This document shows positions 1-64,000 of a DNA stretch of 64,000 nt, one piece after another (the first letter of the stretch is position 1; each line of letters begins with the position of its first letter). The translations under genes and the position numbers were made by a program. The DNA lies in NCBI GenBank assembly GCA_016182085.1, contig JACOYB010000004.1, positions 211,923-275,922 on the forward strand, in the 5' to 3' direction. The notes beneath the pieces are model-generated. The model did not search any database. It saw only the letters and a list, made by a program, of their open reading frames with translations, and was not told where the DNA came from. Source of the stretch: Candidatus Magasanikiibacteriota bacterium. GTDB lineage: Bacteria > Patescibacteriota > Patescibacteriia > Magasanikbacterales > GWA2-37-8.

Positions 1-614
1 GGATAGGGAAGTCCGATAAGTTTTGCGCCCTTATCAAAACATTCTCCGGCTGCGTCATCTATGGTCGCGCCTAGAAGCTTGTATTTACCATGATTTTTCA
101 TCAAAATAAGTTCCGTGTGCCCGCCGCTGACCACCAAACATAAAGCAGGAAATTGTATCTCCTTTTTGTCATTCTGAGGTTTTGCCGAAGAATCCCTTTT
201 GTACGACCGAGAGGGATCCTTCACATTGTTCAGGATGACATTGTCGAAATTTTTAATCTGTGTAGAATAAATATGTCCTTCAATGTGGTTTGTAGATACG
301 ATTGGCAAATCAGTTATATAAGATAAAGTTCGAGCAGCTTCTACGCCTACCAGTAATCCGGTAATAAGTCCGGGGCCAGAGGTGACGGCGATAGCGTCTG
401 GTTTTGGTTGGTTCTCAAGTACGGCTTCAATAAGCGGTACGATTTTTTCCGCGTGCATGCGGCCGGCAATTTCCGGCACCACGCCGCCATATTTTTTATG
501 AATATCAATTTGCGAAGCGGTTTTTTCGGATAAAACAAAACAACCCTTATCAGAGCAGTCCAGTAGAGCAACCGAAGTGTCATCGCAAGATGATTCAATA
601 CCGAGTATTAACAT
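1..614 (-). CDS. tsaD: tRNA N6-adenosine threonylcarbamoyltransferase TsaD (Kae1/Gcp), N-terminal part; 3' end lies beyond the window start
   Basis: Reverse-strand translation from the ATG at 614 reads MLILGIESSCDDTSVALL..., the TsaD N-terminus. The frame stays open to position 1. Confidence 0.85.
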   Translation of the reverse strand, partial: MLILGIESSCDDTSVALLDCSDKGCFVLSEKTASQIDIHKKYGGVVPEIAGRMHAEKIVPLIEAVLENQPKPDAIAVTSGPGLITGLLVGVEAARTLSYITDLPIVSTNHIEGHIYSTQIKNFDNVILNNVKDPSRSYKRDSSAKPQNDKKEIQFPALCLVVSGGHTELILMKNHGKYKLLGATIDDAAGECFDKGAKLIGLPY

Positions 615-618
615 ATCG

Positions 619-692
619 TGTCAGGGGAGAGATTCGAACTCTCGACCTCAGCGTTATGAATGCTGTGCTCTAACCAACTGAGCTACCCTGAC
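619..692 (-). tRNA. tRNA with CAT anticodon (elongator Met or lysidine-modified Ile2); no encoded CCA
   Basis: Reverse complement GTCAGGGTAGCTCAGTTGGTTAGAGCACAGCATTCATAACGCTGAGGTCGAGAGTTCGAATCTCTCCCCTGACA folds as a cloverleaf with a 7-bp acceptor stem GTCAGGG/CCCTGAC, D-arm, T-arm GAGAG/CTCTC and a TTCATAA anticodon loop. Confidence 0.8.
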
Positions 693-864
693 TTTTACTC
701 TACAATTAGAGATAATCATACTAAAAATACTCTTCAAAGTCAACCCTGTTAAATTCTTTTATTTACTTCTTATTTCCCTTATGTATAATACATATAGCCG
801 TGGCAGGTGCCTGTAGTTTACAGGCATAAACTACGTAACGCATGGCTAAAGAAAGCGAGGAGTT

Positions 865-1482
865 ATGCGCGTTCTTTTTATCGCCATAGGATTGGTTCTT
901 AGTTTGGTTGCAGGTTGTGGCCGCTTCTCGTACATGAATTTGCGCGAACCTATCTATCTGGTAACAGAGGATAGCTTCTTCGCAGGTTGTGAGAAAGATT
1001 GGCAGGGCCAGGAACAGTGTCGCGAGTGGCGTCGGGATCAAGTAAAGGCAGGCATTAGTCAGTGGTTCAGGTTTTTCACCAAGAAAACTAGACCCAAGGT
1101 GTACATTGTTGGGTCAACTAGTGAAATTCCAAACGGCATGATTAACCGGCCGATTCGTTTGCGAGTCCAGCCGGGTCTTTGCAAAGACCCTGATCCAGGT
1201 GAAGCGGGCGCTTGTTACAGGCAGAATTATTTTTGGTCGTCGCCAGAGATGGTATTTGATACAGAACAGCAGATCTTGCAAGCTATGGTAGCTCACGAGT
1301 TTGGTCACGCGCTTGGGCTGAACCATTATGAAAGAGCAGGCAAAGATCGCTCTGTTATGTCGGCGGGCGAAGTAGGCGACAATGTGGTCTGGGATGATAT
1401 AGAGCAGGTGTGTAGGGAACATAGGGAATGCCCGGTTTTGGCAGACGCGGAAGAGTACAAGAATGTTGGATTCGTATATTAG
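865..1482 (+). CDS. metzincin-type zinc metalloprotease lipoprotein; GC-rich relative to the host
   Basis: HEFGHALGLNH matches the HExxHxxGxxH zinc-binding signature. The N-terminus has a signal peptide with an LVAGC lipobox. RBS AAGCGAGGAG lies upstream. GC is about 50 %. Confidence 0.7.
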   Translation: MRVLFIAIGLVLSLVAGCGRFSYMNLREPIYLVTEDSFFAGCEKDWQGQEQCREWRRDQVKAGISQWFRFFTKKTRPKVYIVGSTSEIPNGMINRPIRLRVQPGLCKDPDPGEAGACYRQNYFWSSPEMVFDTEQQILQAMVAHEFGHALGLNHYERAGKDRSVMSAGEVGDNVVWDDIEQVCREHRECPVLADAEEYKNVGFVY

Positions 1483-1496
1483 CCCTTCAAGGACCG

Positions 1497-1521
1497 TTCG
1501 TTATCTTGGTCTCGCAATCTT
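1497..1521 (+). terminator. hairpin after the metalloprotease gene
   Basis: GTCTCGC aatcttcggaaa GCGAGAC stem-loop. Confidence 0.4.
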
Positions 1522-1579
1522 CGGAAAGCGAGACTTGTAGTTTTTATCAAATTTTTAAATGGGTATTTTGGGTAACTTA

Positions 1580-1608
1580 TTGACTTTTGCTTTAAAATAT
1601 AGTAGAAT
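1580..1608 (+). promoter_or_regulatory. sigma70-like promoter upstream of tRNA-Glu
   Basis: TTGACT, 17-nt spacer, TAGAAT. Confidence 0.45.
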
Positions 1609-1640
1609 ATTTTCACGTTTATAAAAATTTAGCTATACAC

Positions 1641-1713
1641 GGCCTCATCGTCTAATGGTTAGGACATTGCCCTTTCAAGGCGAAAATACGGGTTCAATTC
1701 CCGTTGGGGCTAC
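1641..1713 (+). tRNA. tRNA-Glu (TTC)
   Basis: GGCCTCATCGTCTAATGGTTAGGAC...CTTTCAA anticodon loop...GGGTTCAATTCCCGTTGGGGCTA. Typical tRNA-Glu D-arm; acceptor stem has G-U wobbles. Confidence 0.8.
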
Positions 1714-1723
1714 AAATCGAAAC

Positions 1724-1766
1724 ACCTTCATGCAAATGATGGTGTTTTCGTGTAAGGTTACAGGTG
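1724..1766. repeat. hairpin repeat (aacaccTtcatgCaaatgatggtgttttcgtgtaagGttacag), copy 1, directly 3' of tRNA-Glu
   Basis: Near-identical copy at 4274-4316. Contains the perfect inverted repeat AACACCATCAT-gtaa-ATGATGGTGTT. Confidence 0.7.
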
Positions 1767-1844
1767 TAGTTGTATATGTGGCTACAACTTGTTGCTAGTT
1801 AAGGTATATGTTATTCTTAATTTAAGATTTTTAATCAAAATTTT

Positions 1845-2405
1845 ATGAATATGCGCGAAAGAGGAGGTCGTAGACAGAATGAGGCGCAGATGATTAAGGC
1901 AGAAATGGATAGTGATAATGAGAAGCATAACCCAAGTTGGGAGGAGTTAGAGAAAGAGGATATTTTAACTAAGCAAAAGGCGGAAGAGGAAAAGTTAAAA
2001 ACTAAACAAATAGAAGAGCAAAAGATAGAGCGGGAGAAGTTGTTGATTAAACAATTTGAGCAGTTGATAAAAAAATATCTTCAGCTTGTCCAAAAGTATA
2101 AAGCTACAGGTGAAATAATTGATGATAAGTTAAAAGATGAATTAATCCAGGATAGCCAAAGTATTTATCAGCAACTACTGAAATCGAAAGGACTGTTTGG
2201 TTATAATGGGGATGAATTCCTTTCTCTTCTGGGAAGAGCTTATAAGAACGTGGCAAAGCCAACAGCAGATGAAAAAAATTCCATTCTTTTTGCAAGAAGA
2301 AAAGAATCTTCAACTACAGAAGATGAAAATATTATAATTGGCAGGTATGTTGATGAAGGAATGGATTTGTTCTATGGTGATGTGATAGTAGGCTTACCTC
2401 ATTGA
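1845..2405 (+). CDS. hypothetical Lys/Glu-rich coiled-coil protein; low GC; first cassette of the array
   Basis: 186-aa ORF with host-like composition, followed by 33-bp repeat copy 1. Confidence 0.45.
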   Translation: MNMRERGGRRQNEAQMIKAEMDSDNEKHNPSWEELEKEDILTKQKAEEEKLKTKQIEEQKIEREKLLIKQFEQLIKKYLQLVQKYKATGEIIDDKLKDELIQDSQSIYQQLLKSKGLFGYNGDEFLSLLGRAYKNVAKPTADEKNSILFARRKESSTTEDENIIIGRYVDEGMDLFYGDVIVGLPH

Positions 2406-2457
2406 TGCTACGTATTAATAAGCTGGAATGGTTTATTGTGACATTATTAGATAGCTA

Positions 2458-2493
2458 GAATAAAGTTTGCCAAGTGTCTCGATTAACCCTACG
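2458..2493 (+). repeat. 33-bp cassette-boundary direct repeat, copy 1 (AAAGTTTGCCAAGTGTCTCGATTAACCCTACGG)
   Basis: Five copies in the same orientation, at 2458, 4231, 4983, 5546 and 6284. Confidence 0.9.
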
Positions 2494-2496
2494 GAT

Positions 2497-2531
2497 AAAA
2501 AAGACTCCAAATTTATAGGAGTCTTTTTTAT
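2497..2531 (+). terminator. rho-independent terminator-like hairpin
   Basis: AAAAAAGACTCC aaatttat AGGAGTCTTTTTT. Confidence 0.6.
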
Positions 2532-2547
2532 TTTAAAATAAACAATT

Positions 2548-2576
2548 GACGTGTGTTTCTATGTATGTTTAAATTG
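2548..2576 (+). promoter_or_regulatory. sigma70-like promoter ahead of purB
   Basis: TTGACG, 17 nt, near-consensus -10 TTAAAT. RBS GAAAGAAGG sits before the ATG at 2642. Confidence 0.4.
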
Positions 2577-2641
2577 CCATAATTCTGGCCAAAAGCCAGG
2601 CAACAGATTTCAACCAAGCGTACATCGAAAGAAGGCTTGTT

Positions 2642-4081
2642 ATGTCGAGCGACACCTCCCGTTTCCGTCACCCGCTTACGACCCGCTACACCTCGGACGC
2701 CATGCAGGCGCTCTTCTCCGAGGACAAGAAGTTCATGACCTGGCACGACATCTGGATCGTGATCGCGCAGATCCAACAGGCCCTCGGGATCCCGATCACC
2801 GATGGGCAGATCGGCGAGATGGTGGCGGCACGTGGTCATATCAACTACCCGCTCGCTGCCCGTCTGGAGAAGGAGAAGAAGCACGACGTGGTGGCACATG
2901 CCGGGGCGTTCGGGGCGGATTGCCCCAATGCGCAGGCGATCATTCATTACGGCGCGACGAGCTGTGAGGTCACGGACAACGCTGACCTCATCATCATGCG
3001 GGAAGCGCTGGATCTGATCTGCGTTTCTATTGCCAAGGTGATCAACCGGCTGAGTCGCTTCGCTGTACAGTACAGCAGCCTGCCAACGTTGGGTTACACC
3101 CACTTCCAGGCTGCACAGCTCACCACCGTGGGCAAGCGTGCCTGCATGTGGCTGCAAGATCTCGTGATGGATCTCGCGGAACTGGAACGGCTTCGTGCCG
3201 GACTTCGTTTCCGGGGCGCCAAGGGTACCACTGGTACCCAGGCGAGCTTTCTCGAGATCTTTGATGGCAATCACAAGAAGGTGGAAGAACTCGAATCCCG
3301 CTTCGCGGCGGCGTTCGGTTTCAATCACATTTTCGCCATCACTGGTCAGACCTACACGCGTAAGCAGGACTCGGTCGTGTTCCATGCGCTCGCCTCGCTG
3401 GGTGCCACCATCCACAAGATGGCGACGGATCTTCGCCTCCTCGCCCACGAGAAGGAGATCGAAGAACCGTTCGACAAGGATCAGGTGGGCTCTAGTGCCA
3501 TGGCCTACAAGCGCAATCCGATGCGCTGCGAGCGTGCCTGCGGCCTGGCCGAACTGCTCATGAAGTACGGTGGTGTCGGCGTTCACATTCACGCTGATCA
3601 GTGGATGGAACGTACGCTAGATGACAGCGCCATTCGACGGATTGCCATCGCCGAAGCGTTCCTCCTCGCCGACGCGATCCTTATGATCATGCAGAACGTC
3701 TGCGAGGGGCTGGTCGTCTACCCCAAGGTCATCGCACGGAATATTCGGGAGGAGCTGCCATTCATGGCCACCGAGAACTTCATCGTCGCCATGGTGAAGA
3801 AGGGTGGCGATCGTGGGAAAGTCCACGAGCGGATTCGTGTCCACAGCCAAGCCGCTGCACGACGAGTGAAGGAAGAAGGGCTCGATAACAATCTCATCGA
3901 TCTCATCCGGGTTGATTCGTACTTCAGCCCAATCCATGACGAGCTCGATGAGCTCATGAATCCGATCACGTTCATCGGCCGCGCGGCGGAGCAGGTGGAT
4001 CAGTTCCTGGAGACCCAAGTGAACCCGGCCCTCAAGCCCTACCATCAATGTCTCGGCGGAGCTGCTCAGCTCAACGTCTGA
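2642..4081 (+). CDS. purB: adenylosuccinate lyase, eukaryote-like PurB/ADSL clade; very high GC and GC3
   Basis: Fumarate-lyase superfamily motifs [15 protein letters not shown] and [20 protein letters not shown]. Long collinear similarity to human ADSL and B. subtilis PurB. About 62 % GC, with third codon positions almost all G/C. Confidence 0.9.
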   Translation: [479 protein letters not shown]

Positions 4082-4128
4082 TCTGTTCAACTAGTTCGCT
4101 TCACCTAACCGTGGTGGGGTGATCTTTC

Positions 4129-4186
4129 GAGATCTCCCTACCACAGCTTTGTCTATAAAGTTTATGTATAAAGCTGTGGAGATCTC
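4129..4186 (+). repeat. attC-like imperfect palindrome with unpaired bases, copy 1
   Basis: GAGATCTCC[CTAC]CACAGCTTT ... AAAGCTGTGGAGATCTC. The arms are complementary except for 4-5 extra bases on the left arm. Near-identical copy at 5439-5497. Confidence 0.7.
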
Positions 4187-4197
4187 TTCATAATATT

Positions 4198-4222
4198 AAA
4201 AAACACTCATCAGAGTGTTTTT
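4198..4222 (+). terminator. terminator hairpin AAAAACACTCatcaGAGTGTTTTTT
   Basis: Perfect 7-bp stem followed by a T-run. Duplicate at 5508-5535. Confidence 0.6.
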
Positions 4223-4230
4223 TAATATAT

Positions 4231-4264
4231 AGAATAAAGTTTGCCAAGTGTCTCGATTAACCCC
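4231..4264 (+). repeat. 33-bp cassette-boundary repeat, copy 2
   Basis: aaagtttgccaagtgtctcgattaacccc. Confidence 0.9.
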
Positions 4265-4273
4265 ACCATTCCA

Positions 4274-4316
4274 AAACACCATCATGTAAATGATGGTGTT
4301 TTCGTGTAAGATTACA
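4274..4316. repeat. hairpin repeat, copy 2 (see 1724-1766)
   Basis: aacaccatcatgtaaatgatggtgttttcgtgtaagattacag. Confidence 0.7.
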
Positions 4317-4365
4317 GACGTAACGGGTTTGCTTAAATTTAAGATATTTTCAACTCACCGTGCAC

Positions 4366-4394
4366 TTGACATATATCTAAGATATATGTATAAT
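4366..4394 (+). promoter_or_regulatory. perfect-consensus sigma70 promoter
   Basis: TTGACA at 4366-4371, exactly 17 nt, TATAAT at 4389-4394. It drives the toxin-antitoxin pair. Confidence 0.6.
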
Positions 4395-4426
4395 ATATAT
4401 AGTTAAATTAACTAATTTATACAGTT

Positions 4427-4702
4427 ATGACTACGCAAGTAATCTTTAAAATCGATAAAGCTCTTAAAAATAAAGCCATGGCCAAGGCTCAGCGTGAGGG
4501 TATAGCCTTTGCTTCTGTTCTTAAGTTGGCCACGAAAGCCTTTGTTAATGGTGATCTGAACCTAGGTCTGGTTGGTAGTGAACAGTTTAATGTCACCAGC
4601 AATAGAGAAATAAAACAGGCTTTAAAAGATATTGCTAAAAATAAGAATCTTTCGTCAGGTTTTTCTTCAGTCAAAGAAGCTAGGAAGTTCTTAAAAGCGT
4701 AA
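4427..4702 (+). CDS. type II antitoxin, RelB/DinJ family
   Basis: 91-aa protein with DinJ-like N-terminal ribbon-helix-helix region (IDKALKNKAMAKAQREGIAFASVL). Sits 3 nt upstream of a RelE-family toxin gene. Confidence 0.7.
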   Translation: MTTQVIFKIDKALKNKAMAKAQREGIAFASVLKLATKAFVNGDLNLGLVGSEQFNVTSNREIKQALKDIAKNKNLSSGFSSVKEARKFLKA

Positions 4703-4705
4703 TGT

Positions 4706-4960
4706 ATGGAAGTAAAATTCCATAAAAATTTTAAGAAAAGGTTTAAAAAGATTCCTGTAAAAATACAGGAGCAGTTTTACCAACGGTTAGAAGTGTTTTT
4801 AACAGATAAATTTGATAAAACCTTGAATAATCATTCAGTGGGTAAAGCTTTTCCAGATTGTAAAAGCATCAATGTAAGTGGTGACTATCGAGCTATTTTC
4901 CAAGAACAAGGAGATGTGGCTATATTTCTTACCGTCGGCACTCATTCTGAGCTTTATTAA
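4706..4960 (+). CDS. type II toxin, RelE/ParE (YafQ-like) family
   Basis: 84 aa. The C-terminal YRAIFQEQGDVAIFLTVGTHSELY matches the RelE/ParE fold signature. Operon arrangement with the preceding antitoxin. Confidence 0.75.
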   Translation: MEVKFHKNFKKRFKKIPVKIQEQFYQRLEVFLTDKFDKTLNNHSVGKAFPDCKSINVSGDYRAIFQEQGDVAIFLTVGTHSELY

Positions 4961-4982
4961 TATTTAATTGGGCGTTTTGTTA

Positions 4983-5016
4983 AAAAGTTTGCCAAGTGTC
5001 TCGATTAACCCTACGG
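4983..5016 (+). repeat. 33-bp cassette-boundary repeat, copy 3
   Basis: aaaagtttgccaagtgtctcgattaaccctacgg. Confidence 0.9.
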
Positions 5017-5100
5017 CTTTAGAACATGTAGAACCCATGTCTCTGAACAAAAAAGCAACGCAAATAGCGACTGCCTTTTTGTTTTTTAAACATTAGGGTA
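5017..5100 (+). repeat. second repeat family (P-type unit), intact copy
   Basis: CTTTAGAACATGTAGAACCCATGTCTC | TGAACAAAAAAGCAACGCAAATAGCGACTGCCTTTTTGTTTTTTAAACATTAGGGTA. The left half recurs at 6311-6345 and the right half at 6714-6772. Confidence 0.7.
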
Positions 5101-5125
5101 GGGGGATGGGATCGGTATAAGTATA

Positions 5126-5154
5126 TTGACAGACGGGTTAAATAATGGTATAAT
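5126..5154 (+). promoter_or_regulatory. perfect-consensus sigma70 promoter plus palindromic operator-like site
   Basis: TTGACA at 5126-5131, 17 nt, TATAAT at 5149-5154. Followed by the palindrome GTCTGTttgACAGAC, then RBS AAAGGAGG. Confidence 0.6.
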
Positions 5155-5188
5155 TGCCGGTCTGTTTGACAGACAAAGGAGGTCTGCC

Positions 5189-5398
5189 GTGAAAGAGCGT
5201 AAGCATCGGATCATCATCAAGAACCTCGAGGTTACCAACGAGCTCGTGGCCCAGATGACCAAGGATGACCTCGGTCAGATCGAGCTCATCAGCTGGTCGG
5301 TCGAAGATGCCTTCCATTTCCACAGCAGAGTGGCCAACGGCGGTGACACTCTGTACTCGCAGAGTATCATCATTGTGTTGGTCACGTACAGGGACTAA
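5189..5398 (+). CDS. hypothetical small protein (69 aa) in a GC-rich cassette; GTG start
   Basis: Consensus RBS AAAGGAGG lies 6 nt before the GTG at 5189, in frame with the track ORF 5126..5398. About 58 % GC. No recognisable family. Confidence 0.45.
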   Translation: MKERKHRIIIKNLEVTNELVAQMTKDDLGQIELISWSVEDAFHFHSRVANGGDTLYSQSIIIVLVTYRD

Positions 5399-5438
5399 CG
5401 TAGGTCGCCGCATAAGTAGGTGGAGCAATCATCAGTAC

Positions 5439-5497
5439 GAGATCTCCCATCACAGCTATATTCATAATTATTTTATGTATAAAGCTGTGGAGATCTC
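5439..5497 (+). repeat. attC-like imperfect palindrome, copy 2
   Basis: GAGATCTCC[CATC]ACAGCT...AAAGCTGTGGAGATCTC. Confidence 0.7.
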
Positions 5498-5507
5498 TTC
5501 ATAATAT

Positions 5508-5535
5508 TAAAAAACACTCATTAGAGTGTTTTTTA
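5508..5535 (+). terminator. terminator hairpin AAAAACACTCattaGAGTGTTTTTT
   Basis: Duplicate of 4198-4222. Confidence 0.6.
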
Positions 5536-5545
5536 ATATCTGGAA

Positions 5546-5578
5546 AAAAGTTTCCCAAGTGTCTCGATTAACCCTACA
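5546..5578 (+). repeat. 33-bp cassette-boundary repeat, copy 4 (degenerate)
   Basis: aaaaagtttCccaagtgtctcgattaaccctacAc. Confidence 0.85.
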
Positions 5579-5582
5579 CTTT

Positions 5583-5612
5583 TCAAAATCCGCTAACCAT
5601 AGCGGATTTTGT
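5583..5612 (+). terminator. hairpin AAAATCCGCTaaccatAGCGGATTTT
   Basis: Perfect 10-bp stem flanked by T-runs. Confidence 0.5.
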
Positions 5613-5622
5613 GTTTATCATG

Positions 5623-5651
5623 TTGACATAGAGTGCAATTTATGCTATATT
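5623..5651 (+). promoter_or_regulatory. sigma70 promoter
   Basis: TTGACA, 17 nt, TATATT. Confidence 0.5.
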
Positions 5652-5869
5652 ATTTTGTTCTCCTTCGGAGAGCCTGTCTCTGTGTGGGACAGTCAGGGTA
5701 GCGCATAAAAATTTATAAAACAAAGCTATGAGTAGTAGGCCCCCTGTCTAATTAATTTGGGGCTAAGTAAACGAACTATTTTTGTTTGTAGAGCGTTGCC
5801 AAAACCATCAGAACAACCATCTACCCCCTAAGTTTGAAAACTCTGGGGACTTGCCGAATGAGGTGCGTC

Positions 5870-6178
5870 ATGATGTTTGCTCCATGTTACCTTGCGGACA
5901 AATTCGGTGGTGGATTCAACGCCACCGAGCAGGATCACTGGCTGGTCGTACGCGGCCTGCTCATCATGTGGATCCGGGATGCTAATCCCGAAGGGGATTG
6001 GTACCAGCATCTCTCTCGTGCGGTCAACGAGACGAACCGGGTTCTTCGGTTGCTGGGTGTTCCAGACCCCAAGAAGGCTCTCCGTCCGTCCGCCGAACTG
6101 TTCGGCCACTACCACAACGAGGTGTCCAAGCAGTGGGACTGGCTGTACCAGTTGGCCCCCAACGGCTGGGGTCGCTAA
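5870..6178 (+). CDS. hypothetical protein (103 aa) in a GC-rich cassette
   Basis: ORF in the 5834 frame. The most plausible start is ATG 5870, with GAGG 6 nt upstream. About 60 % GC. No recognisable family. Confidence 0.4.
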   Translation: MMFAPCYLADKFGGGFNATEQDHWLVVRGLLIMWIRDANPEGDWYQHLSRAVNETNRVLRLLGVPDPKKALRPSAELFGHYHNEVSKQWDWLYQLAPNGWGR

Positions 6179-6248
6179 AGACGACCGGTGATTGCCCGCA
6201 CCTTAATCTGGCAAGCGACCGAACGAGCGCCTCTCGTTCAATGAACAA

Positions 6249-6282
6249 AAGCAGTCTTTAAGAAAAGGCTGTTTTTGTTTTA
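6249..6282 (+). terminator. terminator-like hairpin
   Basis: AAAAGCAGTCTTTaagaaAAGGCTGTTTTTGTTTT. Confidence 0.45.
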
Positions 6283-6283
6283 A

Positions 6284-6318
6284 AAAAGTTTGCCACCTGA
6301 CTCGATTAACTCTGCGGC
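6284..6318 (+). repeat. 33-bp cassette-boundary repeat, copy 5 (degenerate)
   Basis: aaaaagtttgccaCCtgActcgattaacTctGcgg. Confidence 0.8.
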
Positions 6319-6409
6319 CTTAGGACATGTAGAATTCATCTTTCTAAAAAATGTATGATTGAATATTCCGGTAATTTCTGGTATTGTTTCTGTGTAATTA
6401 CCATTACAT

Positions 6410-6706
6410 ATGCAAAAAGATTTTAACTATTATAATAATAAAGTACTCGATTTTTATGATAAGAAAATTTTTCGTGTTCGTTTAAAAGTTACGAAGTATT
6501 TTTTAATGATAGTGGGCCCGTTTAGTTTGCTTTGGGGATTTTTTGATTTTATACAGCTTTTAGGAGATCGGGTTGCTCCCGAACATATTGCAGACAAAGA
6601 GAGTGATGTGATAATTCGGATTGGGACAGGCGCTGTACTCATCTTAATCTGGTTTATTTTTTTTGTTATCCTAGATAAGGATAAGTCTGAGACATACAGA
6701 CAGTAA
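6410..6706 (+). CDS. hypothetical small membrane protein (two predicted TM helices); low GC
   Basis: 98-aa ORF with two hydrophobic segments. It lies inside a disrupted P-type repeat unit. Confidence 0.45.
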   Translation: MQKDFNYYNNKVLDFYDKKIFRVRLKVTKYFLMIVGPFSLLWGFFDFIQLLGDRVAPEHIADKESDVIIRIGTGAVLILIWFIFFVILDKDKSETYRQ

Positions 6707-6713
6707 CAGGTGT

Positions 6714-6772
6714 GAACAAAAAAGCAGCGCAACAAGCGACTGTTCTTTTGTTTTAATCTAACATTAGGGTTC
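6714..6772 (+). repeat. right half of the P-type repeat unit
   Basis: tgaacaaaaaagcagcgcaacaagcgactgttcttttgttttaatctaacattagggtt matches 5043-5100. Confidence 0.7.
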
Positions 6773-6904
6773 TTTTTATTTATATTTTATAATTATTTTA
6801 TCTGTTCTCTAGGAAAATGGGGATAAGGTTGCATTTATACGGGAGTCTAGCCTGGCGTGGGGCAAAAAGCGTGCTATAATATAGAAAATTTATTTTTATA
6901 CTAT

Positions 6905-7576
6905 ATGACCATTCTGATAATTGAAGATGAAAAAGATATAATAAAATTTTTAAAGCCCGGTTTGGAAGCCGAATGTTTTGCGGTAGATGTGGCCGAAGAC
7001 GGGGAAAAGGGATTGTTGTGCGCTTTATCCAAAGAGTATGATGTGATAATTTTAGATAACAACCTGCCTAAAAAATCAGGCCAGGAAGTTTGCGAGGAAT
7101 TACGGGCAAATAAAAAAACGACCCCCATCATTATGCTGTCGGTTCTTTCGGATGTAGATAAAAAAGTTGAACTGCTCAATACCGGAGCCGATGATTATTT
7201 AACCAAGCCTTTTTCTTTTCAAGAGTTGCTTGCCAGAATTAGAAGCCTTTTGCGCCGTCCCAAAAAAATAGAGGATGAAATTTTACGTATAGATGATTTG
7301 GAGTTAGATTCAAGACGTAATACGGTAAAACGAGGCGGTGAGGAAATTAGTCTGACGCGCAAGCAATTTATGCTCTTGGAGTATTTGATGCGTAATGCGG
7401 GTATGGTGCTGACGCGGGGGATGATTATGGAGCATGTCTGGGAAATGGATGCTGATCCGTTTTCTAACACCATTGAGACTCATATTTTGAGCTTGCGTAA
7501 AAAAATAAAAAATGCAAATAAGCCGCGCGAGTTTATTCAAACGGTGCCAGGCAGAGGGTATAAGCTAGAGGCGTAG
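6905..7576 (+). CDS. OmpR/PhoB-family response regulator
   Basis: Receiver domain (MTILIIEDE...D..LDNNLP...TTPIIMLS) plus winged-helix trans_reg_C domain (LTRKQFMLLEYL...VPGRGYKL). Extended -10 TGcTATAAT lies upstream. Confidence 0.85.
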   Translation: MTILIIEDEKDIIKFLKPGLEAECFAVDVAEDGEKGLLCALSKEYDVIILDNNLPKKSGQEVCEELRANKKTTPIIMLSVLSDVDKKVELLNTGADDYLTKPFSFQELLARIRSLLRRPKKIEDEILRIDDLELDSRRNTVKRGGEEISLTRKQFMLLEYLMRNAGMVLTRGMIMEHVWEMDADPFSNTIETHILSLRKKIKNANKPREFIQTVPGRGYKLEA

Positions 7577-7781
7577 AAATCTTCATTAAATTTTATTTTT
7601 ATTTTATCTATACTTTAATTTTTTTTATAAAAAACTTTAGAATAATTTTAAATTTATTTTTCCTTCGTTAGATTATAATAAAGCTTATCTAGTCTGTTCC
7701 TGCTCTGCCGCTCTTTTAAAATTCAAGATGGAGAAGGGGTGACATAGTAGCAGGATGGGATCGTGATAAAGGGAGGACATC

Positions 7782-8528
7782 ATGAGCGATCTTGATTTGC
7801 AAGTACGAAATGCGACGGCGACTGATCTAGACAGAATAGCGGAGCTAGAAACTAATATATTCGCCGCTCACAGTATTACGCCATTTGCGCGCGAGCACTT
7901 TTTCGCTTGGCTTGAAGTGTATCCACGGGGATTCTTCGTGGCCGAACAAGGCGGTGAAGTTGTAGGTTATACATACACCCAAGTCATCAATTGTGATTAC
8001 AGCGATCCATATGAACTGGATCGTTGGGTCTCCTTTGATGCTGTAAATGACAGGGGCTATACCCGTGCTTCGCATCGCTGCGATGGGGGCTATCACTTGG
8101 GTGTTAATATTGGTTCAATTGTTCCCGGAGCCGGCAAGCTGCTCGTGGAGGCTTTGGTCAGACTTGGGGAAAATACGCAAAAGCCCCTCCTGGGGATGTC
8201 GCGTATCAGCGGGCTTAAATCATACGCTGATCAGTTGACGCGGGCGGGTATAGTGGATGCCGCGGTTAGTCATGCTGCCAAACACGCGATTGCTTTATTT
8301 TACGTATTAGAGTGTGCTAAACTGGTGCATGGGTCTGTAAGGCTTATGCCAAAATGCGCGGGTCTAAATTGCTCTGGTTTGCCCACATTGCCAGTGCCGA
8401 GCGCGCCAGATCCGGTACTGTGCAAATACTTGCGCAATAAATATTTTGCGATTTGGGCGCTGCTTCCCGAGTTTATTAAAGATCCGGCCAGCCTTAACTA
8501 CGCAGTTCTGATTGGGCCGGCCAAGTAA
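7782..8528 (+). CDS. GNAT-family N-acetyltransferase domain protein; moderately GC-rich
   Basis: N-terminal acetyltransferase-like fold (VAEQGGEVVGYTYTQ). RBS AAGGGAGG. GC is above that of the flanking genes. Confidence 0.5.
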   Translation: MSDLDLQVRNATATDLDRIAELETNIFAAHSITPFAREHFFAWLEVYPRGFFVAEQGGEVVGYTYTQVINCDYSDPYELDRWVSFDAVNDRGYTRASHRCDGGYHLGVNIGSIVPGAGKLLVEALVRLGENTQKPLLGMSRISGLKSYADQLTRAGIVDAAVSHAAKHAIALFYVLECAKLVHGSVRLMPKCAGLNCSGLPTLPVPSAPDPVLCKYLRNKYFAIWALLPEFIKDPASLNYAVLIGPAK

Positions 8529-8575
8529 GGTGCGCGCCGGAGTTGTGGCTGTATTAAGAATAATATTTTTGTCTT

Positions 8576-10558
8576 GTGTTCCTCTTCTCCTATAGTGCCG
8601 CTGTTGTTGGAGCCATTTGTTTGGTAATGGCAGCAGTTATCTTAAATAAAAAGCGCGACCGCTTATCTTTATATTTGGTCTTATCCACAGTTGGTGTGGG
8701 TTTATGGAACATATCAAACGCTTTTGCCGATCTGGCTTGGAATAATTTAACAGCCAGGATTTGGTGCGGTTTCGCGCTTATTGGTTCAATGATTTTCATT
8801 GTATTTTATGTAATTTTCTTAGAACAATTTTTAACTCAGCGTCCCTTCAAGAACTATTTAGCGGCTATCTTTATTCTGATACCGGCTATATTTTTTTCCT
8901 CGCTTTCTTTTAGCGGCATCTATATTACCGATATTATAATCCAGGGTACCGCGCCCGCCATTACAATCCCGGGAAAGATTAATTATTTTATTTTAATTTA
9001 TTCTTTGCTTATTATTTTTTATGGTTTATGGCGACTGCAAAGTTTTTACGGGTCTTTATCGCTCGCTAAACGCAAGCAGATACTGTATGTAAAAGCCGGG
9101 TTTATTATAAGTCTTTGCGCCGGTATTATTTTTACGATTATTTTCCCTTTCCTTGGTAATTTCATGTTTTTTTCCCTGGCGGCGCAATTTACCATACTCT
9201 CCGTTGTTTTGACTATGTACACGATGTATAAGCATAATTTTCTTGATATTAATATTATTATCCAGCGCGGTTTGGTATACGCATTGTTGCTGGGTCTGGT
9301 AATTTTTTTCTATTTGGCGACCTTATTTATCGTTCAATCGTTATTTTTTAACCACGGACAAATTTTATATCTTATTGTAGCTATTATTACCTGCGCCGCC
9401 GGTATATTTTCCGTCCCGAAGATAGACGCTTGGCTGCGCCGCTTGACTGATAAAATTTTTTTTAAAGACAAATACGACCCCGCCGCCGTATTAAAAGAAT
9501 TAAGCGAAACCCTAAATAGCAATTTGGATTTACGCGATTTGGTATTGAAAACAACAAATACTTTGAAAAAAAATTTAAAAATCAAAGATATTTATTTGGA
9601 ATTTTTACCTTCGGATTGTACTCAGGCCCTGCAGAAGTTAGAGGATTTACAAAAAAAATACGACTCATATGTAATGTTGCGTTTGGAAAAATTAGAAAAG
9701 ACAGATAAACCGCTGGGGGTAATGTTTTTAAGCCCCAAACTCTCCGGGGATGGGTATAGTGACATGGATAATAGTTTGCTTAATATCTTTGCGCATCACA
9801 TGACGCTCGCCTTAGAGAAATCTCAGCTATATGAACAAGTCAAGGATTATTCTAAGAATTTAGAAATTAAAATAGAGCAGCGCATGGCCGAGCTTAAACA
9901 GCTGCAAGAAAAACAGTCTCAAGAACTATTTGATATTGCTCATCAGCTGCAAACACCGCTTACCGTGCTTAAAGGCCAGGTTCAAATACTCGCCGCGGAT
10001 TTGCAAGAAAAAGATAAAACCCAGCTTTTAGAGACTAATGTAGACAGAATATCGCGGTTTGTTTCAGGGCTGCTTAAACTTGCCAGGCTGGATTTTGAAG
10101 GTGAGCAACGCAGAGAAAAAATAAATTTTAGCGAGCTGCTTTCCGGTTTGGTAGAAGAGTTTTCGGTTATAGCCCAGGAGAGCAGGATTGTATTTGAACA
10201 TGATATTGAAAAGAATATTTTTGTGATGGGCGATACAAATAAATTGATTGAACTCGTCAGTAACTTGGTGAGTAACGCTATGAAGTATATCGCTCATGAA
10301 AGAAGGGTGGCAATCAATCTGAAAAAAGTTGACGCTTGGGCTAGGCTTGAAATTGTAGATACCGGAGCAGGTATTTCCGCAGAAGATCTATCAAACTTGT
10401 TTAAACGATTTTACCGCGGCCACACGGCTGCCGGCAGCGGCACCGGTCTCGGCTTGGCAATTTGTAAAAAAATTATTGATGTGCACCAAGGAAAAATTAG
10501 AATTACGAGCGAACTAAATAAAGGCACGCAGGCGGAGGTATTGTTGCCGCTTGCCTAA
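8576..10558 (+). CDS. sensor histidine kinase with polytopic N-terminal membrane domain
   Basis: HisKA H-box (FDIAHQLQTPLT) and HATPase_c G-boxes (DTGAGIS, GTGLGLAICKKII). GTG start at 8576, or possibly the internal ATG 8627. Confidence 0.85.
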   Translation: MFLFSYSAAVVGAICLVMAAVILNKKRDRLSLYLVLSTVGVGLWNISNAFADLAWNNLTARIWCGFALIGSMIFIVFYVIFLEQFLTQRPFKNYLAAIFILIPAIFFSSLSFSGIYITDIIIQGTAPAITIPGKINYFILIYSLLIIFYGLWRLQSFYGSLSLAKRKQILYVKAGFIISLCAGIIFTIIFPFLGNFMFFSLAAQFTILSVVLTMYTMYKHNFLDINIIIQRGLVYALLLGLVIFFYLATLFIVQSLFFNHGQILYLIVAIITCAAGIFSVPKIDAWLRRLTDKIFFKDKYDPAAVLKELSETLNSNLDLRDLVLKTTNTLKKNLKIKDIYLEFLPSDCTQALQKLEDLQKKYDSYVMLRLEKLEKTDKPLGVMFLSPKLSGDGYSDMDNSLLNIFAHHMTLALEKSQLYEQVKDYSKNLEIKIEQRMAELKQLQEKQSQELFDIAHQLQTPLTVLKGQVQILAADLQEKDKTQLLETNVDRISRFVSGLLKLARLDFEGEQRREKINFSELLSGLVEEFSVIAQESRIVFEHDIEKNIFVMGDTNKLIELVSNLVSNAMKYIAHERRVAINLKKVDAWARLEIVDTGAGISAEDLSNLFKRFYRGHTAAGSGTGLGLAICKKIIDVHQGKIRITSELNKGTQAEVLLPLA

Positions 10559-10679
10559 CACAAGCGGCATAGATCGAAGGGCTGTAATTAAAGACGGTTT
10601 ATTGTGTTTAGGCAGCCTTTCCTAATTTTAGGAAATAATGTATAATATGTTAACTAAATTTATTTTTAATAGATAAAAT

Positions 10680-11030
10680 ATGCAAGATCTGCAGGAAATT
10701 TTTAACCGTATTCAGGAAATCAAGAAAAAACAAAAAGATATTCGCAGCGCTTATAAAGACGCGTTAGACTCATCTTTAGAGTATAAAGAAGTTGGCGATA
10801 AAATTAAAACGCTTAGAGAAAGAAAGAAGCAAATTGAAAACACTACCAAAGAATCTTATGCCAGTGAATTTACCCAGCTTGATAATTTTAAGATTGATTT
10901 GGAGTCAGAGGCCACGGTATTAAATGATGTTGCTTTAACCAAGTTGATGAAAGGGGAGACCGTACAGGTAGTGGATGAATATAATAATACCTACGAACCG
11001 TTATTTACGGTTAAGTTTAAAAAGGCTTAG
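10680..11030 (+). CDS. hypothetical coiled-coil protein
   Basis: 116-aa charged ORF. Confidence 0.4.
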   Translation: MQDLQEIFNRIQEIKKKQKDIRSAYKDALDSSLEYKEVGDKIKTLRERKKQIENTTKESYASEFTQLDNFKIDLESEATVLNDVALTKLMKGETVQVVDEYNNTYEPLFTVKFKKA

Positions 11031-11059
11031 TCTAAGTCGGTTTTATTGGATCGTTACGT

Positions 11060-11515
11060 TTAGTCCTTTTTATGCAATAACGCATCCTGCATTTTATCTA
11101 AGTTTATTTTTACCTTCATTTTTCGCAACTCCGCGTCATCTTCCGCGGCCAGTCCCAAGTGGTCGTGAATTTCATCAAGCATATTGATTATTCTAGTAAT
11201 TTCCGCTTCAGCTTTAATGTTGATTTGCAGGTCCAACTCTTCTCTGAACTCATCTATTTTATTAGCTCGATTTTGGCTGATCAGAACAATAATGCTTAAA
11301 AAAATTGCTTCCAATGATACGGCTGTAGTTAAAAAACCATGCGGGTACGGATCAAAAATTGGTATATTTGGAATTAAGCCCGAATTAAGCAGAAGCCACA
11401 CCACAAAGATAATCGCGTTTAAAATCAAGAACCAAATAGTGCCAAATGAGTCTCGCAAAAAATCAGCCCAGCGATCGATGTGTGTTTTTTGTTTTTCCAG
11501 TTTTGTTCTAAACAT
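11060..11515 (-). CDS. DUF1003-like membrane protein
   Basis: N-terminal FGTIWFLILNAIIFVVWLLLN motif, two TM segments, C-terminal coiled coil. Confidence 0.4.
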   Translation of the reverse strand: MFRTKLEKQKTHIDRWADFLRDSFGTIWFLILNAIIFVVWLLLNSGLIPNIPIFDPYPHGFLTTAVSLEAIFLSIIVLISQNRANKIDEFREELDLQINIKAEAEITRIINMLDEIHDHLGLAAEDDAELRKMKVKINLDKMQDALLHKKD

Positions 11516-11631
11516 ATAAATTTATATAAGTTATTATTGTCAGTATAGCAAAGAGCCCGTAATCGGGCAATAATGTTTTGTCGGATTTTCCTTGACCCTT
11601 TGGGGTTAGGAAAGGTATTATAGCTGAATAT

Positions 11632-12165
11632 ATGAATTTTCCATTAAGACAAAAAATAACAATTCTACTTGCCAGCTTATTGCTGGTGGTTTTTTTAATT
11701 CCGTATATTGCCAGGGCCCAGACAACCACCGGCGATTTACCGCCAACTTCGGCCCCTTCTAGTGCGGCTGCCACATATAGTCCCGCAGCGCCTGTAAGCA
11801 GCGACATGTCTCCGGTTTACATTAGTTTATTACAAAATTTAATCACCTTTGGGGAAAGTACGGGGTTGGGTTCCACCGATCCAAGATTAATTGTGGCGCG
11901 CCTTATCCGGTTGGCTATGGGATTTGTAGGTATTATAGTCCTTGTAATGATACTCCTAAGCGGACTTGCAATGATGACTTCGGGCGGAGATGAAGAAAAG
12001 GTAAGCAGCGCCAAGAAAACATTTTTTAATGCTATTATCGGACTTGTGATTATGCTTTCGGCATATAGTATCGTGGTGTTTGTTTTTAATGCCATAACTG
12101 GCGCCAGCGGTGGCAGTAGTGCTGTTGAAGCTCCAACTACGCCAGATCCGGTGGTTAACCCCTAG
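11632..12165 (+). CDS. secreted two-TM protein, possible VirB2/TrbC-like pilin
   Basis: Signal peptide, Pro/Ser/Ala-rich segment, then two hydrophobic helices (LAMGFVGIIVLVMILLSGLAMM and AIIGLVIMLSAYSIVVFVF). This is the usual T4SS pilin architecture. Confidence 0.35.
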   Translation: MNFPLRQKITILLASLLLVVFLIPYIARAQTTTGDLPPTSAPSSAAATYSPAAPVSSDMSPVYISLLQNLITFGESTGLGSTDPRLIVARLIRLAMGFVGIIVLVMILLSGLAMMTSGGDEEKVSSAKKTFFNAIIGLVIMLSAYSIVVFVFNAITGASGGSSAVEAPTTPDPVVNP

Positions 12166-12167
12166 GT

Positions 12168-12971
12168 ATGAATTTCGTTAAACGAACCACAGAACGTGTT
12201 GTTATAGCCGTTTTCACTTTTATTGTCTGGTGGTTTGTTGTTACACAGATTTTTGATCGGCTGGAACAGCGAATGCCGGTTTTTTTGGCCGGAGTGCTGA
12301 CATATCTTCTGGCTGCTTATATTCTTCTACCGCGCGTAATTCAATTTTGTTTAATGATACTGCGCCGCGGCCGGGTGCCTCGGTTTGCCAGAGCCGCAGA
12401 TGGATTACCGGCTGATCCGGTTAATATTATTTTAATAGGTTCGCAGGAGATGTTGCGCAATATTTTTACAATTGCCGGCTGGCACGAAGCTGAGCCGATA
12501 ACATGGAGAAGTGTCATTAAGATGATGCATGCAATTATCCGAAACAAATCTTACGCCAACGCTCCGTTCAGTTCGTTGTATCTTTTTGGCCGTAAGCAAG
12601 ACCATGGATTCCAGCAGCCTATAGGTAAAAGCCCTCGTCATCGGCACCATGTCCGGTTTTGGGCCGCCAATCTTGACCCGGAAGCAGACATGACAAATTT
12701 TAAATATTGGATGCAAAAGCATAGCATAAATCCCAAAGAAGCAAGCATGTGGGTGGGAAGCGGAACAAAAGATATAGGCTTGGCCCTAAAAAGATTTACG
12801 TATCAAATTACTCACAAAGTTGATAAAAATGTTGATGAGGAACGTGATTATGTTATTTCTTCTTTACGCGAAACCGGTTTGCTTGCCAAAGAATACTATT
12901 CTAACGCGGAACAATTTATCATCGGAAAGTATAAGTCCGATGGGCGAATACTTACCGCTTATATAAAATAG
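12168..12971 (+). CDS. hypothetical membrane-anchored protein
   Basis: 267-aa ORF with two N-terminal TM segments. Confidence 0.45.
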   Translation: MNFVKRTTERVVIAVFTFIVWWFVVTQIFDRLEQRMPVFLAGVLTYLLAAYILLPRVIQFCLMILRRGRVPRFARAADGLPADPVNIILIGSQEMLRNIFTIAGWHEAEPITWRSVIKMMHAIIRNKSYANAPFSSLYLFGRKQDHGFQQPIGKSPRHRHHVRFWAANLDPEADMTNFKYWMQKHSINPKEASMWVGSGTKDIGLALKRFTYQITHKVDKNVDEERDYVISSLRETGLLAKEYYSNAEQFIIGKYKSDGRILTAYIK

Positions 12972-12989
12972 CCGCAGTTAGATAATTTT

Positions 12990-13048
12990 ATAAAACAAAA
13001 ATCCTCTGTTGAAACGGAGGATTTTTGTTTTTCTCTTGCGGAAGAGAA
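12990..13048. terminator. back-to-back terminator hairpins between convergent genes
   Basis: AAAAATCCTCtgttgaaacgGAGGATTTTT and TTTTTCTCTTgcggAAGAGAAAAA. Confidence 0.5.
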
Positions 13049-13176
13049 AAACATGTCTGAGTGAGCCGCAGCGAGCGAAGGCGATTCTTTCAGAATTCTA
13101 TAATTACTAGGGGTGAATAAAAAAGAAAATTTATTTTCTTTTTTGAAGCCCGACGTAATTATATGGGCTTTAGCCC

Positions 13177-13452
13177 TTATTTAAGAGCGTCTTTGAGGCC
13201 TTTACCAGCTTTGAATTTTGGTACGGTTACGGCTGGAATTTGAATTTTTTGAGAAGGGTTTTGTGGGTTTACGCCTTGTCTAGCCGCGCGTTTTTTGGCA
13301 GTGAAAGCGCCAAAACCCGTGAGTACTACTTCTCCACCATTCTTTAGTTGTTCCACAACTACGTCCAAGAGAGTGTTTAATGTATCTTCAACCTGGCGTT
13401 TTGGCAGGTTTAATTTTTCAGATACTTTTTGTGCTAAGTCTGCTTTGTTCAT
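13177..13452 (-). CDS. hup: DNA-binding protein HU
   Basis: MNKADLAQKVSEKLNLPKRQVEDTLNTLLDVVVEQLKNGGEVVLTGFGAFTAKKRAARQGVNPQ... is the canonical HU/IHF fold sequence. Confidence 0.95.
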   Translation of the reverse strand: MNKADLAQKVSEKLNLPKRQVEDTLNTLLDVVVEQLKNGGEVVLTGFGAFTAKKRAARQGVNPQNPSQKIQIPAVTVPKFKAGKGLKDALK

Positions 13453-13610
13453 AGTGTCACCCCCTTTCCAGTTTGAAGATCAAACATAGAAAATGATTAA
13501 ATTTTAACTAGTCTTAGCCTTAACTAAGGCTATTAAATTATATCATGAGAGAGTTTTTTTGCCTATGTTTAGCAATTTTAGTTATCCCCAACGCTTAGCG
13601 AATCCCAAAT

Positions 13611-15137
13611 TTATTTAGCGTATTCTACAACGCGAGTTTCACGGATAATCGTAACACGGATTTCACCAGGATATTGCAGTTCTTGTTCAATTTTTCTGGA
13701 AATATCTTTGGCAAGCTGGAAGGCAGAGTAGTCATCTACTTCATTTGGTTTTACAAATACGCGAATTTCACGACCGGCTTGAATAGCATATACCTTATCA
13801 ATACCAGGAAAGCTCTTAGCGGTTTTTTCCAGTTCTTCCAAGCGCGCCACAAATTGTTCGTAGCTATCTTTGCGAGCGCCAACTCTGGCACCGGAAATTG
13901 CATCTGCGGCCTTAGCAATAGAAGAGTAGATATTATATGGCTTGTCTTGGTGGTGGGTAAGCGCGGCTTGGCAAATATCTTCATCCATGTTGAATTTTTT
14001 CAGGATCATGTGGCCAATTTCCGGATGAGAGCCTTGAGTTTCTTGATCTACAGCTTTGCCAATGTCATGAAAGAAGCCGCACTTTTTGGCTTTGGCGCTA
14101 TCAAGGCCTAGTTCGGCCGCCATCATACCGGCCAGATAACCGGTTTCCATGGAATGATTGATGATATTTTGGCCATAGCTGGTGCGATATTTCAAACGAC
14201 CAACAATACTTACCAGTTTTGGATCAATACCGGTAATACCCATTTTATACAAAGCTTCTTCACCGGCCTTTTTGATGTCTATGGCCAAGTCTTGTTTGGC
14301 TTTCTCTACAAACTCTTCAATGCGAGCCGGTTGAATGCGGCCGTCAGCCATAAGTTTTTCTAAAGCTAATTTGGCAATTTGTCTGCGGATAGGGGAGAAT
14401 CCGGAAACCACAATCGCATCCGGAGTATCATCAATGATAAGTTCGCAACCGGTAAGTTTTTCAATGGTTTTAATGTTGCGTCCTTCTTTGCCGATAATGC
14501 GTCCCTTCATATCTTCGCTGGTCAGGTGCACGGTGGTAGAAGTAATTTCCGCCGCATGCGAAGAAGCGCAGCGCTGTGTCGCGTCGGCAATAAGTTCACG
14601 AGCCTTTTCGTCGTATACTTCAGTTGATTCTTTGTCCAATTTTAAGATTCTGGCCGTAAGGTCGGCTTTGCTTTGCTCTTCTATTCTTTTTAACAATTCT
14701 TCTTTTGCCTCCTCTTTTTTAAGATTGGCAATTTGTTGCAGCTTTTCTACTTCCTGATCTCTCATCTTTTCTATTTCTGCTTTTACTTGCTGAACTTTGT
14801 TTGCCTGATCCTGTAATTTTTGTTTATTATTCTCCAGTTCAATCAATTTTTGATCAAACATGCCCTCGCGTCTTTCCAGTCTCTCTTGAATATTGTGAAG
14901 TTCCTGGCGCACTTGTTTTTCTTCACGCTTGGCTTCATCCACAATTTGTGTGGCCTTTTCTTTGCCTTCCAAGATGAATTTCTGTTGCTGAGTTTTGGCT
15001 TCGGTGAGTAACTTCTCTGCCTTTGCCTCTATGGAATTAGCTTCAGCTTGGGCTATTTTTTTTCTTAAAAAATATCCAATGCCTATGCCTGTGCCAGTAC
15101 CGGCTATAGCCAAAATAGCCCAGATTAAATTATTCAT
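13611..15137 (-). CDS. rny: ribonuclease Y
   Basis: N-terminal TM helix, long coiled coil, KH domain (GRIIGKEGRNIKTIEKLTG) and HD domain (HSMETGYLAGMMAAELG...HDIGK). Confidence 0.95.
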   Translation of the reverse strand: MNNLIWAILAIAGTGTGIGIGYFLRKKIAQAEANSIEAKAEKLLTEAKTQQQKFILEGKEKATQIVDEAKREEKQVRQELHNIQERLERREGMFDQKLIELENNKQKLQDQANKVQQVKAEIEKMRDQEVEKLQQIANLKKEEAKEELLKRIEEQSKADLTARILKLDKESTEVYDEKARELIADATQRCASSHAAEITSTTVHLTSEDMKGRIIGKEGRNIKTIEKLTGCELIIDDTPDAIVVSGFSPIRRQIAKLALEKLMADGRIQPARIEEFVEKAKQDLAIDIKKAGEEALYKMGITGIDPKLVSIVGRLKYRTSYGQNIINHSMETGYLAGMMAAELGLDSAKAKKCGFFHDIGKAVDQETQGSHPEIGHMILKKFNMDEDICQAALTHHQDKPYNIYSSIAKAADAISGARVGARKDSYEQFVARLEELEKTAKSFPGIDKVYAIQAGREIRVFVKPNEVDDYSAFQLAKDISRKIEQELQYPGEIRVTIIRETRVVEYAK

Positions 15138-15499
15138 ATACGAAATGAGTGAGCCAATAAGTTAAATGTATTTAACTTATTGCGAACGAACGAGTATATA
15201 TGGTAAAACCTATATATCTAAAATTCCTCAAAATCTTGAGTAATTACTGATTATTTGAAGAAGAATTAATATTTACCAAGAAAACACAAAAAATTGCAGA
15301 ACACCCGTCTGTTTCCATTCTTTTTGGGAAGATTTTTGTAGTTTAGTTAGCATAATTTGCCGAACTGTAGCCTAAATCTTGTTTGGTCTTTTCGGTTTCT
15401 TCTTACTAATACCCGTAATTAAGCAAGATCAATTAATTAGTAAAACTGAGAATATGGTAGCATTTTAAGGCAGATCTGTCAAACTGCCTAGGCAGCTTC

Positions 15500-15724
15500 T
15501 TAAATATTTACACTAAATTGATCTGCGCTAAATTCATCCCTTGCATCGGGGGTTCCATCGCCGCTAATATCTATAGTTTCCACTCCTCGTTTGAGCTTAT
15601 TTTCTTTTTCAGCATCCTTGGTTGGAGGAGGTGGTAAGGGCACCTCGATTCTTGGTCGGTCGGCTGGCGGCTGGTCATCGTGTTTTCTTCTCCTATCTAT
15701 TCTTGGCGCTTCTGGGTTTGGCAT
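15500..15724 (-). CDS. hypothetical small Pro/Arg-rich protein
   Basis: 74-aa ORF immediately downstream of truB on the same strand. Confidence 0.3.
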   Translation of the reverse strand: MPNPEAPRIDRRRKHDDQPPADRPRIEVPLPPPPTKDAEKENKLKRGVETIDISGDGTPDARDEFSADQFSVNI

Positions 15725-15728
15725 ATGT

Positions 15729-16460
15729 TTATGTTATATCTTTAATGTTAGTAGCATGTTTAAGCGTGTAATCACCGATTTTAGTGCGCATAAGTTCTTG
15801 GCAATAGGCTCCAACTCCGAGTTTGGCGCCAATATCGTGGGCTAAGGTTCGGATGTAAGTTCCTGCCGAACATTGTACTTCAATTTTTAAAACAGGCCAA
15901 GCGTAGTTTAAAAGTTTTATTTTGTAGATTTCTATTTCGTTGGCCTGTCGTTCTACAGTTATTCCTTTTCTGGCCAATTGGTAAAGGCGCTGGCCGTTTA
16001 TTTGTTTGGCCGAAAACATGGGTGGAATTTGTAATTGTTTGCCGATAAACCCGGCCAACACCTCCTGAACCGCAACGAGCGGTTCACCCTCCTTATTAGG
16101 AGGGATTTTCGATTCCCCTCTATTAAGAGGGGTAGGGGTGTGTTCGTATGGAGTTATGTTTCCAGTTTTATCATATGTATCACTGGTCTCTCCCAGTTTG
16201 ATAGTGGCAATATATGTCTTTGGCATGTTTTTAAACTCATCCAATTTTTTGGTGGCTTCACGACCCACGCCTACAATTAAAAGACCGGTGGCAAACGGAT
16301 CAAGCGTACCAGCATGGCCGACTTTGACTCGTTTTTGTTTTTCGGGCAAAGCTGTTTTTTTAACCCGATTGCGCACAAAAGCCACGACATCAAAGCTCGT
16401 CCAGCCCCCAGGTTTGTTTATAAGTAAGAAATTCATATAGTTTATGGGCATATTATGCAA
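15729..16460 (-). CDS. truB: tRNA pseudouridine(55) synthase TruB, carrying an in-frame mini-element
   Basis: KPGGWTSFDVV...GHAGTLDPFATGLLIVGVG is the TruB catalytic motif. The true start is probably the internal ATG at 16436. The 46-bp double hairpin at 16087-16132 adds ...PLNRGESKIPPNKEGEP.... Confidence 0.9.
   Translation of the reverse strand: MHNMPINYMNFLLINKPGGWTSFDVVAFVRNRVKKTALPEKQKRVKVGHAGTLDPFATGLLIVGVGREATKKLDEFKNMPKTYIATIKLGETSDTYDKTGNITPYEHTPTPLNRGESKIPPNKEGEPLVAVQEVLAGFIGKQLQIPPMFSAKQINGQRLYQLARKGITVERQANEIEIYKIKLLNYAWPVLKIEVQCSAGTYIRTLAHDIGAKLGVGAYCQELMRTKIGDYTLKHATNIKDIT
16087..16132. repeat. 46-bp double-hairpin mini-element inside truB (CCCCTCTtaataGAGGGG aatcgaaaat CCCTCCTaataaGGAGGG on the coding strand)
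   Basis: About 84 % identical to the element at 38898-38943 inside tsaC. Confidence 0.75.
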
Positions 16461-16490
16461 GAGTTTAGAGAAAAGGACAAGAACCCCAAA

Positions 16491-16519
16491 TTGACTTTTT
16501 AGCCCTTCTTCTATATAAT
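16491..16519 (+). promoter_or_regulatory. sigma70 promoter upstream of infB
   Basis: TTGACT, 17 nt, TATAAT. Confidence 0.5.
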
Positions 16520-16657
16520 ACGACCTATTCTAAGGGGCTTAGCCACATATATTCTCATTCGCTCGGAAATATCCAACTAAAATATTTATAGATGCTTAAA
16601 TTATATAAATATTTTCTTGTCTATTTCACTCACTCATTTCGAATATAACCAAATCCT

Positions 16658-18673
16658 GTGAACGTATCCGAATTAGCCCGACAACTCCGAATTCATCCGC
16701 AAAAGCTTTTGCAAATTCTGCCTGAGTTTGGTTTTGATATTGGCGCCCGTGCGGTAAAAATAGACGATCGAGTGGCTCAGCAAATCCAGCGCCAGTGGAA
16801 ACGAATGAAGTTTGTCATGGAAGAGCGAGAGCAAAAGGAAAAAGAAAAGCAGAAAGAATTAGAAAAAGAAGCCCGCAAAAGCAGCGGTGTGACCGTAAAC
16901 ATTGCCGATAAGCTAACTGTAAAAGAGTTGGCTGATTTGTTGCAAATGCCAGTTACCAGACTGATTATGGAATTCATGAAAAACGGTATTTTGGCTACTC
17001 AAAATGAAAATATAGATCGTGATACAGCGGCACTGGTAGCCCAAGAGCTTGGGTTTACCGTGGCCGAAGGAAATGGCGAAACCAAGGCTGAAGAAACTTC
17101 GCATGTGGAAAATTTGGAAAATATTTTAACAACAGAGGGTGGATCTGCCAGACCGCCGGTAATTGTCGTGATGGGTCATGTTGATCATGGTAAGACCAAA
17201 TTACTAGACTCTATTCGCAATGCCAATGTAATGGCGCAAGAAGCGGGCGGTATTACTCAGCATATCGGTGCGTACCAAGTTGTCTGGAATAATCCAAAAA
17301 CAAAAGAAAAATCACCTCTCACTTTTATTGATACTCCTGGTCACGAAGCGTTTTCGGTGATGCGCGGTCGCGGTGCCAAGGTGGCCGATATTGCCGTGCT
17401 AGTGGTGGCGGCCGATGATAGTGTGAAGCCGCAAACCATAGAAGCGATAAATATTATTAAAGCGGTAAAGCTGCCGGTAGTGGTGGCAATAAACAAAATG
17501 GATAAAGAAGGCGCTGATCCAAAAAAAGTACGAGCCGATTTGTCTCAGCATAATATTTTGGCCGAAGAGTGGGGCGGCGATGTGCCGATGGTAGAAATTT
17601 CCGCTAAAAATAATTTAAATATAGATAAGCTTTTGGATGTTCTGCTTTTGGTTGCTGATGTTCATGCCGATGAAATAAAAGCCAATCCGGATAGGGCTGC
17701 GGCTGGAACAGTCATTGAAGCGCATGTAGACAAAGGCGAAGGACCCGTGGCCACTGTGCTTGTGCAAACCGGAACTCTAAAACTAAACGATCCGCTAGTG
17801 GTAAACGGAGAAATTTACGGCAAAGTGCGCGCCATGAGAGATTATAAAGGAGAAAATTTAAAAGAAGCCGTGCCCAGCTGTCCGGTAAGAATTTTGGGTT
17901 TCAAGGTAGCGCCGCAGGTAGGAGATATTTTGGATGTGGGCAGCGCCGATTCCGCCACTTTGATTAGCATTAAAGAAAAAAGAAATATCCAATCGGGAGC
18001 GGAAAAGAAAACTGTTTCTAGAACTGCCGACCCGGAAGAAGAGGAGCAGAAAAAAGTTTTAAATTTGATAATTAAAGCCGATACCCTCGGGTCTTTGGAA
18101 GCGATTATTGGGTCTTTGGAAAAAATAAAAAACGAAGAAGTGGGCGTGCGCGTGGTAGGCAAAGGTTTGGGAAATGTTATGGCCGACGATGTGGCTAAAG
18201 CCGAAACCACTCACGCCGTAATTTGTGGTTTTAATGTAACTCCGGTAGTGCTTGCCAAAAACATGATTCAAGATAAAAATATACAATTTTTGCAATTTAG
18301 TGTAATATACGATCTCATAGATTTCGTGAAAGGTGAATTGAAAAAACTCCTCAATCCGGAAAAAATTGTTATTGAATTGGGTAGTTTGCGGGTGGCGGCC
18401 ATATTTAGAACGACCAAAAATAGCATGATTGTAGGCGGAAGGGTAGAATCTGGAAAATTAAAAAAAGATGCCAAAATACGAGTAAAGAGAGGCGGAGAAG
18501 TAATTGGTATTGGTAAGTTAGCCCAGCTTCAATCTGGTAAACAAGCAGTGAACGAATTGCCAGAAGGAAACGAGGGCGGTTTGCAATTTGACGGCAAAAT
18601 AAAGTTGGAAGTAGGCGACGTTTTAGAAGCTTATAAAGAAGAAGAAAAGGAAAAGAAATTGATTTTGGAGTAG
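16658..18673 (+). CDS. infB: translation initiation factor IF-2
   Basis: GTP-binding domain (VVMGHVDHGKTKLLD, DTPGHEAF, NKMD) and a typical C-terminal IF-2 domain. GTG start. Confidence 0.95.
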   Translation: MNVSELARQLRIHPQKLLQILPEFGFDIGARAVKIDDRVAQQIQRQWKRMKFVMEEREQKEKEKQKELEKEARKSSGVTVNIADKLTVKELADLLQMPVTRLIMEFMKNGILATQNENIDRDTAALVAQELGFTVAEGNGETKAEETSHVENLENILTTEGGSARPPVIVVMGHVDHGKTKLLDSIRNANVMAQEAGGITQHIGAYQVVWNNPKTKEKSPLTFIDTPGHEAFSVMRGRGAKVADIAVLVVAADDSVKPQTIEAINIIKAVKLPVVVAINKMDKEGADPKKVRADLSQHNILAEEWGGDVPMVEISAKNNLNIDKLLDVLLLVADVHADEIKANPDRAAAGTVIEAHVDKGEGPVATVLVQTGTLKLNDPLVVNGEIYGKVRAMRDYKGENLKEAVPSCPVRILGFKVAPQVGDILDVGSADSATLISIKEKRNIQSGAEKKTVSRTADPEEEEQKKVLNLIIKADTLGSLEAIIGSLEKIKNEEVGVRVVGKGLGNVMADDVAKAETTHAVICGFNVTPVVLAKNMIQDKNIQFLQFSVIYDLIDFVKGELKKLLNPEKIVIELGSLRVAAIFRTTKNSMIVGGRVESGKLKKDAKIRVKRGGEVIGIGKLAQLQSGKQAVNELPEGNEGGLQFDGKIKLEVGDVLEAYKEEEKEKKLILE

Positions 18674-18691
18674 TTGTTGTCTAGTGTCATT

Positions 18692-18792
18692 GCGAACCTC
18701 GCTTTTGCGAGGTGTGGCAATCCCAAAGTTTGGTAGTGGTACAAAATTAACGGGATTGCCGCGTCGCTACGGCTCCTCGCAATGACAAAAAT
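18692..18792. repeat. structured palindromic element (GTCATTGCGA...TCGCAATGAC, with nested GCAATCCC/GGGATTGC and CCTCGC/GCGAGG hairpins)
   Basis: Same architecture as the GTCATTCCCGC family but divergent sequence. Sits between infB and trxA. Confidence 0.6.
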
Positions 18793-18821
18793 GCATAATT
18801 TATAATTTTTTCTTAAACTAT

Positions 18822-19142
18822 ATGGAACACATATTTACCGAAGCAAATTTTAATGAAGAAGTTTTAAAATCAAAGACGCCAGTATTTATTGATTTTTGGG
18901 CAGCTTGGTGCGGGCCATGCCAAATGATGTCTCCGATTGTAGAAGAAATGGCCAAATCTTACGAAGGTAAAAATATCAAAATCGGCAAATGCAATGTAGA
19001 TGAAAATCCGGAGATTTCTTCAAAGTATAATATCATGAGCATCCCTTCTTTTATGTTGTTTAAAAATGGCGAGCCGGTAGATCAAGTAGTGGGTGGCGTG
19101 CCAAAAGAAAAGTTGCAGAGCATGATAGATAAGCATCTATAA
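18822..19142 (+). CDS. trxA: thioredoxin
   Basis: WCGPC active site; 106 aa. Confidence 0.95.
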   Translation: MEHIFTEANFNEEVLKSKTPVFIDFWAAWCGPCQMMSPIVEEMAKSYEGKNIKIGKCNVDENPEISSKYNIMSIPSFMLFKNGEPVDQVVGGVPKEKLQSMIDKHL

Positions 19143-19246
19143 AAAATTAAACCTTAAACTGAAAGACGGCGACCCCGTCTTTCTTGATTTTTTACCCTAA
19201 GTTCGGTAACATAAATGAATAAAATTGTTTTTATATGGGCTCAGCT

Positions 19247-22200
19247 ATGAAAAAGTACGACCCGAAAAAAATTGAAAAAAAGTGGCAAACTTATTGGGCT
19301 AAAAATAAGACTTTTGAAGTTAAAGAAGATAAGAAGAAAGAAAAATTTTATTCACTCATAGAATTCCCTTACCCAAGCGGAGAAGGACTTCATGTTGGCC
19401 ACCCGCGTCCATTTACGGCCATGGACGTAATTTCTCGTAAAAAAAGAATGGAAGGCAAAAATGTTTTATTCCCAATTGGTTTTGATGCGTTTGGACTGCC
19501 TACCGAAAATTTTGCCATTAAAACCGGCAAGCCGCCGGCCGAAGTAACCAAAAAAAATATTGCCAATTTTACGCGCCAACTCAAGATGTTGGGCTTTAGC
19601 TTTGATTGGTCTCGTGCTGTTGATACTACCGACCCAAATTATTATAAATGGACGCAAGAGATTTTTTTACAATTTTTCAAACATGGACTTGCTTACAAAA
19701 AAAACCAACCGATAAATTGGTGTCCAAAAGATAAAATCGGTCTGGCTAACGAAGAAGTAGTAAACGGAAATTGTGAGCGTTGTGGTACGGCCGTGGAAAA
19801 AAGAAATAAGGAACAGTGGATGCTGGCGATTACCAAATATGCGGATAAACTTTTACAAGGATTAAAAAATGTAGATTATATTGAGCGAGCCAGATTGCAG
19901 CAAGAGAATTGGATCGGCAAAAGCGAAGGTGCGCTGGTTCGTTTTTCGGTTGTCATTCCCGCCAAAGCGGGAATCCAGACAATTCAATCGGACGCTGGAT
20001 TCCCGATCAAGTCGGGAATGACAACGGTTGAAGTATTTACTACCCGCCCAGATACAATTTTTGGAGCTACTTTTTTGGCTATCTCTCCGGAGTTGGCCAA
20101 GAGTTGGTTAGAAGTGGGTTGGCAGGCTAGCGAAGAAGTTAAAAAATATATAACTCAAGCGCTGGAAGCTCGAAGCGCGGCCACTACTCGCGAAGAGCAA
20201 GAAAAAACAGGTATTAGCGCTGGTATTGTAGCCATTAATCCAGTTTCCAAAAAAGAAATTCCAGTTTGGATTACCAATTATGTAATGGGCGAAGTCGGTA
20301 CAGGCGCGATTATGGGTGTGCCGGCACACGATGAGCGTGATTTTGATTTTGCCAAGAAGTTTGGTTTGCCAGTTAAGCAAGTGGTTATGCAAAATATTGT
20401 GGTGGCAGGCGCTGCCGCACCACGAGATAATAAGGGTTTAATACAACGTAAAGTAGTTACAGGTATTATTCGCAATCCAAAAAATGATTCTTTTTTACTT
20501 TTACGACGCGCAGATAAAGAAAGTTCTTTTGTCGGTGGTACCATTGAAGATGGAGAGGATGCTATTGCAGCATTACGTCGTGAAATTGTAGAGGAAACTG
20601 GATATACAGATTTTGAAATTAAAAATACTGTTTTTCCTAATTTTTTTGGTAATGGTTATAAATTACGCGTTGATAAAAATTGCCTTGATTTTGAATATTT
20701 TTATGCGGTTGAATTAAATAGCGAACTTCACCAAGAGGTCAGTAAGGAAGAAATGGCAAAGCACGAGCCATTTTGGGTACCACGTGCGGATGTGTCTAAA
20801 ACAGTCACGCTTACAACGCATCAATACATGTGGAATCTTTATCAAGAAAATAAATACTGCTTCTCTGAAGATGGTATTGCTGTAAGTTCTGATTTTTTAA
20901 ATGGATTAAAAACACCGGAGGCCAAAGAAAAAATGATTAGCTGGCTTGAAGAACATAAGATAGGCAAAAAACAAATAAATTATAAATTGCGCGATTGGGT
21001 ATTTTCTCGCCAGCGTTATTGGGGTGAGCCTATCCCATTGGTATATTGTGAACATTGTAAAAATAAAAAACAGAAAGCTTTATTAATTCATGGTTTTGAA
21101 GCTACTGGAGATAGTAATTGGTTACCGTGGATGAAAATAGAATTAGAAAAACAAGGCTTTGAAGTAATGGTGCCAGCTCTGCCGGATAGTAGTCATCCTG
21201 ATCTTGGAAAATGGCTAGCAGTGTTGCAGCCGTATTTTGATAAATTGGGAGAAAATGATGTTATTGTTGGCCATAGTCTTGGCAGCAAAGCAGCCTTGCA
21301 CCTGCTAGAGACAAGTAAAAAGAAAATTGGTCATGTTTATTTAGTTGCTTCGGCTATTGGGCTTTTGGAGGAGCGGGATTGGAGTAAATTTGAACGCGAA
21401 TGGAAAGGGTCTGATGTAAAAGCGTTGCAAAAATTTTGGGAGAAGCCAGTTAAGTGGGAAGCGGTGGAAAAGTCAGTTGGTAATAAAAATTTAATTTTAT
21501 CTTCTGATGATCCATACATTAAAAAAGAAACTCATAAAAATTTGCCACCAGGATGGTTTTATCAGTTATGGTCTGGCTTTGGTCATTTCCAGCAAAAACA
21601 AATTCCTGAATTGTTAAATTTAATTTTGCAGAGTAAAAACACTGGCTGGGTACCTCTTCCCGAAAGTGAATTGCCGCTCAAACTTCCAAAAGTAGAAAAG
21701 TATCAGCCTACCGATACAGGCGAATCTCCGTTGGCGGCAATGGAAAAATGGGTAAAAACTAAATGTCCAAATTGTGGTGGCCCGGCCAAACGAGAAACAG
21801 ATACCATGCCAAATTGGGCCGGCTCAAGCTGGTATTTTTTGGCGTATGCGATGGGTGGGAAAAAAAGATTAAAAGAAAAAGGCGATAAATTTTGGGATAA
21901 AGAAATGCTAAAACATTGGCAACCGGTAGATTGGTACAATGGGGGAATGGAGCATACAGTTTTGCATTTGCTCTACTCTCGTTTTTGGAATCAATTTTTG
22001 TATGATATTGGCATGGTGCCAACACCGGAGCCATACGCCAAACGCACTTCGCACGGCATGATTCTGGCCAAAGGCGGAGAAAAGATGAGTAAATCGCGCG
22101 GCAATGTGGTAAACCCGGATGAGATGGTAGAACAGTTTGGCGCCGATGCTTTGCGTACCTATATTATGTTTATGGGTCCGTTTGATCAGGCGGTAGAGTG

Positions 22201-22765
22201 GGATACAAATGGGTTGGTGGGAGTAAAAAGATTTTTGGATAAAGTTTGGCGTTTAGGGAATAGGATCGGGGAGCATAAATTAGATCATCCTTGGGCAATG
22301 CATAAAACAATAGCTGCCGTTTCTGCAAGAATTGACAGTATGAGTTTTAATACCGCCATTTCAGAAATGATGGTTTATGCAAATTTATTAGAAAATCATT
22401 TAGGAGAAAATAAAGAGAATGGCACAGTTTCTCGTGAGGCAGTTGAAGCACTTGTGCTGCTTTTATCACCTTTTGCTCCACACTTATGTGAGCAAATATG
22501 GAGCCAGCTTGGTCATGAAAAAAGTATTGCCTTTGAAAAATGGCCAGAAGCTAATCAGGAAGAGTTAGAAAAAAAACAGAATATTAATTTGGCCGTGCAA
22601 GTAAACGGTAAATTACGTGACACTGTAACTGCTTGGTCCGATATTTCAGAGGAAGAAGCAAAGAAAGCGGCACTCGCTAGTGAAAAAATCCAAAAGTGGC
22701 TGGAAGGCAAAGAGCCGAAAAAAGTTATTTATGTAAAAGGCAAGTTAGTGAGTATCGTGGTTTAG
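19247..22765 (+). CDS. leuS: leucyl-tRNA synthetase with embedded Nudix and YdeN/RBBP9-type hydrolase domains and one in-frame palindromic element
   Basis: HIGH motif (HVGHPR), CP1 editing-domain motifs (TTRPDTIFGATFLAISPE), KMSKS (KMSKSRGN) and the anticodon-binding region are all present. One uninterrupted ORF of about 1170 aa (from 19235/19247), versus about 800-860 aa in typical LeuS. See findings. Confidence 0.9.
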   Translation: MKKYDPKKIEKKWQTYWAKNKTFEVKEDKKKEKFYSLIEFPYPSGEGLHVGHPRPFTAMDVISRKKRMEGKNVLFPIGFDAFGLPTENFAIKTGKPPAEVTKKNIANFTRQLKMLGFSFDWSRAVDTTDPNYYKWTQEIFLQFFKHGLAYKKNQPINWCPKDKIGLANEEVVNGNCERCGTAVEKRNKEQWMLAITKYADKLLQGLKNVDYIERARLQQENWIGKSEGALVRFSVVIPAKAGIQTIQSDAGFPIKSGMTTVEVFTTRPDTIFGATFLAISPELAKSWLEVGWQASEEVKKYITQALEARSAATTREEQEKTGISAGIVAINPVSKKEIPVWITNYVMGEVGTGAIMGVPAHDERDFDFAKKFGLPVKQVVMQNIVVAGAAAPRDNKGLIQRKVVTGIIRNPKNDSFLLLRRADKESSFVGGTIEDGEDAIAALRREIVEETGYTDFEIKNTVFPNFFGNGYKLRVDKNCLDFEYFYAVELNSELHQEVSKEEMAKHEPFWVPRADVSKTVTLTTHQYMWNLYQENKYCFSEDGIAVSSDFLNGLKTPEAKEKMISWLEEHKIGKKQINYKLRDWVFSRQRYWGEPIPLVYCEHCKNKKQKALLIHGFEATGDSNWLPWMKIELEKQGFEVMVPALPDSSHPDLGKWLAVLQPYFDKLGENDVIVGHSLGSKAALHLLETSKKKIGHVYLVASAIGLLEERDWSKFEREWKGSDVKALQKFWEKPVKWEAVEKSVGNKNLILSSDDPYIKKETHKNLPPGWFYQLWSGFGHFQQKQIPELLNLILQSKNTGWVPLPESELPLKLPKVEKYQPTDTGESPLAAMEKWVKTKCPNCGGPAKRETDTMPNWAGSSWYFLAYAMGGKKRLKEKGDKFWDKEMLKHWQPVDWYNGGMEHTVLHLLYSRFWNQFLYDIGMVPTPEPYAKRTSHGMILAKGGEKMSKSRGNVVNPDEMVEQFGADALRTYIMFMGPFDQAVEWDTNGLVGVKRFLDKVWRLGNRIGEHKLDHPWAMHKTIAAVSARIDSMSFNTAISEMMVYANLLENHLGENKENGTVSREAVEALVLLLSPFAPHLCEQIWSQLGHEKSIAFEKWPEANQEELEKKQNINLAVQVNGKLRDTVTAWSDISEEEAKKAALASEKIQKWLEGKEPKKVIYVKGKLVSIVV
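19952..20022. repeat. GTCATTCCCGC-family palindromic element, copy A, in-frame in leuS
   Basis: GTCATTCCCGccaaagCGGGAATCCAG...CTGGATTCCCGatcaagtCGGGAATGAC encodes VIPAKAGIQTIQSDAGFPIKSGMTT. Confidence 0.85.
20400..20830 (+). other. Nudix hydrolase domain embedded in LeuS
   Basis: The Nudix box GX5EX7REUXEEXGU is matched exactly by G TIEDG E DAIAALR RE I V EE T G Y. It lies between the editing domain and the NYKLRDWVFSRQRYWGEPIP motif. Confidence 0.7.
21060..21640 (+). other. YdeN/RBBP9-family alpha/beta serine hydrolase domain embedded in LeuS
   Basis: LLIHGFEATGDSNWLPWMKIELEKQGFEV...VIVGHSLGSKAALHLLE...GFGHF resembles B. subtilis YdeN (HWFPWLKK...AHSLG...GGHF). It is inserted between the zinc-knuckle cysteines CEHC and CPNCGG. 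Confidence 0.65.
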
Positions 22766-22868
22766 GCAGGCCAATTTAGTTTTATTAATGTTGGTTATTG
22801 TGGTAGAATAACAGAAAGTTAACTGTATTTGATTATGTCTGCCAAAGCTGAAAAAAGGATTATTTATT

Positions 22869-24878
22869 ATGCAAACAAGCAGCCAGTTAACCCAGATAGC
22901 CAAAAATATTTCCGAGGCATTGGCAATAACCGTGTTTTTAATTGGAGTTTTGGTTTTAATCGGCTGGCAATTTAATATCGAGATCTTAAAAAGCGTCTCT
23001 CGTGATTTTGTAACCATGAAGTCAAATACGGCTTTAAGCCTAGTATTTTTGGGTATATCTTTATGGTCTTTGCAAGAAAAACGAGCGCAAAGCCGGACGA
23101 GTTATATAGGTTGGGTGAGCGCGGTAGCGGCGATGTTTGTAGGCGGGATTACAATACTGGAATATATCATAAAAGTTAATTTAGGCATCGATAAATTTTT
23201 ATTTCAAGAATCTTCATCGGCATTTCTTACCATTTATCCGGGCAGGATGGCTTTAAACACGGCCTTTAGTTTTGTTTTTTTAGGTGTTTCTCTTTTGTAT
23301 TTAAACATAAAAACTAAGCGTGGCTTATATCTATCTATCGTTCCAGCTATTTTGGTCATGTTGGCGGCGACACTCGTAATAATAGGGTATTTTTTTGACG
23401 TATCGGAGTTTTATCTGGGGAATATTTCCTATACGCCCATGGCTTTGCACACGGCCATTTCATTTTTTTTAATAAGTTTTGGGATTTTATTTGCTCATCC
23501 CGAAGGCAATTTGACCAGAGTTTTTGTTAGTAGTAGTTTGGCGGGCAGTACAGTTCGCCGTTTGCTGCCCATGGCTTTTGTGGTGCCGGTAATTTTTGGT
23601 TTGCTGGAAGAACTTAGCGATCATTATGATTTTTTTAGCGTTGATTTCGGTCGGTCTGTTACGGCTTTTGTTAGTATTATAGTGCTAGCCGCGCTTATTT
23701 GGCTTAATGCTATTTTAATGGAGAAAAAAGAGGAAGCTCGGTCGCGGGCGGAGGAAAAATTAGAAAAAGAAAAACAAATATCCCAGTCTCTGTCTAAGGA
23801 TTTAGAAAAATTTAAATTAGCGGCAGATACGGTGGCCGACCATGTGATTATTACCGACGCTAATGGCATAATTTTATATGCCAATAAAGCCGTGGAAATT
23901 ATTACTGGCTATAAAATAGAAGAAGTGGTGGGCAAAAAGGCCGGCCAGGTTTGGGGCGGCCACATGTCAAAAAAGTTTTATGAAAATTTGTGGCATAAAA
24001 TCAAAAAAGAAAAGAAATTATTTGTGGGAGAATTGACCAATTATAAAAAAGACGGCACTCCTTATATAGCCGAAGTAAGAATAAGTCCTATTTTATATGA
24101 TGGCGGAGTAGTCCATTTTTTTGTCGGCATTGAAAGAGATGTTACCAAAATAAGAGAATTAGATAAAATGAGAGCTGAATTCATATCACTCGCGTCTCAC
24201 CAGCTGCGCACGCCGCTTACGGCTATAAAATGGTATGTTGAAATTTTGTTGAAAACAAAAAGAGAACACCAAGAGGATGGGTATTTGCGGCAGGTTTATG
24301 CCAGTAATGAGCGGATGATAAAGCTGGTTAACGATTTGTTGGATGTTTCGCATATTGAGTCAGGAAAAAAATTCAGCGTTATTTTAAAAATAGTTGATCT
24401 TGTTCCTGTTGTGAAAGATGTTGTTGAAATGATATCCGTTTCTTTAAGGAGCCGCCAGAATAAAGGAGAGATAAATTTAGATAGCGGATTCCCTAAAGAG
24501 CTCAAATTAGATATTGATGAGATTAAGATACGCCAGGTTTTTCAAAATCTTATTGATAATGCGGTTAATTATTCCTTGGATAAATTTAAAATAATAGTTG
24601 GCTATAAGCAGGAAGGCGATATGGCCATTTTTTATGTCAAAGACCATGGGCTTGGCATACCAAAAAATCAACAGTCGCGCGTTTTTGAAAAATTTTTTCG
24701 CGCCGATAATACGACGGCCGTTAATACTACGGGGACAGGTTTGGGACTGTACATAGCCAAAGCCATTGTGGAAAGGCACGGCGGGAAAATTTGGTTTGAA
24801 TCAGAAGAGAGGGTCGGCACTACCTTCTACTTTTCTTTGCCGTTAAATCGTGATATGCTATTAGCTAGCAAGGAGTAA
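22869..24878 (+). CDS. sensor histidine kinase with membrane N-terminus and PAS domain
   Basis: Multiple N-terminal TM segments, PAS-like region (ADHVIITDANGIILYANKA), H-box (ISLASHQLRTPLTAI) and HATPase_c (GTGLGLYIAKAIVERHGG). Confidence 0.85.
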   Translation: MQTSSQLTQIAKNISEALAITVFLIGVLVLIGWQFNIEILKSVSRDFVTMKSNTALSLVFLGISLWSLQEKRAQSRTSYIGWVSAVAAMFVGGITILEYIIKVNLGIDKFLFQESSSAFLTIYPGRMALNTAFSFVFLGVSLLYLNIKTKRGLYLSIVPAILVMLAATLVIIGYFFDVSEFYLGNISYTPMALHTAISFFLISFGILFAHPEGNLTRVFVSSSLAGSTVRRLLPMAFVVPVIFGLLEELSDHYDFFSVDFGRSVTAFVSIIVLAALIWLNAILMEKKEEARSRAEEKLEKEKQISQSLSKDLEKFKLAADTVADHVIITDANGIILYANKAVEIITGYKIEEVVGKKAGQVWGGHMSKKFYENLWHKIKKEKKLFVGELTNYKKDGTPYIAEVRISPILYDGGVVHFFVGIERDVTKIRELDKMRAEFISLASHQLRTPLTAIKWYVEILLKTKREHQEDGYLRQVYASNERMIKLVNDLLDVSHIESGKKFSVILKIVDLVPVVKDVVEMISVSLRSRQNKGEINLDSGFPKELKLDIDEIKIRQVFQNLIDNAVNYSLDKFKIIVGYKQEGDMAIFYVKDHGLGIPKNQQSRVFEKFFRADNTTAVNTTGTGLGLYIAKAIVERHGGKIWFESEERVGTTFYFSLPLNRDMLLASKE

Positions 24879-24894
24879 TTTTGTATCTCTAAGT

Positions 24895-25266
24895 ATGAAG
24901 AAAATTCTTATAGTTGAGGACGAGTTAGCGCTGTTGTACGCTTTGGCATCCCAATTTAGTAAAAAGCAATTTACAGTCTTTGAAGCTGTAGATGGCGAAG
25001 AGGGCTTGAAAAAAGCCATAGATGAGCAGCCGGATTTAATTTTATTGGATTTATTGATGCCAAAAAAAGACGGCATGTCCATGTTAAAAGATTTGCGCAA
25101 GCATCCGTGGGGCAAAAACGCGAAAGTTATAATTTTAACCAATTTAAGCGATGCCGAAAAAGTTGACGAAGCGCTTAAAAATGGCACCTATGATTATTTG
25201 GTAAAAACCGATTGGAACATCACTCAAGTCATTGAAAAAGTAAAGGCTAGTTTGGGAATGAAATAG
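24895..25266 (+). CDS. single-domain response regulator (CheY-like receiver)
   Basis: MKKILIVEDE...DLILLDLLMPKKDG...KVIILTNLSD...K. Confidence 0.85.
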   Translation: MKKILIVEDELALLYALASQFSKKQFTVFEAVDGEEGLKKAIDEQPDLILLDLLMPKKDGMSMLKDLRKHPWGKNAKVIILTNLSDAEKVDEALKNGTYDYLVKTDWNITQVIEKVKASLGMK

Positions 25267-25273
25267 CCGGACT

Positions 25274-26848
25274 ATGTCTTTGTTGGACATAGACGTAATA
25301 AAACGCGCCGCGCTTCAATGGACGATTGCGCGGCATGATTTCGCTAAATCAAAAAGCAAAACGTTTCTCGCGTTTTGTTTTTGTTTTATAGCCGGCGCGG
25401 GCAGTTTTTCTTTCTTAGAAAGCGCAAATCTTTTATTTTATCTGTATATTTTTGTCTTTGTTATTTTATTTTTTACTATTATTTTCTGGTATAAAAAGTC
25501 GCATAGATTTTTATGGTTATGTCTGTTATTTTTTATTTTAGGAGCCGTTAGATTTTTAATTACCATTCCGGAAAAAAATAATTCCAGAGTAGAATTTTAT
25601 AATGGCGAGAAAAAGATTGTTCAAGGATTTATTATCAAAGAACCGGATAGAGGTGTAAGTGACGTGCGATATATCGTGCGTGTTGAAAAATTAAAAGAGG
25701 GTAGAAATTTTATTCCGGTAACAGGTAATATTGCGATCAAAACTCTGATTTATCCGGAATATAATTACGGCGATAATTTGGAAGTAGAATGTTTGTTGCA
25801 AGAGCCGGCAAATTTTGAAGATAGTAGATTTAATTACCAAAAATATTTGGCTAAACAAGATGTGCGGTCTATCTGCAGCAATCCAAAAATAAAAATATTA
25901 AAAGGCAGTAGCGGAAACTGGTTTATTAAAACTATGCTGGGTTTTAAGAAAAAAATACAAATCAATATTTCTCGGTTATGGCCCGAACCAGACGGCAGTC
26001 TAATGGCCGGAATACTCTATGGCAGCCGCAGCGGCTTGCCCGCAGATATAGCCGATAATTTTAGTCGTACAGGCATCAGTCATATTATTGCGGTATCCGG
26101 GTATAACGTAAGTATTATTATCGTGGCTTTAAATGCTATTTTAATTTATGTAGGATTTTTTCGCCGGCAATCATTTTGGCTTTTGGCATTTTTAATTTTA
26201 GCGTTTGTATTTTTTACCGGTGCCAGCGCTTCGGTGGTGCGCGCGGGAGTTATGGCGCTGGTAGTTTTGGTTGCGGGTCGGGTCGGCAGGCTGTCAGCTA
26301 TAGGACGGGTGTTGGTATATGCGTGTGTGATTATGCTTATTTTTAATCCGTATATACTTTTGTGGGATGCCGGGTTTCAACTATCATTTCTAGCCACGAT
26401 AGGTCTGGTGTATATATCGCCAATTATACAAAATTTTATTGATGGTAAATTTATTCTTAAAAATTCAGCTGTTTTAATTGTTCTAGAAGTATTTAGCACC
26501 ACCATGGCCGCGATTATCGCCACTCTGCCGCTTATTATGTATCAATTTGGCCGGGTGTCGCTCGTAGCGCCGCTTGTGAATATCCTAATTTTATGGGTCA
26601 TACCTTGGCTTATGTTGTTTGGATTTTTGGCGCTAATTTCTAGCTTTATAATTTTCCCCATCGGGCAACTTATTGCTTGGTTAACAGAAGTTGGTATACG
26701 GTATGTTATAATGGTAGTAAATTGGTTTGGGAATAAAAGCTGGAGCGCATTTGATATGCGAATTTCCTTGCCAGTTATGATTATTATTTACTTAATCTTA
26801 TTTATTTTTGTATGGCTAAAAAAGCCAAAGTTTTATCTTCAGAAATAG
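25274..26848 (+). CDS. comEC: ComEC/Rec2 competence channel protein (membrane core, no MBL domain)
   Basis: DUF4131-like N-terminus plus Competence domain (GISHIIAVSGYNVSII...FTGASASVVRAGVMALVVL). Confidence 0.75.
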   Translation: MSLLDIDVIKRAALQWTIARHDFAKSKSKTFLAFCFCFIAGAGSFSFLESANLLFYLYIFVFVILFFTIIFWYKKSHRFLWLCLLFFILGAVRFLITIPEKNNSRVEFYNGEKKIVQGFIIKEPDRGVSDVRYIVRVEKLKEGRNFIPVTGNIAIKTLIYPEYNYGDNLEVECLLQEPANFEDSRFNYQKYLAKQDVRSICSNPKIKILKGSSGNWFIKTMLGFKKKIQINISRLWPEPDGSLMAGILYGSRSGLPADIADNFSRTGISHIIAVSGYNVSIIIVALNAILIYVGFFRRQSFWLLAFLILAFVFFTGASASVVRAGVMALVVLVAGRVGRLSAIGRVLVYACVIMLIFNPYILLWDAGFQLSFLATIGLVYISPIIQNFIDGKFILKNSAVLIVLEVFSTTMAAIIATLPLIMYQFGRVSLVAPLVNILILWVIPWLMLFGFLALISSFIIFPIGQLIAWLTEVGIRYVIMVVNWFGNKSWSAFDMRISLPVMIIIYLILFIFVWLKKPKFYLQK

Positions 26849-27420
26849 GCTATAATTTGGCCGCTGCTGTGTATGATGAAAATGAAAATTATTTAAATAG
26901 TTTTGAACAAGGTGAGCTTATTCCTTTGCTTGGCGCTCTGGCTGACAAGAAGATTTTGGATGTTGGGGCTGGTACGGGCCGCCTATCCTTGCCCTTGGCA
27001 AATAGGGGGGCAAAAGTCACCGCTTTAGATGTCTCGTCCAACATGTTAGATTTAATAAAGAAAAAAAATAGTAAAATTGAAATTATTGTAGGTGATGCGG
27101 AAAGCCTGCCTTTTGAAGATAATACATTTGATATTGTGACGGCCGCATTTTTAATTGTGCATCTCAAAAACCCAACCAGATTTTTTGATGAAGCGTATAG
27201 AATCTTAAAAGACGGAGGGATTTTGGCGGTGACCAACATTAATCAGAAGGATCCGCCGCAAGTAAAAACAAAACAAGGTAATATTATAATTGAATCTTTT
27301 TATCATCGTCCGGAAAAAATAATAGAAATATTAAAATCGTTGGCTTTTAGCATTGCAGAAAATATTTTTGTAAAGGAAAAAGAGCTTTGGATAAATCAAG
27401 TTGTGGTGGCGAGAAAGTAA
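26812..27420 (+). CDS. class I SAM-dependent methyltransferase
   Basis: Motif I ILDVGAGTGRLSLPLA and post-I acidic residue (ALDVS). Overlaps the comEC 3' end. Confidence 0.7.
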   Translation: MAKKAKVLSSEIGYNLAAAVYDENENYLNSFEQGELIPLLGALADKKILDVGAGTGRLSLPLANRGAKVTALDVSSNMLDLIKKKNSKIEIIVGDAESLPFEDNTFDIVTAAFLIVHLKNPTRFFDEAYRILKDGGILAVTNINQKDPPQVKTKQGNIIIESFYHRPEKIIEILKSLAFSIAENIFVKEKELWINQVVVARK

Positions 27421-27423
27421 AAT

Positions 27424-27490
27424 AAAAACACATCCTCCTTCCCATGTTTACAAAATTTTATAAAAATGGGAAGGCCGAAGGATGTGTGTT
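27424..27490. terminator. long bidirectional hairpin (CACATCCTCCTTCCCATG...CATGGGAAGGCCGAAGGATGTG)
   Basis: Duplicated at 27991-28052. Confidence 0.5.
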
Positions 27491-27508
27491 TGTCCGGCGG
27501 CCTGCACG

Positions 27509-27850
27509 CTACTTAGGAAAAGTAATGACGGGATGGGTTCTGAGAATAAGAGGCGGACATTTGGCCTTGGCATCGTAATCTACCGATCTCTTTTGCAACC
27601 AAGGCATCTGTTTACAGCGAGGACAGTCTTCGCCCTCATTGTGCCATTCACCTTCTTCGCTTTGAGATTCGCTGCAGTAAGCCTTTTCACATTCGGGGCA
27701 TTGCAGGTTCGGACTTTGAGAAATATCCTGCGAATTACATCCCGGACATCTTACGATCATTCCCAAGGCCGTTTTATTTTTTAGTAGCGATGACTCCTTG
27801 GTGACGCAGCCGCATTTCGCGCATATCCAGATTTGTTCTGGGTGGGACAT
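27509..27850 (-). CDS. Cys-rich zinc-ribbon protein; GC-rich
   Basis: 113 aa with four CxxC pairs (CAKCG, CPGCN, CPECE, CPRCK). RBS AAGGAG. About 50 % GC in an otherwise roughly 33 % GC neighbourhood. Confidence 0.5.
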   Translation of the reverse strand: MSHPEQIWICAKCGCVTKESSLLKNKTALGMIVRCPGCNSQDISQSPNLQCPECEKAYCSESQSEEGEWHNEGEDCPRCKQMPWLQKRSVDYDAKAKCPPLILRTHPVITFPK

Positions 27851-27899
27851 CTATGGGTGCTCCTTATCAGGAATTTAACATAATTTTAAATATAAATCA

Positions 27900-28097
27900 A
27901 TGGATAAGAGTAAAAAAATTCTTTTGGCAGCCGGTGTGATTTTGGCGGTAACTAATATTAACCAGAAAGATTCGCCGCAAGTAAAAACAAAAACACATCC
28001 TTCTTCCTATGTCTACAAATTTTATAGACATGGGAAGGCCGAAGGATGTGATGTTGTTTGCTGCGGCCTTGAATTTACTGTTTATGGTAAGATGTAG
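27900..28097 (+). pseudogene. chimeric pseudo-ORF created by segmental duplication
   Basis: The N-terminus MDKSKKILLAAGVIL copies the start of the 28304 gene (MLKSKKILLAASIVL). The next part, AVTNINQKDSPQVKTK, copies the methyltransferase C-terminus (AVTNINQKDPPQVKTK). The remainder is read through the duplicated terminator hairpin. Confidence 0.6.
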
Positions 28098-28259
28098 TCA
28101 GTCGCTATACGCCCACGCCACGAACCGAGCGTAGTCATCGTTGTAGCTACTACGTCGTTGGCCGCCACCCTGGGTAGTCTTGGGACGTGGTTTGGTCCTT
28201 GGCTTCGGAGCCTTTGTCTTGGGTTTGGCTTTTGTCTTAGCTTTGGAACGGTTCGTCAT
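28098..28259 (-). CDS. small highly basic protein (53 aa); GC-rich; below the ORF-track size cutoff
   Basis: RBS AGGAGG lies 4 nt from the ATG at 28259. Translation: MTNRSKAKTKAKPKTKAPKPRTKPRPKTTQGGGQRRSSYNDDYARFVAWAYSD. About 55 % GC. Confidence 0.4.
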   Translation of the reverse strand: MTNRSKAKTKAKPKTKAPKPRTKPRPKTTQGGGQRRSSYNDDYARFVAWAYSD

Positions 28260-28303
28260 GTTTCCTCCTAAAAAGAATTTAACATAACTAAAATTTTAAA
28301 TCA

Positions 28304-29173
28304 ATGCTCAAGAGCAAAAAAATCCTATTGGCCGCCAGTATAGTTTTGATTACTTCATTGGGTCTGGTTTTGTATTTTTTGTACAAACAAAATACTCAGC
28401 ATAAATTTCAAGTTACGTTTTTTGATATTGGCCAGGGAGATGCCGCTCTAATTCAATTTGGCAATGGCCAAAAAATGCTGGTGGATTGCGGCGCGGATAA
28501 AAAAATTCTGGCCAAACTTGGGCGCGCGCTGCCTTTTTATGATCGCAACATAGATTTTCTTTTAGCCACACATCCAGACCTGGATCACTACGGCGGTTGT
28601 GTGGATGTTTTAAAAAATTATAAAGTAAAAGAAATTATTATAAATGGCCATAAAAAAGAATATGATGCGTATTGGAGAACTTGGGACGAGGCGGTAAAAA
28701 ATGAAGGGGCGAATATAAAAATTATAAACAGTCCCGAAGTTTTGATAATCGCCAGTTCAACTTTGGAATTTTTATCACCCGACAGTTCCTTGGATTTGGA
28801 TGTGGCCAGTGATGATAATAATAATTATTCCATAGTTTTTAGATTAAAAAATCAGGAAAAAAGCTTTTTGTTTACAGGTGATATGGAAATACCTTTGGAA
28901 AATGCTTTGATGAAAAAATATTGTTCTCCCACTTCAAGTTCCACGTCTGTCTGTCCAGCTTTGGAATCCAAGGTTCTTAAAGTTGGGCATCATGGCAGCG
29001 ATAGCTCCTCAGGGGAAGATTTTTTGCGGCTAGTCAGTCCCGAGAAGGCGGTTATTTCCAGCGGCAAAAATAATAAATATGGCCATCCATCATTGCGAGT
29101 ATTGAGAAAAGCGGAAAGGAGTGGCGCGGAAATACTGCGAACGGATACTTTGGGCGATATTATAAAATATTGA
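28304..29173 (+). CDS. ComEC C-terminal metallo-beta-lactamase domain protein
   Basis: MBL motifs HPDLDHYGG and VGHHGS. N-terminal TM anchor. Confidence 0.75.
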   Translation: MLKSKKILLAASIVLITSLGLVLYFLYKQNTQHKFQVTFFDIGQGDAALIQFGNGQKMLVDCGADKKILAKLGRALPFYDRNIDFLLATHPDLDHYGGCVDVLKNYKVKEIIINGHKKEYDAYWRTWDEAVKNEGANIKIINSPEVLIIASSTLEFLSPDSSLDLDVASDDNNNYSIVFRLKNQEKSFLFTGDMEIPLENALMKKYCSPTSSSTSVCPALESKVLKVGHHGSDSSSGEDFLRLVSPEKAVISSGKNNKYGHPSLRVLRKAERSGAEILRTDTLGDIIKY

Positions 29174-29346
29174 CCCGGTTAAATCCGGCAAGGCCGGTCT
29201 GCGCAGCAGAATTTAACGGGGTTGACATAAGTCGGTATAGATGATAACATATCATTATTAAAGAGCTTTCATAAAGAAACGCTCTTTTTTGTTAGCAATT
29301 TTTGTGCTAAACTATTAACTAACTACCTTAATTTAAGAAAATACAT

Positions 29347-30576
29347 ATGTCAGATATCACTAAGGCCATGCAAGTATTATGTGAGGAAAAAAACCTTTCT
29401 TATGAATCCGTATTAGAGGCAATTGAGTTTGCCCTTGCGGCCGCGTATCGCAAGGATTTTGGCAATAAACAGCAAAATATCAAGGTAAAGTTTGATCCGG
29501 AGACTTCGGATATGAAAGCTTGGGACGTTAAAACTGTTGTGGAGGATATCCCCGAAGAAACCTTGCTTGCCGCCCAAGAAGAATTAACCAAACGACGTGA
29601 AAAAGCCAAAGAGGAAAAACGTGAATTGACCGATGAAGAAACTGAAGACTTGCCTCGTTTCAACCCAAAGACCGAGCTGATGATTTCCGCCGCTAAAGAA
29701 ATAGATAAAAAAGCAAAAGTAGGGGATGTTTTGGAAATTCCACTTGAAATTCAACACGAATTTGGTCGTATGGCCGCGCAAACCGCCAAACAAGTTATTA
29801 TCCAAAAAATTCGCGAAGCCGAACGCGGTATCATGTTTAATGATTTCAAAGGCCAGGAAGGTCAATTGATCATGGGTACGATCCAAAGAGCCGAAGCCCG
29901 CAAAGTTTTGGTTGATTTTGGAAAAGTAACCGGCGTGTTGCTCGCAGATCAGCAAAATCCTCGCGACCACTATCGCCCGGGCGCGCGTATGAAGTTTTTG
30001 TTATTGTCCGTAGAAATGACACCGCGCGGTTTGGAAGTGTTATTGTCTCGCAGCGATGTCGGTATGGTGCGTGAAATTTTCAAACAAGAAATTCCGGAAA
30101 TTAACGACGGTGTCATAGAAATAAAAGGCGTTGCCCGTGAGTCCGGTTTCCGTTCCAAAGTATCTGTATTTACGACTGATAAATCAATTGATCCGATCGG
30201 CTCTTGTATCGGACAGAAAGGCAGCCGCATAAATACAATTATTGAAGAACTGGGCGGAGAAAAAATTGATATCATCCAATATAGCGAGGATGCGAAAGAG
30301 TATATTGCCCATGCTTTGGCTCCGGCAAAAATCTTGGGAGTAAAATTAAATGAGGCTGAAAAAATTGCCGAAGTATCCGTGGTTACGGATCAATTCTCTT
30401 TGGCTATTGGCCGCAATGGGCAAAATGTTCGTTTGGCTGCCAATTTGACCGGTTGGAGAATAGATGTGGTAGAAGAAGGTGGAAAACAAGAAGTTTCAAG
30501 CGATAAAGTTGAACCGGAAGCATCAGAAGAAGCCGCCGTTGAAGAAGTCAAAGAAGAAGAAAAAGCCGTGGAGTAA
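29347..30576 (+). CDS. nusA: transcription termination/antitermination factor NusA
   Basis: NusA N-terminal domain, S1 and two KH domains (GSCIGQKGSRINTIIEELGGEKIDI). Acidic tail. Confidence 0.95.
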   Translation: MSDITKAMQVLCEEKNLSYESVLEAIEFALAAAYRKDFGNKQQNIKVKFDPETSDMKAWDVKTVVEDIPEETLLAAQEELTKRREKAKEEKRELTDEETEDLPRFNPKTELMISAAKEIDKKAKVGDVLEIPLEIQHEFGRMAAQTAKQVIIQKIREAERGIMFNDFKGQEGQLIMGTIQRAEARKVLVDFGKVTGVLLADQQNPRDHYRPGARMKFLLLSVEMTPRGLEVLLSRSDVGMVREIFKQEIPEINDGVIEIKGVARESGFRSKVSVFTTDKSIDPIGSCIGQKGSRINTIIEELGGEKIDIIQYSEDAKEYIAHALAPAKILGVKLNEAEKIAEVSVVTDQFSLAIGRNGQNVRLAANLTGWRIDVVEEGGKQEVSSDKVEPEASEEAAVEEVKEEEKAVE

Positions 30577-30581
30577 CCCAT

Positions 30582-30608
30582 GTCATCCTGAACTTGTTTC
30601 AGAATGAC
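30582..30608. repeat. GTCATyCTGAAC-family hairpin, short copy G, acting as nusA terminator
   Basis: GTCATCCTGAACttgtttCAGAATGAC. Confidence 0.6.
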
Positions 30609-30633
30609 AATTATTTAGTCATTAGAAATTTTT

Positions 30634-31386
30634 ATGTTAGCTTTGTTTAACACCATTCTATACCAACCAATATTCAATCTCTTTGTTTTTTTGTATAACA
30701 TTTTGCCCGGACACGATGTTGGTTTGGTAATTTTGGCAATTACGATTTTAGTGCGACTGGCCGTGTATCCGCTTACGAGCGCTTCCATAAAATCCCAGCG
30801 CGCCTTACAGGATTTGCAACCAAAGTTAGCGGCTATAAAACAACAATACGCCGATGATAAACAAAAGCAAACGGTGGCTATCATGGAGATGTATAAAAAT
30901 AACAAAGTAAACCCGCTGGCTTCTTGTTTGCCAATGTTAATTCAGTTGCCGATTTTGATTGCCTTGTATATGGTATTGCAGGATGGGTTGAATTCAAAAA
31001 ATTTAGCAGATTCTCTGTATTCGTTTATCAGTAATCCGGGTACCATAAATCAAATTTCTCTTGGCGTCCTTAATATGGCCAAACCAAACTATGTTTTGGC
31101 TATTTTAGCCGGTTTGGCGCAGTATTTCCAAGCTAAAACTTTGAGTACAAAAAATCCCCCTCTTCAAGCCGGTGAAGGTTCAAAAGACGAGGCGATGATG
31201 TCTATGATGAACAAGCAGATGCTTTATTTTATGCCAGTGATGACCGTGGTAATTGGTTTTAATTTGCCCGGCGGACTTACCCTGTATTGGTTCTTCAGCA
31301 CACTGCTTATGGTGTTGCAGCAGCTATGGATTTCTAAGAATTTCAAAAGCAAGGGCAGCGTCATTGAAGGGCAAATCGTTAAATAA
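30634..31386 (+). CDS. yidC: YidC/Oxa1-family membrane protein insertase (short form)
   Basis: Five-TM core with conserved LPILIALYMVL and GLTLYWFFSTLL segments. Confidence 0.85.
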   Translation: MLALFNTILYQPIFNLFVFLYNILPGHDVGLVILAITILVRLAVYPLTSASIKSQRALQDLQPKLAAIKQQYADDKQKQTVAIMEMYKNNKVNPLASCLPMLIQLPILIALYMVLQDGLNSKNLADSLYSFISNPGTINQISLGVLNMAKPNYVLAILAGLAQYFQAKTLSTKNPPLQAGEGSKDEAMMSMMNKQMLYFMPVMTVVIGFNLPGGLTLYWFFSTLLMVLQQLWISKNFKSKGSVIEGQIVK

Positions 31387-31427
31387 ACTCGGTGTTAATT
31401 TAATTAAAACCCATCGGCACATATTGT

Positions 31428-31694
31428 ATGATTATTAATCTGCGTACATTATTGCATCTGCCGGTTTATACCGAGTCTGGAACGAAACTCGGTACGGTTT
31501 TTGATTTAGAATTGGATGCCGAAGGGCATGTCATAATGAAATATTTTGTTAAAGCGAATTTTTTAAGCGTAAAATATTTTCTGATTGAGAAAAGTTTGGT
31601 AAAAGAAATTACAGAAGACAAAATAGTTGTATATGATAGCGTGGAAAGGGGTAGTTTGCTTGAAATGCCGCCCAATATGGCTTTAGGGGAGTAA
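31428..31694 (+). CDS. PRC-barrel-like domain protein
   Basis: 88 aa. A LG.V.D..D...G.V..Y.V pattern typical of PRC barrels. Confidence 0.35.
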   Translation: MIINLRTLLHLPVYTESGTKLGTVFDLELDAEGHVIMKYFVKANFLSVKYFLIEKSLVKEITEDKIVVYDSVERGSLLEMPPNMALGE

Positions 31695-31698
31695 CTTT

Positions 31699-32634
31699 AT
31701 GATTCAAGTTGAAACGCTGCAGCGTTCCATAAAAAATACCCTAACTTATTTTGATATAGCTGATTTTCCTCTTACCAAAGAGGAACTTTTTGTTTTTCTT
31801 TGGCAACCGCCCAGGGTTAGTTATGCGGATTTTTTAGAATTTTTACAGATAAATAATTCTGGATTTGAAACCAGACAGGGTTTTTATTTTTTGCCGGGCA
31901 GATCCGAACTTATAGAAACGAGGCAGCGCCGGCTGCTTATTTCCGAAAAAAAACTTAAGATCGCTCGTCGGGCGGCCGGAATAATTAGATCGGTTCCGTT
32001 TCTCAAAGCCGTGTTTGTCTGTAATACGGTCGGATCCGAACAAGCCAAAGAAGATAGTGATATAGATTTTTTTATAATTACGGCCAAAAATAGAATCTGG
32101 GTTACCAGATTGTTTGTTACATTTTTATTGAGTTTGTTTAGGTTAAGACGTGTTAAAGATCGCGTTAAAGATAAAATCTGCCTTAGTTTTTATGTGACCG
32201 AAGATAATTTGGATTTGTCTAAATTTAGAGTGGCTGACGATGATATTCACTTTGCTTTTTGGATAAACCAAATGTTGCCGCTATATGACCCGGATAATTA
32301 CTTCGCCAAATTTTTAGAGGCAAATAGCTGGACAAAAAAGTATTTACCGAATATAAATATTAGCAGCAGTGCATCTTATATTTTTAAAGTTTCCGATTCC
32401 CGCCTCGGGAAAATTTGGAAAAGTATCTGGGAAAAAATGTGGACAGGTGCTTATGGGGATTTGGTAAATGGTGAAGCCAAGAAAATACAATTATCCAAAA
32501 TGAAGTTTTCCGGCAATAAAATAGACAGAGGCGAAGATAAAGGCGTGGTAATTTCCGATTCTATTTTGAAGTTTCATGAGAAGGACACTAGGCTGCAATA
32601 TAGAGAATTATGGCAACACAAAATCGCATCCTAA
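31699..32634 (+). CDS. nucleotidyltransferase-domain protein (Pol-beta superfamily)
   Basis: The hG[GS]x9-13Dh[DE]h motif is present: CNTVGSEQAKEDSDIDFFII. Confidence 0.5.
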   Translation: MIQVETLQRSIKNTLTYFDIADFPLTKEELFVFLWQPPRVSYADFLEFLQINNSGFETRQGFYFLPGRSELIETRQRRLLISEKKLKIARRAAGIIRSVPFLKAVFVCNTVGSEQAKEDSDIDFFIITAKNRIWVTRLFVTFLLSLFRLRRVKDRVKDKICLSFYVTEDNLDLSKFRVADDDIHFAFWINQMLPLYDPDNYFAKFLEANSWTKKYLPNINISSSASYIFKVSDSRLGKIWKSIWEKMWTGAYGDLVNGEAKKIQLSKMKFSGNKIDRGEDKGVVISDSILKFHEKDTRLQYRELWQHKIAS

Positions 32635-34061
32635 TTTTAAAAAAAGCACAGGATTTGATCCTGATTGCGTTTTTGTTTTTGTTGCCTTGGCAGACCAGGT
32701 ACATTTGGCATTATGGCCAGTTGAATGGCGGGTATTGGGAGTATGGCACCGGCAGTATTTATGCGACCGAGATATTGTTGTGGATTATTTTAATTCTATT
32801 TTTTGTTAATAATTTTCTAAACAAAGAAGTTTGGGCGGGACTCATAAGGAGAAAAAATATTTTAGCACCTGTGTTTTTGCTGTTTTTGGCGGTACTTGGT
32901 TTTTCGGTAGTTTTTAGTGAAAATATTGGCGTGTCTTATGGTTATGTTTTTCACATCTTAGAAGGTATGGCTCTAATGACAGTGCTGGTGCGAAGTGGAC
33001 AATCGTTCGCTGTCATCCCGACCGCAGTGGAGGGATCCCTTATACCAAATCAAAAAGATTCCTCTATTACGCTTCGTTCCAATTGGAACGACAAATATTT
33101 GTATGCTATTTGGCTGGGCGCAGTAGGGCAGGGCATGTTGGCAATGTATCAATTTTTAAACCAAAGTGTTTTTGCGAGCAAATGGTTGGGGATGGCCGGG
33201 CAGGAGGCATATAATTTAGGTCCAAGCGTGATAGAGTTTGCCGACCAAAGATGGTTGCGCGCGTATGGAAGTTTTGGTTCGCCAAATTCACTCGGAATTT
33301 ATCTGGCAGTTTTGTTTGTCTTAGGTCTTATATTGTATTTAAAAACAGAATCCCCGCGTTATAAAATTTTAATCAGTATTGGCCAGCTATTTGTTTTGTC
33401 AGGTTTACTAGTCTCTTTTTCCCGAGGAGCGTGGCTCGCGGCTGTAGCCGGGGTGTTATGTTTATTTATAATTTTAATTTATAAGCGCAAACCGTCATTC
33501 CCGCCGCAAGCGGGAATCCAGGCAATCGGATCGGATACTAGATTCCCGCTTGCGGCGGGAATGACAAATTTGAAAGAATTTGCCAAACAAATAGTTTTTG
33601 TTTTAGCAGTAGTTGTATTTTGGGTAGCTATTTTTTATCCGGTATTTAACGCTCGGTTTAATCTGCAAAATCGCTTAGAAATAAAATCCGTTGCTGAAAG
33701 GCAGGAGCAGTATAGCGGGTCACTGGCGTTTATTAAAGTAAATTCAGTCTTAGGTGTTGGCCCGGGTGCATATACGTATGCGTTATATAAAAAATATTCA
33801 AATTTAGCTTCCTGGCAATATCAGCCAATCCACAATATTTATCTGCTTGGCGTAGTAGAAATGGGCGTAGTTGCGGCCGTGCTGCTTGCGTTCTTAATAG
33901 CAAATTTTGCTAAAATGATTATAAAAAATAATATTATTTATCTTCCGGTTCTAACTGCCCTGCTTGTTTCTGGCCTGTTTGATCATTGGCTTGCCAGCTT
34001 GTTTACGGGCATAATGTTGTGGTGGGTAATCTGGGGTCTAGGTCTAAAAAGAAACTCTTGA
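32610..34061 (+). CDS. O-antigen ligase / Wzy_C-family polytopic membrane protein with two in-frame palindromic-element insertions
   Basis: At least 10 TM segments and the SRGAW motif (LLVSFSRGAWLAAVAG). Elements at 33003-33031 and 33494-33565 are translated within the ORF. Confidence 0.65.
   Translation: MATQNRILILKKAQDLILIAFLFLLPWQTRYIWHYGQLNGGYWEYGTGSIYATEILLWIILILFFVNNFLNKEVWAGLIRRKNILAPVFLLFLAVLGFSVVFSENIGVSYGYVFHILEGMALMTVLVRSGQSFAVIPTAVEGSLIPNQKDSSITLRSNWNDKYLYAIWLGAVGQGMLAMYQFLNQSVFASKWLGMAGQEAYNLGPSVIEFADQRWLRAYGSFGSPNSLGIYLAVLFVLGLILYLKTESPRYKILISIGQLFVLSGLLVSFSRGAWLAAVAGVLCLFIILIYKRKPSFPPQAGIQAIGSDTRFPLAAGMTNLKEFAKQIVFVLAVVVFWVAIFYPVFNARFNLQNRLEIKSVAERQEQYSGSLAFIKVNSVLGVGPGAYTYALYKKYSNLASWQYQPIHNIYLLGVVEMGVVAAVLLAFLIANFAKMIIKNNIIYLPVLTALLVSGLFDHWLASLFTGIMLWWVIWGLGLKRNS
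33494..33565. repeat. GTCATTCCCGC-family palindromic element, copy B, in-frame
   Basis: Perfect 28-bp inverted repeat GTCATTCCCGCCGCAAGCGGGAATCCAG / CTAGATTCCCGCTTGCGGCGGGAATGAC. Encodes FPPQAGIQAIGSDTRFPLAAGMT. Confidence 0.85.
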
Positions 34062-34153
34062 CACCCGGTTTTTCTTCTAGTAAAATGAGTTCACTCTTAT
34101 CACTCTATTATTTTGAGTGCTAATACTTCTAAATAATTTAATTATTTTAGTAT

Positions 34154-34438
34154 ATGCAAATCAAGCCATTAGGAGACAACGTTTTAGTTAAGCAAATCAA
34201 AGCCGATGAAGTTACTTCTTTCGGTTTGGTTTTGCCGGATAAAGACGAGAAAAAAGCCGAAGCCGAAGTAGTGGCCGTTGGCCCGGGCAAATTGCTTGAA
34301 AACGGACAGCGAAGCAATATGGAAGTAAAAGTTGGCGACAAAGTACTATTAAAAAATTGGGGTGGAGAAAAAGTAGAATTAAATAAGGAAGAATATAAAA
34401 TTGTTTCACAGGATGATATTTTAGCAGTAATTCAATAA
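34154..34438 (+). CDS. groES: co-chaperonin GroES
   Basis: MQIKPLGDNVLVKQ...VVAVGPGK...GDKVLL is the canonical Cpn10 sequence. Confidence 0.95.
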   Translation: MQIKPLGDNVLVKQIKADEVTSFGLVLPDKDEKKAEAEVVAVGPGKLLENGQRSNMEVKVGDKVLLKNWGGEKVELNKEEYKIVSQDDILAVIQ

Positions 34439-34562
34439 ATAAGAGTCTCATTGATATTAATTTTCTTGCAGCCAAACTACCCCTAAAGGGGATGCTCGCT
34501 GCGGCGAGTGCGATGGCTGCCGCAAAAATCAATATCAACTCGCCTTGTATCTTAATTCATAA

Positions 34563-36227
<1,665 letters not shown>

Positions 36228-36240
36228 ACAAAACTATTTT

Positions 36241-36306
36241 GTCATGCCGAACTTGTTTCGGCATCCCGTTATTAGCAAGGAGATCCCGAAACAAGTTCGG
36301 GATGAC
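36241..36306. repeat. GTCATyCTGAAC-family palindromic element, copy H
   Basis: GTCATGCCGAACTTGTTTCGGCATCCCG...CCCGAAACAAGTTCGGGATGAC. Followed by the terminator AAAAGCGCTCCgaaaGGGGCGTTTTTT. Confidence 0.7.
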
Positions 36307-36402
36307 AGAAAAACAAAAGCGCTCCGAAAGGGGCGTTTTTTGTTTGTAAAATGTTAGAATACAGAGTAGAATTAATTTAACTATTTAAATCATTTATAAA
36401 TT

Positions 36403-36894
36403 ATGAGCAGCTATATAATTTCATTTTTTTCCTCATTTCCCCCAGAACTCGCCACTTTTCTTATTGGTATGACACCTGTTGGCGAAATTCGCCTGGCTTT
36501 ACCGGTGGCAATTTTGGGATACAAACTCCCGATTTGGGAGGCGTTTTTTTGGGGAGTAATGGGGAATATGGTTCCGGTAACTATAATTTTGTCTTTCGCT
36601 AAATATTTTCATTTATGGATTCACAAAAGATCCGGATGGTTTGCCTCGGCCTGGGTTAAATATCTGGATAGAGCCCAGCATAAATTTGCGGGGGATTATC
36701 AAAAATACGGATTAATCGGACTGATGATTTTTGTGGGCATCCCACTGCCTATGACCGGAGCGTGGACCGGCGCTTTGGCCGCTTTTGTTTTTGCTTTGCC
36801 TTTTGGCAAATCATGGTTTTCTATTTTAGCCGGCGTAATTATTTCCGGCATGGCTACATTGCTTATAACCGTTGGAGCGGGCAGGATATTTTGA
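36403..36894 (+). CDS. small membrane protein, putative small multidrug-export (COG2426-like) family
   Basis: Four TM segments; N-terminal GMTPVGEIRLALPVAILGY motif. Confidence 0.4.
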   Translation: MSSYIISFFSSFPPELATFLIGMTPVGEIRLALPVAILGYKLPIWEAFFWGVMGNMVPVTIILSFAKYFHLWIHKRSGWFASAWVKYLDRAQHKFAGDYQKYGLIGLMIFVGIPLPMTGAWTGALAAFVFALPFGKSWFSILAGVIISGMATLLITVGAGRIF

Positions 36895-36917
36895 GTTTCC
36901 ATTTTTGGCTTCTCACC

Positions 36918-36951
36918 CTATAAGGGGGAGGATATAGGAGGGGGTTTCGGA
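36918..36951 (+). repeat. 32-bp direct repeat (left copy) flanking the DUF559 gene
   Basis: ccctataagggggaggatataggagggggttt compared with 37476-37507 ccctataagggggaggacagaggagggggttt. Confidence 0.75.
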
Positions 36952-36958
36952 TATTATT

Positions 36959-37336
36959 ATGACCATAAAGAGAACATATCAAAACGAACCGACACTAAAG
37001 GATGTGAGGCGTTTCCTGCGCGCAGAAGGCACGTCCGCAGAAAAAATTTTATGGAAGTATATTCGCAAAAATCAATTAGGTTATAAATTTCGTAGGCAGT
37101 TTAGCATTGGAAATTTTGTGGCTGATTTTTACTGCCACGAGCTTAAATTAATTATTGAATTGGATGGGTGGACACACGATAGTTCTCAGACTAAAATTAA
37201 AGATTTGCGGAAACAACAATTTTTTGAAGGTAAGGGTTATACAGTAATTAGACTTACGAACGAAGAGATTTATGGAGATCCGGAAAAATTTATTGCTCGT
37301 ATTAAAGAGATTTGTGATAAATTATCAAAATACTAA
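36959..37336 (+). CDS. DUF559 (Vsr-like / restriction-endonuclease-like) endonuclease domain protein
   Basis: 125-aa protein with ...FVADFYCHELKLIIELDGWTHD...TVIRLTNEEI..., the DUF559 fold signature. Confidence 0.6.
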   Translation: MTIKRTYQNEPTLKDVRRFLRAEGTSAEKILWKYIRKNQLGYKFRRQFSIGNFVADFYCHELKLIIELDGWTHDSSQTKIKDLRKQQFFEGKGYTVIRLTNEEIYGDPEKFIARIKEICDKLSKY

Positions 37337-37475
37337 ACCCCACCCTTTATCCCTCCCCTTGTAGGGTAGGGAACGAACGAAACAAAGAATAATAACTATT
37401 CTCTTCACACACCTCTTTACTTATAAGGGAGGGAGCGAACAGGTAAGCGGCTGGAGTAAGTTTGTTGTAAGTCCT

Positions 37476-37507
37476 CCCCCTATAAGGGGGAGGACAGAGG
37501 AGGGGGT
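37476..37507 (+). repeat. 32-bp direct repeat (right copy), immediately 5' of prfB
   Basis: Contains the perfect hairpin CCTCCCCCTataAGGGGGAGG followed by AGGAGGGGG. Confidence 0.75.
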
Positions 37508-37521
37508 TTTGTGCTAATACT

Positions 37522-38598
37522 ATGTCCATAGATGATTTAAAACAATTACAATCTAAAATACAATCCACCAAAAAACTTCTTAACATAGAAAGTCTGCAAA
37601 AAAAGATGGAACAGTTGGCGGAAGAAATGAACGCGCCTGATTTTTGGAACAACCAAGAAAATGCGCAAGCGGTTAGCCAGGATTATCAGGATATAAAAAA
37701 AGAAATAGATAAGTTTGAAGATTTGGAAAAAAGAATAAATGACCTGCTAGAATTATCGCAATCGCAAGACGAATCCTTGGCTAGTGAAATAGAAGATCAA
37801 ACCAAAAAATTGCAAAAAGAATTTGATGATTATGAATTTTTGGTTTTGCTTTCGGGGCCGTATGATAAAAGTAACGCAATTATTAGTATTCACGCCGGCG
37901 CGGGTGGTACTGAAGCGCAAGATTGGGCCGAAATGTTGTTGCGCATGATTATGCGTTTTGCGGATAAGATGGGTTGGAAAACCAGAATTTTAGACGAATC
38001 TCGCGGTGCCGAAGCCGGTTATAAATCGGTCATGTTAGAAATAAAAGGACGGTATGCGTATGGTTATTTAAAATCCGAACACGGCGTGCATAGACTAGTG
38101 CGCATTTCTCCATTTGATGCCGAAAAAATGCGCCATACCTCTTTTGCGCTTATAGAAGTTTTGCCAGAGCTGGATGATAAAGTAAAAATTGAAATTGATC
38201 CAAAAGATTTGAGGATTGATACATTTATGTCCGGGGGCAAGGGCGGACAAAGTGTAAACACTACTTATTCGGCGGTGCGGATTGTGCATATTCCTACCGG
38301 CATTTCTGTTTCTTGCCAAAACGAACGGTCGCAGCAGCAAAACAAAGATATGGCCATGAAAATTTTACAATCAAAATTAAATATTTTAGAAGAAGAAAAG
38401 AAAGCCAAAGAACGCCAGGAAATGCGCGGAGAATACAAATCCGCCGAATGGGGCAACCAAATTCGTTCGTATGTGTTGCACCCATATCATTTGGTAAAAG
38501 ATAATAGATCCGAATACGAATCTGCCGATCCGGAATCAGTTTTAGAAGGTGAGCTACTGCCGCTTAGCGAAGCGTATTTAAAGTGGATAAAAAGCTAG
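37522..38598 (+). CDS. prfB: peptide chain release factor 2, encoded without programmed frameshift
   Basis: SPF tripeptide motif (RISPFDAEKMRHTSFA) and GGQ motif (SGGKGGQSVNTTYSAVRIVHIPTGI). Continuous 358-aa ORF. Confidence 0.9.
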   Translation: MSIDDLKQLQSKIQSTKKLLNIESLQKKMEQLAEEMNAPDFWNNQENAQAVSQDYQDIKKEIDKFEDLEKRINDLLELSQSQDESLASEIEDQTKKLQKEFDDYEFLVLLSGPYDKSNAIISIHAGAGGTEAQDWAEMLLRMIMRFADKMGWKTRILDESRGAEAGYKSVMLEIKGRYAYGYLKSEHGVHRLVRISPFDAEKMRHTSFALIEVLPELDDKVKIEIDPKDLRIDTFMSGGKGGQSVNTTYSAVRIVHIPTGISVSCQNERSQQQNKDMAMKILQSKLNILEEEKKAKERQEMRGEYKSAEWGNQIRSYVLHPYHLVKDNRSEYESADPESVLEGELLPLSEAYLKWIKS

Positions 38599-38599
38599 T

Positions 38600-39256
38600 A
38601 TGGAAGTTTTAAAAGAATGTGATTTAGCCAAAATAGCTGTTTCCTTATTTGAAGGTAAGACTATTGTGTTTCCCACAGAGACTTCTTATGGTTTGGGATG
38701 TGACGCAACTAATCAAGAAGCAGTAGATAAAATTTTTAGCATTAAAGACAGGGCAGATGATAAGCCGCTTCTTATTGTAGTGCCAAGCGTAGAGATGGCA
38801 AAAAAATATTTGGTATGGAATAATACTATAGAAAAATTAGCCAAGGCGTATTGGCCAGGCGCTTTAACAATTATTGGAAAATATAACGCACCCCCGGCCC
38901 CTCTTTATAGAGGGGAATCGACAATCCCTCCTAAAAAGGAGGGTGGGGAGGTGTTGGCTAGTGGTGTAGTCTCAAAAAATAATACTGTGGCCGTGCGTGT
39001 CAGCAAACATGATTTAGTAAAGTTTTTAAGTGAAAGTTTGGGTAAACCGCTCGTGGCAACTTCGGCCAATATCTCTGGTGCCGGGGAAGTGTATAGCGGC
39101 CGCGCTGCCAAAATTATGTTTGCAGAAAAAGAATACCAGCCGGATATTATTTTGGATTACGGAGAGTTGGAGCACCGTCCTCCCACAACCCTGGTTGATG
39201 CAAGTAGTGATACAATTAATATCATAAGACAAGGCCAAGTAGAAATAAACATCTAA
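38600..39256 (+). CDS. tsaC: L-threonylcarbamoyladenylate synthase TsaC/YrdC with in-frame mini-element
   Basis: YrdC fold motifs (VFPTETSYGLGCDA, KPLLI, ATSANISG). The element at 38898-38943 encodes PLYRGESTIPPKKEGG. Confidence 0.85.
   Translation: MEVLKECDLAKIAVSLFEGKTIVFPTETSYGLGCDATNQEAVDKIFSIKDRADDKPLLIVVPSVEMAKKYLVWNNTIEKLAKAYWPGALTIIGKYNAPPAPLYRGESTIPPKKEGGEVLASGVVSKNNTVAVRVSKHDLVKFLSESLGKPLVATSANISGAGEVYSGRAAKIMFAEKEYQPDIILDYGELEHRPPTTLVDASSDTINIIRQGQVEINI
38898..38943. repeat. 46-bp double-hairpin mini-element inside tsaC
   Basis: CCCCTCTttataGAGGGG aatcgacaat CCCTCCTaaaaaGGAGGG. Confidence 0.75.
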
Positions 39257-39258
39257 AC

Positions 39259-40407
39259 ATGTTTTCCATAAAAATTAAAGGCTGGGTAGCTTGGATGGTA
39301 ATCGGCATGGGTGCCGTAATTTTTTCTATTATATTTTTGATCCAGTATATGGTCTCGGTGGCCGAAACCGAATCCATGAGTGTAATGACCTTATTTCAGG
39401 CAGATCTTATTTCCGGTTATCAACCAAGAGATAAAAAAGAGCCGATCAAAGTAAAGGGGGTATATCTTACGGCCTACTCGGCCGGCAGCGATAAAAAGTT
39501 GGGTTCAATCATTGATTTGATAAATAAAACCGAACTCAACGCGGTGGTAATTGACGTAAAAGATTATAGCGGCAAGGTGCTGTATGATTCAAAAGTTGCC
39601 TTGGTTGATGACTTGAAGTTGCAGGATGTTAGAATAAAAGACCCTTCAAAATTATTAGCAACATTAGATGATAATCATATTTATAAAATAGCCCGCATCA
39701 GCGTTTTTCAGGATCCAATTTTGGCTGAACGCAAACCCGAATGGGCCATAAAATCAAAAAAAGGCGGGTTGTGGCGGGATAAAAATCATCTAGCTTGGGT
39801 AGATCCGACTAATAGAGAAGTTTGGGCCTATGTGGTATCTGTGGCCAAAGAAACGGCGCGTTTGGGCTTTGATGAAATAAATTTTGATTATATTCGTTTC
39901 CCGACCGATGGCCCAATGGCCGATATTGTTTATACCAACGCCAATAATAAACGGTATGAAGTTGTTGAAAACTTTTTTAAATATGTTTCGCAGCAAATGC
40001 AAGGTGAATCAGTTTACATTTCCGCTGATTTGTTTGGACTTACTACCGAAAAAAAGGGCCAGGATGACATGCGAATTGGCCAGCGCCTCGCTGATGCGAT
40101 TTTATATTTTGATTATGTGATGCCGATGGTGTATCCGTCACATTACCCGAAAGGCTATCGCGGCTACAAAAATCCGGCAGACTATCCGTACGAAGTGGTA
40201 TATAATGCCATGAAAGCCGGAGCTACACAAGCCGAGGGTAAAAAAGCTAAACTCAGGGCCTGGATACAGGCATTTAATTTAGGGGCGGTTTATGATGGAA
40301 CCAAAATCCGCGCGCAAATAAAAGCGTCCGATGACGCGGGGGCTGAGGGCTGGGTCTTGTGGAATGCCGCCAACAGGTATACGGATGCGGGTTTGGAAAA
40401 GGAATAA
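39259..40407 (+). CDS. DUF4015/COG1306-like TIM-barrel protein (putative glycoside hydrolase) with N-terminal TM anchor
   Basis: VKGVYLTAYSAGS...LNAVVIDVKDYSG...WVDP...FDEINFDYIRFP pattern. Confidence 0.45.
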   Translation: MFSIKIKGWVAWMVIGMGAVIFSIIFLIQYMVSVAETESMSVMTLFQADLISGYQPRDKKEPIKVKGVYLTAYSAGSDKKLGSIIDLINKTELNAVVIDVKDYSGKVLYDSKVALVDDLKLQDVRIKDPSKLLATLDDNHIYKIARISVFQDPILAERKPEWAIKSKKGGLWRDKNHLAWVDPTNREVWAYVVSVAKETARLGFDEINFDYIRFPTDGPMADIVYTNANNKRYEVVENFFKYVSQQMQGESVYISADLFGLTTEKKGQDDMRIGQRLADAILYFDYVMPMVYPSHYPKGYRGYKNPADYPYEVVYNAMKAGATQAEGKKAKLRAWIQAFNLGAVYDGTKIRAQIKASDDAGAEGWVLWNAANRYTDAGLEKE

Positions 40408-40416
40408 TAAAAAGTT

Positions 40417-41637
40417 ATGCCTGATGACAGAAAGACTAAACTAGAAAAGAACCTATTTAAAATTTTTTTCATCAACGCCCTTCTTAATGTAAAGATGATA
40501 AACGTTATCATTTCTTTGTTTTACGTTTACCGCAGTTTAACGGTTCCGGATATTTTTTATTTAGGTGTTGTATATTCGGCGGCAGTGGTTTTAAGCGAAA
40601 TACCATCCAGTTATTTAGCTGATAAATTTGGCCGAAAACGCACTGTAATTATAGCTACTTTTTTTGGTTTATTGCACTGGGTGTTTTATTTGATTGCCGA
40701 CTCATTTTTACTTTTTGCCGTGGGCACGATATTTTACGCTTTGGCAGAATCATGTATGAGCGGCACCGATGAAGCTTTTGTTTATGATACTAATAAAGAG
40801 TTAGGCAACCAAGGTTCTTCTTTGCAAAAATTAAGCCATTATTTTTCCTCTGAGCGTATTTTTAAAATTGCCTCCGCTTTTTTAGGAGCTCTTATTGCCA
40901 AAGATTTAGCGCAATGGCAGTTTTCTCTGGTGATTATGGTAGATATTATAGCAACGCTTGTGGCAATAGTTTTTGCTTTTACGCTGGTTGAACCGAATCA
41001 TTTTATGGATGTAGAAAAACAAGAAGCCGGTCTGATAAAGGATGCGTATAAAATTTTATCTAAAGATAAGCGTTTATTATTCGCGATTTTTAATAAGTGG
41101 ATTGTGGCTATTATGGCCATGACCTGCTGGCGTTATTCCGCAGTTTTATTTATTGATAATCTGGGTGTGTCAATTATTATTTTCGGTATTGTTTGGAGCG
41201 CCTATCACGCGGTAGTTTTTGCCGGTAATTATTTCGGCCATTTTTTATGGCCAAATAAGGAAGATACCTTTAAAATTAATATTTTAAATATTCTATTTTC
41301 AATTTCTTTGGCCATATTTCTTATGAGCTGGTTTTTTGCTCCAGAAAAATATATTCTTTTTGGTTTATATACCATCGTGCTTATCACCAGCGCCTTAAGA
41401 GACCCCTTCTTTTCTCATATGTTCAATAAGCAGTTTAATTCTTATAATAGAGCCACGGCCTTATCTTTAGCTAATTTTATTAGGTATGTATTTGAGATTC
41501 CATTTTTGCCCATCATCGGCTTGCTTGTTAGTATAAATATTATTTATCCATATGTAGTCGCTTTAATATTTGGGTTGTCTGCCATTTTTTATTTCCGAAT
41601 TAAAGAAGAAAAAGTATATGAATCAAAAACTGTTTAA
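40417..41637 (+). CDS. MFS transporter
   Basis: Twelve hydrophobic segments. MFS signature-like loop SYLADKFGRKRTVII after TM2. Confidence 0.7.
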   Translation: MPDDRKTKLEKNLFKIFFINALLNVKMINVIISLFYVYRSLTVPDIFYLGVVYSAAVVLSEIPSSYLADKFGRKRTVIIATFFGLLHWVFYLIADSFLLFAVGTIFYALAESCMSGTDEAFVYDTNKELGNQGSSLQKLSHYFSSERIFKIASAFLGALIAKDLAQWQFSLVIMVDIIATLVAIVFAFTLVEPNHFMDVEKQEAGLIKDAYKILSKDKRLLFAIFNKWIVAIMAMTCWRYSAVLFIDNLGVSIIIFGIVWSAYHAVVFAGNYFGHFLWPNKEDTFKINILNILFSISLAIFLMSWFFAPEKYILFGLYTIVLITSALRDPFFSHMFNKQFNSYNRATALSLANFIRYVFEIPFLPIIGLLVSINIIYPYVVALIFGLSAIFYFRIKEEKVYESKTV

Positions 41638-42523
41638 CGAAGATTATCTAAAACATCTCTGCAAACAATATGGCCTTGTCCCTTCCAAAAAATATGGACA
41701 GAATTTTTTGATAAATCCGGAAGTGGTGGAAAAAATGGTGGAAGCGGCTGAAATAAAAAAAGACGACATGGTTATAGAAGTTGGCCCGGGTTTTGGCGTG
41801 CTTACATTTGCTTTGGCCGAATATGCAAAAAAGGTATTGTCTTTTGAAATTGAAAAAAAATTAGAACCTTATTGGCAAGAACAAGTTGACCAGCATAAAA
41901 ATATAGAAGTAGTTTGGGGAAATATATTATACGAATTTAAAGGCGATGGATTAAAAGCGGGGGAGTACAAAGTAGTAGCAAATCTGCCGTATCAGATTAC
42001 CTCGCATGTAATTAGAAAATTTTTGGAGATGGAAAATAATCCAGACATATTAGTTTTGATGGTGCAAAAAGAAGTGGCCGAAAGAATTTGCGCGCCGGCG
42101 GGGGAAATGTCGGTGTTGGCTGTGTCGGTTCAATATTACGGCGAACCGGAAATTGTTACGCTTGTGCCAAGGTCGGATTTTTGGCCGGCTCCGGCGGTAG
42201 ATTCGGCGGTGATAAGGATTAAGATAAAGAATCTAAACTGTCATTCTGAACGGAGTGAAGAATCTCTGTCTCAATCGACGAACGGACAGAGATCCTTCGC
42301 TAAAGCTCAGGATGACAAGTGTGTTGACCCAGTATCCTTTTTCAAAATAGTAAAAGCCGGGTTTGTTAGCCGCCGCAAAATGCTTATAAAAAATTTGAGC
42401 GCAATAGCTGACAAAAACAATTTACGCGCTATTTTTCAAGAACTAGGCATAGATGAAAAGGTGCGGGCGCAGGAGTTGAGTGTGGAGCAGTGGCAACAGA
42501 TAGTCGCCAAATTGTCGCCCTGA
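41618..42523 (+). CDS. rsmA: 16S rRNA (adenine1518/1519-N6)-dimethyltransferase RsmA/KsgA with in-frame palindromic element
   Basis: KKYGQNFLINPEVV and VIEVGPGFGVLT motifs. The element at 42240-42316 adds ...NCHSERSEESLSQSTNGQRSFAKAQDDKC.... Confidence 0.85.
   Translation: MNQKLFNEDYLKHLCKQYGLVPSKKYGQNFLINPEVVEKMVEAAEIKKDDMVIEVGPGFGVLTFALAEYAKKVLSFEIEKKLEPYWQEQVDQHKNIEVVWGNILYEFKGDGLKAGEYKVVANLPYQITSHVIRKFLEMENNPDILVLMVQKEVAERICAPAGEMSVLAVSVQYYGEPEIVTLVPRSDFWPAPAVDSAVIRIKIKNLNCHSERSEESLSQSTNGQRSFAKAQDDKCVDPVSFFKIVKAGFVSRRKMLIKNLSAIADKNNLRAIFQELGIDEKVRAQELSVEQWQQIVAKLSP
42240..42316. repeat. GTCATyCTGAAC-family palindromic element, copy I, in-frame in rsmA
   Basis: GTCATTCTGAACGGAGTGAAGAATCTCTGTC...GACAGAGATCCTTCGCTAAAGCTCAGGATGAC. 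Confidence 0.75.
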
Positions 42524-42546
42524 ACCAAATGAAGAATTACTTTCGT

Positions 42547-42616
42547 TGTCATTCCCGCCAAAGCGGGAATCCAGCCAAATCAACAATTGTCTGGATTCCC
42601 GTTGTTATGGGAATGA
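42547..42616. repeat. GTCATTCCCGC-family palindromic element, copy C
   Basis: GTCATTCCCGccaaagCGGGAATCCAG...CTGGATTCCCGttgttatGGGAATGAC. Followed at 42640-42672 by a right-arm fragment of the second family. Confidence 0.8.
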
Positions 42617-42738
42617 CAACAAAACGGATAGGGATCCTTCGCGCCGCTCAGGATGATTCGCCGTGGGCGAATCACTTATCCCCATTATTTTTTTACTTTG
42701 TTTGTGTTATACTACAGTTACTTTAACCGATTGTTCGT

Positions 42739-43329
42739 ATGCCAGAGGAGCAAGATGAGAGACGGCTCTCTAAGGAACAAAAGACGGGCATAATTTTGCT
42801 CTCTATTTTTGCTGTATTTGCGATTGGTCTCGGATTTTTACAGATACGCAACACCATGTATGCGCCGTTTGCGCTCAATAATAAAGTTCCGTATGTAGTC
42901 AAAGATGATATAGAAACAAACGAAGCATTAATGTATCGCGACACAGATAAAGACGGCCTTAATGATTTTGATGAATTGTACGTATATATCACCAGTCCGT
43001 ATTTAGCTGATACCGACTCCGACGGTATAAATGATAAAACCGAAATAGAAAAAGGATCAAACCCAATTTGTCCGGAAGGCCAAGTTTGTTCCGAAGCAGC
43101 GCTAAGCGGCGATACGCTCCCCAACACCACACCAATCGCGTCGGCCAGTTCAACATTGGGGCCGCCGCCTTCGGCTGAAGAATTAGAAAAAATCTTAAGT
43201 AGTCCGGCCGAGACTCGCAAGATGCTGCTGGCCGCGGGCTTTGATAAAAAGATTTTAGATCAAACATCCGACGAGGAATTAATGAAGATGATCAAAGAAA
43301 TTTTAAGTTCTACGAGTACTCAATTTTAG
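42739..43329 (+). CDS. membrane-anchored protein with two thrombospondin-type-3-like Ca-binding repeats
   Basis: N-terminal TM segment. DTDKDGLNDFDE and DTDSDGINDKTE repeats. Confidence 0.5.
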   Translation: MPEEQDERRLSKEQKTGIILLSIFAVFAIGLGFLQIRNTMYAPFALNNKVPYVVKDDIETNEALMYRDTDKDGLNDFDELYVYITSPYLADTDSDGINDKTEIEKGSNPICPEGQVCSEAALSGDTLPNTTPIASASSTLGPPPSAEELEKILSSPAETRKMLLAAGFDKKILDQTSDEELMKMIKEILSSTSTQF

Positions 43330-43355
43330 TATGTTAGTTGCCAGTTTGGCGTAAT

Positions 43356-46300
43356 ATGACAAAGTTTCAAAAATTCGGAATAAAATTCTTGTTAGCAGTA
43401 TTTACCTTTATCACAATCGGCGGATCTTTGTTTTATGCTCGTCCGGCTCAAGCCTTTCCCGTAGAAATTACCTGGGATCCGGGCTATGTTTGGAGTGTAT
43501 ATAAAAGTTTTATAAAAGACGCGGCCGTAAGTATCAGCATTCAAACTTTTTCTTATTTTTTACGCCGAGTCGCGTATGATTCGGCAGTTTGGCTGGCTTC
43601 CGGAGGAAAGGGGCAGGCATCTTTTGCGTATGGAAAAAACTTCGGTGATTATTTAAAAGACGTGGGTGATAGCGCCGCGGGTGTGGCCATTGAAGCTTTG
43701 GGCGAAGACTTTGGTTTTAATTTATGTAAGATTCCGGACCCAAAAATAGATTTGGCTATGCGTATCGGGCTTACGCATAAATTCATGGATTTAAAGCCGG
43801 ATTTAAATACCGGACCGGGAGTGCGCGAGCCAACTTGTACCTGGTCAACATTTCAAAACGACGTCTTAAGCGTGGATAATTGGCAAAGCCAGTTTGGCAG
43901 CTCCGATAGTATAGCTCGTAAATTTAACGTGGCTTTTTCCGTAGAACAAACAGATATTGGTATCTTGCGCGGCGCTACAGATAAGATCAATCAATATGTG
44001 GCAAAGAAAATTGAAGCCGAGACGCTGCAAAGACAAGAAGGGGATGGCTATTTGCCTAAAACCACGCTTATTTCCGGAGATATTCTTACTCCGGGCAAAA
44101 ATATTTCCGAAGAAGCCCAAGCGCAGAATCCTAACAAACAAACCGAGTCAGCTCAGGCTGGATTTTTATCTACTCTTGGCACGGGCGCGGTCGGCACGAT
44201 TGCCAGCGCCGGTTCGATATTTTTTAACACCTTAGCTTCACAAATGTTAAAAAATTGGCAGAATAAAGGCATGCTGCCGTTTGGTATTGGTTGTGTGGCT
44301 GGCGTGGGTACCGAATGTAAAGATTTGCAAGATACGTTAAGTGATTTACAGGGACAGGTTTCTCGCGGCGGCAGGCAGGCCGCGCAGGCTTTGTTTAACG
44401 ATCTCTTAACGCCGCCAAATATCGCGGTTGATCAGTATAATGTTTTAGTAAATTTTACCAATTGTCCTACCAGTCCCGGTCCGGATAATTGTGTGGCGGA
44501 TGCCGGTTTGGCCCAGGCCGCTCAAGAGGCAAATTCTGGCCGCACCGTTACGATCGCTGAAGCTTTAGAAAAAAATTGGCTTCATAGTGAGTGGAGGTTA
44601 GTTTCTCCGGATAGGGTAGCCGATAATGTAGACCCAAGCTGTCACCAGCGAGCATATTGTTATGCCAATATCGCCAAACTGCGTAAAGCGCGAATTTTGC
44701 CGCTTGGTTTTGAAATCGCAGCCTTAAACAGCAACCCGGATCAGCCATGGACGCTCAAACAGGTTGTAGACGGATTTAACGATTGTAATTTTATTAGAGA
44801 TGTAAATGGTAATGTGGTGGGAGTTGAAAACGATCCGGTCAATAAACCGTTCTGTAGATTGATTGATCCAAATTGGGTCTTGAAAGCGCCGCCGTCAAAG
44901 TGTAATTTCCTGGCTTATGGAACCAGTCCGTATTTTTCCGGTACGCCAAATCGTATTCAGGAGTGTGTAAATATGAGTACCTGTGTGGCCTATGATAAGG
45001 ATGGAAATTGCGCCACGCAAGGATATTGCACCCGAGAAAAAAATGTTTGGAAAATAGACGCGGCTAAATGTGATTCGCAAAATCGCACCTGCCGTACATT
45101 CCAGGATAGTACCGGCAAGACCGTAAGCTATCTGTACAGAACCTTGGATACCGGTTTTTGTAATCAAGATACCGTAGGTTGCGCCGAGTATAGTTTAAAG
45201 CAAAATACTGCCGGCAATTGGATTGGATACGCGGAAAATGATCTGGGCTCTTTAGGAGAAAATTCTTCCGTTTACTTTAATAATAAAGTTTCCACCAACT
45301 GTTCATCTAATTCAGACGGATGCTCTTCTTTCCAGGTGGCCAACAGTTCAGAAAAATTATATCTCAAAAAAGCGCCATATTACTCGCAGTGTTATGATAC
45401 CGATCAAACTACCGCAGTTATAGATTGGCCGCGAACCGCCAGCGATTTAAACAGGCTCCCAAATAAACCAGCCTGTAACAATTATTCTCAGGCTTGTATT
45501 GAGAGTGAAGTAAACTGTAATTGGTACGCGCCAAGCAGTTACACTGGCGATGCTATTCCGGGTAAGTTTACGCCAGCGTCGGTAAACGAAGGTCAGATAG
45601 TTTGGAATGATCAGTGTGATGCCAGGTGCGTAGGGTATGCCGCATACAGGGAAATGCCAAGCAATTATTCCAACGGTCAACCTGTTTCTTACGTTATTCC
45701 TTCATCCGGCAATTCCTGTAGCGCCGCAGATGAGGGCTGTGCCAGCTTTACAAACCTCGGCACAACCGAAGGCGGTTTGGAAAAAGTTGAGCACTATTCT
45801 TATTTGCGACCTTGTATTTTGCCCGACACCACTAAACAAAAGACATTCTATACATACGAAGGATCGGCTGTGGGCGGTTTCCAACTGAAGAGTTTTATTT
45901 TAGAAAAAGATACGGATGGCAGTCCTAAATATTTTTATCGCACTGCCGATGATTTGGCTACGTATGCGGCTACTTGCAGTCAAAACCTCTATCAACAAGG
46001 TTTAGCCAGTCCGGATTGCCGCCAATTTAATGATGATCAAGGGGCTGTATATTACAAATTATTGTCAAAGACTATCGCGGTTGCCAGTAACTGTACGCCA
46101 TTTAGATTAAATGATACCGAACTACACGATGTTGCGTTAAATGAAGTCAATTGTTTGGCGCAAAGAGGAAAATGGGATGCAGCTGCCGGAAGTTGTCAGG
46201 TATGTTTCCAAAACGGAGAATACAGAGACGGCGAGTGTTTCTATTATGGCCTGCCCGGAAATACGCCTAATACGGCCGGTACCAGCAAACCATGCGCCGC

Positions 46301-49300
46301 GGCGGCAAATACCTGCCGTGCTTATAAAGGAAACACCGGCAACAATGTCCGTAATATTTTTACCAATAATTTTGAACAATCGGTCGCGTCCGATGCTTTA
46401 GCCGGCTGGGGACCATCTTCGGATATCGCGCAATCACTTGAATCAACCCGGTCCGGAGAACATTCCTTGTCATATAATGGCACAGGCGCAGTATACAAGG
46501 ATATAGTATTAACTCCAGGTGAAAGTTATGATCTTACGTTCTGGGCCAAAGGAGCGGTGGGAGAAACAGTTACAGTTACTTTAGAAAATAATCAAGTTTC
46601 TAATTTAGGCACAATCAGTGTCGGCGATGCTTGGCAAAATTATCACCTCGGTCCAGTAGAATTAACCGGAAATGTTTCCAGTACCAAATTGCAATTTGCA
46701 GTTAACGGCCGGTTGTTCCTGGATAATGTTCACCTCAAAGAAGTTACCGATTTTATCTATCTTGTTAAAAATTCCCTTAGTGTTGATCCGGTTTGTGATA
46801 GCAATCTAAACGATAATTTACCGGGCGAAGCCTTGGGTTGTTCGCAGTATCAGACCCCGGATAACAGGCCAATTTATTTAACCGGTTTTACTTCGCTGTG
46901 TCGTGAAAAAGCAATCGGTTGTACGGCAGTATATGATACGCGCAATACGCCGGATGAAGTCGGCCCACGAGCGTATAATGTTTGGCTATCCGGGCCGGAA
47001 GGTCAAAGTACCAGCCGAAATATTGTTGGCACGGAATATAGATGCCAGGTTGCGCTTGGTCAAAAAGGTTGTTATGTACATGTAACCGGCGCAAATTTAA
47101 GCTCTATAGTTGCCGGCGGAGGCGCGATAGTTACTTCAACTATATACGTGCAGCCAGATTCGCCAACTACCACGCCTCTATATTTAGTAGCTAGCCGTGA
47201 AGCGACCTGTAGTCCGGTTGATTTAGGCTGTACGAAAGCCGGAAAACTAGTACAGACTCCAACCGGCCCAACGTATACCGAGGTAACAGTTAAAAAAGAT
47301 CCAAGCAGCTTTAATACCACGCTTTGTCAGCAGGAAGCGGTCGGTTGTAACGCATACTCTTCAAGCGATGGGGCGCTGTACTTTAAAGATCCGCAGTATT
47401 TAGGTCAAAAAGTTTGCGCTTACAGAGATAACGTAACTAAAAACGGTGTTAGATATAACGGTTGGTTCTGGAAAGGCGTAGGCAAGTGTGGCGCCGGAAA
47501 CGCCAGCGATCCATTCTGCACCAAAGACAGCGATTGCGCGTCCGGAGTTACCTGTAATCAAAAAGATGAACAGCCATGCTATCCAAATTATTTGCAATCC
47601 GGAAATAACTATGGCCTGTGGTCTTATGGCGTAAGCAGTTCATATAATAATTTTGTCGGTGAATGTCCGGCTACCCAAAATGGCTGTACGGAATTTATAG
47701 ATCGCAATGAAAATAATAAGACCTACTATCTTATCAATGATGATAGATTAAAGACACAGCAAACCGAATGTAATGGACAGATCAGTGAAAAAAACGGCTG
47801 TATTCTGCTTGATAGAACTGATTCACCAAACAAATTATGGAACACGGCCGCTTCCTATGCTGTCAGCGCGGGCCAAAATAATAATTTGGTGGCGCCAGTG
47901 GCTGGAACAGGCACAGTGACAAATGATGCCAATGTTATTTTGAAAGTTAGTAGAGATAGAGAATGTGGAGAATGGCTCCAATGCCGCTCTTCGCATCGTG
48001 TCTTCGACACGCAATCGGGCAGCTACAAAGAAGTTTGTGACGCCATCGGCCGCTGTAATAAATCTTCGGATTCATACAGCAACGCTGACTTCATCAATTG
48101 CTCCAATTGGCTTGATAATAATCACGAACTCAGCAATCAGATTTTAACTGATGACGCGTACCGCAATCGCAATACCACTTGGAAAGGTCAGGACTTTAGC
48201 GGTTACAGTATTTTAAATACGTTCCCGATTGAAGAATTGTCAGAAGTAAATGTGGGCAACGCTACGGCGGCCGATTGGCGTTTGGCCAAGACGCTCGCTT
48301 GCGGCGGAGGTCCTAACTGCAGATCTGCCACCGACCCTAATAGTCCATCTTGCGGATTAACCAGTGTTGGGTTGCCATGCGGTCGCAATAATGCCGGTGT
48401 TTGTTTGGGTTCGGTAAATCCAGTTTGTGTCCAGGATTTAGACAGTCCGGTTGTTGGTGTTCCTCGTCAATCCATAGCGCCAAGTTGTCGCGCTTATCCG
48501 GAAGAAACTTCGCCATTCCCAAATAGCCAAGCTATCAGTGATTCGCTGGCATTTAATTCGGTAAATACCTGTAACGAAACATCTGGATTTAGCACCGATC
48601 CGGGTAAATATAACAGCTGTGAATGTAATTACACCAAAGTTACGTATGGAGACGCAGTCACCAAATATTGGAATTTCAAAAATCCGAACAATGAGGGTAT
48701 CTTGGATACCAATAATCAAAATATACAAGGCGTGGTAAGTGGAATTTGTGTTGGCGGAGATAGTGCCGACCGGGCTTGTGATTCAGATAGTGATTGTACC
48801 GGTGGCAGCTGTCAAAAATTAAAGAAACAATCCCGCCTTATCGGCTGGCAAGGCTATTGTATTGAATATGATTATTCCAGACCGCTCAATGCCGAACAAA
48901 ATAGTTTTGCTTGTTTAACTTGGTTCCCGAAAGATAATATTACTGGCGCGTTTGATATAAACAATCAGCATGTGGAGGCAGGGTTCCAGGCGACCGAAAC
49001 AAACGGTAAATATTACTGCTTGGAAGCAAAAGGTTATCAGGAAACCAATAGCAATCCAGCTGTAAATGGTAGCGGCGCGCTTACATATAACAGATTTTTG
49101 GGTGGTGGAAATATTTCTAAACCGGGTTCTAGTGATGATCCAGCTGATCCAGATAGAGCTAAGAGAGTTGTGGTTGCTGACCCAGCCAAGCCAATTTATC
49201 GGGATGAAATTGATTATATATTAGTATCTCCCGTAGGCGGTGGCGGTAGTTGGTTCCCAAATACTTCACAATCCTTCTATATTAGAAATGGTCTTATTAC

Positions 49301-50960
49301 TAAATATCAAGGAGCTTTATGGAATGTGCTTGAAGAACCGGATGGCCAACCTATCCAAGGAGCTCAACGATTATTTGGTGAAGCCATCAGTTTATCACCC
49401 GGACAGTATGTTTGGTCTGATGGGCGTGATAGGAACGCATGGTATATGCGTCATGATGATGGTCAAGGTGACGGGAACGACGACTATCAATTTATTGGCC
49501 CAAGTTCTGAGGTAATGGGGCAGTATGCTGATCTGCTAAGATCGGATTGTGCCGGTCCGATAGATGTACCGCAAAATTGTTGGACAAACAATACCGGTCC
49601 TAATTGCAGGGATCGTTATCAACGTGATTGTATAGTCGGTGGTGCCGACAATAGTGACGACGGCTGTTCTGTAAAAGTCGTATTTGATCCGAATGGTCGT
49701 TTAAATAGAATAAATTTAGTTTGTTTAACCGGTGATTCCCGACATGAAGAAGGTAGAAACTTCAACTTCTATGTTGGTTTGCGCGAACCTTGCGCCAACA
49801 TTGCTCAAACCGAAACAAATTCGTATACATCCGTTGGTTGGACAGACAGGTTGTGGCGTCAAAGTACATTTGCAATCCCAACATTAAATTATCGTAATTC
49901 ACTTATCAGTTCTCCGTATGGTAGTTTGGCTATGCCAAGTTCACTTGTGTCGGATAAACTGATTAATATATTTACCCACTATAATGCTGACACATTTGAT
50001 CCGCCGCCAGCCATAGCCGGCGCTCCATATTCTTGCGCAGGCACTTGTTTGCAAACTAACCCAACCGCGCAGGAAGGTTTGTCTGGCACGGCCAGCCAAA
50101 GAACCTCGGCGCAAGGACGGGATAGCCTGGCACAAATTTTTGCCAAAATTGATAATGTTTGGAATTGGGGCTTTAGTACTGCCAATTCAGCCTGGTCGTA
50201 TCAAGCAAATACAAGTCTTCCATATAACTTTACTGAAACTTTAACTTCAGCCGTAAATACGCCGCAAGTGCATACCTTGGGAGCCTGCAGACCCGGAGGA
50301 AAATGTTTGGAAGGTAATGTTGCCGGTATAAGTATAAACGATAGAGCCAGCGGTGATCTTGTGTTTAATAGCAATGTTGGTGTTGTTAATGCCAAATTCT
50401 TTGGCTTCGCCAACAAAGATCAAATGCCAATCAGAAAAATTAAATTGGATTGGGGAGACGGCAATGTTGTTTCTCTAGACGGTTATTTCCGTAATCAGCG
50501 CGGTACGGTAAATGGAACTTGTGGAACAGGAGGCAAATGTTTGGTCGGTTCTACCGATACCGGTAAATCATGTACATCAAATAGTGATTGTACAAACATA
50601 GATAATTGTTTTGCCGAAAGCCAAGCGCCAAACTTTGGACAAATAGTCGGCAAGACTTGCGACTCTGCCTATTTCCGATTTGATCATGTCTATCAGTGTT
50701 CTCGCGAAAGCAGTAATTGGACAAATAGTTGTCCAAACGCGCAAGCCCAGAGTTTGTATGGCGGTTGTTGTGTCTTCCAGCCAAAAGTTCAGCTCAAGGA
50801 TAATTGGGGATGGTGCAATGGGGTTTGTGGGGATGCGGGAAGTCCAGGTGGAACAGGTTGTTACGATGCAAATGTAGGCACAGGAATAAAGGAATGTGAA
50901 ACTTTGCCATCTGCATATACACCTTCTTCTGCCAGAGTAATTGTTGCACCTGCTGATTAA
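43356..50960 (+). CDS. giant (about 2535 aa) secreted Cys/Asn/Gly/Thr-rich surface protein
   Basis: Single uninterrupted ORF. The track starts at TTG 43338; ATG 43356 gives signal peptide MTKFQKFGIKFLLAVFTFITIGGSLFYARPAQA. Roughly 150 or more cysteines, many as CxxC and C-x(n)-C pairs. No catalytic motifs recognised. Confidence 0.8.
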   Translation: MTKFQKFGIKFLLAVFTFITIGGSLFYARPAQAFPVEITWDPGYVWSVYKSFIKDAAVSISIQTFSYFLRRVAYDSAVWLASGGKGQASFAYGKNFGDYLKDVGDSAAGVAIEALGEDFGFNLCKIPDPKIDLAMRIGLTHKFMDLKPDLNTGPGVREPTCTWSTFQNDVLSVDNWQSQFGSSDSIARKFNVAFSVEQTDIGILRGATDKINQYVAKKIEAETLQRQEGDGYLPKTTLISGDILTPGKNISEEAQAQNPNKQTESAQAGFLSTLGTGAVGTIASAGSIFFNTLASQMLKNWQNKGMLPFGIGCVAGVGTECKDLQDTLSDLQGQVSRGGRQAAQALFNDLLTPPNIAVDQYNVLVNFTNCPTSPGPDNCVADAGLAQAAQEANSGRTVTIAEALEKNWLHSEWRLVSPDRVADNVDPSCHQRAYCYANIAKLRKARILPLGFEIAALNSNPDQPWTLKQVVDGFNDCNFIRDVNGNVVGVENDPVNKPFCRLIDPNWVLKAPPSKCNFLAYGTSPYFSGTPNRIQECVNMSTCVAYDKDGNCATQGYCTREKNVWKIDAAKCDSQNRTCRTFQDSTGKTVSYLYRTLDTGFCNQDTVGCAEYSLKQNTAGNWIGYAENDLGSLGENSSVYFNNKVSTNCSSNSDGCSSFQVANSSEKLYLKKAPYYSQCYDTDQTTAVIDWPRTASDLNRLPNKPACNNYSQACIESEVNCNWYAPSSYTGDAIPGKFTPASVNEGQIVWNDQCDARCVGYAAYREMPSNYSNGQPVSYVIPSSGNSCSAADEGCASFTNLGTTEGGLEKVEHYSYLRPCILPDTTKQKTFYTYEGSAVGGFQLKSFILEKDTDGSPKYFYRTADDLATYAATCSQNLYQQGLASPDCRQFNDDQGAVYYKLLSKTIAVASNCTPFRLNDTELHDVALNEVNCLAQRGKWDAAAGSCQVCFQNGEYRDGECFYYGLPGNTPNTAGTSKPCAAAANTCRAYKGNTGNNVRNIFTNNFEQSVASDALAGWGPSSDIAQSLESTRSGEHSLSYNGTGAVYKDIVLTPGESYDLTFWAKGAVGETVTVTLENNQVSNLGTISVGDAWQNYHLGPVELTGNVSSTKLQFAVNGRLFLDNVHLKEVTDFIYLVKNSLSVDPVCDSNLNDNLPGEALGCSQYQTPDNRPIYLTGFTSLCREKAIGCTAVYDTRNTPDEVGPRAYNVWLSGPEGQSTSRNIVGTEYRCQVALGQKGCYVHVTGANLSSIVAGGGAIVTSTIYVQPDSPTTTPLYLVASREATCSPVDLGCTKAGKLVQTPTGPTYTEVTVKKDPSSFNTTLCQQEAVGCNAYSSSDGALYFKDPQYLGQKVCAYRDNVTKNGVRYNGWFWKGVGKCGAGNASDPFCTKDSDCASGVTCNQKDEQPCYPNYLQSGNNYGLWSYGVSSSYNNFVGECPATQNGCTEFIDRNENNKTYYLINDDRLKTQQTECNGQISEKNGCILLDRTDSPNKLWNTAASYAVSAGQNNNLVAPVAGTGTVTNDANVILKVSRDRECGEWLQCRSSHRVFDTQSGSYKEVCDAIGRCNKSSDSYSNADFINCSNWLDNNHELSNQILTDDAYRNRNTTWKGQDFSGYSILNTFPIEELSEVNVGNATAADWRLAKTLACGGGPNCRSATDPNSPSCGLTSVGLPCGRNNAGVCLGSVNPVCVQDLDSPVVGVPRQSIAPSCRAYPEETSPFPNSQAISDSLAFNSVNTCNETSGFSTDPGKYNSCECNYTKVTYGDAVTKYWNFKNPNNEGILDTNNQNIQGVVSGICVGGDSADRACDSDSDCTGGSCQKLKKQSRLIGWQGYCIEYDYSRPLNAEQNSFACLTWFPKDNITGAFDINNQHVEAGFQATETNGKYYCLEAKGYQETNSNPAVNGSGALTYNRFLGGGNISKPGSSDDPADPDRAKRVVVADPAKPIYRDEIDYILVSPVGGGGSWFPNTSQSFYIRNGLITKYQGALWNVLEEPDGQPIQGAQRLFGEAISLSPGQYVWSDGRDRNAWYMRHDDGQGDGNDDYQFIGPSSEVMGQYADLLRSDCAGPIDVPQNCWTNNTGPNCRDRYQRDCIVGGADNSDDGCSVKVVFDPNGRLNRINLVCLTGDSRHEEGRNFNFYVGLREPCANIAQTETNSYTSVGWTDRLWRQSTFAIPTLNYRNSLISSPYGSLAMPSSLVSDKLINIFTHYNADTFDPPPAIAGAPYSCAGTCLQTNPTAQEGLSGTASQRTSAQGRDSLAQIFAKIDNVWNWGFSTANSAWSYQANTSLPYNFTETLTSAVNTPQVHTLGACRPGGKCLEGNVAGISINDRASGDLVFNSNVGVVNAKFFGFANKDQMPIRKIKLDWGDGNVVSLDGYFRNQRGTVNGTCGTGGKCLVGSTDTGKSCTSNSDCTNIDNCFAESQAPNFGQIVGKTCDSAYFRFDHVYQCSRESSNWTNSCPNAQAQSLYGGCCVFQPKVQLKDNWGWCNGVCGDAGSPGGTGCYDANVGTGIKECETLPSAYTPSSARVIVAPAD

Positions 50961-51039
50961 TCAACTCATTTTAAATAGCGGAAATAAAAAATCACTGACT
51001 AGTTCAGTGATTTTTTATTCTACTTAAAAGACGAAATTT

Positions 51040-51080
51040 TTCTTCTGTTAAGCTGATGGTTGACCGCCTGCGCTTGCCGT
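51040..51080. terminator. GC-rich hairpin GTTGACCGCCT...AGGCGGTCAAC
   Basis: Perfect 11-bp stem immediately 3' of the minus-strand lipoprotein gene. Confidence 0.5.
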
Positions 51081-51101
51081 TGGCGAGCGAGAGGCGGTCA
51101 A

Positions 51102-51551
51102 CTAGTTTGATGGTGGTGAGAAGTTGCCGCGCAACTGCTCCGTATTGAGCCTGATGTGGACGATAGTGCCGTTGGTCAAGTCGATGTTCAGCGTGCCCTG
51201 GCCTTCCTGCAGAGGAAGATTGAACACGAAGCCGCCGTCTGAACCGTTCAGCAGGTTGCAGTCGAGCTGGCAGCTATCCGTCTGGTTGGGCGGCATGTCG
51301 GCCACTCGGCAGTCGAACTGAACCGGTGCGCTGACCGAGATCGTAATGCCAGACAGCTGGATGGCCTGCGCGCAGATCTCGGTTGGCATCGAGCCATCGG
51401 TCTGCACCATGTTGCCGGCGTCCACCATGACATCGTCGTCGCCATCGTCGGGCGGGCTGCCGCAGGCCGTGGCGCCGATGCCGACTGCCAGGAACAGAAT
51501 CGACGTGATGACGTTGAACCAGAACAGGGTCAGTTTGCTTTCCGGGTGCAT
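51102..51551 (-). CDS. GC-rich lipoprotein of unknown function
   Basis: Signal peptide with lipobox (LAVGIGATAC). RBS GAGGAG. About 58 % GC, versus roughly 35 % in the flanking DNA. Confidence 0.55.
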   Translation of the reverse strand: MHPESKLTLFWFNVITSILFLAVGIGATACGSPPDDGDDDVMVDAGNMVQTDGSMPTEICAQAIQLSGITISVSAPVQFDCRVADMPPNQTDSCQLDCNLLNGSDGGFVFNLPLQEGQGTLNIDLTNGTIVHIRLNTEQLRGNFSPPSN

Positions 51552-52125
51552 GATACGCTCCTCTGTCGCTTATAGGCGACTCAGTGAGAATTGTGTCGCC
51601 TTAAGCGACGTTGGTAAAGCGGTGAGTTACCTAGGTCATTAACTGCCTCGTTTTTACGGAGCAATTAGCGACCTCGGTAATTTCGCTTTACTTACTATTT
51701 TCCACCATCAATTTATTGGCTAAATTTGGAGTTTCCTCTAAACTTAGCACTTTTGTAAAGAGCGGGTTATCTTGCGATAACGACAAATTATAGCATATTT
51801 TGGGGATTTTGTCAACCCCGCTTAGCGGGGTCAACCCTATATATACTATATGGCACATTACCATTCTTCGTTAGATAATACCAATTTTTATCAAACAAAG
51901 AATAGGCACTTGCTATGTATGCGCCTACCGGAAAAATCATTCGTTTCTTATTTCTTAAATCATTATACACCCGATTGCCGCTATTGTTACATAGGGACTT
52001 ATGCACAGGTCTTCAGGGTTCGAAAAAGTAAATTATTTTTATCCACAAGTGATTTTTTTGACCATGTTTTTAATTGTTGACTGAGCCAAAATATGATACA
52101 ATTACTTTACCATAATTGATACAGA

Positions 52126-55100
52126 ATGCTTGCGAGACTTAAAAATAGTTTACTTTTAATTTTCAGTAGAAGCTGGAATTTTTTGCGTCCTCGTCAGAAG
52201 CTTGGGTTAGTCAGTTTTGTAATTATTTCAAGTTTAATTATAGCTGTTTGGTTTATATTTACTCCCGTATCTTACGCGCAGAGTTTGGCTGGGGCGGGTG
52301 AGTGGCTTCTGGAATTATTTTCTGATCTTCTTTTTGCGCTTGCCGGTCTTTTTATTAAGCTAACTTTTTTCTCTCTAAAATTTATTATAGAAGTAGCCGG
52401 CTACAATGGCTTTATAGATTCTCCGGCGGTTATTGTTGGCTGGGTAATGGTGCGCGACATTACCAATATGTTTTTTGTGGTGGTTTTGCTCATTATATCA
52501 TTCGGCACGATTTTGGGCTTAGAACAATATGAATATAAAAAATTATTGGTCAAGCTTCTCATGGCTGCAGTTATCGTAAATTTTAGCCGCCTTATCTGCG
52601 GACTAATTATAGATATTGCCCAAGTGGTGATGGTAACATTTGTAAACGGGATTGCCGCCACGGCCAGCGGCAATTTGGTAAACATGTTTCAGGTGGATCA
52701 GATATTTAAATTGGCAGAAGGGCAAACAACCAAGGTTGGTTCTACCTTTGAAATTTTTTTGGCAGCTGTAGCCGCGATTGTGTTTGCTACCATGATGCTT
52801 GTTACCATGCTAACTTTTTTGGTTTTACTCTTGGCGCGCATGGCCATGCTTTGGGTGCTCATCGTTTTATCTCCGTTTGCCTTTGTGTTAAATGTTTTGC
52901 CGCAGACAGAAAAATACGCCAGTCAGTGGTGGGAGCAGTTTGGAGGTCATGTCGTAGCTGGCCCCATTATCGCTTTTTTTCTTTGGTTGTCATTTGTAAC
53001 CGTCGGCGCGGGCACGGCTTTTGATGAAATTAAAAAACATAATGCTTTGCCGCAAAGTCAAACTGCCGCCTCGCCGGAAGAAGAGCAAACCGGTATTACT
53101 CAAATCATGAGTTGGGCAAAGATGGCCAATTTTGCGATTGCAATTGCGATGCTGCTTGCCGGCGCGAAAATGGCCCAACAGCTTGGTGTGGTTGGCGGAG
53201 GTTTGATGGGCAAGGCCGGAGATTTGGGAAAGAAAGTAGCGATGTATGCCTCCGGTTTACAGGCTGCCAGATGGACTGCGAGTAATGTGTTAAAGCCAGC
53301 AGCTAAGTATGGTTTAATGAAAATGCCGCTTGGCGGTGAATTTTGGCAGAGAAGGGGCAGGTCTATTAAAGCCTGGGCTTCTTATAAGACTACTAAAAAA
53401 GGCTGGCTTGGGCTGCCTTCCACAGAATCTAGACTAATAGCGGCTGGAGAAAGGATAGACAAGGCTTATGGCAAAGAAACTCAAGATATAGGTAAGCAAT
53501 CACAAGAAGTCCAGGATTTAGTAGCTGCTCGCGATGCGGCTTTGCAGAGTGAAGATTATCATAAAGCCGATGAGCTTGGTAAGAAACTCAAAAAGGCAGG
53601 TTTTGATGTTGGTGAAGCAGAAGAAGGGCCAAGAGAAGGGCTGACAGAGTTAAAAAAAGCTTATGGCGGTGGTACAAGAGCGTGGGCCCGTATTGGTTTG
53701 GCCCTGTGGACAACCAGCGAGTTTGATAAAGAATATACCAACGATAAAGAAGCGAGGGCAAAATATGCCAAAGAACAAATGGAGCATATTGTTAGTACCA
53801 GTAAAACTCCTATCGGTAAAGAAAAAACCGAGGCCGAACAAGATCTAGAAAGAGCCAAAGAAACAGGAGGTAGAATTAAAAAAAGAAAATTGGCAGACGT
53901 AGCAGAAAAAAGAAGCAAAATAGATAAAAAAATAGAAGCAGATCTAGCGGCAGGAAAGTCAGTAGAAGACGTAAAAAATAAATATGGTGAAAGGCGGTAT
54001 TGGGATTATACTCGTTTGAAAAACGCGGATAAATCGGCAGTACAGGCAGAGGAAATTACACATGCGATGGCGGAAGATGAAAAGCTTAGAGCGGCTGAAG
54101 CTAGACACGCTGAACGCGGGAGTGTCAAGGGCCATCTAAGAGAAGAAGAGGCGCATACAGCCAAGGCTAAATCAAAGCAGATCGAAGAAGGATTACAAGC
54201 TGAAAAAGAACTGGAAGAATTAAAAGAGATAAAGAAATTATTGGAAGGAAAAGGCGCCTCGCAGCAGGCAGTTATTAATTTTACCAAAGCGCAAACCGCC
54301 AATATAAAAGAAGATTTTGATATTTCTAAAGAAGAGGCGGAAGTAGAACAGCGCGCCGAATCATTTAGACAAATGGGAGATGATTTAAGAGCCAATCAGG
54401 TGCTGGCAGAAATGCAGTCAAAGGCCGCTAAAAGAGAAGGTGACCGCGTGTCGGCAATGAGTTGGGAAGATAAGACCTTTGCCTTGCAAGCCTTGCCGGT
54501 AAAAATACAGCAATTAGAACAAGATATTGCGGCGGCTTATGTTGGGGGAAATGCAGAAGAAGCAACTCGTTTAAAGGAAATAAAAAATAAAACAGTTAAG
54601 CGAACAATGGCTTTGCAGACATCTCTTAAATCAGAAGGTAAAGAAGCGGCAGAATTGGCTGATAGTGGAGCGTTAAAAGCAATCGGTTGGAACGAAGTTA
54701 TTGATGATGCTAATCGTATTAGAGCGGAGCTAAGTAAAATTTTAGGCAAAGTAGTAGCAGTCGGAGACGAGGCAGCGGCAGCTGAGGATGTCTATAGAGC
54801 ATTTGGCGGTATAGAAAAAGCTCAAGGGGCTATGACATTGTATAGTAATGCCAATAAAACAGCGGGCTTAAAGGGCGCTGGCTCACTCTTTGGTTTGGTT
54901 GGGGATAGAAGAAATGCCTCGGGACAACTAGAAAGATTTTTTGGACAATATGATCAAGCCACAAATACTGTTAATGCTGGACGGGTAAAAGTTGGAGATG
55001 GTTTTTATCCTACAAAAATAGCAGAGGTAGATCATAGAAAATGGATAACTGCTAATGGATATGGAAAAATAAATGTAGACAATAAAATTGTAGGGTTTGA

Positions 55101-55359
55101 TAGTCAGAGAGCGGAACAGTTGGCGGAAGTTTTTAATGGTAAAAATGACTTATTTATATCACAGATGCAGAATGGGTTTTTTGATTCTTTAAATTCAGCT
55201 ATTATTGACAGAAATAATCCGGCAAATGTTGCTGAATATACAAATTTATTAAATAAGATTAAGGCAGTATTAAAAGACCCTCAGGCTCAGGCTAGGTTTT
55301 TACAGAGGTCTGAAGGGCTGTTAACAAATCTGGGATTACCAGCAGGACAATGGCCTTAA
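52126..55359 (+). CDS. VirB6/TrbL-like polytopic membrane protein with long coiled-coil C-terminal extension
   Basis: Seven or more TM segments in the first 350 aa. The remaining roughly 700 aa are charged and coiled-coil. The gene lies in a T4SS-like neighbourhood. Confidence 0.45.
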   Translation: MLARLKNSLLLIFSRSWNFLRPRQKLGLVSFVIISSLIIAVWFIFTPVSYAQSLAGAGEWLLELFSDLLFALAGLFIKLTFFSLKFIIEVAGYNGFIDSPAVIVGWVMVRDITNMFFVVVLLIISFGTILGLEQYEYKKLLVKLLMAAVIVNFSRLICGLIIDIAQVVMVTFVNGIAATASGNLVNMFQVDQIFKLAEGQTTKVGSTFEIFLAAVAAIVFATMMLVTMLTFLVLLLARMAMLWVLIVLSPFAFVLNVLPQTEKYASQWWEQFGGHVVAGPIIAFFLWLSFVTVGAGTAFDEIKKHNALPQSQTAASPEEEQTGITQIMSWAKMANFAIAIAMLLAGAKMAQQLGVVGGGLMGKAGDLGKKVAMYASGLQAARWTASNVLKPAAKYGLMKMPLGGEFWQRRGRSIKAWASYKTTKKGWLGLPSTESRLIAAGERIDKAYGKETQDIGKQSQEVQDLVAARDAALQSEDYHKADELGKKLKKAGFDVGEAEEGPREGLTELKKAYGGGTRAWARIGLALWTTSEFDKEYTNDKEARAKYAKEQMEHIVSTSKTPIGKEKTEAEQDLERAKETGGRIKKRKLADVAEKRSKIDKKIEADLAAGKSVEDVKNKYGERRYWDYTRLKNADKSAVQAEEITHAMAEDEKLRAAEARHAERGSVKGHLREEEAHTAKAKSKQIEEGLQAEKELEELKEIKKLLEGKGASQQAVINFTKAQTANIKEDFDISKEEAEVEQRAESFRQMGDDLRANQVLAEMQSKAAKREGDRVSAMSWEDKTFALQALPVKIQQLEQDIAAAYVGGNAEEATRLKEIKNKTVKRTMALQTSLKSEGKEAAELADSGALKAIGWNEVIDDANRIRAELSKILGKVVAVGDEAAAAEDVYRAFGGIEKAQGAMTLYSNANKTAGLKGAGSLFGLVGDRRNASGQLERFFGQYDQATNTVNAGRVKVGDGFYPTKIAEVDHRKWITANGYGKINVDNKIVGFDSQRAEQLAEVFNGKNDLFISQMQNGFFDSLNSAIIDRNNPANVAEYTNLLNKIKAVLKDPQAQARFLQRSEGLLTNLGLPAGQWP

Positions 55360-55365
55360 AAAAAT

Positions 55366-56355
55366 ATGTTTTTTGATCAAAAAAATTTAACCGACGAAGA
55401 GATTAAGGTGAAAGAATTGGAATTTCAACGCCTGTCTTCGGATATAGGTGCGGCAACTAAATTGCGGCAAGAATTAAAAAATTATTTTTCCTTTGCATCC
55501 ACAGAAGAAAAAGAGGCTCTTAGGTGGACTTATTGGAGGTGGTACGTAGAGTTAACATGGAAGAATTTTAATTCCCTTTCTAAAGATGGGGTGGTAGACG
55601 CTTTTTCAAAACAGGTGCCAATGGCTATAGTAAATAGCTATAACATTCTTGACAGTCTGATGTGGTATCTAACCTTTCATCTTTACGAAGAGGCAGAAAT
55701 GCAAAGTTTTTATCTTAAAGTTAAACCTGCGTTTATTAATTCAGAAGCAGTTTTGGGAAAATGGCAAGGTAAAAGTATCCTTGTTAAGGAAATTGTATCA
55801 GAATATTATTTACTCCAGCAGCGCCGCGCTTCTTCCATGGAAGAAGCCGAATTTCTTACAAAATTAAAACAAATAATGTTTCCTAAAGAGTTCGAGTCCT
55901 ATATTTTGGTGGACAAGGATGTTGGAGTAGATAATTTTTTAGCGATAGTCGAATTATTCCAGGAGATTGACCAAGAAAAAATTTGGTTTTTGGTAGAAAT
56001 GTTTTCAGATCCAGAAAAATACCAAGAAAATAATTTTAAATCTAAAGAAAAAAAACAAACTGAAGAAAATAACGAAGAAAAAGAAGGTCTAATAAAAGAA
56101 GAAATCACAAATCAGGCAAAAAATGTCCAACCGCTGGTACAATTTCCCGCGAAAGAGGTTTCCAAAATACCGACCCCCCAGCAAATAAAATCCCAGATAG
56201 AACAAGAATTTAAAAAAGACGAAAAGGGCAATTTTGTCGATATCGACGGCGTCATGCAAAAACTGGCTGAATTATCGGAAAAATATAACGATTCGGCGAT
56301 TGCAGACATGTTGTATTTTGATGAGCAGTCGGGCGGTTTTAAGTGGAATATATAA
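55366..56355 (+). CDS. hypothetical protein in the T4SS-like cluster
   Basis: 329-aa ORF. Confidence 0.45.
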   Translation: MFFDQKNLTDEEIKVKELEFQRLSSDIGAATKLRQELKNYFSFASTEEKEALRWTYWRWYVELTWKNFNSLSKDGVVDAFSKQVPMAIVNSYNILDSLMWYLTFHLYEEAEMQSFYLKVKPAFINSEAVLGKWQGKSILVKEIVSEYYLLQQRRASSMEEAEFLTKLKQIMFPKEFESYILVDKDVGVDNFLAIVELFQEIDQEKIWFLVEMFSDPEKYQENNFKSKEKKQTEENNEEKEGLIKEEITNQAKNVQPLVQFPAKEVSKIPTPQQIKSQIEQEFKKDEKGNFVDIDGVMQKLAELSEKYNDSAIADMLYFDEQSGGFKWNI

Positions 56356-57578
56356 AAAATAGTATGGCCGAACCAATGATACAAATTAAAAAACCTGATG
56401 GAACTTTTACAAAAGTTCCGCTTAGTGAATTTAAAAAAATGCAGGCAAAACCTGCGCCAAGCCCTGTGGCTGCGCTTGCTCCTGCTCCGGTAGCAGAAGT
56501 AAAAGAGGTAAAAAAAGAAATGGAAGAAAAAGTTGAGCTGCCGCAAATTAAGCCGGAATCAGAAATTGAAAAACCAAAAGCCGAAACGCCTCATGCTCAT
56601 CGTGCTCATGTTGCTCATACGGTACTCAAACATCCGGTAGAAATTAAAAAACATACACCCGCGCATCACGCAACTCACGCTCATAAAAAATTAACTCGTG
56701 AAGATGCCAAATCTCCGTTGGAGGAAAAGATGCCGGTAAAAACTGATGCGCCTATGGTGAGCGCTAAACGTGAAAATCAAGTGGAAGAAGTAATAAGGAA
56801 AATTGGTTTTGGCGTGGCTCCGGATTTGCAAGGCAGATTGAAAAGTCTGATTCTGGCCAGGTTAAAAGATATAAAAAGCGAAGATGAGATACGAGATATT
56901 CTTTTGCGTCCGGTAAAAAATAGCGGCTTGGGATTATCCGAAGGACAGGTAGAAAAAATTATTAAATTGTGTCGAGAAGTATTGGGAGCTGATGCCGCAA
57001 AAGCTGCAAGTGATAATGCGCAGACGCCAATTTTGAAAGGCAAATCCGGCGGCATGGCGCTTATGGTTGAACCGCCTGAATTACCAATGGTGATACCCGT
57101 AAAAAGCAGCTTTTCTGTGAAAAATTCCACTCCGCCGGCACCGCTCAACAAATTCGCAACCGATACCATTGTTTCAAGGATAATAAAGGAAAACATGGCT
57201 GACGAGCCGATGTTTAAAATTAGCAATAAGCCCGCAGTCAGACAAGTAGTGCAAGATATTTCTGTTCCGGATATGGAAATGGGGCCGGTGGAAGAGTTTA
57301 AATCAATAACTATCACTGAATTTAGAAGATTATCCAGCAATCCGGAAGAAGCGGCCAAACGACTGTATCAAAAAATGTCCAATTTGCAAGAAGAATCATT
57401 CGTGTGGTATTTGGATGCGGTCGCGGCATATCATAACTCGCCGCTATATTTGGAATATATGTCGGCGGTAAGCCAGTCGCTGGCGGAAAGAAAATCACTG
57501 GCGAATGTACTTGCGGCAAAAAATGGTATAAAATTAAATGAGGTGATGGCAATTATTGAAATGGAAAAAACATTATAG
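56343..57578 (+). CDS. hypothetical His/Ala/Pro-rich protein in the T4SS-like cluster
   Basis: 411-aa ORF. Short overlap with the neighbouring ORFs suggests translational coupling. Confidence 0.45.
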   Translation: MEYIKNSMAEPMIQIKKPDGTFTKVPLSEFKKMQAKPAPSPVAALAPAPVAEVKEVKKEMEEKVELPQIKPESEIEKPKAETPHAHRAHVAHTVLKHPVEIKKHTPAHHATHAHKKLTREDAKSPLEEKMPVKTDAPMVSAKRENQVEEVIRKIGFGVAPDLQGRLKSLILARLKDIKSEDEIRDILLRPVKNSGLGLSEGQVEKIIKLCREVLGADAAKAASDNAQTPILKGKSGGMALMVEPPELPMVIPVKSSFSVKNSTPPAPLNKFATDTIVSRIIKENMADEPMFKISNKPAVRQVVQDISVPDMEMGPVEEFKSITITEFRRLSSNPEEAAKRLYQKMSNLQEESFVWYLDAVAAYHNSPLYLEYMSAVSQSLAERKSLANVLAAKNGIKLNEVMAIIEMEKTL

Positions 57579-58035
57579 CTGTCATCCTGACAATAAACGT
57601 ATGGATCAATTCGTAGTGCCACAATTTATAGAAGTAGAAGATAAGATTTTTGGCCCAATTACGACCAGGCAGTTTATTATTTTGCTTGTCACGGCCTTGA
57701 TTTTATTTATCACTTTCAAATTGGCGGATACGGTCCTATTTATTTTTTTGGCTGCAGTTATTGGCGGATCCTCACTGGTTATCGCGTTTGTAAAAATAAA
57801 CGGCCAGCCGTTTCATTATTTTTTACTAAATCTAGTTCAAACCGTTCGCCGCCCCAGTCGTAGGATTTGGTACAAAGATTTTACCAAGGCCGAACTGACG
57901 GAATCAATTAAATCGGGGAAAATAGAGGTTGTAGAAGCTGTAAAAGAAGTGCCAAAAATGTCATATAGCCGTATTCGCGATCTGTCATTAATTGTTAATA
58001 CGGGTGGGTACTATAGTGGAAGCGAGCGAGAATAA
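57556..58035 (+). CDS. PrgI / VirB3-like small membrane protein
   Basis: VPQFIEVEDKIFGPITTRQFIILLVTALILF resembles the PrgI-family N-terminus, followed by two TM helices. Confidence 0.5.
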   Translation: MKWKKHYSCHPDNKRMDQFVVPQFIEVEDKIFGPITTRQFIILLVTALILFITFKLADTVLFIFLAAVIGGSSLVIAFVKINGQPFHYFLLNLVQTVRRPSRRIWYKDFTKAELTESIKSGKIEVVEAVKEVPKMSYSRIRDLSLIVNTGGYYSGSERE

Positions 58036-58113
58036 TACATTATGTATAATGTATTATCGAGCGAACGACACTATATGCGGCCTTTAGGCCCATATAAGCC
58101 GGAGTAGCACACT

Positions 58114-58186
58114 GTCATTCCCGCCCGGGAGCGGGAATCCAGGCAATTCGACCGGATACTAGATTCCCGCTTGCGGCGGGAATGAC
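58114..58186. repeat. GTCATTCCCGC-family palindromic element, copy D
   Basis: GTCATTCCCGCCCGGGAGCGGGAATCCAG...CTAGATTCCCGCTTGCGGCGGGAATGAC. Confidence 0.8.
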
Positions 58187-58209
58187 AACAAAAACGTAAA
58201 ATAAAAAGT

Positions 58210-58887
58210 ATGAAAGAAAAGCCAAAGAAAAAGAAAATTAAAGTTCCCAGCGCTCAAAGCCATCTCCCGTTCGCGGAGGTGAAGTTTGATACCGTAATCA
58301 TGAAAGATGGAACATTGCGGGCGGTGCTTATGGTGTCCAGTATAAATTTTGCTTTAAAGAACGAAGATGAGCAAAACGCGATTATTTCTTCGTATGTTTC
58401 TTTTCTAAATGGCATTGATTTTCCGCTGCAGATTGTGGTGCAATCTCGGCAGCTATACATTAAACCATATTTGGAAAAATTGTTAAAAAAAGAACGTGAA
58501 CAAACTAATGAATTATTGCGCGTACAGATAGCCGATTACAGATCATTCGTATCCGAACTCGTAAGCCTGGGAAATATTATGAGCAAACAATTCTTTGTAG
58601 TTGTTTCGTACGATCCGCTTTCCAACAGAAAAAAAGGTTTTTGGTCTAGAATGAAAGAAGTCGTAAATCCGGCAGTGACTATAAAATTAAAAGATGAACG
58701 GTTTCAGCTGCGCAAACACGATCTTGATATGAGGGTGCGCCAAATAGAATCAGGATTAACCAGCATGAATTTAGAAGTGGTCAGGCTGGACACGCAATCA
58801 TTAATAGAACTATTCTATTCCACCTATAATCCCGATATCGCGTTTAGCGAGCATTTGCCGCCAGTGGGTGAGCTGCGAGTAGAATAG
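58210..58887 (+). CDS. VirB4/CagE/TrbE-type conjugal ATPase, N-terminal domain encoded as a separate ORF
   Basis: FAEVKFDTVIMKDGTLRAVLMVSSINFALKNEDEQNAI matches the VirB4 N-terminal domain pattern. Confidence 0.5.
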   Translation: MKEKPKKKKIKVPSAQSHLPFAEVKFDTVIMKDGTLRAVLMVSSINFALKNEDEQNAIISSYVSFLNGIDFPLQIVVQSRQLYIKPYLEKLLKKEREQTNELLRVQIADYRSFVSELVSLGNIMSKQFFVVVSYDPLSNRKKGFWSRMKEVVNPAVTIKLKDERFQLRKHDLDMRVRQIESGLTSMNLEVVRLDTQSLIELFYSTYNPDIAFSEHLPPVGELRVE

Positions 58888-58921
58888 GATTTAGTACTTA
58901 GAATTTAGGATTTAATATTGT

Positions 58922-60799
58922 ATGGCTTTTAAACCAAAATTTGCTACCGGATCATTTTCCAAACAGAAAGGGCCTTTGACTAGCAAGGAAGAAGATATCA
59001 GTAAAAAATCCGGTGAGGAACTTATAACCCTGGAAGAAGAAAGGGTATATCGTGAAGGCACGGTTTCCATTAAGGATTTGCTTGCGCCTTCGGCTTTTAA
59101 TGTTGAATCAAATTTTGTAAAGTTGGGCGATATATTTTGCCGGACGATTTTTGTTGTAACGTACCCGAGGTATATTTCCATCGGTTGGAGTTCGCCGGTA
59201 TTAAATTTATCCATCACGATGGATGTGGGAATGTTTTTCTATCCCGTGAAATCCGCTATTATTTTAAAACAGTTAAAAAATAAAGTCGGCGCCTTGGAAG
59301 CGCAGCTTAACGCGGATTCGGAAAAAGGCGCGCCGCGCGACCCGGTGCGTGAAACGGCTTTGCGTGATATTGAACAGTTGCGTGATGATCTAACTCAAGG
59401 TATTGAACACTTTTTTCAATTCTCATTTTACGTAACCCTTTACGCCAAAAGCAAAGAAGAGCTTGATCAAACTTCGGAAGACGTGGAAAATATTTTTGGC
59501 TCCAAACTTATTACCAGCCGTAAAGTTTTATATCAGGCTGAGCAGGGTTTTAATTCCACCTTGCCGCTGGCCAATGACGAACTGATGATTTCATTTAACT
59601 TAAACTCTTCGCCGATTGCCGCGTCTTTTCCATTTACTTCCGCCGAACTTACTTCCGATGATGGTATTTTGTACGGCGTCAATCGCCACAATAACAGTCT
59701 TATTTTGTTTGATAGATTTTCTTTACAGAATGCCAACATGGCTGTGTTTGCGACCTCCGGTGCCGGTAAAAGTTACGCGATCAAATTGGAAATTTTACGC
59801 AGTATGATGATGGGGGTTGATGTTATCGTAATTGACCCGGAAATGGAATACAAACATTTGGCCGATGCCGTGGGCGGAACCTATATAAACATTTCTCTTT
59901 CTTCCGAAGCCAAAGTAAATCCGTTTGATTTGCCCAGACCAACCGGCGGAGAAGATTTTTCCACCGAAGATATTATTCGCGGCGCGGTGATAACCGTAAA
60001 AGGTTTGCTTCGTATCATGCTTGGCAATCTCACCACGGAGCAGGATTCTATTATAGACAGGGCGCTTATTGAAACATACGCTAAAAAAGATATTACGCCC
60101 GAAGCAGACCTCAGTGTTGTACAGGCGCCGATAGTGCAAGATTTGCAAGAAATTTTGGAAGGCATGGAAGGCTCCGGAGATTTGGTATTAAGACTTAAAA
60201 AATATACTGAAGGTACGTTTAGCGGGCTCTTCAACGCCCCAACCAATGTGGACATGAAAAATCAACTCGTGGTATTTAGCGTGCGTGATTTAGAAGACGA
60301 GCTTCGTCCGATGGCTATATACGCGATCGTTAACTATATTTGGAATGTTGTACGTTCGGAACGAAAGAAGAGAATTTTGGTAATTGATGAGGCGTGGTGG
60401 CTGATGCAGCACGAAGATAGCGCACGGTTTATTTTTGCCCTGGTTAAACGCGCCCGCAAGTATTATTTGGGGGTTACAACCATTACCCAGGATGTAAATG
60501 ACTTTTTAAAATCACAGTACGGTCAGGCTATAGTTACAAACTCCGCTTTGCAGCTCTTGCTCCGTCAGTCACCGGCGGCCATTGATTTGGTGCAAAAAGT
60601 TTTTATCCTTACCGAAGGCGAAAAATATTTGCTCTTAGAGAGTGGAGTAGGGGAGGGAATATTTTTCGCCGGTAATAAGCATGCGGCTATAAAGGTGGTA
60701 GCATCGTATACCGAAGATCAACTCGTAACCACCAACCCGGAGCAGCTCTTAGAAATAGAAAGGTCTAAAAAAGAATTTGAAAAACAAACCGGACAATAA
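58922..60799 (+). CDS. VirB4/TraC-type ATPase, C-terminal ATPase domain
   Basis: Walker A FATSGAGKSYAIK and Walker B RILVIDEAWWLM. 625 aa. Confidence 0.7.
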   Translation: MAFKPKFATGSFSKQKGPLTSKEEDISKKSGEELITLEEERVYREGTVSIKDLLAPSAFNVESNFVKLGDIFCRTIFVVTYPRYISIGWSSPVLNLSITMDVGMFFYPVKSAIILKQLKNKVGALEAQLNADSEKGAPRDPVRETALRDIEQLRDDLTQGIEHFFQFSFYVTLYAKSKEELDQTSEDVENIFGSKLITSRKVLYQAEQGFNSTLPLANDELMISFNLNSSPIAASFPFTSAELTSDDGILYGVNRHNNSLILFDRFSLQNANMAVFATSGAGKSYAIKLEILRSMMMGVDVIVIDPEMEYKHLADAVGGTYINISLSSEAKVNPFDLPRPTGGEDFSTEDIIRGAVITVKGLLRIMLGNLTTEQDSIIDRALIETYAKKDITPEADLSVVQAPIVQDLQEILEGMEGSGDLVLRLKKYTEGTFSGLFNAPTNVDMKNQLVVFSVRDLEDELRPMAIYAIVNYIWNVVRSERKKRILVIDEAWWLMQHEDSARFIFALVKRARKYYLGVTTITQDVNDFLKSQYGQAIVTNSALQLLLRQSPAAIDLVQKVFILTEGEKYLLLESGVGEGIFFAGNKHAAIKVVASYTEDQLVTTNPEQLLEIERSKKEFEKQTGQ

Positions 60800-60838
60800 G
60801 AATATAGAATTTAGAAATTAGAATTTAACACAAAACGT

Positions 60839-61426
60839 ATGTCACTTCGCGCTCGTATTTTCATTATTATCAGTGTTGTAATATTTTTGGTTTTAGCGAT
60901 AAGCATATTCTTAATCGTAAGAAACAAAAATAAAAAAACCGAAAATGCAAATCCGACAACTACCACTACCACCAGCACAAGTAACAATACTCAGTCGGGC
61001 AGTCAGGTCGTGGTAGATGGCCAGCTGCCAACCGGACTAACGGCCCGAACACCAACCTCGCTAGAGGTGGAAAAAAACAACGTAGAACAGCTCGCTAAAA
61101 TTTTTGTAGAGCGATACGGATCGTATTCTACGGATAATGAATTTCAAAATATTAAAGAATCAGAGTCTTTGGTTACAAAGTCGTTATGGACAAAAATCAG
61201 CGCTGGCATGAACGTAAAAAGTACCAGTCAAGGTTTTTTGGGGGTTACTACCAAGGTAGTTAGCGCTAGTATTACCGACTGGTCTGCGAGCAAAGCTACG
61301 GTGCAGCTGCGGCTCATGAGGGAAGAAAATAAAGATGGCACGGTTTCCAATCGCTATCAAAATGCAACTGTGGAGATGGTTAAACAAGGTAATGTATGGT
61401 TGGCAAACGCGCTCGCTTGGAACTAA
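60839..61426 (+). CDS. hypothetical membrane-anchored protein with poly-Thr linker
   Basis: N-terminal TM helix followed by TTTTTTSTSNNTQ. Confidence 0.45.
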   Translation: MSLRARIFIIISVVIFLVLAISIFLIVRNKNKKTENANPTTTTTTSTSNNTQSGSQVVVDGQLPTGLTARTPTSLEVEKNNVEQLAKIFVERYGSYSTDNEFQNIKESESLVTKSLWTKISAGMNVKSTSQGFLGVTTKVVSASITDWSASKATVQLRLMREENKDGTVSNRYQNATVEMVKQGNVWLANALAWN

Positions 61427-62061
61427 TTAAAGGCTGGGTAAAAGACTGCCTCTTTCCCAAATTTTGTGTCGGTTGCAAAGCAGAAGATCTGTGGTTGTGC
61501 GATGGTTGCGCTGGTAAAATTATCAAGATAAAAAACACTTCTTCTTCGGAAGGTAAGACCGTGGCCCATATTGATAGGGTGATGGCCTTGTTTGATTATG
61601 GCGAAAATATAGTTTCAGAATTGATTAAACTGTTCAAGTATAATTATATAACAGAACTTACGGAAGTATTTAGAAAAATTGTTAATGATATTAATATAGA
61701 GTTTGATGATAAAAATTTTATGATTATGCCGGTGCCGCTGCATGCGCGGCGCCAGCGGGAAAGAGGGTTTAATCAGTCTGAAATTTTGGCAGAAATTTTT
61801 GCTGAAAAATTACATTTGCAAGTAAATAAGGATTTGCGCCGCGTTATTTTTACGCAGCAGCAAGCGGCGCTATCGGCCGAAAAGCGGTTGGTTAATTTAA
61901 AAGATGCCTTTGCTTTTGACGCTGTGGGGCAAGCAGTTCCGGAGAGAGTTTTATTGGTAGATGATGTATTTACGACTGGAGCCACAATGAGCGAGTGTGC
62001 CAAGGCGCTGAAAAATAAAGGAGTAAAGACTGTTTATTGTTTAGCGCTGGCTAAAGGCTGA
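61396..62061 (+). CDS. comF: ComF-family competence protein (phosphoribosyltransferase domain)
   Basis: N-terminal Cys4 (CVGCKA...CDGCAG) and PRTase motif VLLVDDVFTTGAT. Confidence 0.8.
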   Translation: MVGKRARLELIKGWVKDCLFPKFCVGCKAEDLWLCDGCAGKIIKIKNTSSSEGKTVAHIDRVMALFDYGENIVSELIKLFKYNYITELTEVFRKIVNDINIEFDDKNFMIMPVPLHARRQRERGFNQSEILAEIFAEKLHLQVNKDLRRVIFTQQQAALSAEKRLVNLKDAFAFDAVGQAVPERVLLVDDVFTTGATMSECAKALKNKGVKTVYCLALAKG

Positions 62062-62065
62062 GGCC

Positions 62066-62407
62066 TTAAAAAGGCAGTAGGGCGCGAGCGTCAGGATCCA
62101 TTCTGTCTAGTGTCCATATTGGCTCCCATACCAAATCTACCACAACCTTTTTTACTTTGGGTAATTTTTTCATCTCTTCTTTTATCTGTTCAATAAGACT
62201 AGCGCCATACGGACACCCCATGCTGGTAAAAGTCATAGTAACAAGCGCTTGGCCGTTTTTTATTTCTACGTTATAGATCAACCCCAATTCTACGATTCCC
62301 ATACCCATTTCGGGATCAAAAATAGTATTGAGTATTTTCCAATATTCCTGGGTTCGTTTTTCCGGCGGAATGGGAAAAGTTTTTTTGTTCAACATATAAC
62401 TTACCAA
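62066..62407 (-). CDS. DUF59 / MIP18-family Fe-S assembly protein (SufT-like)
   Basis: DPEMGMGIVELGLIYNVEI...TFTSMGCPYGASL motif. Confidence 0.7.
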   Translation of the reverse strand: MVSYMLNKKTFPIPPEKRTQEYWKILNTIFDPEMGMGIVELGLIYNVEIKNGQALVTMTFTSMGCPYGASLIEQIKEEMKKLPKVKKVVVDLVWEPIWTLDRMDPDARALLPF

Positions 62408-62500
62408 TATTGTTTCAATTGCTATGAAGCCTCTGGAGAAAAAGATGGTTTATCTTAATCAAACTGCAAATACGCCAAAAAGTCAAGAAAACTACATTAA

Positions 62501-63049
62501 TTACGGAATGTACTGTTCCTCAATCTTGATGATGCTACCGTCTTTTGTTGTAAAGATGAAAGGAATCTGCTCGGCGAAATCGTGGTTTTCGAGCATTTTT
62601 GCAAGATCGGCAAGGTTGATTTCGCGATGAACCGTATTGAGTTGCTCATCTTGTTTGATTTCGCCGGATGGACCGGGGGAGAGAACTTGAATCTTTATAT
62701 CGGGCGTCATTGGCAAGGTCAGTGTTTTTTGCGTTTCGCGGATGAAAAACGGATTGGGCAGACATTCATCCTTCTCGATGCGTTCAAGCGTACAGCGCCC
62801 GGTTTCAAATGCGGTCTGCTCTTGATTATCAGAGCCTTGAACCCACTCGACCAAGCGCAACTCTGCATTTTTGCTGTCGAGTTTTACAATCTTTCCGTAA
62901 AGCTTGGCGGTATCAGTAACGGCTCTGGTCGTGGCGTTCTCCGTTTGAGTGGGTTCGGAGGAGGGCACCTTTTTTACCGACAGAGATCCGAAAAAGTAAG
63001 CGGCTACGATAACGGCAACATAACCGAAAATAATTAAAGTTTTTTTCAT
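62501..63049 (-). CDS. hypothetical secreted protein
   Basis: N-terminal TM/signal segment; 182 aa. Confidence 0.45.
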   Translation of the reverse strand: MKKTLIIFGYVAVIVAAYFFGSLSVKKVPSSEPTQTENATTRAVTDTAKLYGKIVKLDSKNAELRLVEWVQGSDNQEQTAFETGRCTLERIEKDECLPNPFFIRETQKTLTLPMTPDIKIQVLSPGPSGEIKQDEQLNTVHREINLADLAKMLENHDFAEQIPFIFTTKDGSIIKIEEQYIP

Positions 63050-63084
63050 ATTTATTTAAAAATTATTTTTTTATTATCTGATTT

Positions 63085-63453
63085 TTAATTTTTTGTTAAT
63101 TTTAACGCCTTTTGTAGAGCACTTAATCCAAGTAGCGCGCATTTTATTCTGCCAGGGCTTATAGTTACCCCTAATAAATCATAAATATCTTTTGGCTTTA
63201 ATTTTTTTAGGGACGAAATTTTTTTACCTTCAACCGCATCGCAAAGTAATGATATAGATGCTTGGCTGATAGCGCAGCCATTGCCTACAAATCCAATTTT
63301 TTCTACAACATTATTTTTTATTTTTAAATCAAGTTTTATCACATCCCCGCAGAGCGGGTTGTGTTCGGTAGCACTCACTGTTGCATCGTTAAGCGCGCCC
63401 GTATGGTGCGGATGCTGATAGTGATCCAAAATTGTTTCTGTGTATATGTCCAT
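63085..63453 (-). CDS. sufU: SUF system Fe-S scaffold protein SufU/IscU (NifU-like)
   Basis: HYQHPHHTGALNDA...NPLCGDVIKL...GNGCAISQAS motifs. Confidence 0.85.
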   Translation of the reverse strand: MDIYTETILDHYQHPHHTGALNDATVSATEHNPLCGDVIKLDLKIKNNVVEKIGFVGNGCAISQASISLLCDAVEGKKISSLKKLKPKDIYDLLGVTISPGRIKCALLGLSALQKALKLTKN

Positions 63454-63490
63454 AAACTAGGTAGTAGAGGGTAGTGAGTGAGGAGTAGTT

Positions 63491-63647
63491 GTCATCCCTT
63501 CGACAGGCTCAGGGCAGGCTCTGAATGAAGTGAAGGATATCCGTCAGTTCAATTGTCATTCCCATTGCAATGGGAATCCAGACAATCGTCGACTGGATTC
63601 CCGCTTTGGCGGGAATGACAGAGATTCTTCGCTCTGCTCAGAATGAC
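63491..63647. mobile_element. nested palindromic elements: GTCATTCCCGC-family copy E (63555-63619) inserted into a GTCATyCTGAAC-family element
   Basis: Left arm GTCATCCCTTCGACAGG...CTGAATGAAGTGAAGGATATCCGTC and right arm GACAGAGATTCTTCGCTCTGCTCAGAATGAC match copy I (42240-42316). Copy E replaces the central loop. Confidence 0.7.
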
Positions 63648-63662
63648 AGCCTGTGGGTATGA

Positions 63663-64000
63663 CTATAATTTAAATGTTTTTAATACTTTTTTCAAAGCTT
63701 TTTCAGCCGTATCAATATCTTTTTTTGTATTATATATATAAAAACTCATGCGCGCGGTGCCGTATACTCCCAGATAATTCATGAGCGGTTCAGCACAATG
63801 CAAACCAGATCGAATGGCTATGCCTTCGTTGTTAAATATCGTGGCAATGTCATGCGGGTGCACTCCGCTAATTGCAAAAGAAATTATGCCGCCCGCGTGT
63901 TTTTGAGAAGGTGAAAAGATTTTTACCTGCGGATACTTTGCCAGCATTTTTTTGGCATAGGCAAGCAGTTCTTGTTCGTGGGCCATAATTTTTTTAAATC
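63663..64000 (-). CDS. sufS: cysteine desulfurase (SufS / class V aminotransferase), C-terminal part; 5' end beyond window end
   Basis: HAGGIISF...GIAIRSGLHCAEPLM...GTARMSFYIYNTKKDID is a typical SufS C-terminus. The frame is open to the window edge. Confidence 0.8.
   Translation of the reverse strand, partial: FKKIMAHEQELLAYAKKMLAKYPQVKIFSPSQKHAGGIISFAISGVHPHDIATIFNNEGIAIRSGLHCAEPLMNYLGVYGTARMSFYIYNTKKDIDTAEKALKKVLKTFKL

Follow-up and report, generated by a model that had tools for sequence, protein, structure and literature searches.

The 64-kb stretch of DNA analysed here (the window) comes from an uncultured groundwater bacterium and contains, between two genes read in the same direction, a small nuclease gene with structured flanks. 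To its left lies a gene for a small membrane protein of the Sm_multidrug_ex family (36403–36894, plus strand; PF06695, Pfam E 2e-32). To its right lies prfB (37522–38598, plus strand), the native right flank, which encodes release factor 2 with its PCRF and RF-1 domains in a single open reading frame (ORF) and no frameshift. The gene between them is intact, occupies 378 bp of the plus strand (36959–37336), and encodes a 125-aa DUF559 protein with the Vsr-type PD-(D/E)XK nuclease fold. An earlier reading of this DNA made without database searches (the sequence-only reading) had placed a 378-bp DUF559 gene between two repeat copies, and the match to PF04480 bears this out (104.5 bits against a cutoff of 20.6, E 3.6e-30, profile positions 4–108 of 109).

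DUF559 is among the most widespread bacterial domains without an assigned biological role. The protein encoded in the window matches PDB entry 3HRL (E 1.5e-15), and a profile of 30 homologs matches the catalytic domain of I-Bth0305I, 3R3P_A (E 2.2e-5, 27 bits); with the single DUF559 sequence as the query, there is no match to 3R3P at E 0.01. I-Bth0305I is itself a proven homing endonuclease (PMC3239194, PMC3424549). Residues E67, D69, and H73 (in the string IIELDGWTH), together with D56, are invariant across the 30 homologs and make up the predicted conserved active site of acidic and histidine residues. The N-terminal NUMOD/HTH DNA-binding region that is a feature of I-Bth0305I-type enzymes (PMC3239194) is absent from the 125-aa protein, in which Pfam detected nuclease-domain families only. 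Judged by a dN/dS of 0.07–0.20, the nuclease gene is under purifying selection. Its GC content is 0.34 against 0.40 in the flanks, and at all six loci examined the GC content of the DUF559 ORF is lower than that of the host. PADLOC returned only weak, generic PD-(D/E)XK matches for DUF559, and no Rfam family matched the interval 36700–37700 at E values up to 10. Among genes with flanking inverted repeats, DUF559 is reported to be enriched (odds ratio 14; PMC9881135); our literature search found nothing on DUF559 genes with hairpin or mirror ends, nor on such cassettes in Patescibacteria.

The gene is bracketed by a 32-mer, CCCTATAAGGGGGAGGANANAGGAGGGGGTTT, that occurs exactly twice in the 64-kb window (36916–36947 and 37478–37509). 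The copies are identical at 30 of 32 positions, a match obtained in none of 100 shuffles, and ungapped extension lengthens the repeat to 36 nt (36912–36947 versus 37474–37509, 33/36 identical). The ATG of prfB (37522) lies 12 nt past the end of the right copy. The direct repeat described in the sequence-only reading is thus real, albeit with coordinates 2–3 nt off, and the roughly 140 bp of hairpin DNA that it noted after the gene correspond to about 137 bp of hairpin-rich non-coding sequence (37337–37473). Folding yields a perfect 11-bp hairpin for the right copy (-13.2 kcal/mol, z -4.1) and a hairpin with two arm mismatches for the left copy (-5.4 kcal/mol, z -2.0).

Both copies belong to a 5′ end module that consists of a 9–10-bp G/C hairpin (hairpin A; YCTCCCCC-loop-GGGGGAGR) followed by a mirror tract (A-nnn-ARGAGGGGG-TTT). 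Its counterpart, the 3′ end module (AAACCCCACCC-nnnnn-CCCTCCCC-loop-GGGGAGGG), repeats the 5′ module in inverted orientation and extends over the stop codon of the ORF. A manual count gives 19 of 24 identical positions between the 3′ module and the reverse-complemented 5′ module, the reverse strand of the window's 3′ module is also matched by the 5′-module profile, and the reverse strand of the 5′ modules is matched by the 3′-module profile (25 bits at 37472–37510). The left repeat copy is the cassette's own 5′ module (36910–36949, plus strand; nhmmer with the 5′-module profile, 46 bits); it comprises a hairpin A whose arm is degraded (TCTCACCC/GGGGGAGG), followed by GGGGGAGGA-TAT-AGGAGGGGG-TTT as its purine mirror tract, and its position is conserved in L001, L005, L087, L089, and L220. 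The 3′ module (37334–37376, plus strand; nhmmer with the 3′-module profile, 50 bits) begins over the stop codon with TAA-ACCCCACCC, of which the latter part is the inner arm Cr, and continues with hairpin B (CCCTCCCC-TTGTA-GGGTAGGG). In homologs without the stop codon, this module is translated as the tail ..TPPxxPPLIGEGANG.

The remainder of the non-coding sequence is composite. A filler (37377–37440, plus strand) consists of an AT-rich hairpin at about 37386–37402 and a degenerate second 3′ module (CACACACCTCTTTAC-TTATA-AGGGAGGGAGCGAAC), which the 3′-module profile matches weakly (37420–37438, 11 bits); in a MAFFT alignment, the 3′ modules of L005, L085, and L171 align with this degenerate copy and not with the intact one. 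The filler may be what is left of an earlier or adjacent cassette or, less probably, a loop insertion into hairpin B, the similarity of positions 37360–37417 to the insertions in the loops of L005 and L085 being weak. The junction spacer that separates the 3′ module from the 5′ module after it (GCGAACAGGTAAGCGG...; 37437–37471, plus strand) aligns with GCGAACGGGTGAGTG..., found at the same position in L005 and at the first junction of L085. The right repeat copy is a solo 5′ module (37472–37512, plus strand; nhmmer, 55 bits) with a perfect hairpin A and mirror tract; it directly adjoins prfB, and neither an ORF nor a 3′ module belongs to it. In all, nhmmer profiles gave four module matches in the 64 kb, all at this one locus, and profile searches found no further end modules of either type elsewhere in the window.

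All syntenic loci share the neighbours groEL, Sm_multidrug_ex, prfB, sua5, and DUF4015, and their comparison shows that the Sm_multidrug_ex/prfB junction is polymorphic among relatives, being empty or occupied by an ORF of 140 aa (ORF140), by DUF559, or by DUF559 and an ORF of 142 aa (ORF142). The empty site is found in L230 and L231, in which the genes are separated by 21 nt without module or hairpin (TAG-TATTTAAAAAGAGTACGATAT-ATG); L230 is related to the window at 86% identity in PrfB and 95% in GroEL. In L226–L229, the junction is occupied by the different ORF140. L001–L004 contain a DUF559 gene that is 89% identical, with the left module alone and with prfB located 40 nt past the stop codon; L089 and L090 likewise have the left module alone (DUF559 60% identical), and L005 has both left and right modules. 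L085 has an array in which DUF559, between a 5′ and a 3′ module, is followed by ORF142 between the same two modules and then by a further 5′ module in front of prfB. Neither ORF140 nor ORF142 belongs to a Pfam family, and ORF142 has no PADLOC family. The right copy of the window is orthologous to the pre-prfB modules of L005 and L085 (conserved GGGGGTTTTGTrCTAAnAyTATG) and is absent from the empty site of L230 and from L001 and L089.

These junctions bear directly on the model put forward in the sequence-only reading, namely that a homing-type or site-specific insertion of DUF559 duplicated the hairpin-plus-AGGAGG leader of prfB as its target site. Near-identical direct copies do bracket the gene in the window, the right one abutting prfB, and the gene of L005 is bracketed likewise. 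The reading had proposed looking for relatives with a single repeat copy upstream of prfB; an empty site does exist, and it has zero copies. Because TAG, 21 nt, and ATG leave no trace of a module, the repeat does not appear to be a target-site or leader duplication. The cassettes of L001–L004 and L089/L090, which have the left copy only, also argue against direct duplication by insertion, as does the recurrence of the module in front of DUF559 at unrelated loci, where it is paired with an inverted 3′ copy. A role as the leader of prfB is also at odds with the spacing: AGGAGG lies 17–18 nt from the start codon of both DUF559 and prfB, in a genome that rarely uses Shine-Dalgarno sequences (among 38 long ORFs of the window, 22 have no such core within 25 nt, and in only about three is the spacing usable). 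The tract is spaced 5 nt from the start codon in L089 and L220, where it could act as a Shine-Dalgarno sequence. We regard the target-site model as highly improbable. As one part of the explanation that we come down in favour of below, the two copies are instead probably the end modules of a small cassette-type element and not duplicated host sequence.

The history of the window's own junction appears to involve a larger piece of DNA. Compared with L226, L227, and L230, the window is 97, 96, and 95% identical in GroEL and 90, 89, and 86% identical in PrfB, but only 49, 47, and 45% identical in Sm_multidrug_ex, which is 79–83% identical to that of the more distant L001 and L005. The identity of prfB to that of L226 (90%) extends over its whole length, and the spacer 5′ of the membrane-protein gene is L226-like until about position 36380. 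By this comparison, a block of approximately 1.1 kb (about 36390–37521), comprising the membrane-protein gene, the cassette, and the solo module, is foreign relative to the nearest relatives and resembles a distant clade. Between the window and L001, the excess of similarity is limited to the cassette: 4-fold sites are identical at 20 of 29 positions in DUF559, 47 of 97 in PrfB, and 17 of 60 in Sm_multidrug_ex; the dN ratio of DUF559 to PrfB ranges from 0.5 to 2.8 over pairs, and the adjacent ends of prfB and Sm_multidrug_ex show no matching similarity of the kind expected from hitch-hiking in the same comparison. Identity matrices had suggested that the trees of DUF559 and PrfB are incongruent, and this was rejected when the same split was obtained for PrfB in 803 of 1000 four-point bootstraps. 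Because the PrfB quartet topology is not incongruent with that of DUF559, which counts against a mobile cassette, the argument for exchange of the cassette by itself is one of rates and of few synonymous sites.

DUF559 genes with the same ends are found in at least six unrelated gene neighbourhoods, between co-directional housekeeping genes. These contexts are ABC transporter/GST (L087), RsmI/aaRS (L220), hypothetical gene/SOD (L219), Wzy/epimerase (L211), aaRS/SerRS (L115, with two full 55-nt palindromes in direct orientation), and DNA ligase (P0009, represented by the protein alone, the tail of which is the translated 3′ module). The flanking modules of about 40 nt are near-identical across unrelated neighbourhoods and across hosts with GC contents of 0.35 to 0.52. 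In addition, eleven units without an ORF occur on ten contigs (L100, L102, L103, L109, L116, L119, L135, L166 [two units], L181, and L197). These mini-units are 110–140 nt long, retain both ends with 5–45 nt between the modules, lie beside tRNA genes in unrelated intergenic regions, and fold into three hairpins (z -6.5 to -7.0). Those of L166 and L197 retain ..AAGCGATAA-ACCCC, which resembles the end of the L001 ORF (..AAGCGCTAA-ACCCC). Together with the empty and ORF140-occupied sites, the other contexts and the ORF-less forms lend support to the proposal that the gene might sit in a small mobile cassette, in the sense of a cassette-like, evolutionarily mobile unit at a variable site, and suggest a small mobile element not described before, as opposed to an ordinary gene.

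The same modules could also be understood as mRNA-stability or expression signals, or as terminator-like insulators, of small accessory genes that move only as parts of larger blocks, through ordinary homologous recombination with DNA that was taken up, with the ORF-less units being genes that decayed in place. Consistent with this explanation, the window copy arrived together with a neighbouring gene in a block of 1.1 kb, hairpins are located exactly at ORF boundaries, and ORF142, a different ORF, has the same modules; moreover, each of the 11 cassettes examined runs in the same direction as its two neighbours and has no promoter call, the promoter scan having made no call at the modules. The terminator scan, however, called none of the modules as an intrinsic terminator, and no T-run follows the hairpins (the sequence after hairpin B is AGCGAAC, and that after hairpin A is the purine tract). 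The explanation also leaves the mirror tract without a role, does not account for near-identical modules around DUF559 in hosts and neighbourhoods as different as those described earlier, and fails, with regard to in-place decay, for ORF-less units that have intact ends at unrelated sites near tRNA genes. We consider it unlikely, though a serious contender.

Metagenomes were scanned with a pattern built from the cassette's own family, and hence with a bias towards that family; of 120 loci matching the 5′ motif, only 5 contain a DUF559 gene, so most copies of the hairpin family are not adjacent to the gene. The sequence-only reading had also entertained the repeats as a generic hairpin family present at many unrelated loci. 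This holds for the hairpin-plus-mirror family in metagenomes but does not hold within the window, where the family is confined to a single locus. Among viral contigs, 20 loci match the 5′ pattern, with 0 matches to the 3′ pattern and no DUF559 gene at any of the 20; nearly all of them were set aside as an unrelated promoter-proximal mirror motif of a group of phages of about 50 kb, without the complementary arm.

The 115 of 120 loci without DUF559 give some weight to the idea that the modules are non-autonomous elements akin to REP, PATE, or MITE sequences, moved by a trans-acting enzyme such as an HUH/RAYT or IS200/IS605 transposase acting on single-stranded hairpins, with DUF559 and ORF142 as passengers or with DUF559 as a domesticated partner like RAYT. 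Arrays and tandem duplications of the motif in L161, L219, and L129 would fit such movement, as would insertions of a second kind (69–80 nt) inside hairpin loops of L005 and L085 and the subterminal position of the hairpins, which is typical of single-strand transposition. This idea is opposed by the register of the gene: the start and stop of the ORF lie at a fixed distance from the modules (intermodule gap 382–392 nt at seven loci), which would not result from random capture, and the 3′ module overlaps the stop codon. Furthermore, no HUH gene is present at any examined locus (most loci being short), and the family is not abundant in the window. Movement by a trans-acting enzyme is, in our judgement, improbable.

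On balance, we favour a mobile or exchangeable cassette with module ends, in an explanation that covers both the layout of the locus and a homing-like spread. The cassette would be transcribed by read-through from the upstream gene. The DUF559 enzyme may nick or cut structured end modules or ORF-less units, and repair after the cut would copy the ORF in, such that spread would be nuclease-assisted, recombination-dependent, and homing-like. The right copy, a solo 5′ module, may be left over from a tandem layout like that of L085 (DUF559 cassette, ORF142 cassette, solo module, prfB), and the most recent transfer at the window locus was presumably the exchange of a larger block through recombination. 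Several observations weigh against this explanation: the cassette contains no transposase or recombinase, the family is found at one locus only in the window, 115 of the 120 metagenome motif loci lack DUF559, and replacement of the 1.1-kb block is explicable by ordinary recombination without any cassette-specific machinery. We know of no case in which a PD-(D/E)XK nuclease moves a cassette by itself. No consistent direct repeat indicative of target-site duplication was found outside hairpins A and B of the short units and cassettes, for which the element ends are approximate.

The cassette shares traits with several known systems and differs from each of them. EDxHD/Vsr-like homing endonucleases (I-Bth0305I, 3R3P; phage Hef-type) have the same catalytic fold with conserved E, D, and H, and their genes are similarly small, selfish-looking, and AT-rich, with patchy spread and presence/absence at a fixed site. 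The DUF559 protein, in contrast, is only 125 aa long and lacks the NUMOD/HTH region, its gene is intergenic in a bacterial chromosome and not part of an intron, intein, or phage, and the cassette has inverted hairpin end modules and ORF-less derivatives, neither of which we know of for homing endonuclease genes. Terminal inverted repeat (TIR) transposons and MITEs resemble the cassette in their imperfect inverted ends (about 40 nt here), a gene-carrying form, and short, two-ended deleted forms at unrelated sites. The cassette differs in that its sole ORF is DUF559, with no transposase of the DDE, serine, or tyrosine class, each end in turn consists of a hairpin and a mirror repeat, and there is one locus in 64 kb. 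REP/REPIN-RAYT and IS200/IS605-PATE systems likewise consist of short, hairpin-centred G/C palindromes around one nuclease-type gene or without a gene; here, however, the gene encodes a PF04480 PD-(D/E)XK nuclease and not an HUH Y1 transposase, it is placed in precise register between the modules, and these are not highly iterated in the 64-kb window.

Integron cassettes (attC) and Acinetobacter pdif modules are comparable as promoterless single ORFs with imperfect palindromes, in one orientation at a fixed site, dependent on upstream read-through and varying in content between relatives (as in the L085 array). The array described here has no adjacent integrase gene or attI in any syntenic locus, its modules are unlike attC or dif, and each unit has a module at both ends. 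In the minimal mobile elements of Neisseria, variable genes between conserved flanks are exchanged by homologous recombination. The conserved housekeeping flanks, alternative occupants, and block replacement at the window site are similar; the cassette differs in having structured ends and in recurring at unrelated loci, neither of which is known to us for the Neisseria elements.

Two counts point to a constraint on the mirror symmetry of the ends. The free purine of the hairpin arm recurs as the same base in the downstream tract in 84 of 86 distinct copies with a hairpin, and the opposite-arm base pairs with it as C-G (49 copies) or T-A (21 copies); at the unconstrained position by which the mirror is extended, 81 of 85 copies have A. 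In hairpin A, 90% of cells are paired, compared with 62–71% when the arms are slid, and compensatory change is seen in one pair only (CG 13, UA 7). The inner arms (Cl:Cr) show no convincing compensatory covariation in paired modules judged by eye. It is possible, if doubtful, that the DUF559 subfamily is the autonomous representative of a class of mobile cassettes not yet described in prokaryotes. Its ends would then be hairpin-plus-mirror modules (Y-R-R at the 5′ end and Y-Y-R at the 3′ end) in place of simple inverted repeats; they could form an intramolecular triplex (H-DNA) that the Vsr-fold nuclease would recognise to start recombination-dependent copying, and the ORF-less 110–140-nt units would be non-autonomous derivatives or targets. 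Should the mirror-repeat ends form triplexes, they would stand out as unusual among the structures by which mobile elements are recognised.

For the very small genomes of the candidate phyla radiation, descriptions of mobile elements are, to our knowledge, few, and the cassette points to a form of gene-cassette turnover in them. It also offers a testable hypothesis for DUF559 cassette genes, namely that they are selfish homing-type nuclease genes. For gene annotators, miscalled starts and stops and spurious Pro/Gly-rich tails are to be expected on such genes.

The DNA, from a member of Candidatus Magasanikbacteria (Patescibacteria/CPR), contains a 32-mer twice, at 36916–36947 and 37478–37509 (30/32 positions identical), in a match that lengthens to 36 nt (33/36 identical) and has no counterpart in shuffled sequence. 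Between the copies lies a 378-bp ORF (36959–37336) with, as predicted, a clear match to DUF559 (PF04480, E 3.6e-30), followed by a hairpin-rich spacer of ~137 nt; the right copy ends 12 nt upstream of prfB. The direct repeat bracketing a DUF559 gene, described in the sequence-only reading, is thus borne out. The prfB gene (37522–38598) is one unbroken ORF without a +1 frameshift site. Across the 38 long ORFs of the whole window, upstream regions are AT-rich and most genes have nothing resembling a Shine-Dalgarno site in the 25 nt before the start.

Each repeat copy (5' module) consists of a G/C hairpin, YCTCCCCC-TATAA-GGGGGAGR (hairpin A), and a purine tract mirroring the 3' arm of the hairpin, the whole reading GGGGGAGGA-nnn-AGGAGGGGG-TTT. 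A 3' module, TAA-ACCCCACCC-TTTAT-CCCTCCCC-TTGTA-GGGTAGGG, with hairpin B, begins right at the DUF559 stop codon. This 3' module is an inverted copy of the 5' module: its sequence equals the reverse complement of the latter at 19/24 positions (manual count), and nhmmer profiles of the two modules each also match the reverse strand of the other. The DUF559 gene is therefore bracketed by ~40-nt inverted ends with one hairpin each. Homologs without a stop codon translate the 3' module into a ..TPPxxPPLIGEGANG tail, which shows DNA-level conservation of the module throughout the subfamily.

The cassette with both modules also lies between the membrane-protein gene Sm_multidrug_ex (36403–36894 in the window) and prfB in four further lineages, with DUF559 identities of 89% (loci L001–L004), 76% (L005), 80% (L085) and 60% (L089/L090). 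L005 and L085 have an extra right-hand 5' module, which L001–L004 and L089/L090 lack; the L085 array reads [5' module]DUF559[3' module] - [5' module]ORF142[3' module] - [5' module]prfB. The same end modules also bracket DUF559 genes in unrelated neighbourhoods: ABC transporter/GST (L087), RsmI/aaRS (L220), a hypothetical gene/SOD (L219, modules tandemly duplicated), Wzy/epimerase (L211, variant hairpin), aaRS/SerRS (L115, with two complete 55-nt palindromes in direct orientation) and, judged by the protein tail only, a DNA-ligase context (P0009). The modules are 382–392 nt apart in seven loci, and 11/11 cassettes examined are co-directional with both neighbours. In a rival reading, which that uniform orientation favours and these scattered neighbourhoods speak against, the modules would be RNA-level signals, and movement would be by general recombination only. 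In an unrelated organism (L161), tandem hairpin-plus-mirror arrays with a period of ~76 nt lie on either side of a DUF559 gene (60–530 and 1000–1240).

The nearest relatives of the window by PrfB and GroEL have no DUF559 gene at this site. In L230/L231, the interval from the membrane-protein gene to prfB is TAG + 21 nt + ATG, with no module, which rules out the right copy as an ancestral prfB leader; L226 and L227–L229 have an ORF142-family ORF of 140 aa at the site, in L227 with a degenerate 5' module. The site is therefore polymorphic. The empty sites in L230/L231 do not have the single repeat copy before prfB that was sought, and the proposal that the repeats are a duplicated prfB leader or target fails on these loci and on the missing extra copy in L001–L004 and L089/L090. 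The repeats are instead the element's own end modules; the small mobile cassette proposed earlier stands in modified form, without the duplicated target, as one of a family whose ends are inverted and structured, whose cargo varies and which includes tandem arrays and miniatures. We found no published description of a DUF559 cassette with such hairpin modules. The 140–142-aa ORF family (L085 645–1073; L226 2577–2999; L227 2566–2988), which shares the DUF559 site and has the motif LDGLHRL, has no match in Pfam, nor has its L085 member, ORF142, in PADLOC.

Within the spacer, the intact 3' module (37334–37376) is followed by a short hairpin rich in A/T and a second, degenerate 3' module (~37395–37440), a junction spacer (GCGAACAGGTAAGCGG..) that aligns with those of L005 and L085, and, last before prfB, the solo 5' module. 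The simplest reading is an L085- or L005-like arrangement in which the 3' module of an older or neighbouring cassette was left behind. L005 (2335–2403) and L085 (511–590) have 69–80-nt insertions exactly in the hairpin A loop of a 5' module, each with its own internal AT-rich hairpin, which may be a further small element targeting hairpin loops; a weakly supported alternative to the leftover module is that the extra spacer sequence is a related insertion in the loop of hairpin B.

Identities between the window and L226/L227/L230 are uneven: 97/96/95% for GroEL, 90/89/86% for PrfB, 87/78/72% for DUF4015 and 49/47/45% for Sm_multidrug_ex, the last being 79–83% identical to L001/L005. Ahead of the membrane-protein gene, the spacer resembles that of L226 until ~36380. 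Hence ~36390–37521, a stretch that takes in membrane-protein gene, cassette and solo module, is foreign relative to the nearest relatives and was apparently exchanged as a block, and block replacement was probably the latest event at this locus. Sm_multidrug_ex of the window, L226/L227/L230 and L089 falls into at least three very divergent types (43–50% mutual identity), a split seen among genomes with 95–97% GroEL identity, which makes the gene itself part of a hypervariable groEL–prfB island. An inverted repeat with 34-nt arms (GTCATGCCGAACTTGTTTCGGCATCC.. / ..GGGATGACAGAA) in the groEL/membrane-protein gene spacer (36237–36310) is an insertion relative to the otherwise near-identical L226 spacer and appears to be another, unrelated MITE-like element; at that position L227 carries a different insertion.

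The window and L001 resemble each other more in the DUF559 ORF than in the genes on either side (dS 0.86 vs 1.8): identical 4-fold sites number 20/29 in the ORF, 47/97 in PrfB and 17/60 in the membrane-protein gene. No excess similarity was seen in the cassette-side ends of prfB or the membrane-protein gene. This confinement to the ORF suggests, on few sites, an exchange limited to the cassette. L001 and L085 have the opposite pattern (PrfB dN 0.067, DUF559 dN 0.186). A stronger claim, that DUF559 and PrfB trees conflict, is not supported: a four-point bootstrap revealed no topological conflict. In 6/6 loci examined, the DUF559 ORF exceeds its host in AT content (e.g. GC 0.38 vs 0.52 in L089), and it is under purifying selection (dN/dS 0.07–0.20).

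The closest solved structure to the window protein is the DUF559 protein 3HRL, and a profile from 30 homologs, with E67, D69 and H73 invariant, reaches the catalytic domain of I-Bth0305I (3R3P, E 2e-5) and also PvuRts1I. In a published survey of PD-(D/E)XK proteins, Vsr, DUF559 and the homing endonuclease I-Bth0305I fall into one group (PMC3424549; PMC3239194); unlike the I-Bth0305I family, the window protein has no N-terminal DNA-binding region. In an independent survey, DUF559 was enriched among genes flanked by inverted repeats (odds ratio 14; PMC9881135), in line with the end modules described above. We favour movement by nuclease-assisted, recombination-dependent copying, a mechanism we infer.

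A search of metagenomes for the 5' motif gave at least 120 loci. The hairpin-plus-mirror motif is spread over organisms of very different GC, mostly without DUF559 (present at 5/120 loci among the matches listed); in a second rival reading, which this spread favours, the modules would be REP/PATE-like elements moved in trans. The sequence-only reading had named a generic hairpin family at many unrelated loci as counting against it: the motif is indeed widespread in metagenomes, but in the window it occurs at this locus only. In CPR-like contigs (GC 0.41–0.45, several from the aquifer of L005), 5' and 3' modules also stand back to back, 5–45 nt apart, without an ORF (eleven units on ten contigs among the matches listed), at unrelated intergenic sites, some adjoining tRNA genes. 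These units fold into three hairpins (A, an inner stem of the purine and pyrimidine tracts, and B; z-scores −6.5 and −7.0), and two appear to retain the extreme end of the DUF559 ORF, a few bases long. Cassette and ORF-less units are a classic pair of gene-carrying element and internally deleted miniatures.

Of 86 distinct hairpin-bearing copies among the matches listed, 84 have the same base as both free purines, the opposite arm base giving C-G pairing in 49 and T-A in 21, and the unconstrained base extending the mirror is A in 81/85. The layout of hairpin plus mirror purine strand is that of an intramolecular purine-motif triplex, with the corresponding pyrimidine layout in the 3' module. 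The equality could alternatively stem from common descent, with only two sequence types involved; a formal count of pairs gave only one compensatory pair in the hairpin. Phage contigs of ~50 kb and GC ~0.31 (L232–L251, viral; L157, L175, L187, L198) carry a perfect mirror repeat, AGGGGGAGAAAGAAAGAGGGGG, directly downstream of a TTGACA..TATTATA promoter-like site and without complementary arm or DUF559; here a very similar purine mirror motif is put to a different use.

The Sua5/YrdC gene (38600–39256) has an in-frame insertion of ~18 aa (NAPPAPLYRGESTIPPKKEGGEV) at 38893–38960, coded by two short G/C hairpins (CCCCTCTTTATAGAGGGG; CCCTCCTAAAAAGGAGGG) plus TGGGGAGG and absent from Sua5 of the closest relatives (L226, L227, L230, L005). 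It resembles the in-frame palindromic insertions known in Rickettsia; in L001, this loop of Sua5 carries another, longer palindromic insertion.

Follow-up and report, generated by a model that had tools for sequence, protein, structure and literature searches.

The T4SS described in Patescibacteria carry TrsD beside VirB4, together with PrgI, VirB6 and pilins, and they have no relaxase; comF is found in the loci of class ABY1, and the VirB1-type hydrolase is commonly missing from the cluster (Quinonero-Coronel et al. 2025, PMC12102498). A T4SS of this type is essential in Southlakia epibionticum (Wang et al. 2023, PMC10633639; PMC12857230). The arrangement with a separate TrsD is also that of the pGO1/pSK41 (TrsD-TrsE) subclass, where the N-terminal VirB4-like domain is a small protein of its own, encoded upstream of the VirB4 ATPase. 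Among surface proteins, the closest described ones are the Cys-rich extracellular CPR proteins of Peregrinibacteria, for which a role in attachment was proposed (Anantharaman et al. 2016, PMC4736985), and PrgB (aggregation substance), the adhesin of the pCF10 T4SS.

We analyzed a stretch of 64,000 nt (the window) of a Magasanikbacteria (CPR/Patescibacteria) chromosome, in which a Patescibacteria-type T4SS operon adjoins the gene of a giant Cys-rich protein. All the ORFs named in a preliminary description of this DNA were present, all on the + strand. We give about even odds to the explanation that we consider the best one, namely that the T4SS operon and a surface-protein unit, whose giant protein would be adhesin-like and glycan-attaching, are neighbors and yet separate units. 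The adjacency is then attributed to a clade-wide conserved gene order, with functional coupling being possible. The T4SS cluster consists of eight genes transcribed in one direction (52126..62061), in the order of the first eight lines below; a repeat element and a distant pilin gene follow.

52126..55359, + strand: extended VirB6-like protein (1,077 aa), from hydropathy, composition and operon position
55366..56355, + strand: unknown protein (329 aa), position in the operon conserved (orthologues in 27 loci, 21-52% identity)
56343..57578, + strand: unknown protein (411 aa), Lys/Pro/His-rich N-terminal half, position conserved (orthologues in 33 loci)
57556..58035, + strand: PrgI/VirB3-like membrane protein (Pfam PF12666, PrgI, E 2.4e-10, 41.3 bits against a cut-off of 27)
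58210..58887, + strand: TrsD-like protein (225 aa), homologous to the VirB4 N-terminal domain (NCBIfam TrsD/TraD, E 2e-8)
58922..60799, + strand: VirB4-family ATPase (625 aa; NCBIfam conju_CD1110, 358.5 bits against a cut-off of 325, E 7e-107)
60839..61426, + strand: single-TM protein (195 aa) with a TM helix, a Thr/Ser-rich linker and a conserved ectodomain of ~120 aa (alignment of 7 orthologues)
61396..62061, + strand: ComF family protein (TIGR00201, E 2.7e-29; Pribosyltran)
58113..58188, no strand assigned: palindromic repeat element (GTCATTCCCGC...GCGGGAATGAC) in the PrgI-TrsD spacer (repeat families D2, D4, I12, I13)
11632..12165, + strand: VirB2-like T4SS pilin, ~40 kb from the T4SS operon (Pfam T4SS_pilin, E 1e-9, 38.8 bits against a cut-off of 26.6)

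The preliminary identification of a T4SS was correct. VirB4 and PrgI matched their profiles above the curated cut-offs, TrsD produced a match, and the whole fits the published Patescibacteria/MPF_FATA-like type (PMC12102498). The gene order was kept in more than 25 related loci. The operon is a chromosomal system of the Patescibacteria type (Gram-positive MPF_FATA-like), a kind already described; this part of the locus brings no novelty and makes a textbook case of a recently described system. Like the published systems (Quinonero-Coronel et al. 2025, PMC12102498; PMC10633639), the operon is chromosomal, has a Gram-positive conjugative type of VirB4 with TrsD encoded separately and directly 5' of virB4, and includes PrgI/VirB3 and a putative VirB6-like polytopic protein; a VirB2-like pilin is encoded in the genome, the cluster has no relaxase or coupling protein, and comF belongs to the locus as in class ABY1. 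Domain searches in the T4SS cluster and in the other large ORFs scanned yielded no relaxase and no VirD4-type coupling protein. On the other hand, the pilin gene of the window lies 40 kb off, outside the cluster; the cluster has no VirB1-type hydrolase (none of the ORFs in 52126..62061 showed a lysozyme, transglycosylase or peptidase domain); its VirB6-like protein has a charged tail of 677 aa ("extended VirB6"); and two lineage-specific proteins, as well as the single-TM protein of no recognized family, are added. By analogy with Saccharibacteria, as inferred from the literature, the operon would build an envelope-spanning machine for host interaction rather than for conjugation. The pilin and ComEC had been placed elsewhere in the window, and both were found there, the latter at 25274..26848 with Competence and DUF4131 matches.

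Within the cluster, VirB4 had been described as encoded by two ORFs. Two ORFs indeed exist, while only the second one is VirB4; together they make the known TrsD and VirB4 pair, which is no peculiarity of the window. The ORF at 58922..60799 also matched Pfam P-loop_TraG (E 4.6e-27, 95 bits), AAA_10 and DUF87, and its translation shows a Walker A motif (GAGKS) and a Walker B motif (VIDEAW). The TrsD-like ORF aligned to the N-terminal parts of VirB4 models (VirB4_plasma residues 94-234, CD1110 residues 21-94), and PF26593 (TraC-like) was recorded for a shorter, 185-aa call of this gene in the related locus L001. The two ORFs lie in different frames with a 34-nt spacer between them. In each of the 30 related loci that we examined, they formed two distinct genes; the TrsD-like ORF had ~225-239 aa in the 25 loci where it was complete, and the other five ended at contig ends. 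Since the separation is common to all 30 loci, we consider two ORFs as the normal arrangement and not a disruption. Unlike the pGO1/pSK41 subclass, the window cluster has no relaxase, coupling protein or oriT context, and its TrsD match was far below the curated cut-off (34 bits against 200).

The VirB6-like protein has at least seven hydrophobic segments in aa 26-345, followed by the tail, which is Ala-rich, variable in length and made of charged residues by 33%. The copy of the window had no TrbL/VirB6 family match, and its profile matched nothing in PDB; Pfam matches to TrbL/VirB6 appeared in 6 of the 43 VirB6-like orthologues only (best E 5e-7), and a weak TrbL match was recorded for the orthologue in locus L002. 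The 329-aa and 411-aa proteins had no family match in Pfam, NCBIfam or PHROG. ComF, which had been assigned to the range 43356-61426, is present, while its placement did not hold: the real ORF overlaps the preceding one by 31 nt and runs past the end of the range, and it is the single-TM protein that ends there. This protein had no match in Pfam, NCBIfam or PDB profiles; its topology (a TM helix, a linker and a domain of ~120 aa) makes it a candidate VirB8-like component.

The surface-protein unit (42739..50960) consists of a small TM partner and the giant. Its features and those of the region that separates it from the T4SS operon are as follows.

42739..43329, + strand: small partner (196 aa) with an N-terminal TM helix, two thrombospondin-type-3-like Ca-binding motifs, a conserved C-x5-C pair and a helical C-terminus (Pfam TSP3_bac)
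43356..50960, + strand: giant secreted Cys-rich protein (2,534 aa from the ATG at 43356; ORF open from the TTG at 43338), from the ORF, translation and full-length homologues
43356..43454, + strand: predicted Sec-type signal peptide of the giant (core GIKFLLAVFTFITIGGSLF, then ARPAQA/FP), from hydropathy and a conserved A-x-A
46350..46772, + strand: CBM4/9-16-22-like beta-jelly-roll of the giant (aa ~1005-1145), from Pfam CBM_4_9 and Foldseek
49038..50177, + strand: hypervariable, indel-rich region of the giant (aa ~1901-2280), mean identity 0.24 to 54 homologues, gap fraction 0.23
50178..50957, + strand: conserved Cys-rich C-terminal domain of the giant (VDWGDG, KVQVKDNWGWCNG, IIVAP at the end), from alignments (mean identity 0.40) and pLDDT 80-94
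50983..51019, + strand: hairpin flanked by an A-run and a T-run, terminator-like in both directions (RNA fold -19.3 kcal/mol, z = -6.15)
51102..51551, - strand: small lipoprotein-like ORF (149 aa) of high GC (53-68%), from sequence and GC profile

The ORF of the giant is unbroken, with full-length, collinear homologues at 31-90% identity. An exhaustive search at E<=1e-30 produced 1,028 representatives (~1,000 clusters at 50% identity). Nearly all the homologues have 2,500-3,300 aa, and they are carried by at least 536 species-level genomes, chiefly of Magasanikbacteria. The family is discrete, orphan, unannotated and confined to one lineage. The protein is single-copy and collinear across the family, and it has no internal repeats. 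The partner was directly upstream of the giant in 73 of the 74 loci. Its TSP3-like motifs (DTDKDGLNDFDE and DTDSDGINDKTE) were conserved in 34 orthologues, with the Pfam TSP3_bac match (E 4e-4) being below the cut-off.

Cysteine accounts for 106 residues of the giant (4.2%), and most of these were invariant or near-invariant across 55 sequences (31-91% identity). The regularly spaced Cys pairs pointed out earlier were borne out statistically: in aa 320-1900 the gaps of 6-8 residues made 23 of the 77 gaps between consecutive Cys, a count that none of 2,000 random placements reached. The highest hydropathy segment of the protein is aa 14-32, and A37 and A39 were invariant or near-invariant across the family; the signal peptide is presumably cleaved after this A-x-A. 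The C-terminus (...SSARVIVAPAD) has no LPXTG and no TM segment. The core (aa 41-1900) had a mean identity of 0.43-0.54 to the 54 homologues, while most of the insertion hot spots fell into the hypervariable region. In addition, NHL propellers were inserted at ~1048 and ~1414-1439 in the homologues P0094 and P0089.

The preliminary description had seen in the giant no recognizable catalytic domain, only Cys pairs and N/G/T-rich segments. The first part of this statement stands; the second does not, as one module of CBM_4_9 type is present (aa 1007-1088, 26.4 bits against the Pfam cut-off of 25.9). The structure prediction suggested at that time pointed to the same module. It was modelled with pLDDT 80-90, and Foldseek matched its jelly-roll to 8xmz, 2zew, 4xup and 2xom (CBM16/22/4/61) with a target-normalised TM-score of 0.6-0.72, rmsd of 3.4-4.4 and 15-24% identity over ~140-155 columns. 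The structure models as a whole were moderate (pLDDT 63 and 71), with the N-terminal 360 residues at low confidence. Outside the CBM, we found no relative of the giant in PDB or BFVD, by sequence or by fold; for the C-terminal domain, there was none in Pfam or PDB. No adhesin family was matched in Pfam or NCBIfam, and MSCRAMM-type folds gave non-significant E-values only.

Since no domain besides the CBM has a relative in PDB or BFVD, an enzymatic or machine-building role of the giant may have gone unrecognized. CBM4/16/22 modules (CAZy families) are typically appended to glycoside hydrolases, in agreement with the descriptions of the PDB matches. The giant could therefore be an extracellular enzyme, e.g., one degrading polysaccharide or the cell wall, whose catalytic domain is too divergent to recognize and whose CBM is the targeting module. 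An alpha/beta domain at aa 360-530, confidently modelled (pLDDT 73-89), highly conserved (mean identity 0.53) and without a known relative, would be in line with such an enzyme, as would the putative glycosyl hydrolase (DUF4015) that is a conserved upstream neighbor. Still, we consider it very improbable: no catalytic family was matched in Pfam, NCBIfam or PHROGs, no PDB match by sequence or fold was found outside the CBM, and among the invariant residues Cys, Gly, Pro and aromatics prevail by far, with no obvious catalytic set.

The best reading of sequence and models is that the giant is a disulfide-stabilised, glycan-binding surface protein, adhesin-like in character. The earlier proposal of a secreted Cys-rich giant and candidate adhesin is compatible with the signal peptide, the invariant Cys, the CBM, the hypervariable region and the NHL insertions in some homologues. 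The protein would be exported by Sec and folded into disulfide-locked modules, mostly of beta structure, that follow one another in a long chain; this chain would be displayed on the surface. The conserved scaffold (aa ~40-1900) would carry the glycan-binding jelly-roll, and the hypervariable distal region (aa 1900-2280) along with the lineage-specific NHL insertions would supply variable binding specificity. After the cleavage of the signal peptide, the giant would have no membrane or wall anchor of its own, so that retention most likely occurs via the TM partner, via its own conserved helical N-terminal domain, or via both. We infer the surface display, the disulfides, the binding of glycans and the way of anchoring alike. 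The most likely role would be attachment to a polysaccharide, either of the host or of the cell's own envelope.

An alternative close to the second of these targets is a structural protein of the envelope, an S-layer-like or wall-associated lattice or fibre, with the CBM binding the cell's own wall polysaccharide and not the host. The scaffold is as conserved as the housekeeping neighbor KsgA (42-74%), a level that would be uncommon in an adhesin for host contact and that agrees with a structural role, too. A single-copy, collinear protein with such a core, a discrete family universal in the lineage, and the combination of the partner's Ca-binding motifs with dense disulfides would all suit a rigid extracellular lattice. 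However, neither an SLH domain nor any other S-layer family or fold was matched (E 3.1 was the best value for an S-layer chain of PDB), and the hypervariable region and swapped-in NHL propellers resemble ligand recognition more. We regard the envelope protein as unlikely and retain the adhesin-like reading.

The giant belongs by description to the class of large CPR Cys-rich extracellular proteins: it has a signal peptide, exceeds 1,000 aa, is rich in Cys and has no annotated function. The Peregrinibacteria proteins, to which it is likened by description, come from another lineage, have 7.2 +/- 2.4% Cys compared to 4.2% in the giant, and form a multi-gene, strain-variable cluster, while the giant is a single-copy, collinear and highly conserved orthologue (PMC4736985). 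In comparison with CBM families 4/9, 16, 22 and 61, the Pfam score and the jelly-roll fold agree, but the module of the giant sits in the middle of a Cys-rich scaffold of 2,534 aa with no recognizable glycoside hydrolase attached. The likeness to PrgB is one of proposed role only, that of a large surface protein near a monoderm T4SS serving cell contact; unlike PrgB, the giant has no family assignment, no significant PDB match outside the CBM and no LPXTG or C-terminal anchor, and it belongs to a separate transcription unit. What is new here is a large, discrete, wholly unannotated family with a fixed two-gene organization, one glycan-binding module and a delimited hypervariable region. For the uncultured Magasanikbacteria, it provides a concrete candidate for the structure that recognizes the host or forms part of the envelope, and one that lends itself to glycan-binding assays, cryo-ET and metaproteomics.

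The preliminary description had joined the giant and the T4SS into one functional neighborhood, a claim which we do not uphold. The hairpin starts 25 nt past the stop codon of the giant, and none of 200 shuffles was equally stable, although a simple terminator scan did not pick it up. It is followed by the opposite-strand lipoprotein-like ORF and by an AT-rich stretch of ~570 nt before the VirB6-like gene. These three elements suggest that the giant is transcribed separately from the T4SS. Across loci, the spacer between the two varied from 0.2 to 9 kb.

The adjacency itself differed between clades. Among the loci with a giant at least 36% identical to that of the window, the VirB6-like gene was found within 10 kb downstream in 25 of 25 and PrgI in 23 of 25; on the upstream side, 40 of 41 had RF1 and 30 of 41 had GroEL. 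Below 36% identity, the VirB6-like gene was downstream in 2 of 7 loci, and RF1 and GroEL were each upstream in 2 of 12. Sua5, KsgA and the TSP3 partner were retained in both clades. The adjacency of the giant and the T4SS was thus lost in step with that of GroEL and RF1, and it behaves as background gene order. A functional link may nonetheless exist, given that the adjacency was complete (25 of 25) over a wide range of identity (36-90%). In highly syntenic genomes such as these, adjacency should be compared with the background synteny before functional linkage is read from it.

With such a link, the giant and its partner would serve the T4SS as a dedicated accessory, a lineage-specific host-contact or adhesin module of the sort that T4SSs of monoderms normally require and that PrgB provides in pCF10; the T4SS loci of Patescibacteria are reported to be without one. 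In the published survey, no adhesin resembling PrgB turned up in Patescibacteria (PMC12102498), and the epibiotic growth of Saccharibacteria needs the T4SS along with several adhesins or polysaccharide-binding proteins (PMC10633639). Together with the VirB6-like and PrgI counts, these observations speak for the accessory. We nevertheless find it doubtful, as the terminator-like hairpin, the opposite-strand gene and a variable spacer with unrelated genes intervene, the adjacency is gone in the divergent clade where the giant and its partner persist, its loss parallels that of GroEL and RF1, and the giant family occurs in one lineage only compared to the phylum-wide T4SS type. A more specific and rather improbable version is that the TSP3 protein and the CBM-bearing giant form the missing adhesin or docking module of the Magasanikbacteria T4SS, physically coupled to the extended VirB6 or to the pilus; glycan recognition by the giant would then position or gate the secretion or uptake machine on the host surface. 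We keep to the explanation by two separate neighboring units.

Two smaller features of the spacers may be added. The lipoprotein-like ORF had no Pfam or PHROG match, and at the corresponding place in locus L013 there was a diverged counterpart that shares its lipobox and its PDDGDDD motif. The PrgI-TrsD spacer, measured by ORF coordinates, was 174 nt long in the window compared to 91 nt in L013 and 27 nt in L006, and the palindromic repeat element is an insertion within it.

The window comes from the chromosome of a Magasanikbacteria-type bacterium within the Patescibacteria (CPR) and has a GC content of about 40%. The housekeeping genes NusA, YidC, GroEL, RF1, Sua5, KsgA, IF-2, LeuRS and RNase Y lie around the gene of the giant Cys-rich secreted protein (the giant) and the T4SS genes. 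All ORFs listed in the preliminary description were found on the + strand. The main features are as follows.

42739..43329 (+), small TM protein with thrombospondin-type-3-like repeats (the TSP3 partner)
43356..50960 (+), the giant, 2,534 aa from ATG
52126..62061 (+), T4SS operon: VirB6-like protein, two unknown proteins, PrgI, TrsD, VirB4, single-TM protein, ComF

The closest loci were all in Magasanikbacteria MAGs, namely CAZUFD01, MFRA01 RIFOXYD1_FULL_40_23 and JAGOQR01, with giants 90%, 69% and 68% identical to the one in the window, respectively. The MAG of CAZUFD01 is titled ‘uncultured Gammaproteobacteria’, which we take to be a mislabel, since the named relatives of the locus are all Magasanikbacteria or Patescibacteria. 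We also observed that many MAGs carrying the Patescibacteria-specific locus (the related loci L008-L013, L015-L017 and others) have the title ‘uncultured Gammaproteobacteria bacterium’ (TPA assemblies), while one was deposited as ‘Candidatus Udaeobacter sp.’; these titles look like taxonomic errors in the public entries.

We searched 1.84 billion representatives exhaustively by phmmer with aa 7-1000 of the giant; 1,366 matched at E<=1e-3, and at the stricter E<=1e-30 there were 1,028. Among the best 150 matches listed, about 130 were 2,400-3,300 aa long, and the shorter ones had 672-2,000 aa. Judging from these counts and lengths, therefore, the family is discrete, with almost no distant tail. 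In a species-level genome collection at least 536 loci carried a member. We kept 76 distinct loci; about half had uninformative or evidently wrong titles, e.g., ‘uncultured Gammaproteobacteria’, and the informative titles were Magasanikbacteria or unclassified Patescibacteria. The source name of the homologues was always ‘hypothetical protein’. Large Cys-rich exported proteins have been noted in general terms in CPR genomes (Peregrinibacteria), with a proposed role in attachment (PMC4736985). In our literature searches, neither the giant family nor its TSP3 partner nor the T4SS-adjacent position in Magasanikbacteria turned up as described before. The main interest of the locus is this well-delimited and widespread orphan family, which is worth experimental follow-up.

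The most hydrophobic segment of the giant, aa 14-32 (numbering from the upstream TTG), is followed by ARPAQA/FP, in which A37 and A39 are conserved; we therefore read the N-terminus as a putative Sec signal peptide. Hydropathy and translation revealed neither another segment of TM grade nor an anchor at the C-terminus. An orthologue with 90% identity has the same length and further homologues are collinear, which supports the ORF being intact. Across 55 sequences with 31-91% identity, most of the 106 Cys residues are invariant or nearly so. Gaps of 6-8 residues between consecutive Cys were strongly enriched (23 of 77, a count reached in 0 of 2000 random placements), and the motif C-x5-[GT]-C-x2-[FY] recurs about 10 times, while BLAST self-comparison detected no internal repeats. 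Structure models, built from 30-33 sequences, and the family alignment divide the protein into the following regions.

Regions of the giant (residues; character; mean identity; pLDDT)
41-320; helical, Cys-poor, with highly conserved motifs; 0.44; low
360-530; alpha/beta domain; 0.53 (for 321-540); 73-89
540-1900; beta-rich modules with Cys, the CBM (~1005-1145) among them; 0.43-0.54; mixed, <50 in much of 540-720 and 70-90 from ~720
1901-2280; hypervariable, indel-rich; 0.24; mixed
2281-2540; conserved Cys-rich C-terminal domain; 0.40; 80-94

The preliminary description saw dense Cys pairs, N/G/T-rich segments and no recognisable catalytic domain in this protein. One module matched: a CBM_4_9-type jelly-roll at aa ~1005-1145 scored 26.4 bits against a Pfam cut-off of 25.9, and its predicted fold resembled CBM16, CBM22, CBM4 and CBM61 in Foldseek (target-normalised TM-score 0.6-0.72). 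The rest of the protein had no relatives in Pfam, NCBIfam or PHROGs, in PDB (sequence, profile and fold searches) or in BFVD. Neither the single-sequence PDB search nor NCBIfam and PHROGs returned anything for the giant, and profile searches of PDB gave no matches for the alpha/beta domain and the C-terminal domain. For the helical N-terminal domain the best PDB profile match was coronavirus spike HR1 (E 0.07), which we take to reflect coiled-coil composition. The C-terminal 1,200 aa gave no significant fold match in PDB or BFVD (best E 0.016); what appeared were generic Ig-like sandwiches. A relationship with the toxins iota-toxin Ib and CDTb was rejected: the N-terminal model superposed on them with an rmsd of 20-26 A and a target-normalised TM-score of ~0.2, and we read the hits as local matches to a CBM-like receptor-binding domain. 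A PKD domain, suspected from the motifs ‘VDWGDG’ and ‘VQVKDNWGW’, was abandoned because none of 37 family members matched PKD. The CBM-type jelly-roll is the sole recognisable module, and that the giant is a cryptic enzyme seems to us very improbable.

Two homologues carry inserted NHL/SBBP six-bladed beta-propellers, P0089 at aa ~1480-1710 and P0094 at aa ~1047-1205 and ~1778-1938. The insertions fall at window-equivalent positions ~1048 and ~1414-1439. Thus, the scaffold tolerates extra binding modules, and its two fixed points are suggested to be hot spots for their exchange.

The giant and the T4SS genes had been described as one neighbourhood. We compared the window proteins by tblastn with the 76 loci, taken with up to 10 kb of flank, and separated the sub-clade with giants at least 36% identical from the more divergent one (<36%, with JBAYVA01, JACPSK01 and DMXO01 as examples).

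Genes flanking the giant in the two sub-clades (gene; loci with giant >=36% identical; loci with giant <36% identical)
VirB6-like, 3' of the giant (flank >=9.5 kb); 25/25; 2/7
PrgI, 3' of the giant (flank >=9.5 kb); 23/25; 2/7
RF1, upstream (control); 40/41; 2/12
GroEL, upstream (control); 30/41; 2/12
Sua5, upstream (control); 38/41; 11/12

In phylogenetic depth, the giant-T4SS adjacency does not differ from adjacency to unrelated housekeeping genes, so the synteny control gave coupling no positive support. The pairing with the TSP3 partner is deeper: across both clades, 73 of 74 loci had the partner immediately 5' of the giant and 66 of 69 had KsgA upstream, and the divergent clade kept both with the giant. 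In loci with the T4SS downstream, the spacer between the two varied from 0.2 to 9 kb and was filled with unrelated genes. In the window, a hairpin (-19.3 kcal/mol, z = -6.15), missed by a simple terminator scan and clear on folding, lies 25 nt 3' of the giant's stop codon; next come a lipoprotein-like gene of high GC on the opposite strand, ~570 nt of AT-rich sequence and the VirB6-like gene. A published survey found no PrgB-like adhesins near Patescibacteria T4SS genes (PMC12102498), a role that the giant could fill. Still, given the synteny control, we consider it unlikely that the giant is a dedicated T4SS accessory.

The high-GC islet itself (51080-51560) has 53-68% GC in the 40% GC genome and contains ORF 51102..51551 (-), which encodes a 149-aa lipoprotein-like product (…GATAC/GSPPDDGDDD…). 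A recent foreign insertion was rejected, since L013, the closest relative, encodes at this position a homologue that has diverged strongly and shares the lipobox and the acidic motif; the ORF is therefore a fast-evolving resident gene.

Taken together, the comparisons describe a Cys-invariant, CBM-containing giant with a predicted signal peptide, a fixed small partner and a hypervariable region. Such a protein would be exported, form disulfide bonds and be presented at the cell surface, where it may be retained by the TM-bearing TSP3 partner or by its own conserved N-terminal helical domain. Its CBM and variable modules would bind polysaccharide; the glycan would most likely belong to the host envelope, possibly to the cell's own, making the giant adhesin-like. 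We think it unlikely that the giant is a structural, S-layer-like protein.

The T4SS gene set is of the known Patescibacteria type, a kind already described. The proposed PrgI/VirB3-like protein was confirmed as PrgI (41.3 bits, Pfam cut-off 27), and ORF 58922..60799 (625 aa), named as a VirB4 ATPase, scored 358.5 bits against the NCBIfam equivalog cut-off of 325 for CD1110, a family of VirB4-like conjugal ATPases; it also matched P-loop_TraG, AAA_10 and DUF87. The preceding ORF 58210..58887 (225 aa), previously taken as part of VirB4, aligned with N-terminal parts of VirB4 models and with the TrsD/TraD family. Both ORFs are present, and the arrangement is exactly the published Patescibacteria pair of TrsD and VirB4, in which TrsD is a remote homologue of the VirB4 N-terminus and the most abundant T4SS component beside virB4 (Quinonero-Coronel et al. 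2025, PMC12102498). A frameshifted VirB4 was ruled out by the different frames of the two ORFs, their 34-nt spacer, this precedent and conservation, with separate genes in 30 of 30 related loci reaching that point. The same survey found PrgI/VirB3, VirB6 and VirB2-like pilins alongside TrsD, comF in T4SS loci of class ABY1, and no relaxases (PMC12102498). The distant VirB2-like pilin was recovered here as T4SS_pilin (E 1e-9). ComF was also present (TIGR00201, E 2.7e-29), at 61396..62061 and not at ORF 60839..61426, on which the range of the preliminary description ends.

The window copy of the VirB6-like protein had no TrbL/VirB6 match, but 6 of 43 orthologues did (best E 5e-7). The 1,077-aa protein has at least seven hydrophobic segments in aa 26-345 and a tail of 677 aa with 33% charged residues; orthologues vary from 875 to 1,788 aa, with tails of variable length that are often unalignable. 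It fits the ‘extended VirB6’ class of a 2025 T4SS review. ORF 60839..61426, between VirB4 and ComF and overlapping the ComF start by 31 nt, has a single TM segment, a Thr/Ser-rich linker and a conserved C-terminal domain of ~120 aa. It matched no family, and a search for sequence support of a VirB8-like identity found none; with a topology resembling VirB8/PrgL-type components, VirB8-like is our guess. No VirB1-type hydrolase, coupling protein or relaxase was detected in the cluster or the other large window ORFs scanned. The genes of 52126..62061 all run in one direction and are closely spaced or overlap, except at a 174-nt PrgI-TrsD gap that contains a palindromic repeat element. Epibiotic growth of Saccharibacteria requires the T4SS, the pilins and several envelope proteins that bind polysaccharide (PMC10633639, PMC12857230); by this analogy, the T4SS may serve host interaction rather than conjugation.

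The palindromic repeat (GTCATTCCCGC...GCGGGAATCCAG / CTGGATTCCCGC...GCGGGAATGAC) belongs to a window-wide family with mostly intergenic copies.

Palindromic repeat copies
19949-20024
33494-33567
42541-42624
58113-58188
63552-63620
Related elements
42238-42270
63617-63649

The copy in the PrgI-TrsD spacer is apparently missing in close relatives, whose spacers are much shorter. One copy lies in-frame within the LeuRS gene and adds ‘VVIPAKAGIQTIQSDAGFPIKSGMTT’ between conserved motifs, and a related element encodes part of the KsgA C-terminus (‘CHSERSEESL’). In its behaviour the family resembles mobile elements of the RPE or MITE kind.

LeuRS itself (19235-22765, 1,176 aa) has an unusual architecture: two inserted domains, NUDIX (aa 405-522) and serine-hydrolase / alpha-beta-hydrolase (aa 616-776), separate the editing domain from the C-terminal catalytic and anticodon-binding parts. 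The gene at 39259-40407 codes for a putative glycosyl hydrolase with a TM anchor (DUF4015, E 9e-106); it is conserved upstream of the KsgA-TSP3-giant block in both sub-clades and might be connected with surface glycan metabolism. ComEC, placed elsewhere in the window by the preliminary description, was indeed matched by Competence and DUF4131 and appears split in two, with these domains in ORF 25274-26848 and the metallo-beta-lactamase in ORF 28304-29173. A methyltransferase gene and a direct-repeat zone of ~1.1 kb (27210-28350, 78-88% identity), duplicating small ORF starts, lie between the parts. Several repeat families surround an adenylosuccinate-lyase-like gene (2642..4081, 51% GC) in 1720-6350, among them four copies of a 74-nt unit with AAAGTTTGCCAAGTGTCTCGATTAACCCTACGG, a 106-nt pair with 94% identity and hairpin-containing 49-nt units.
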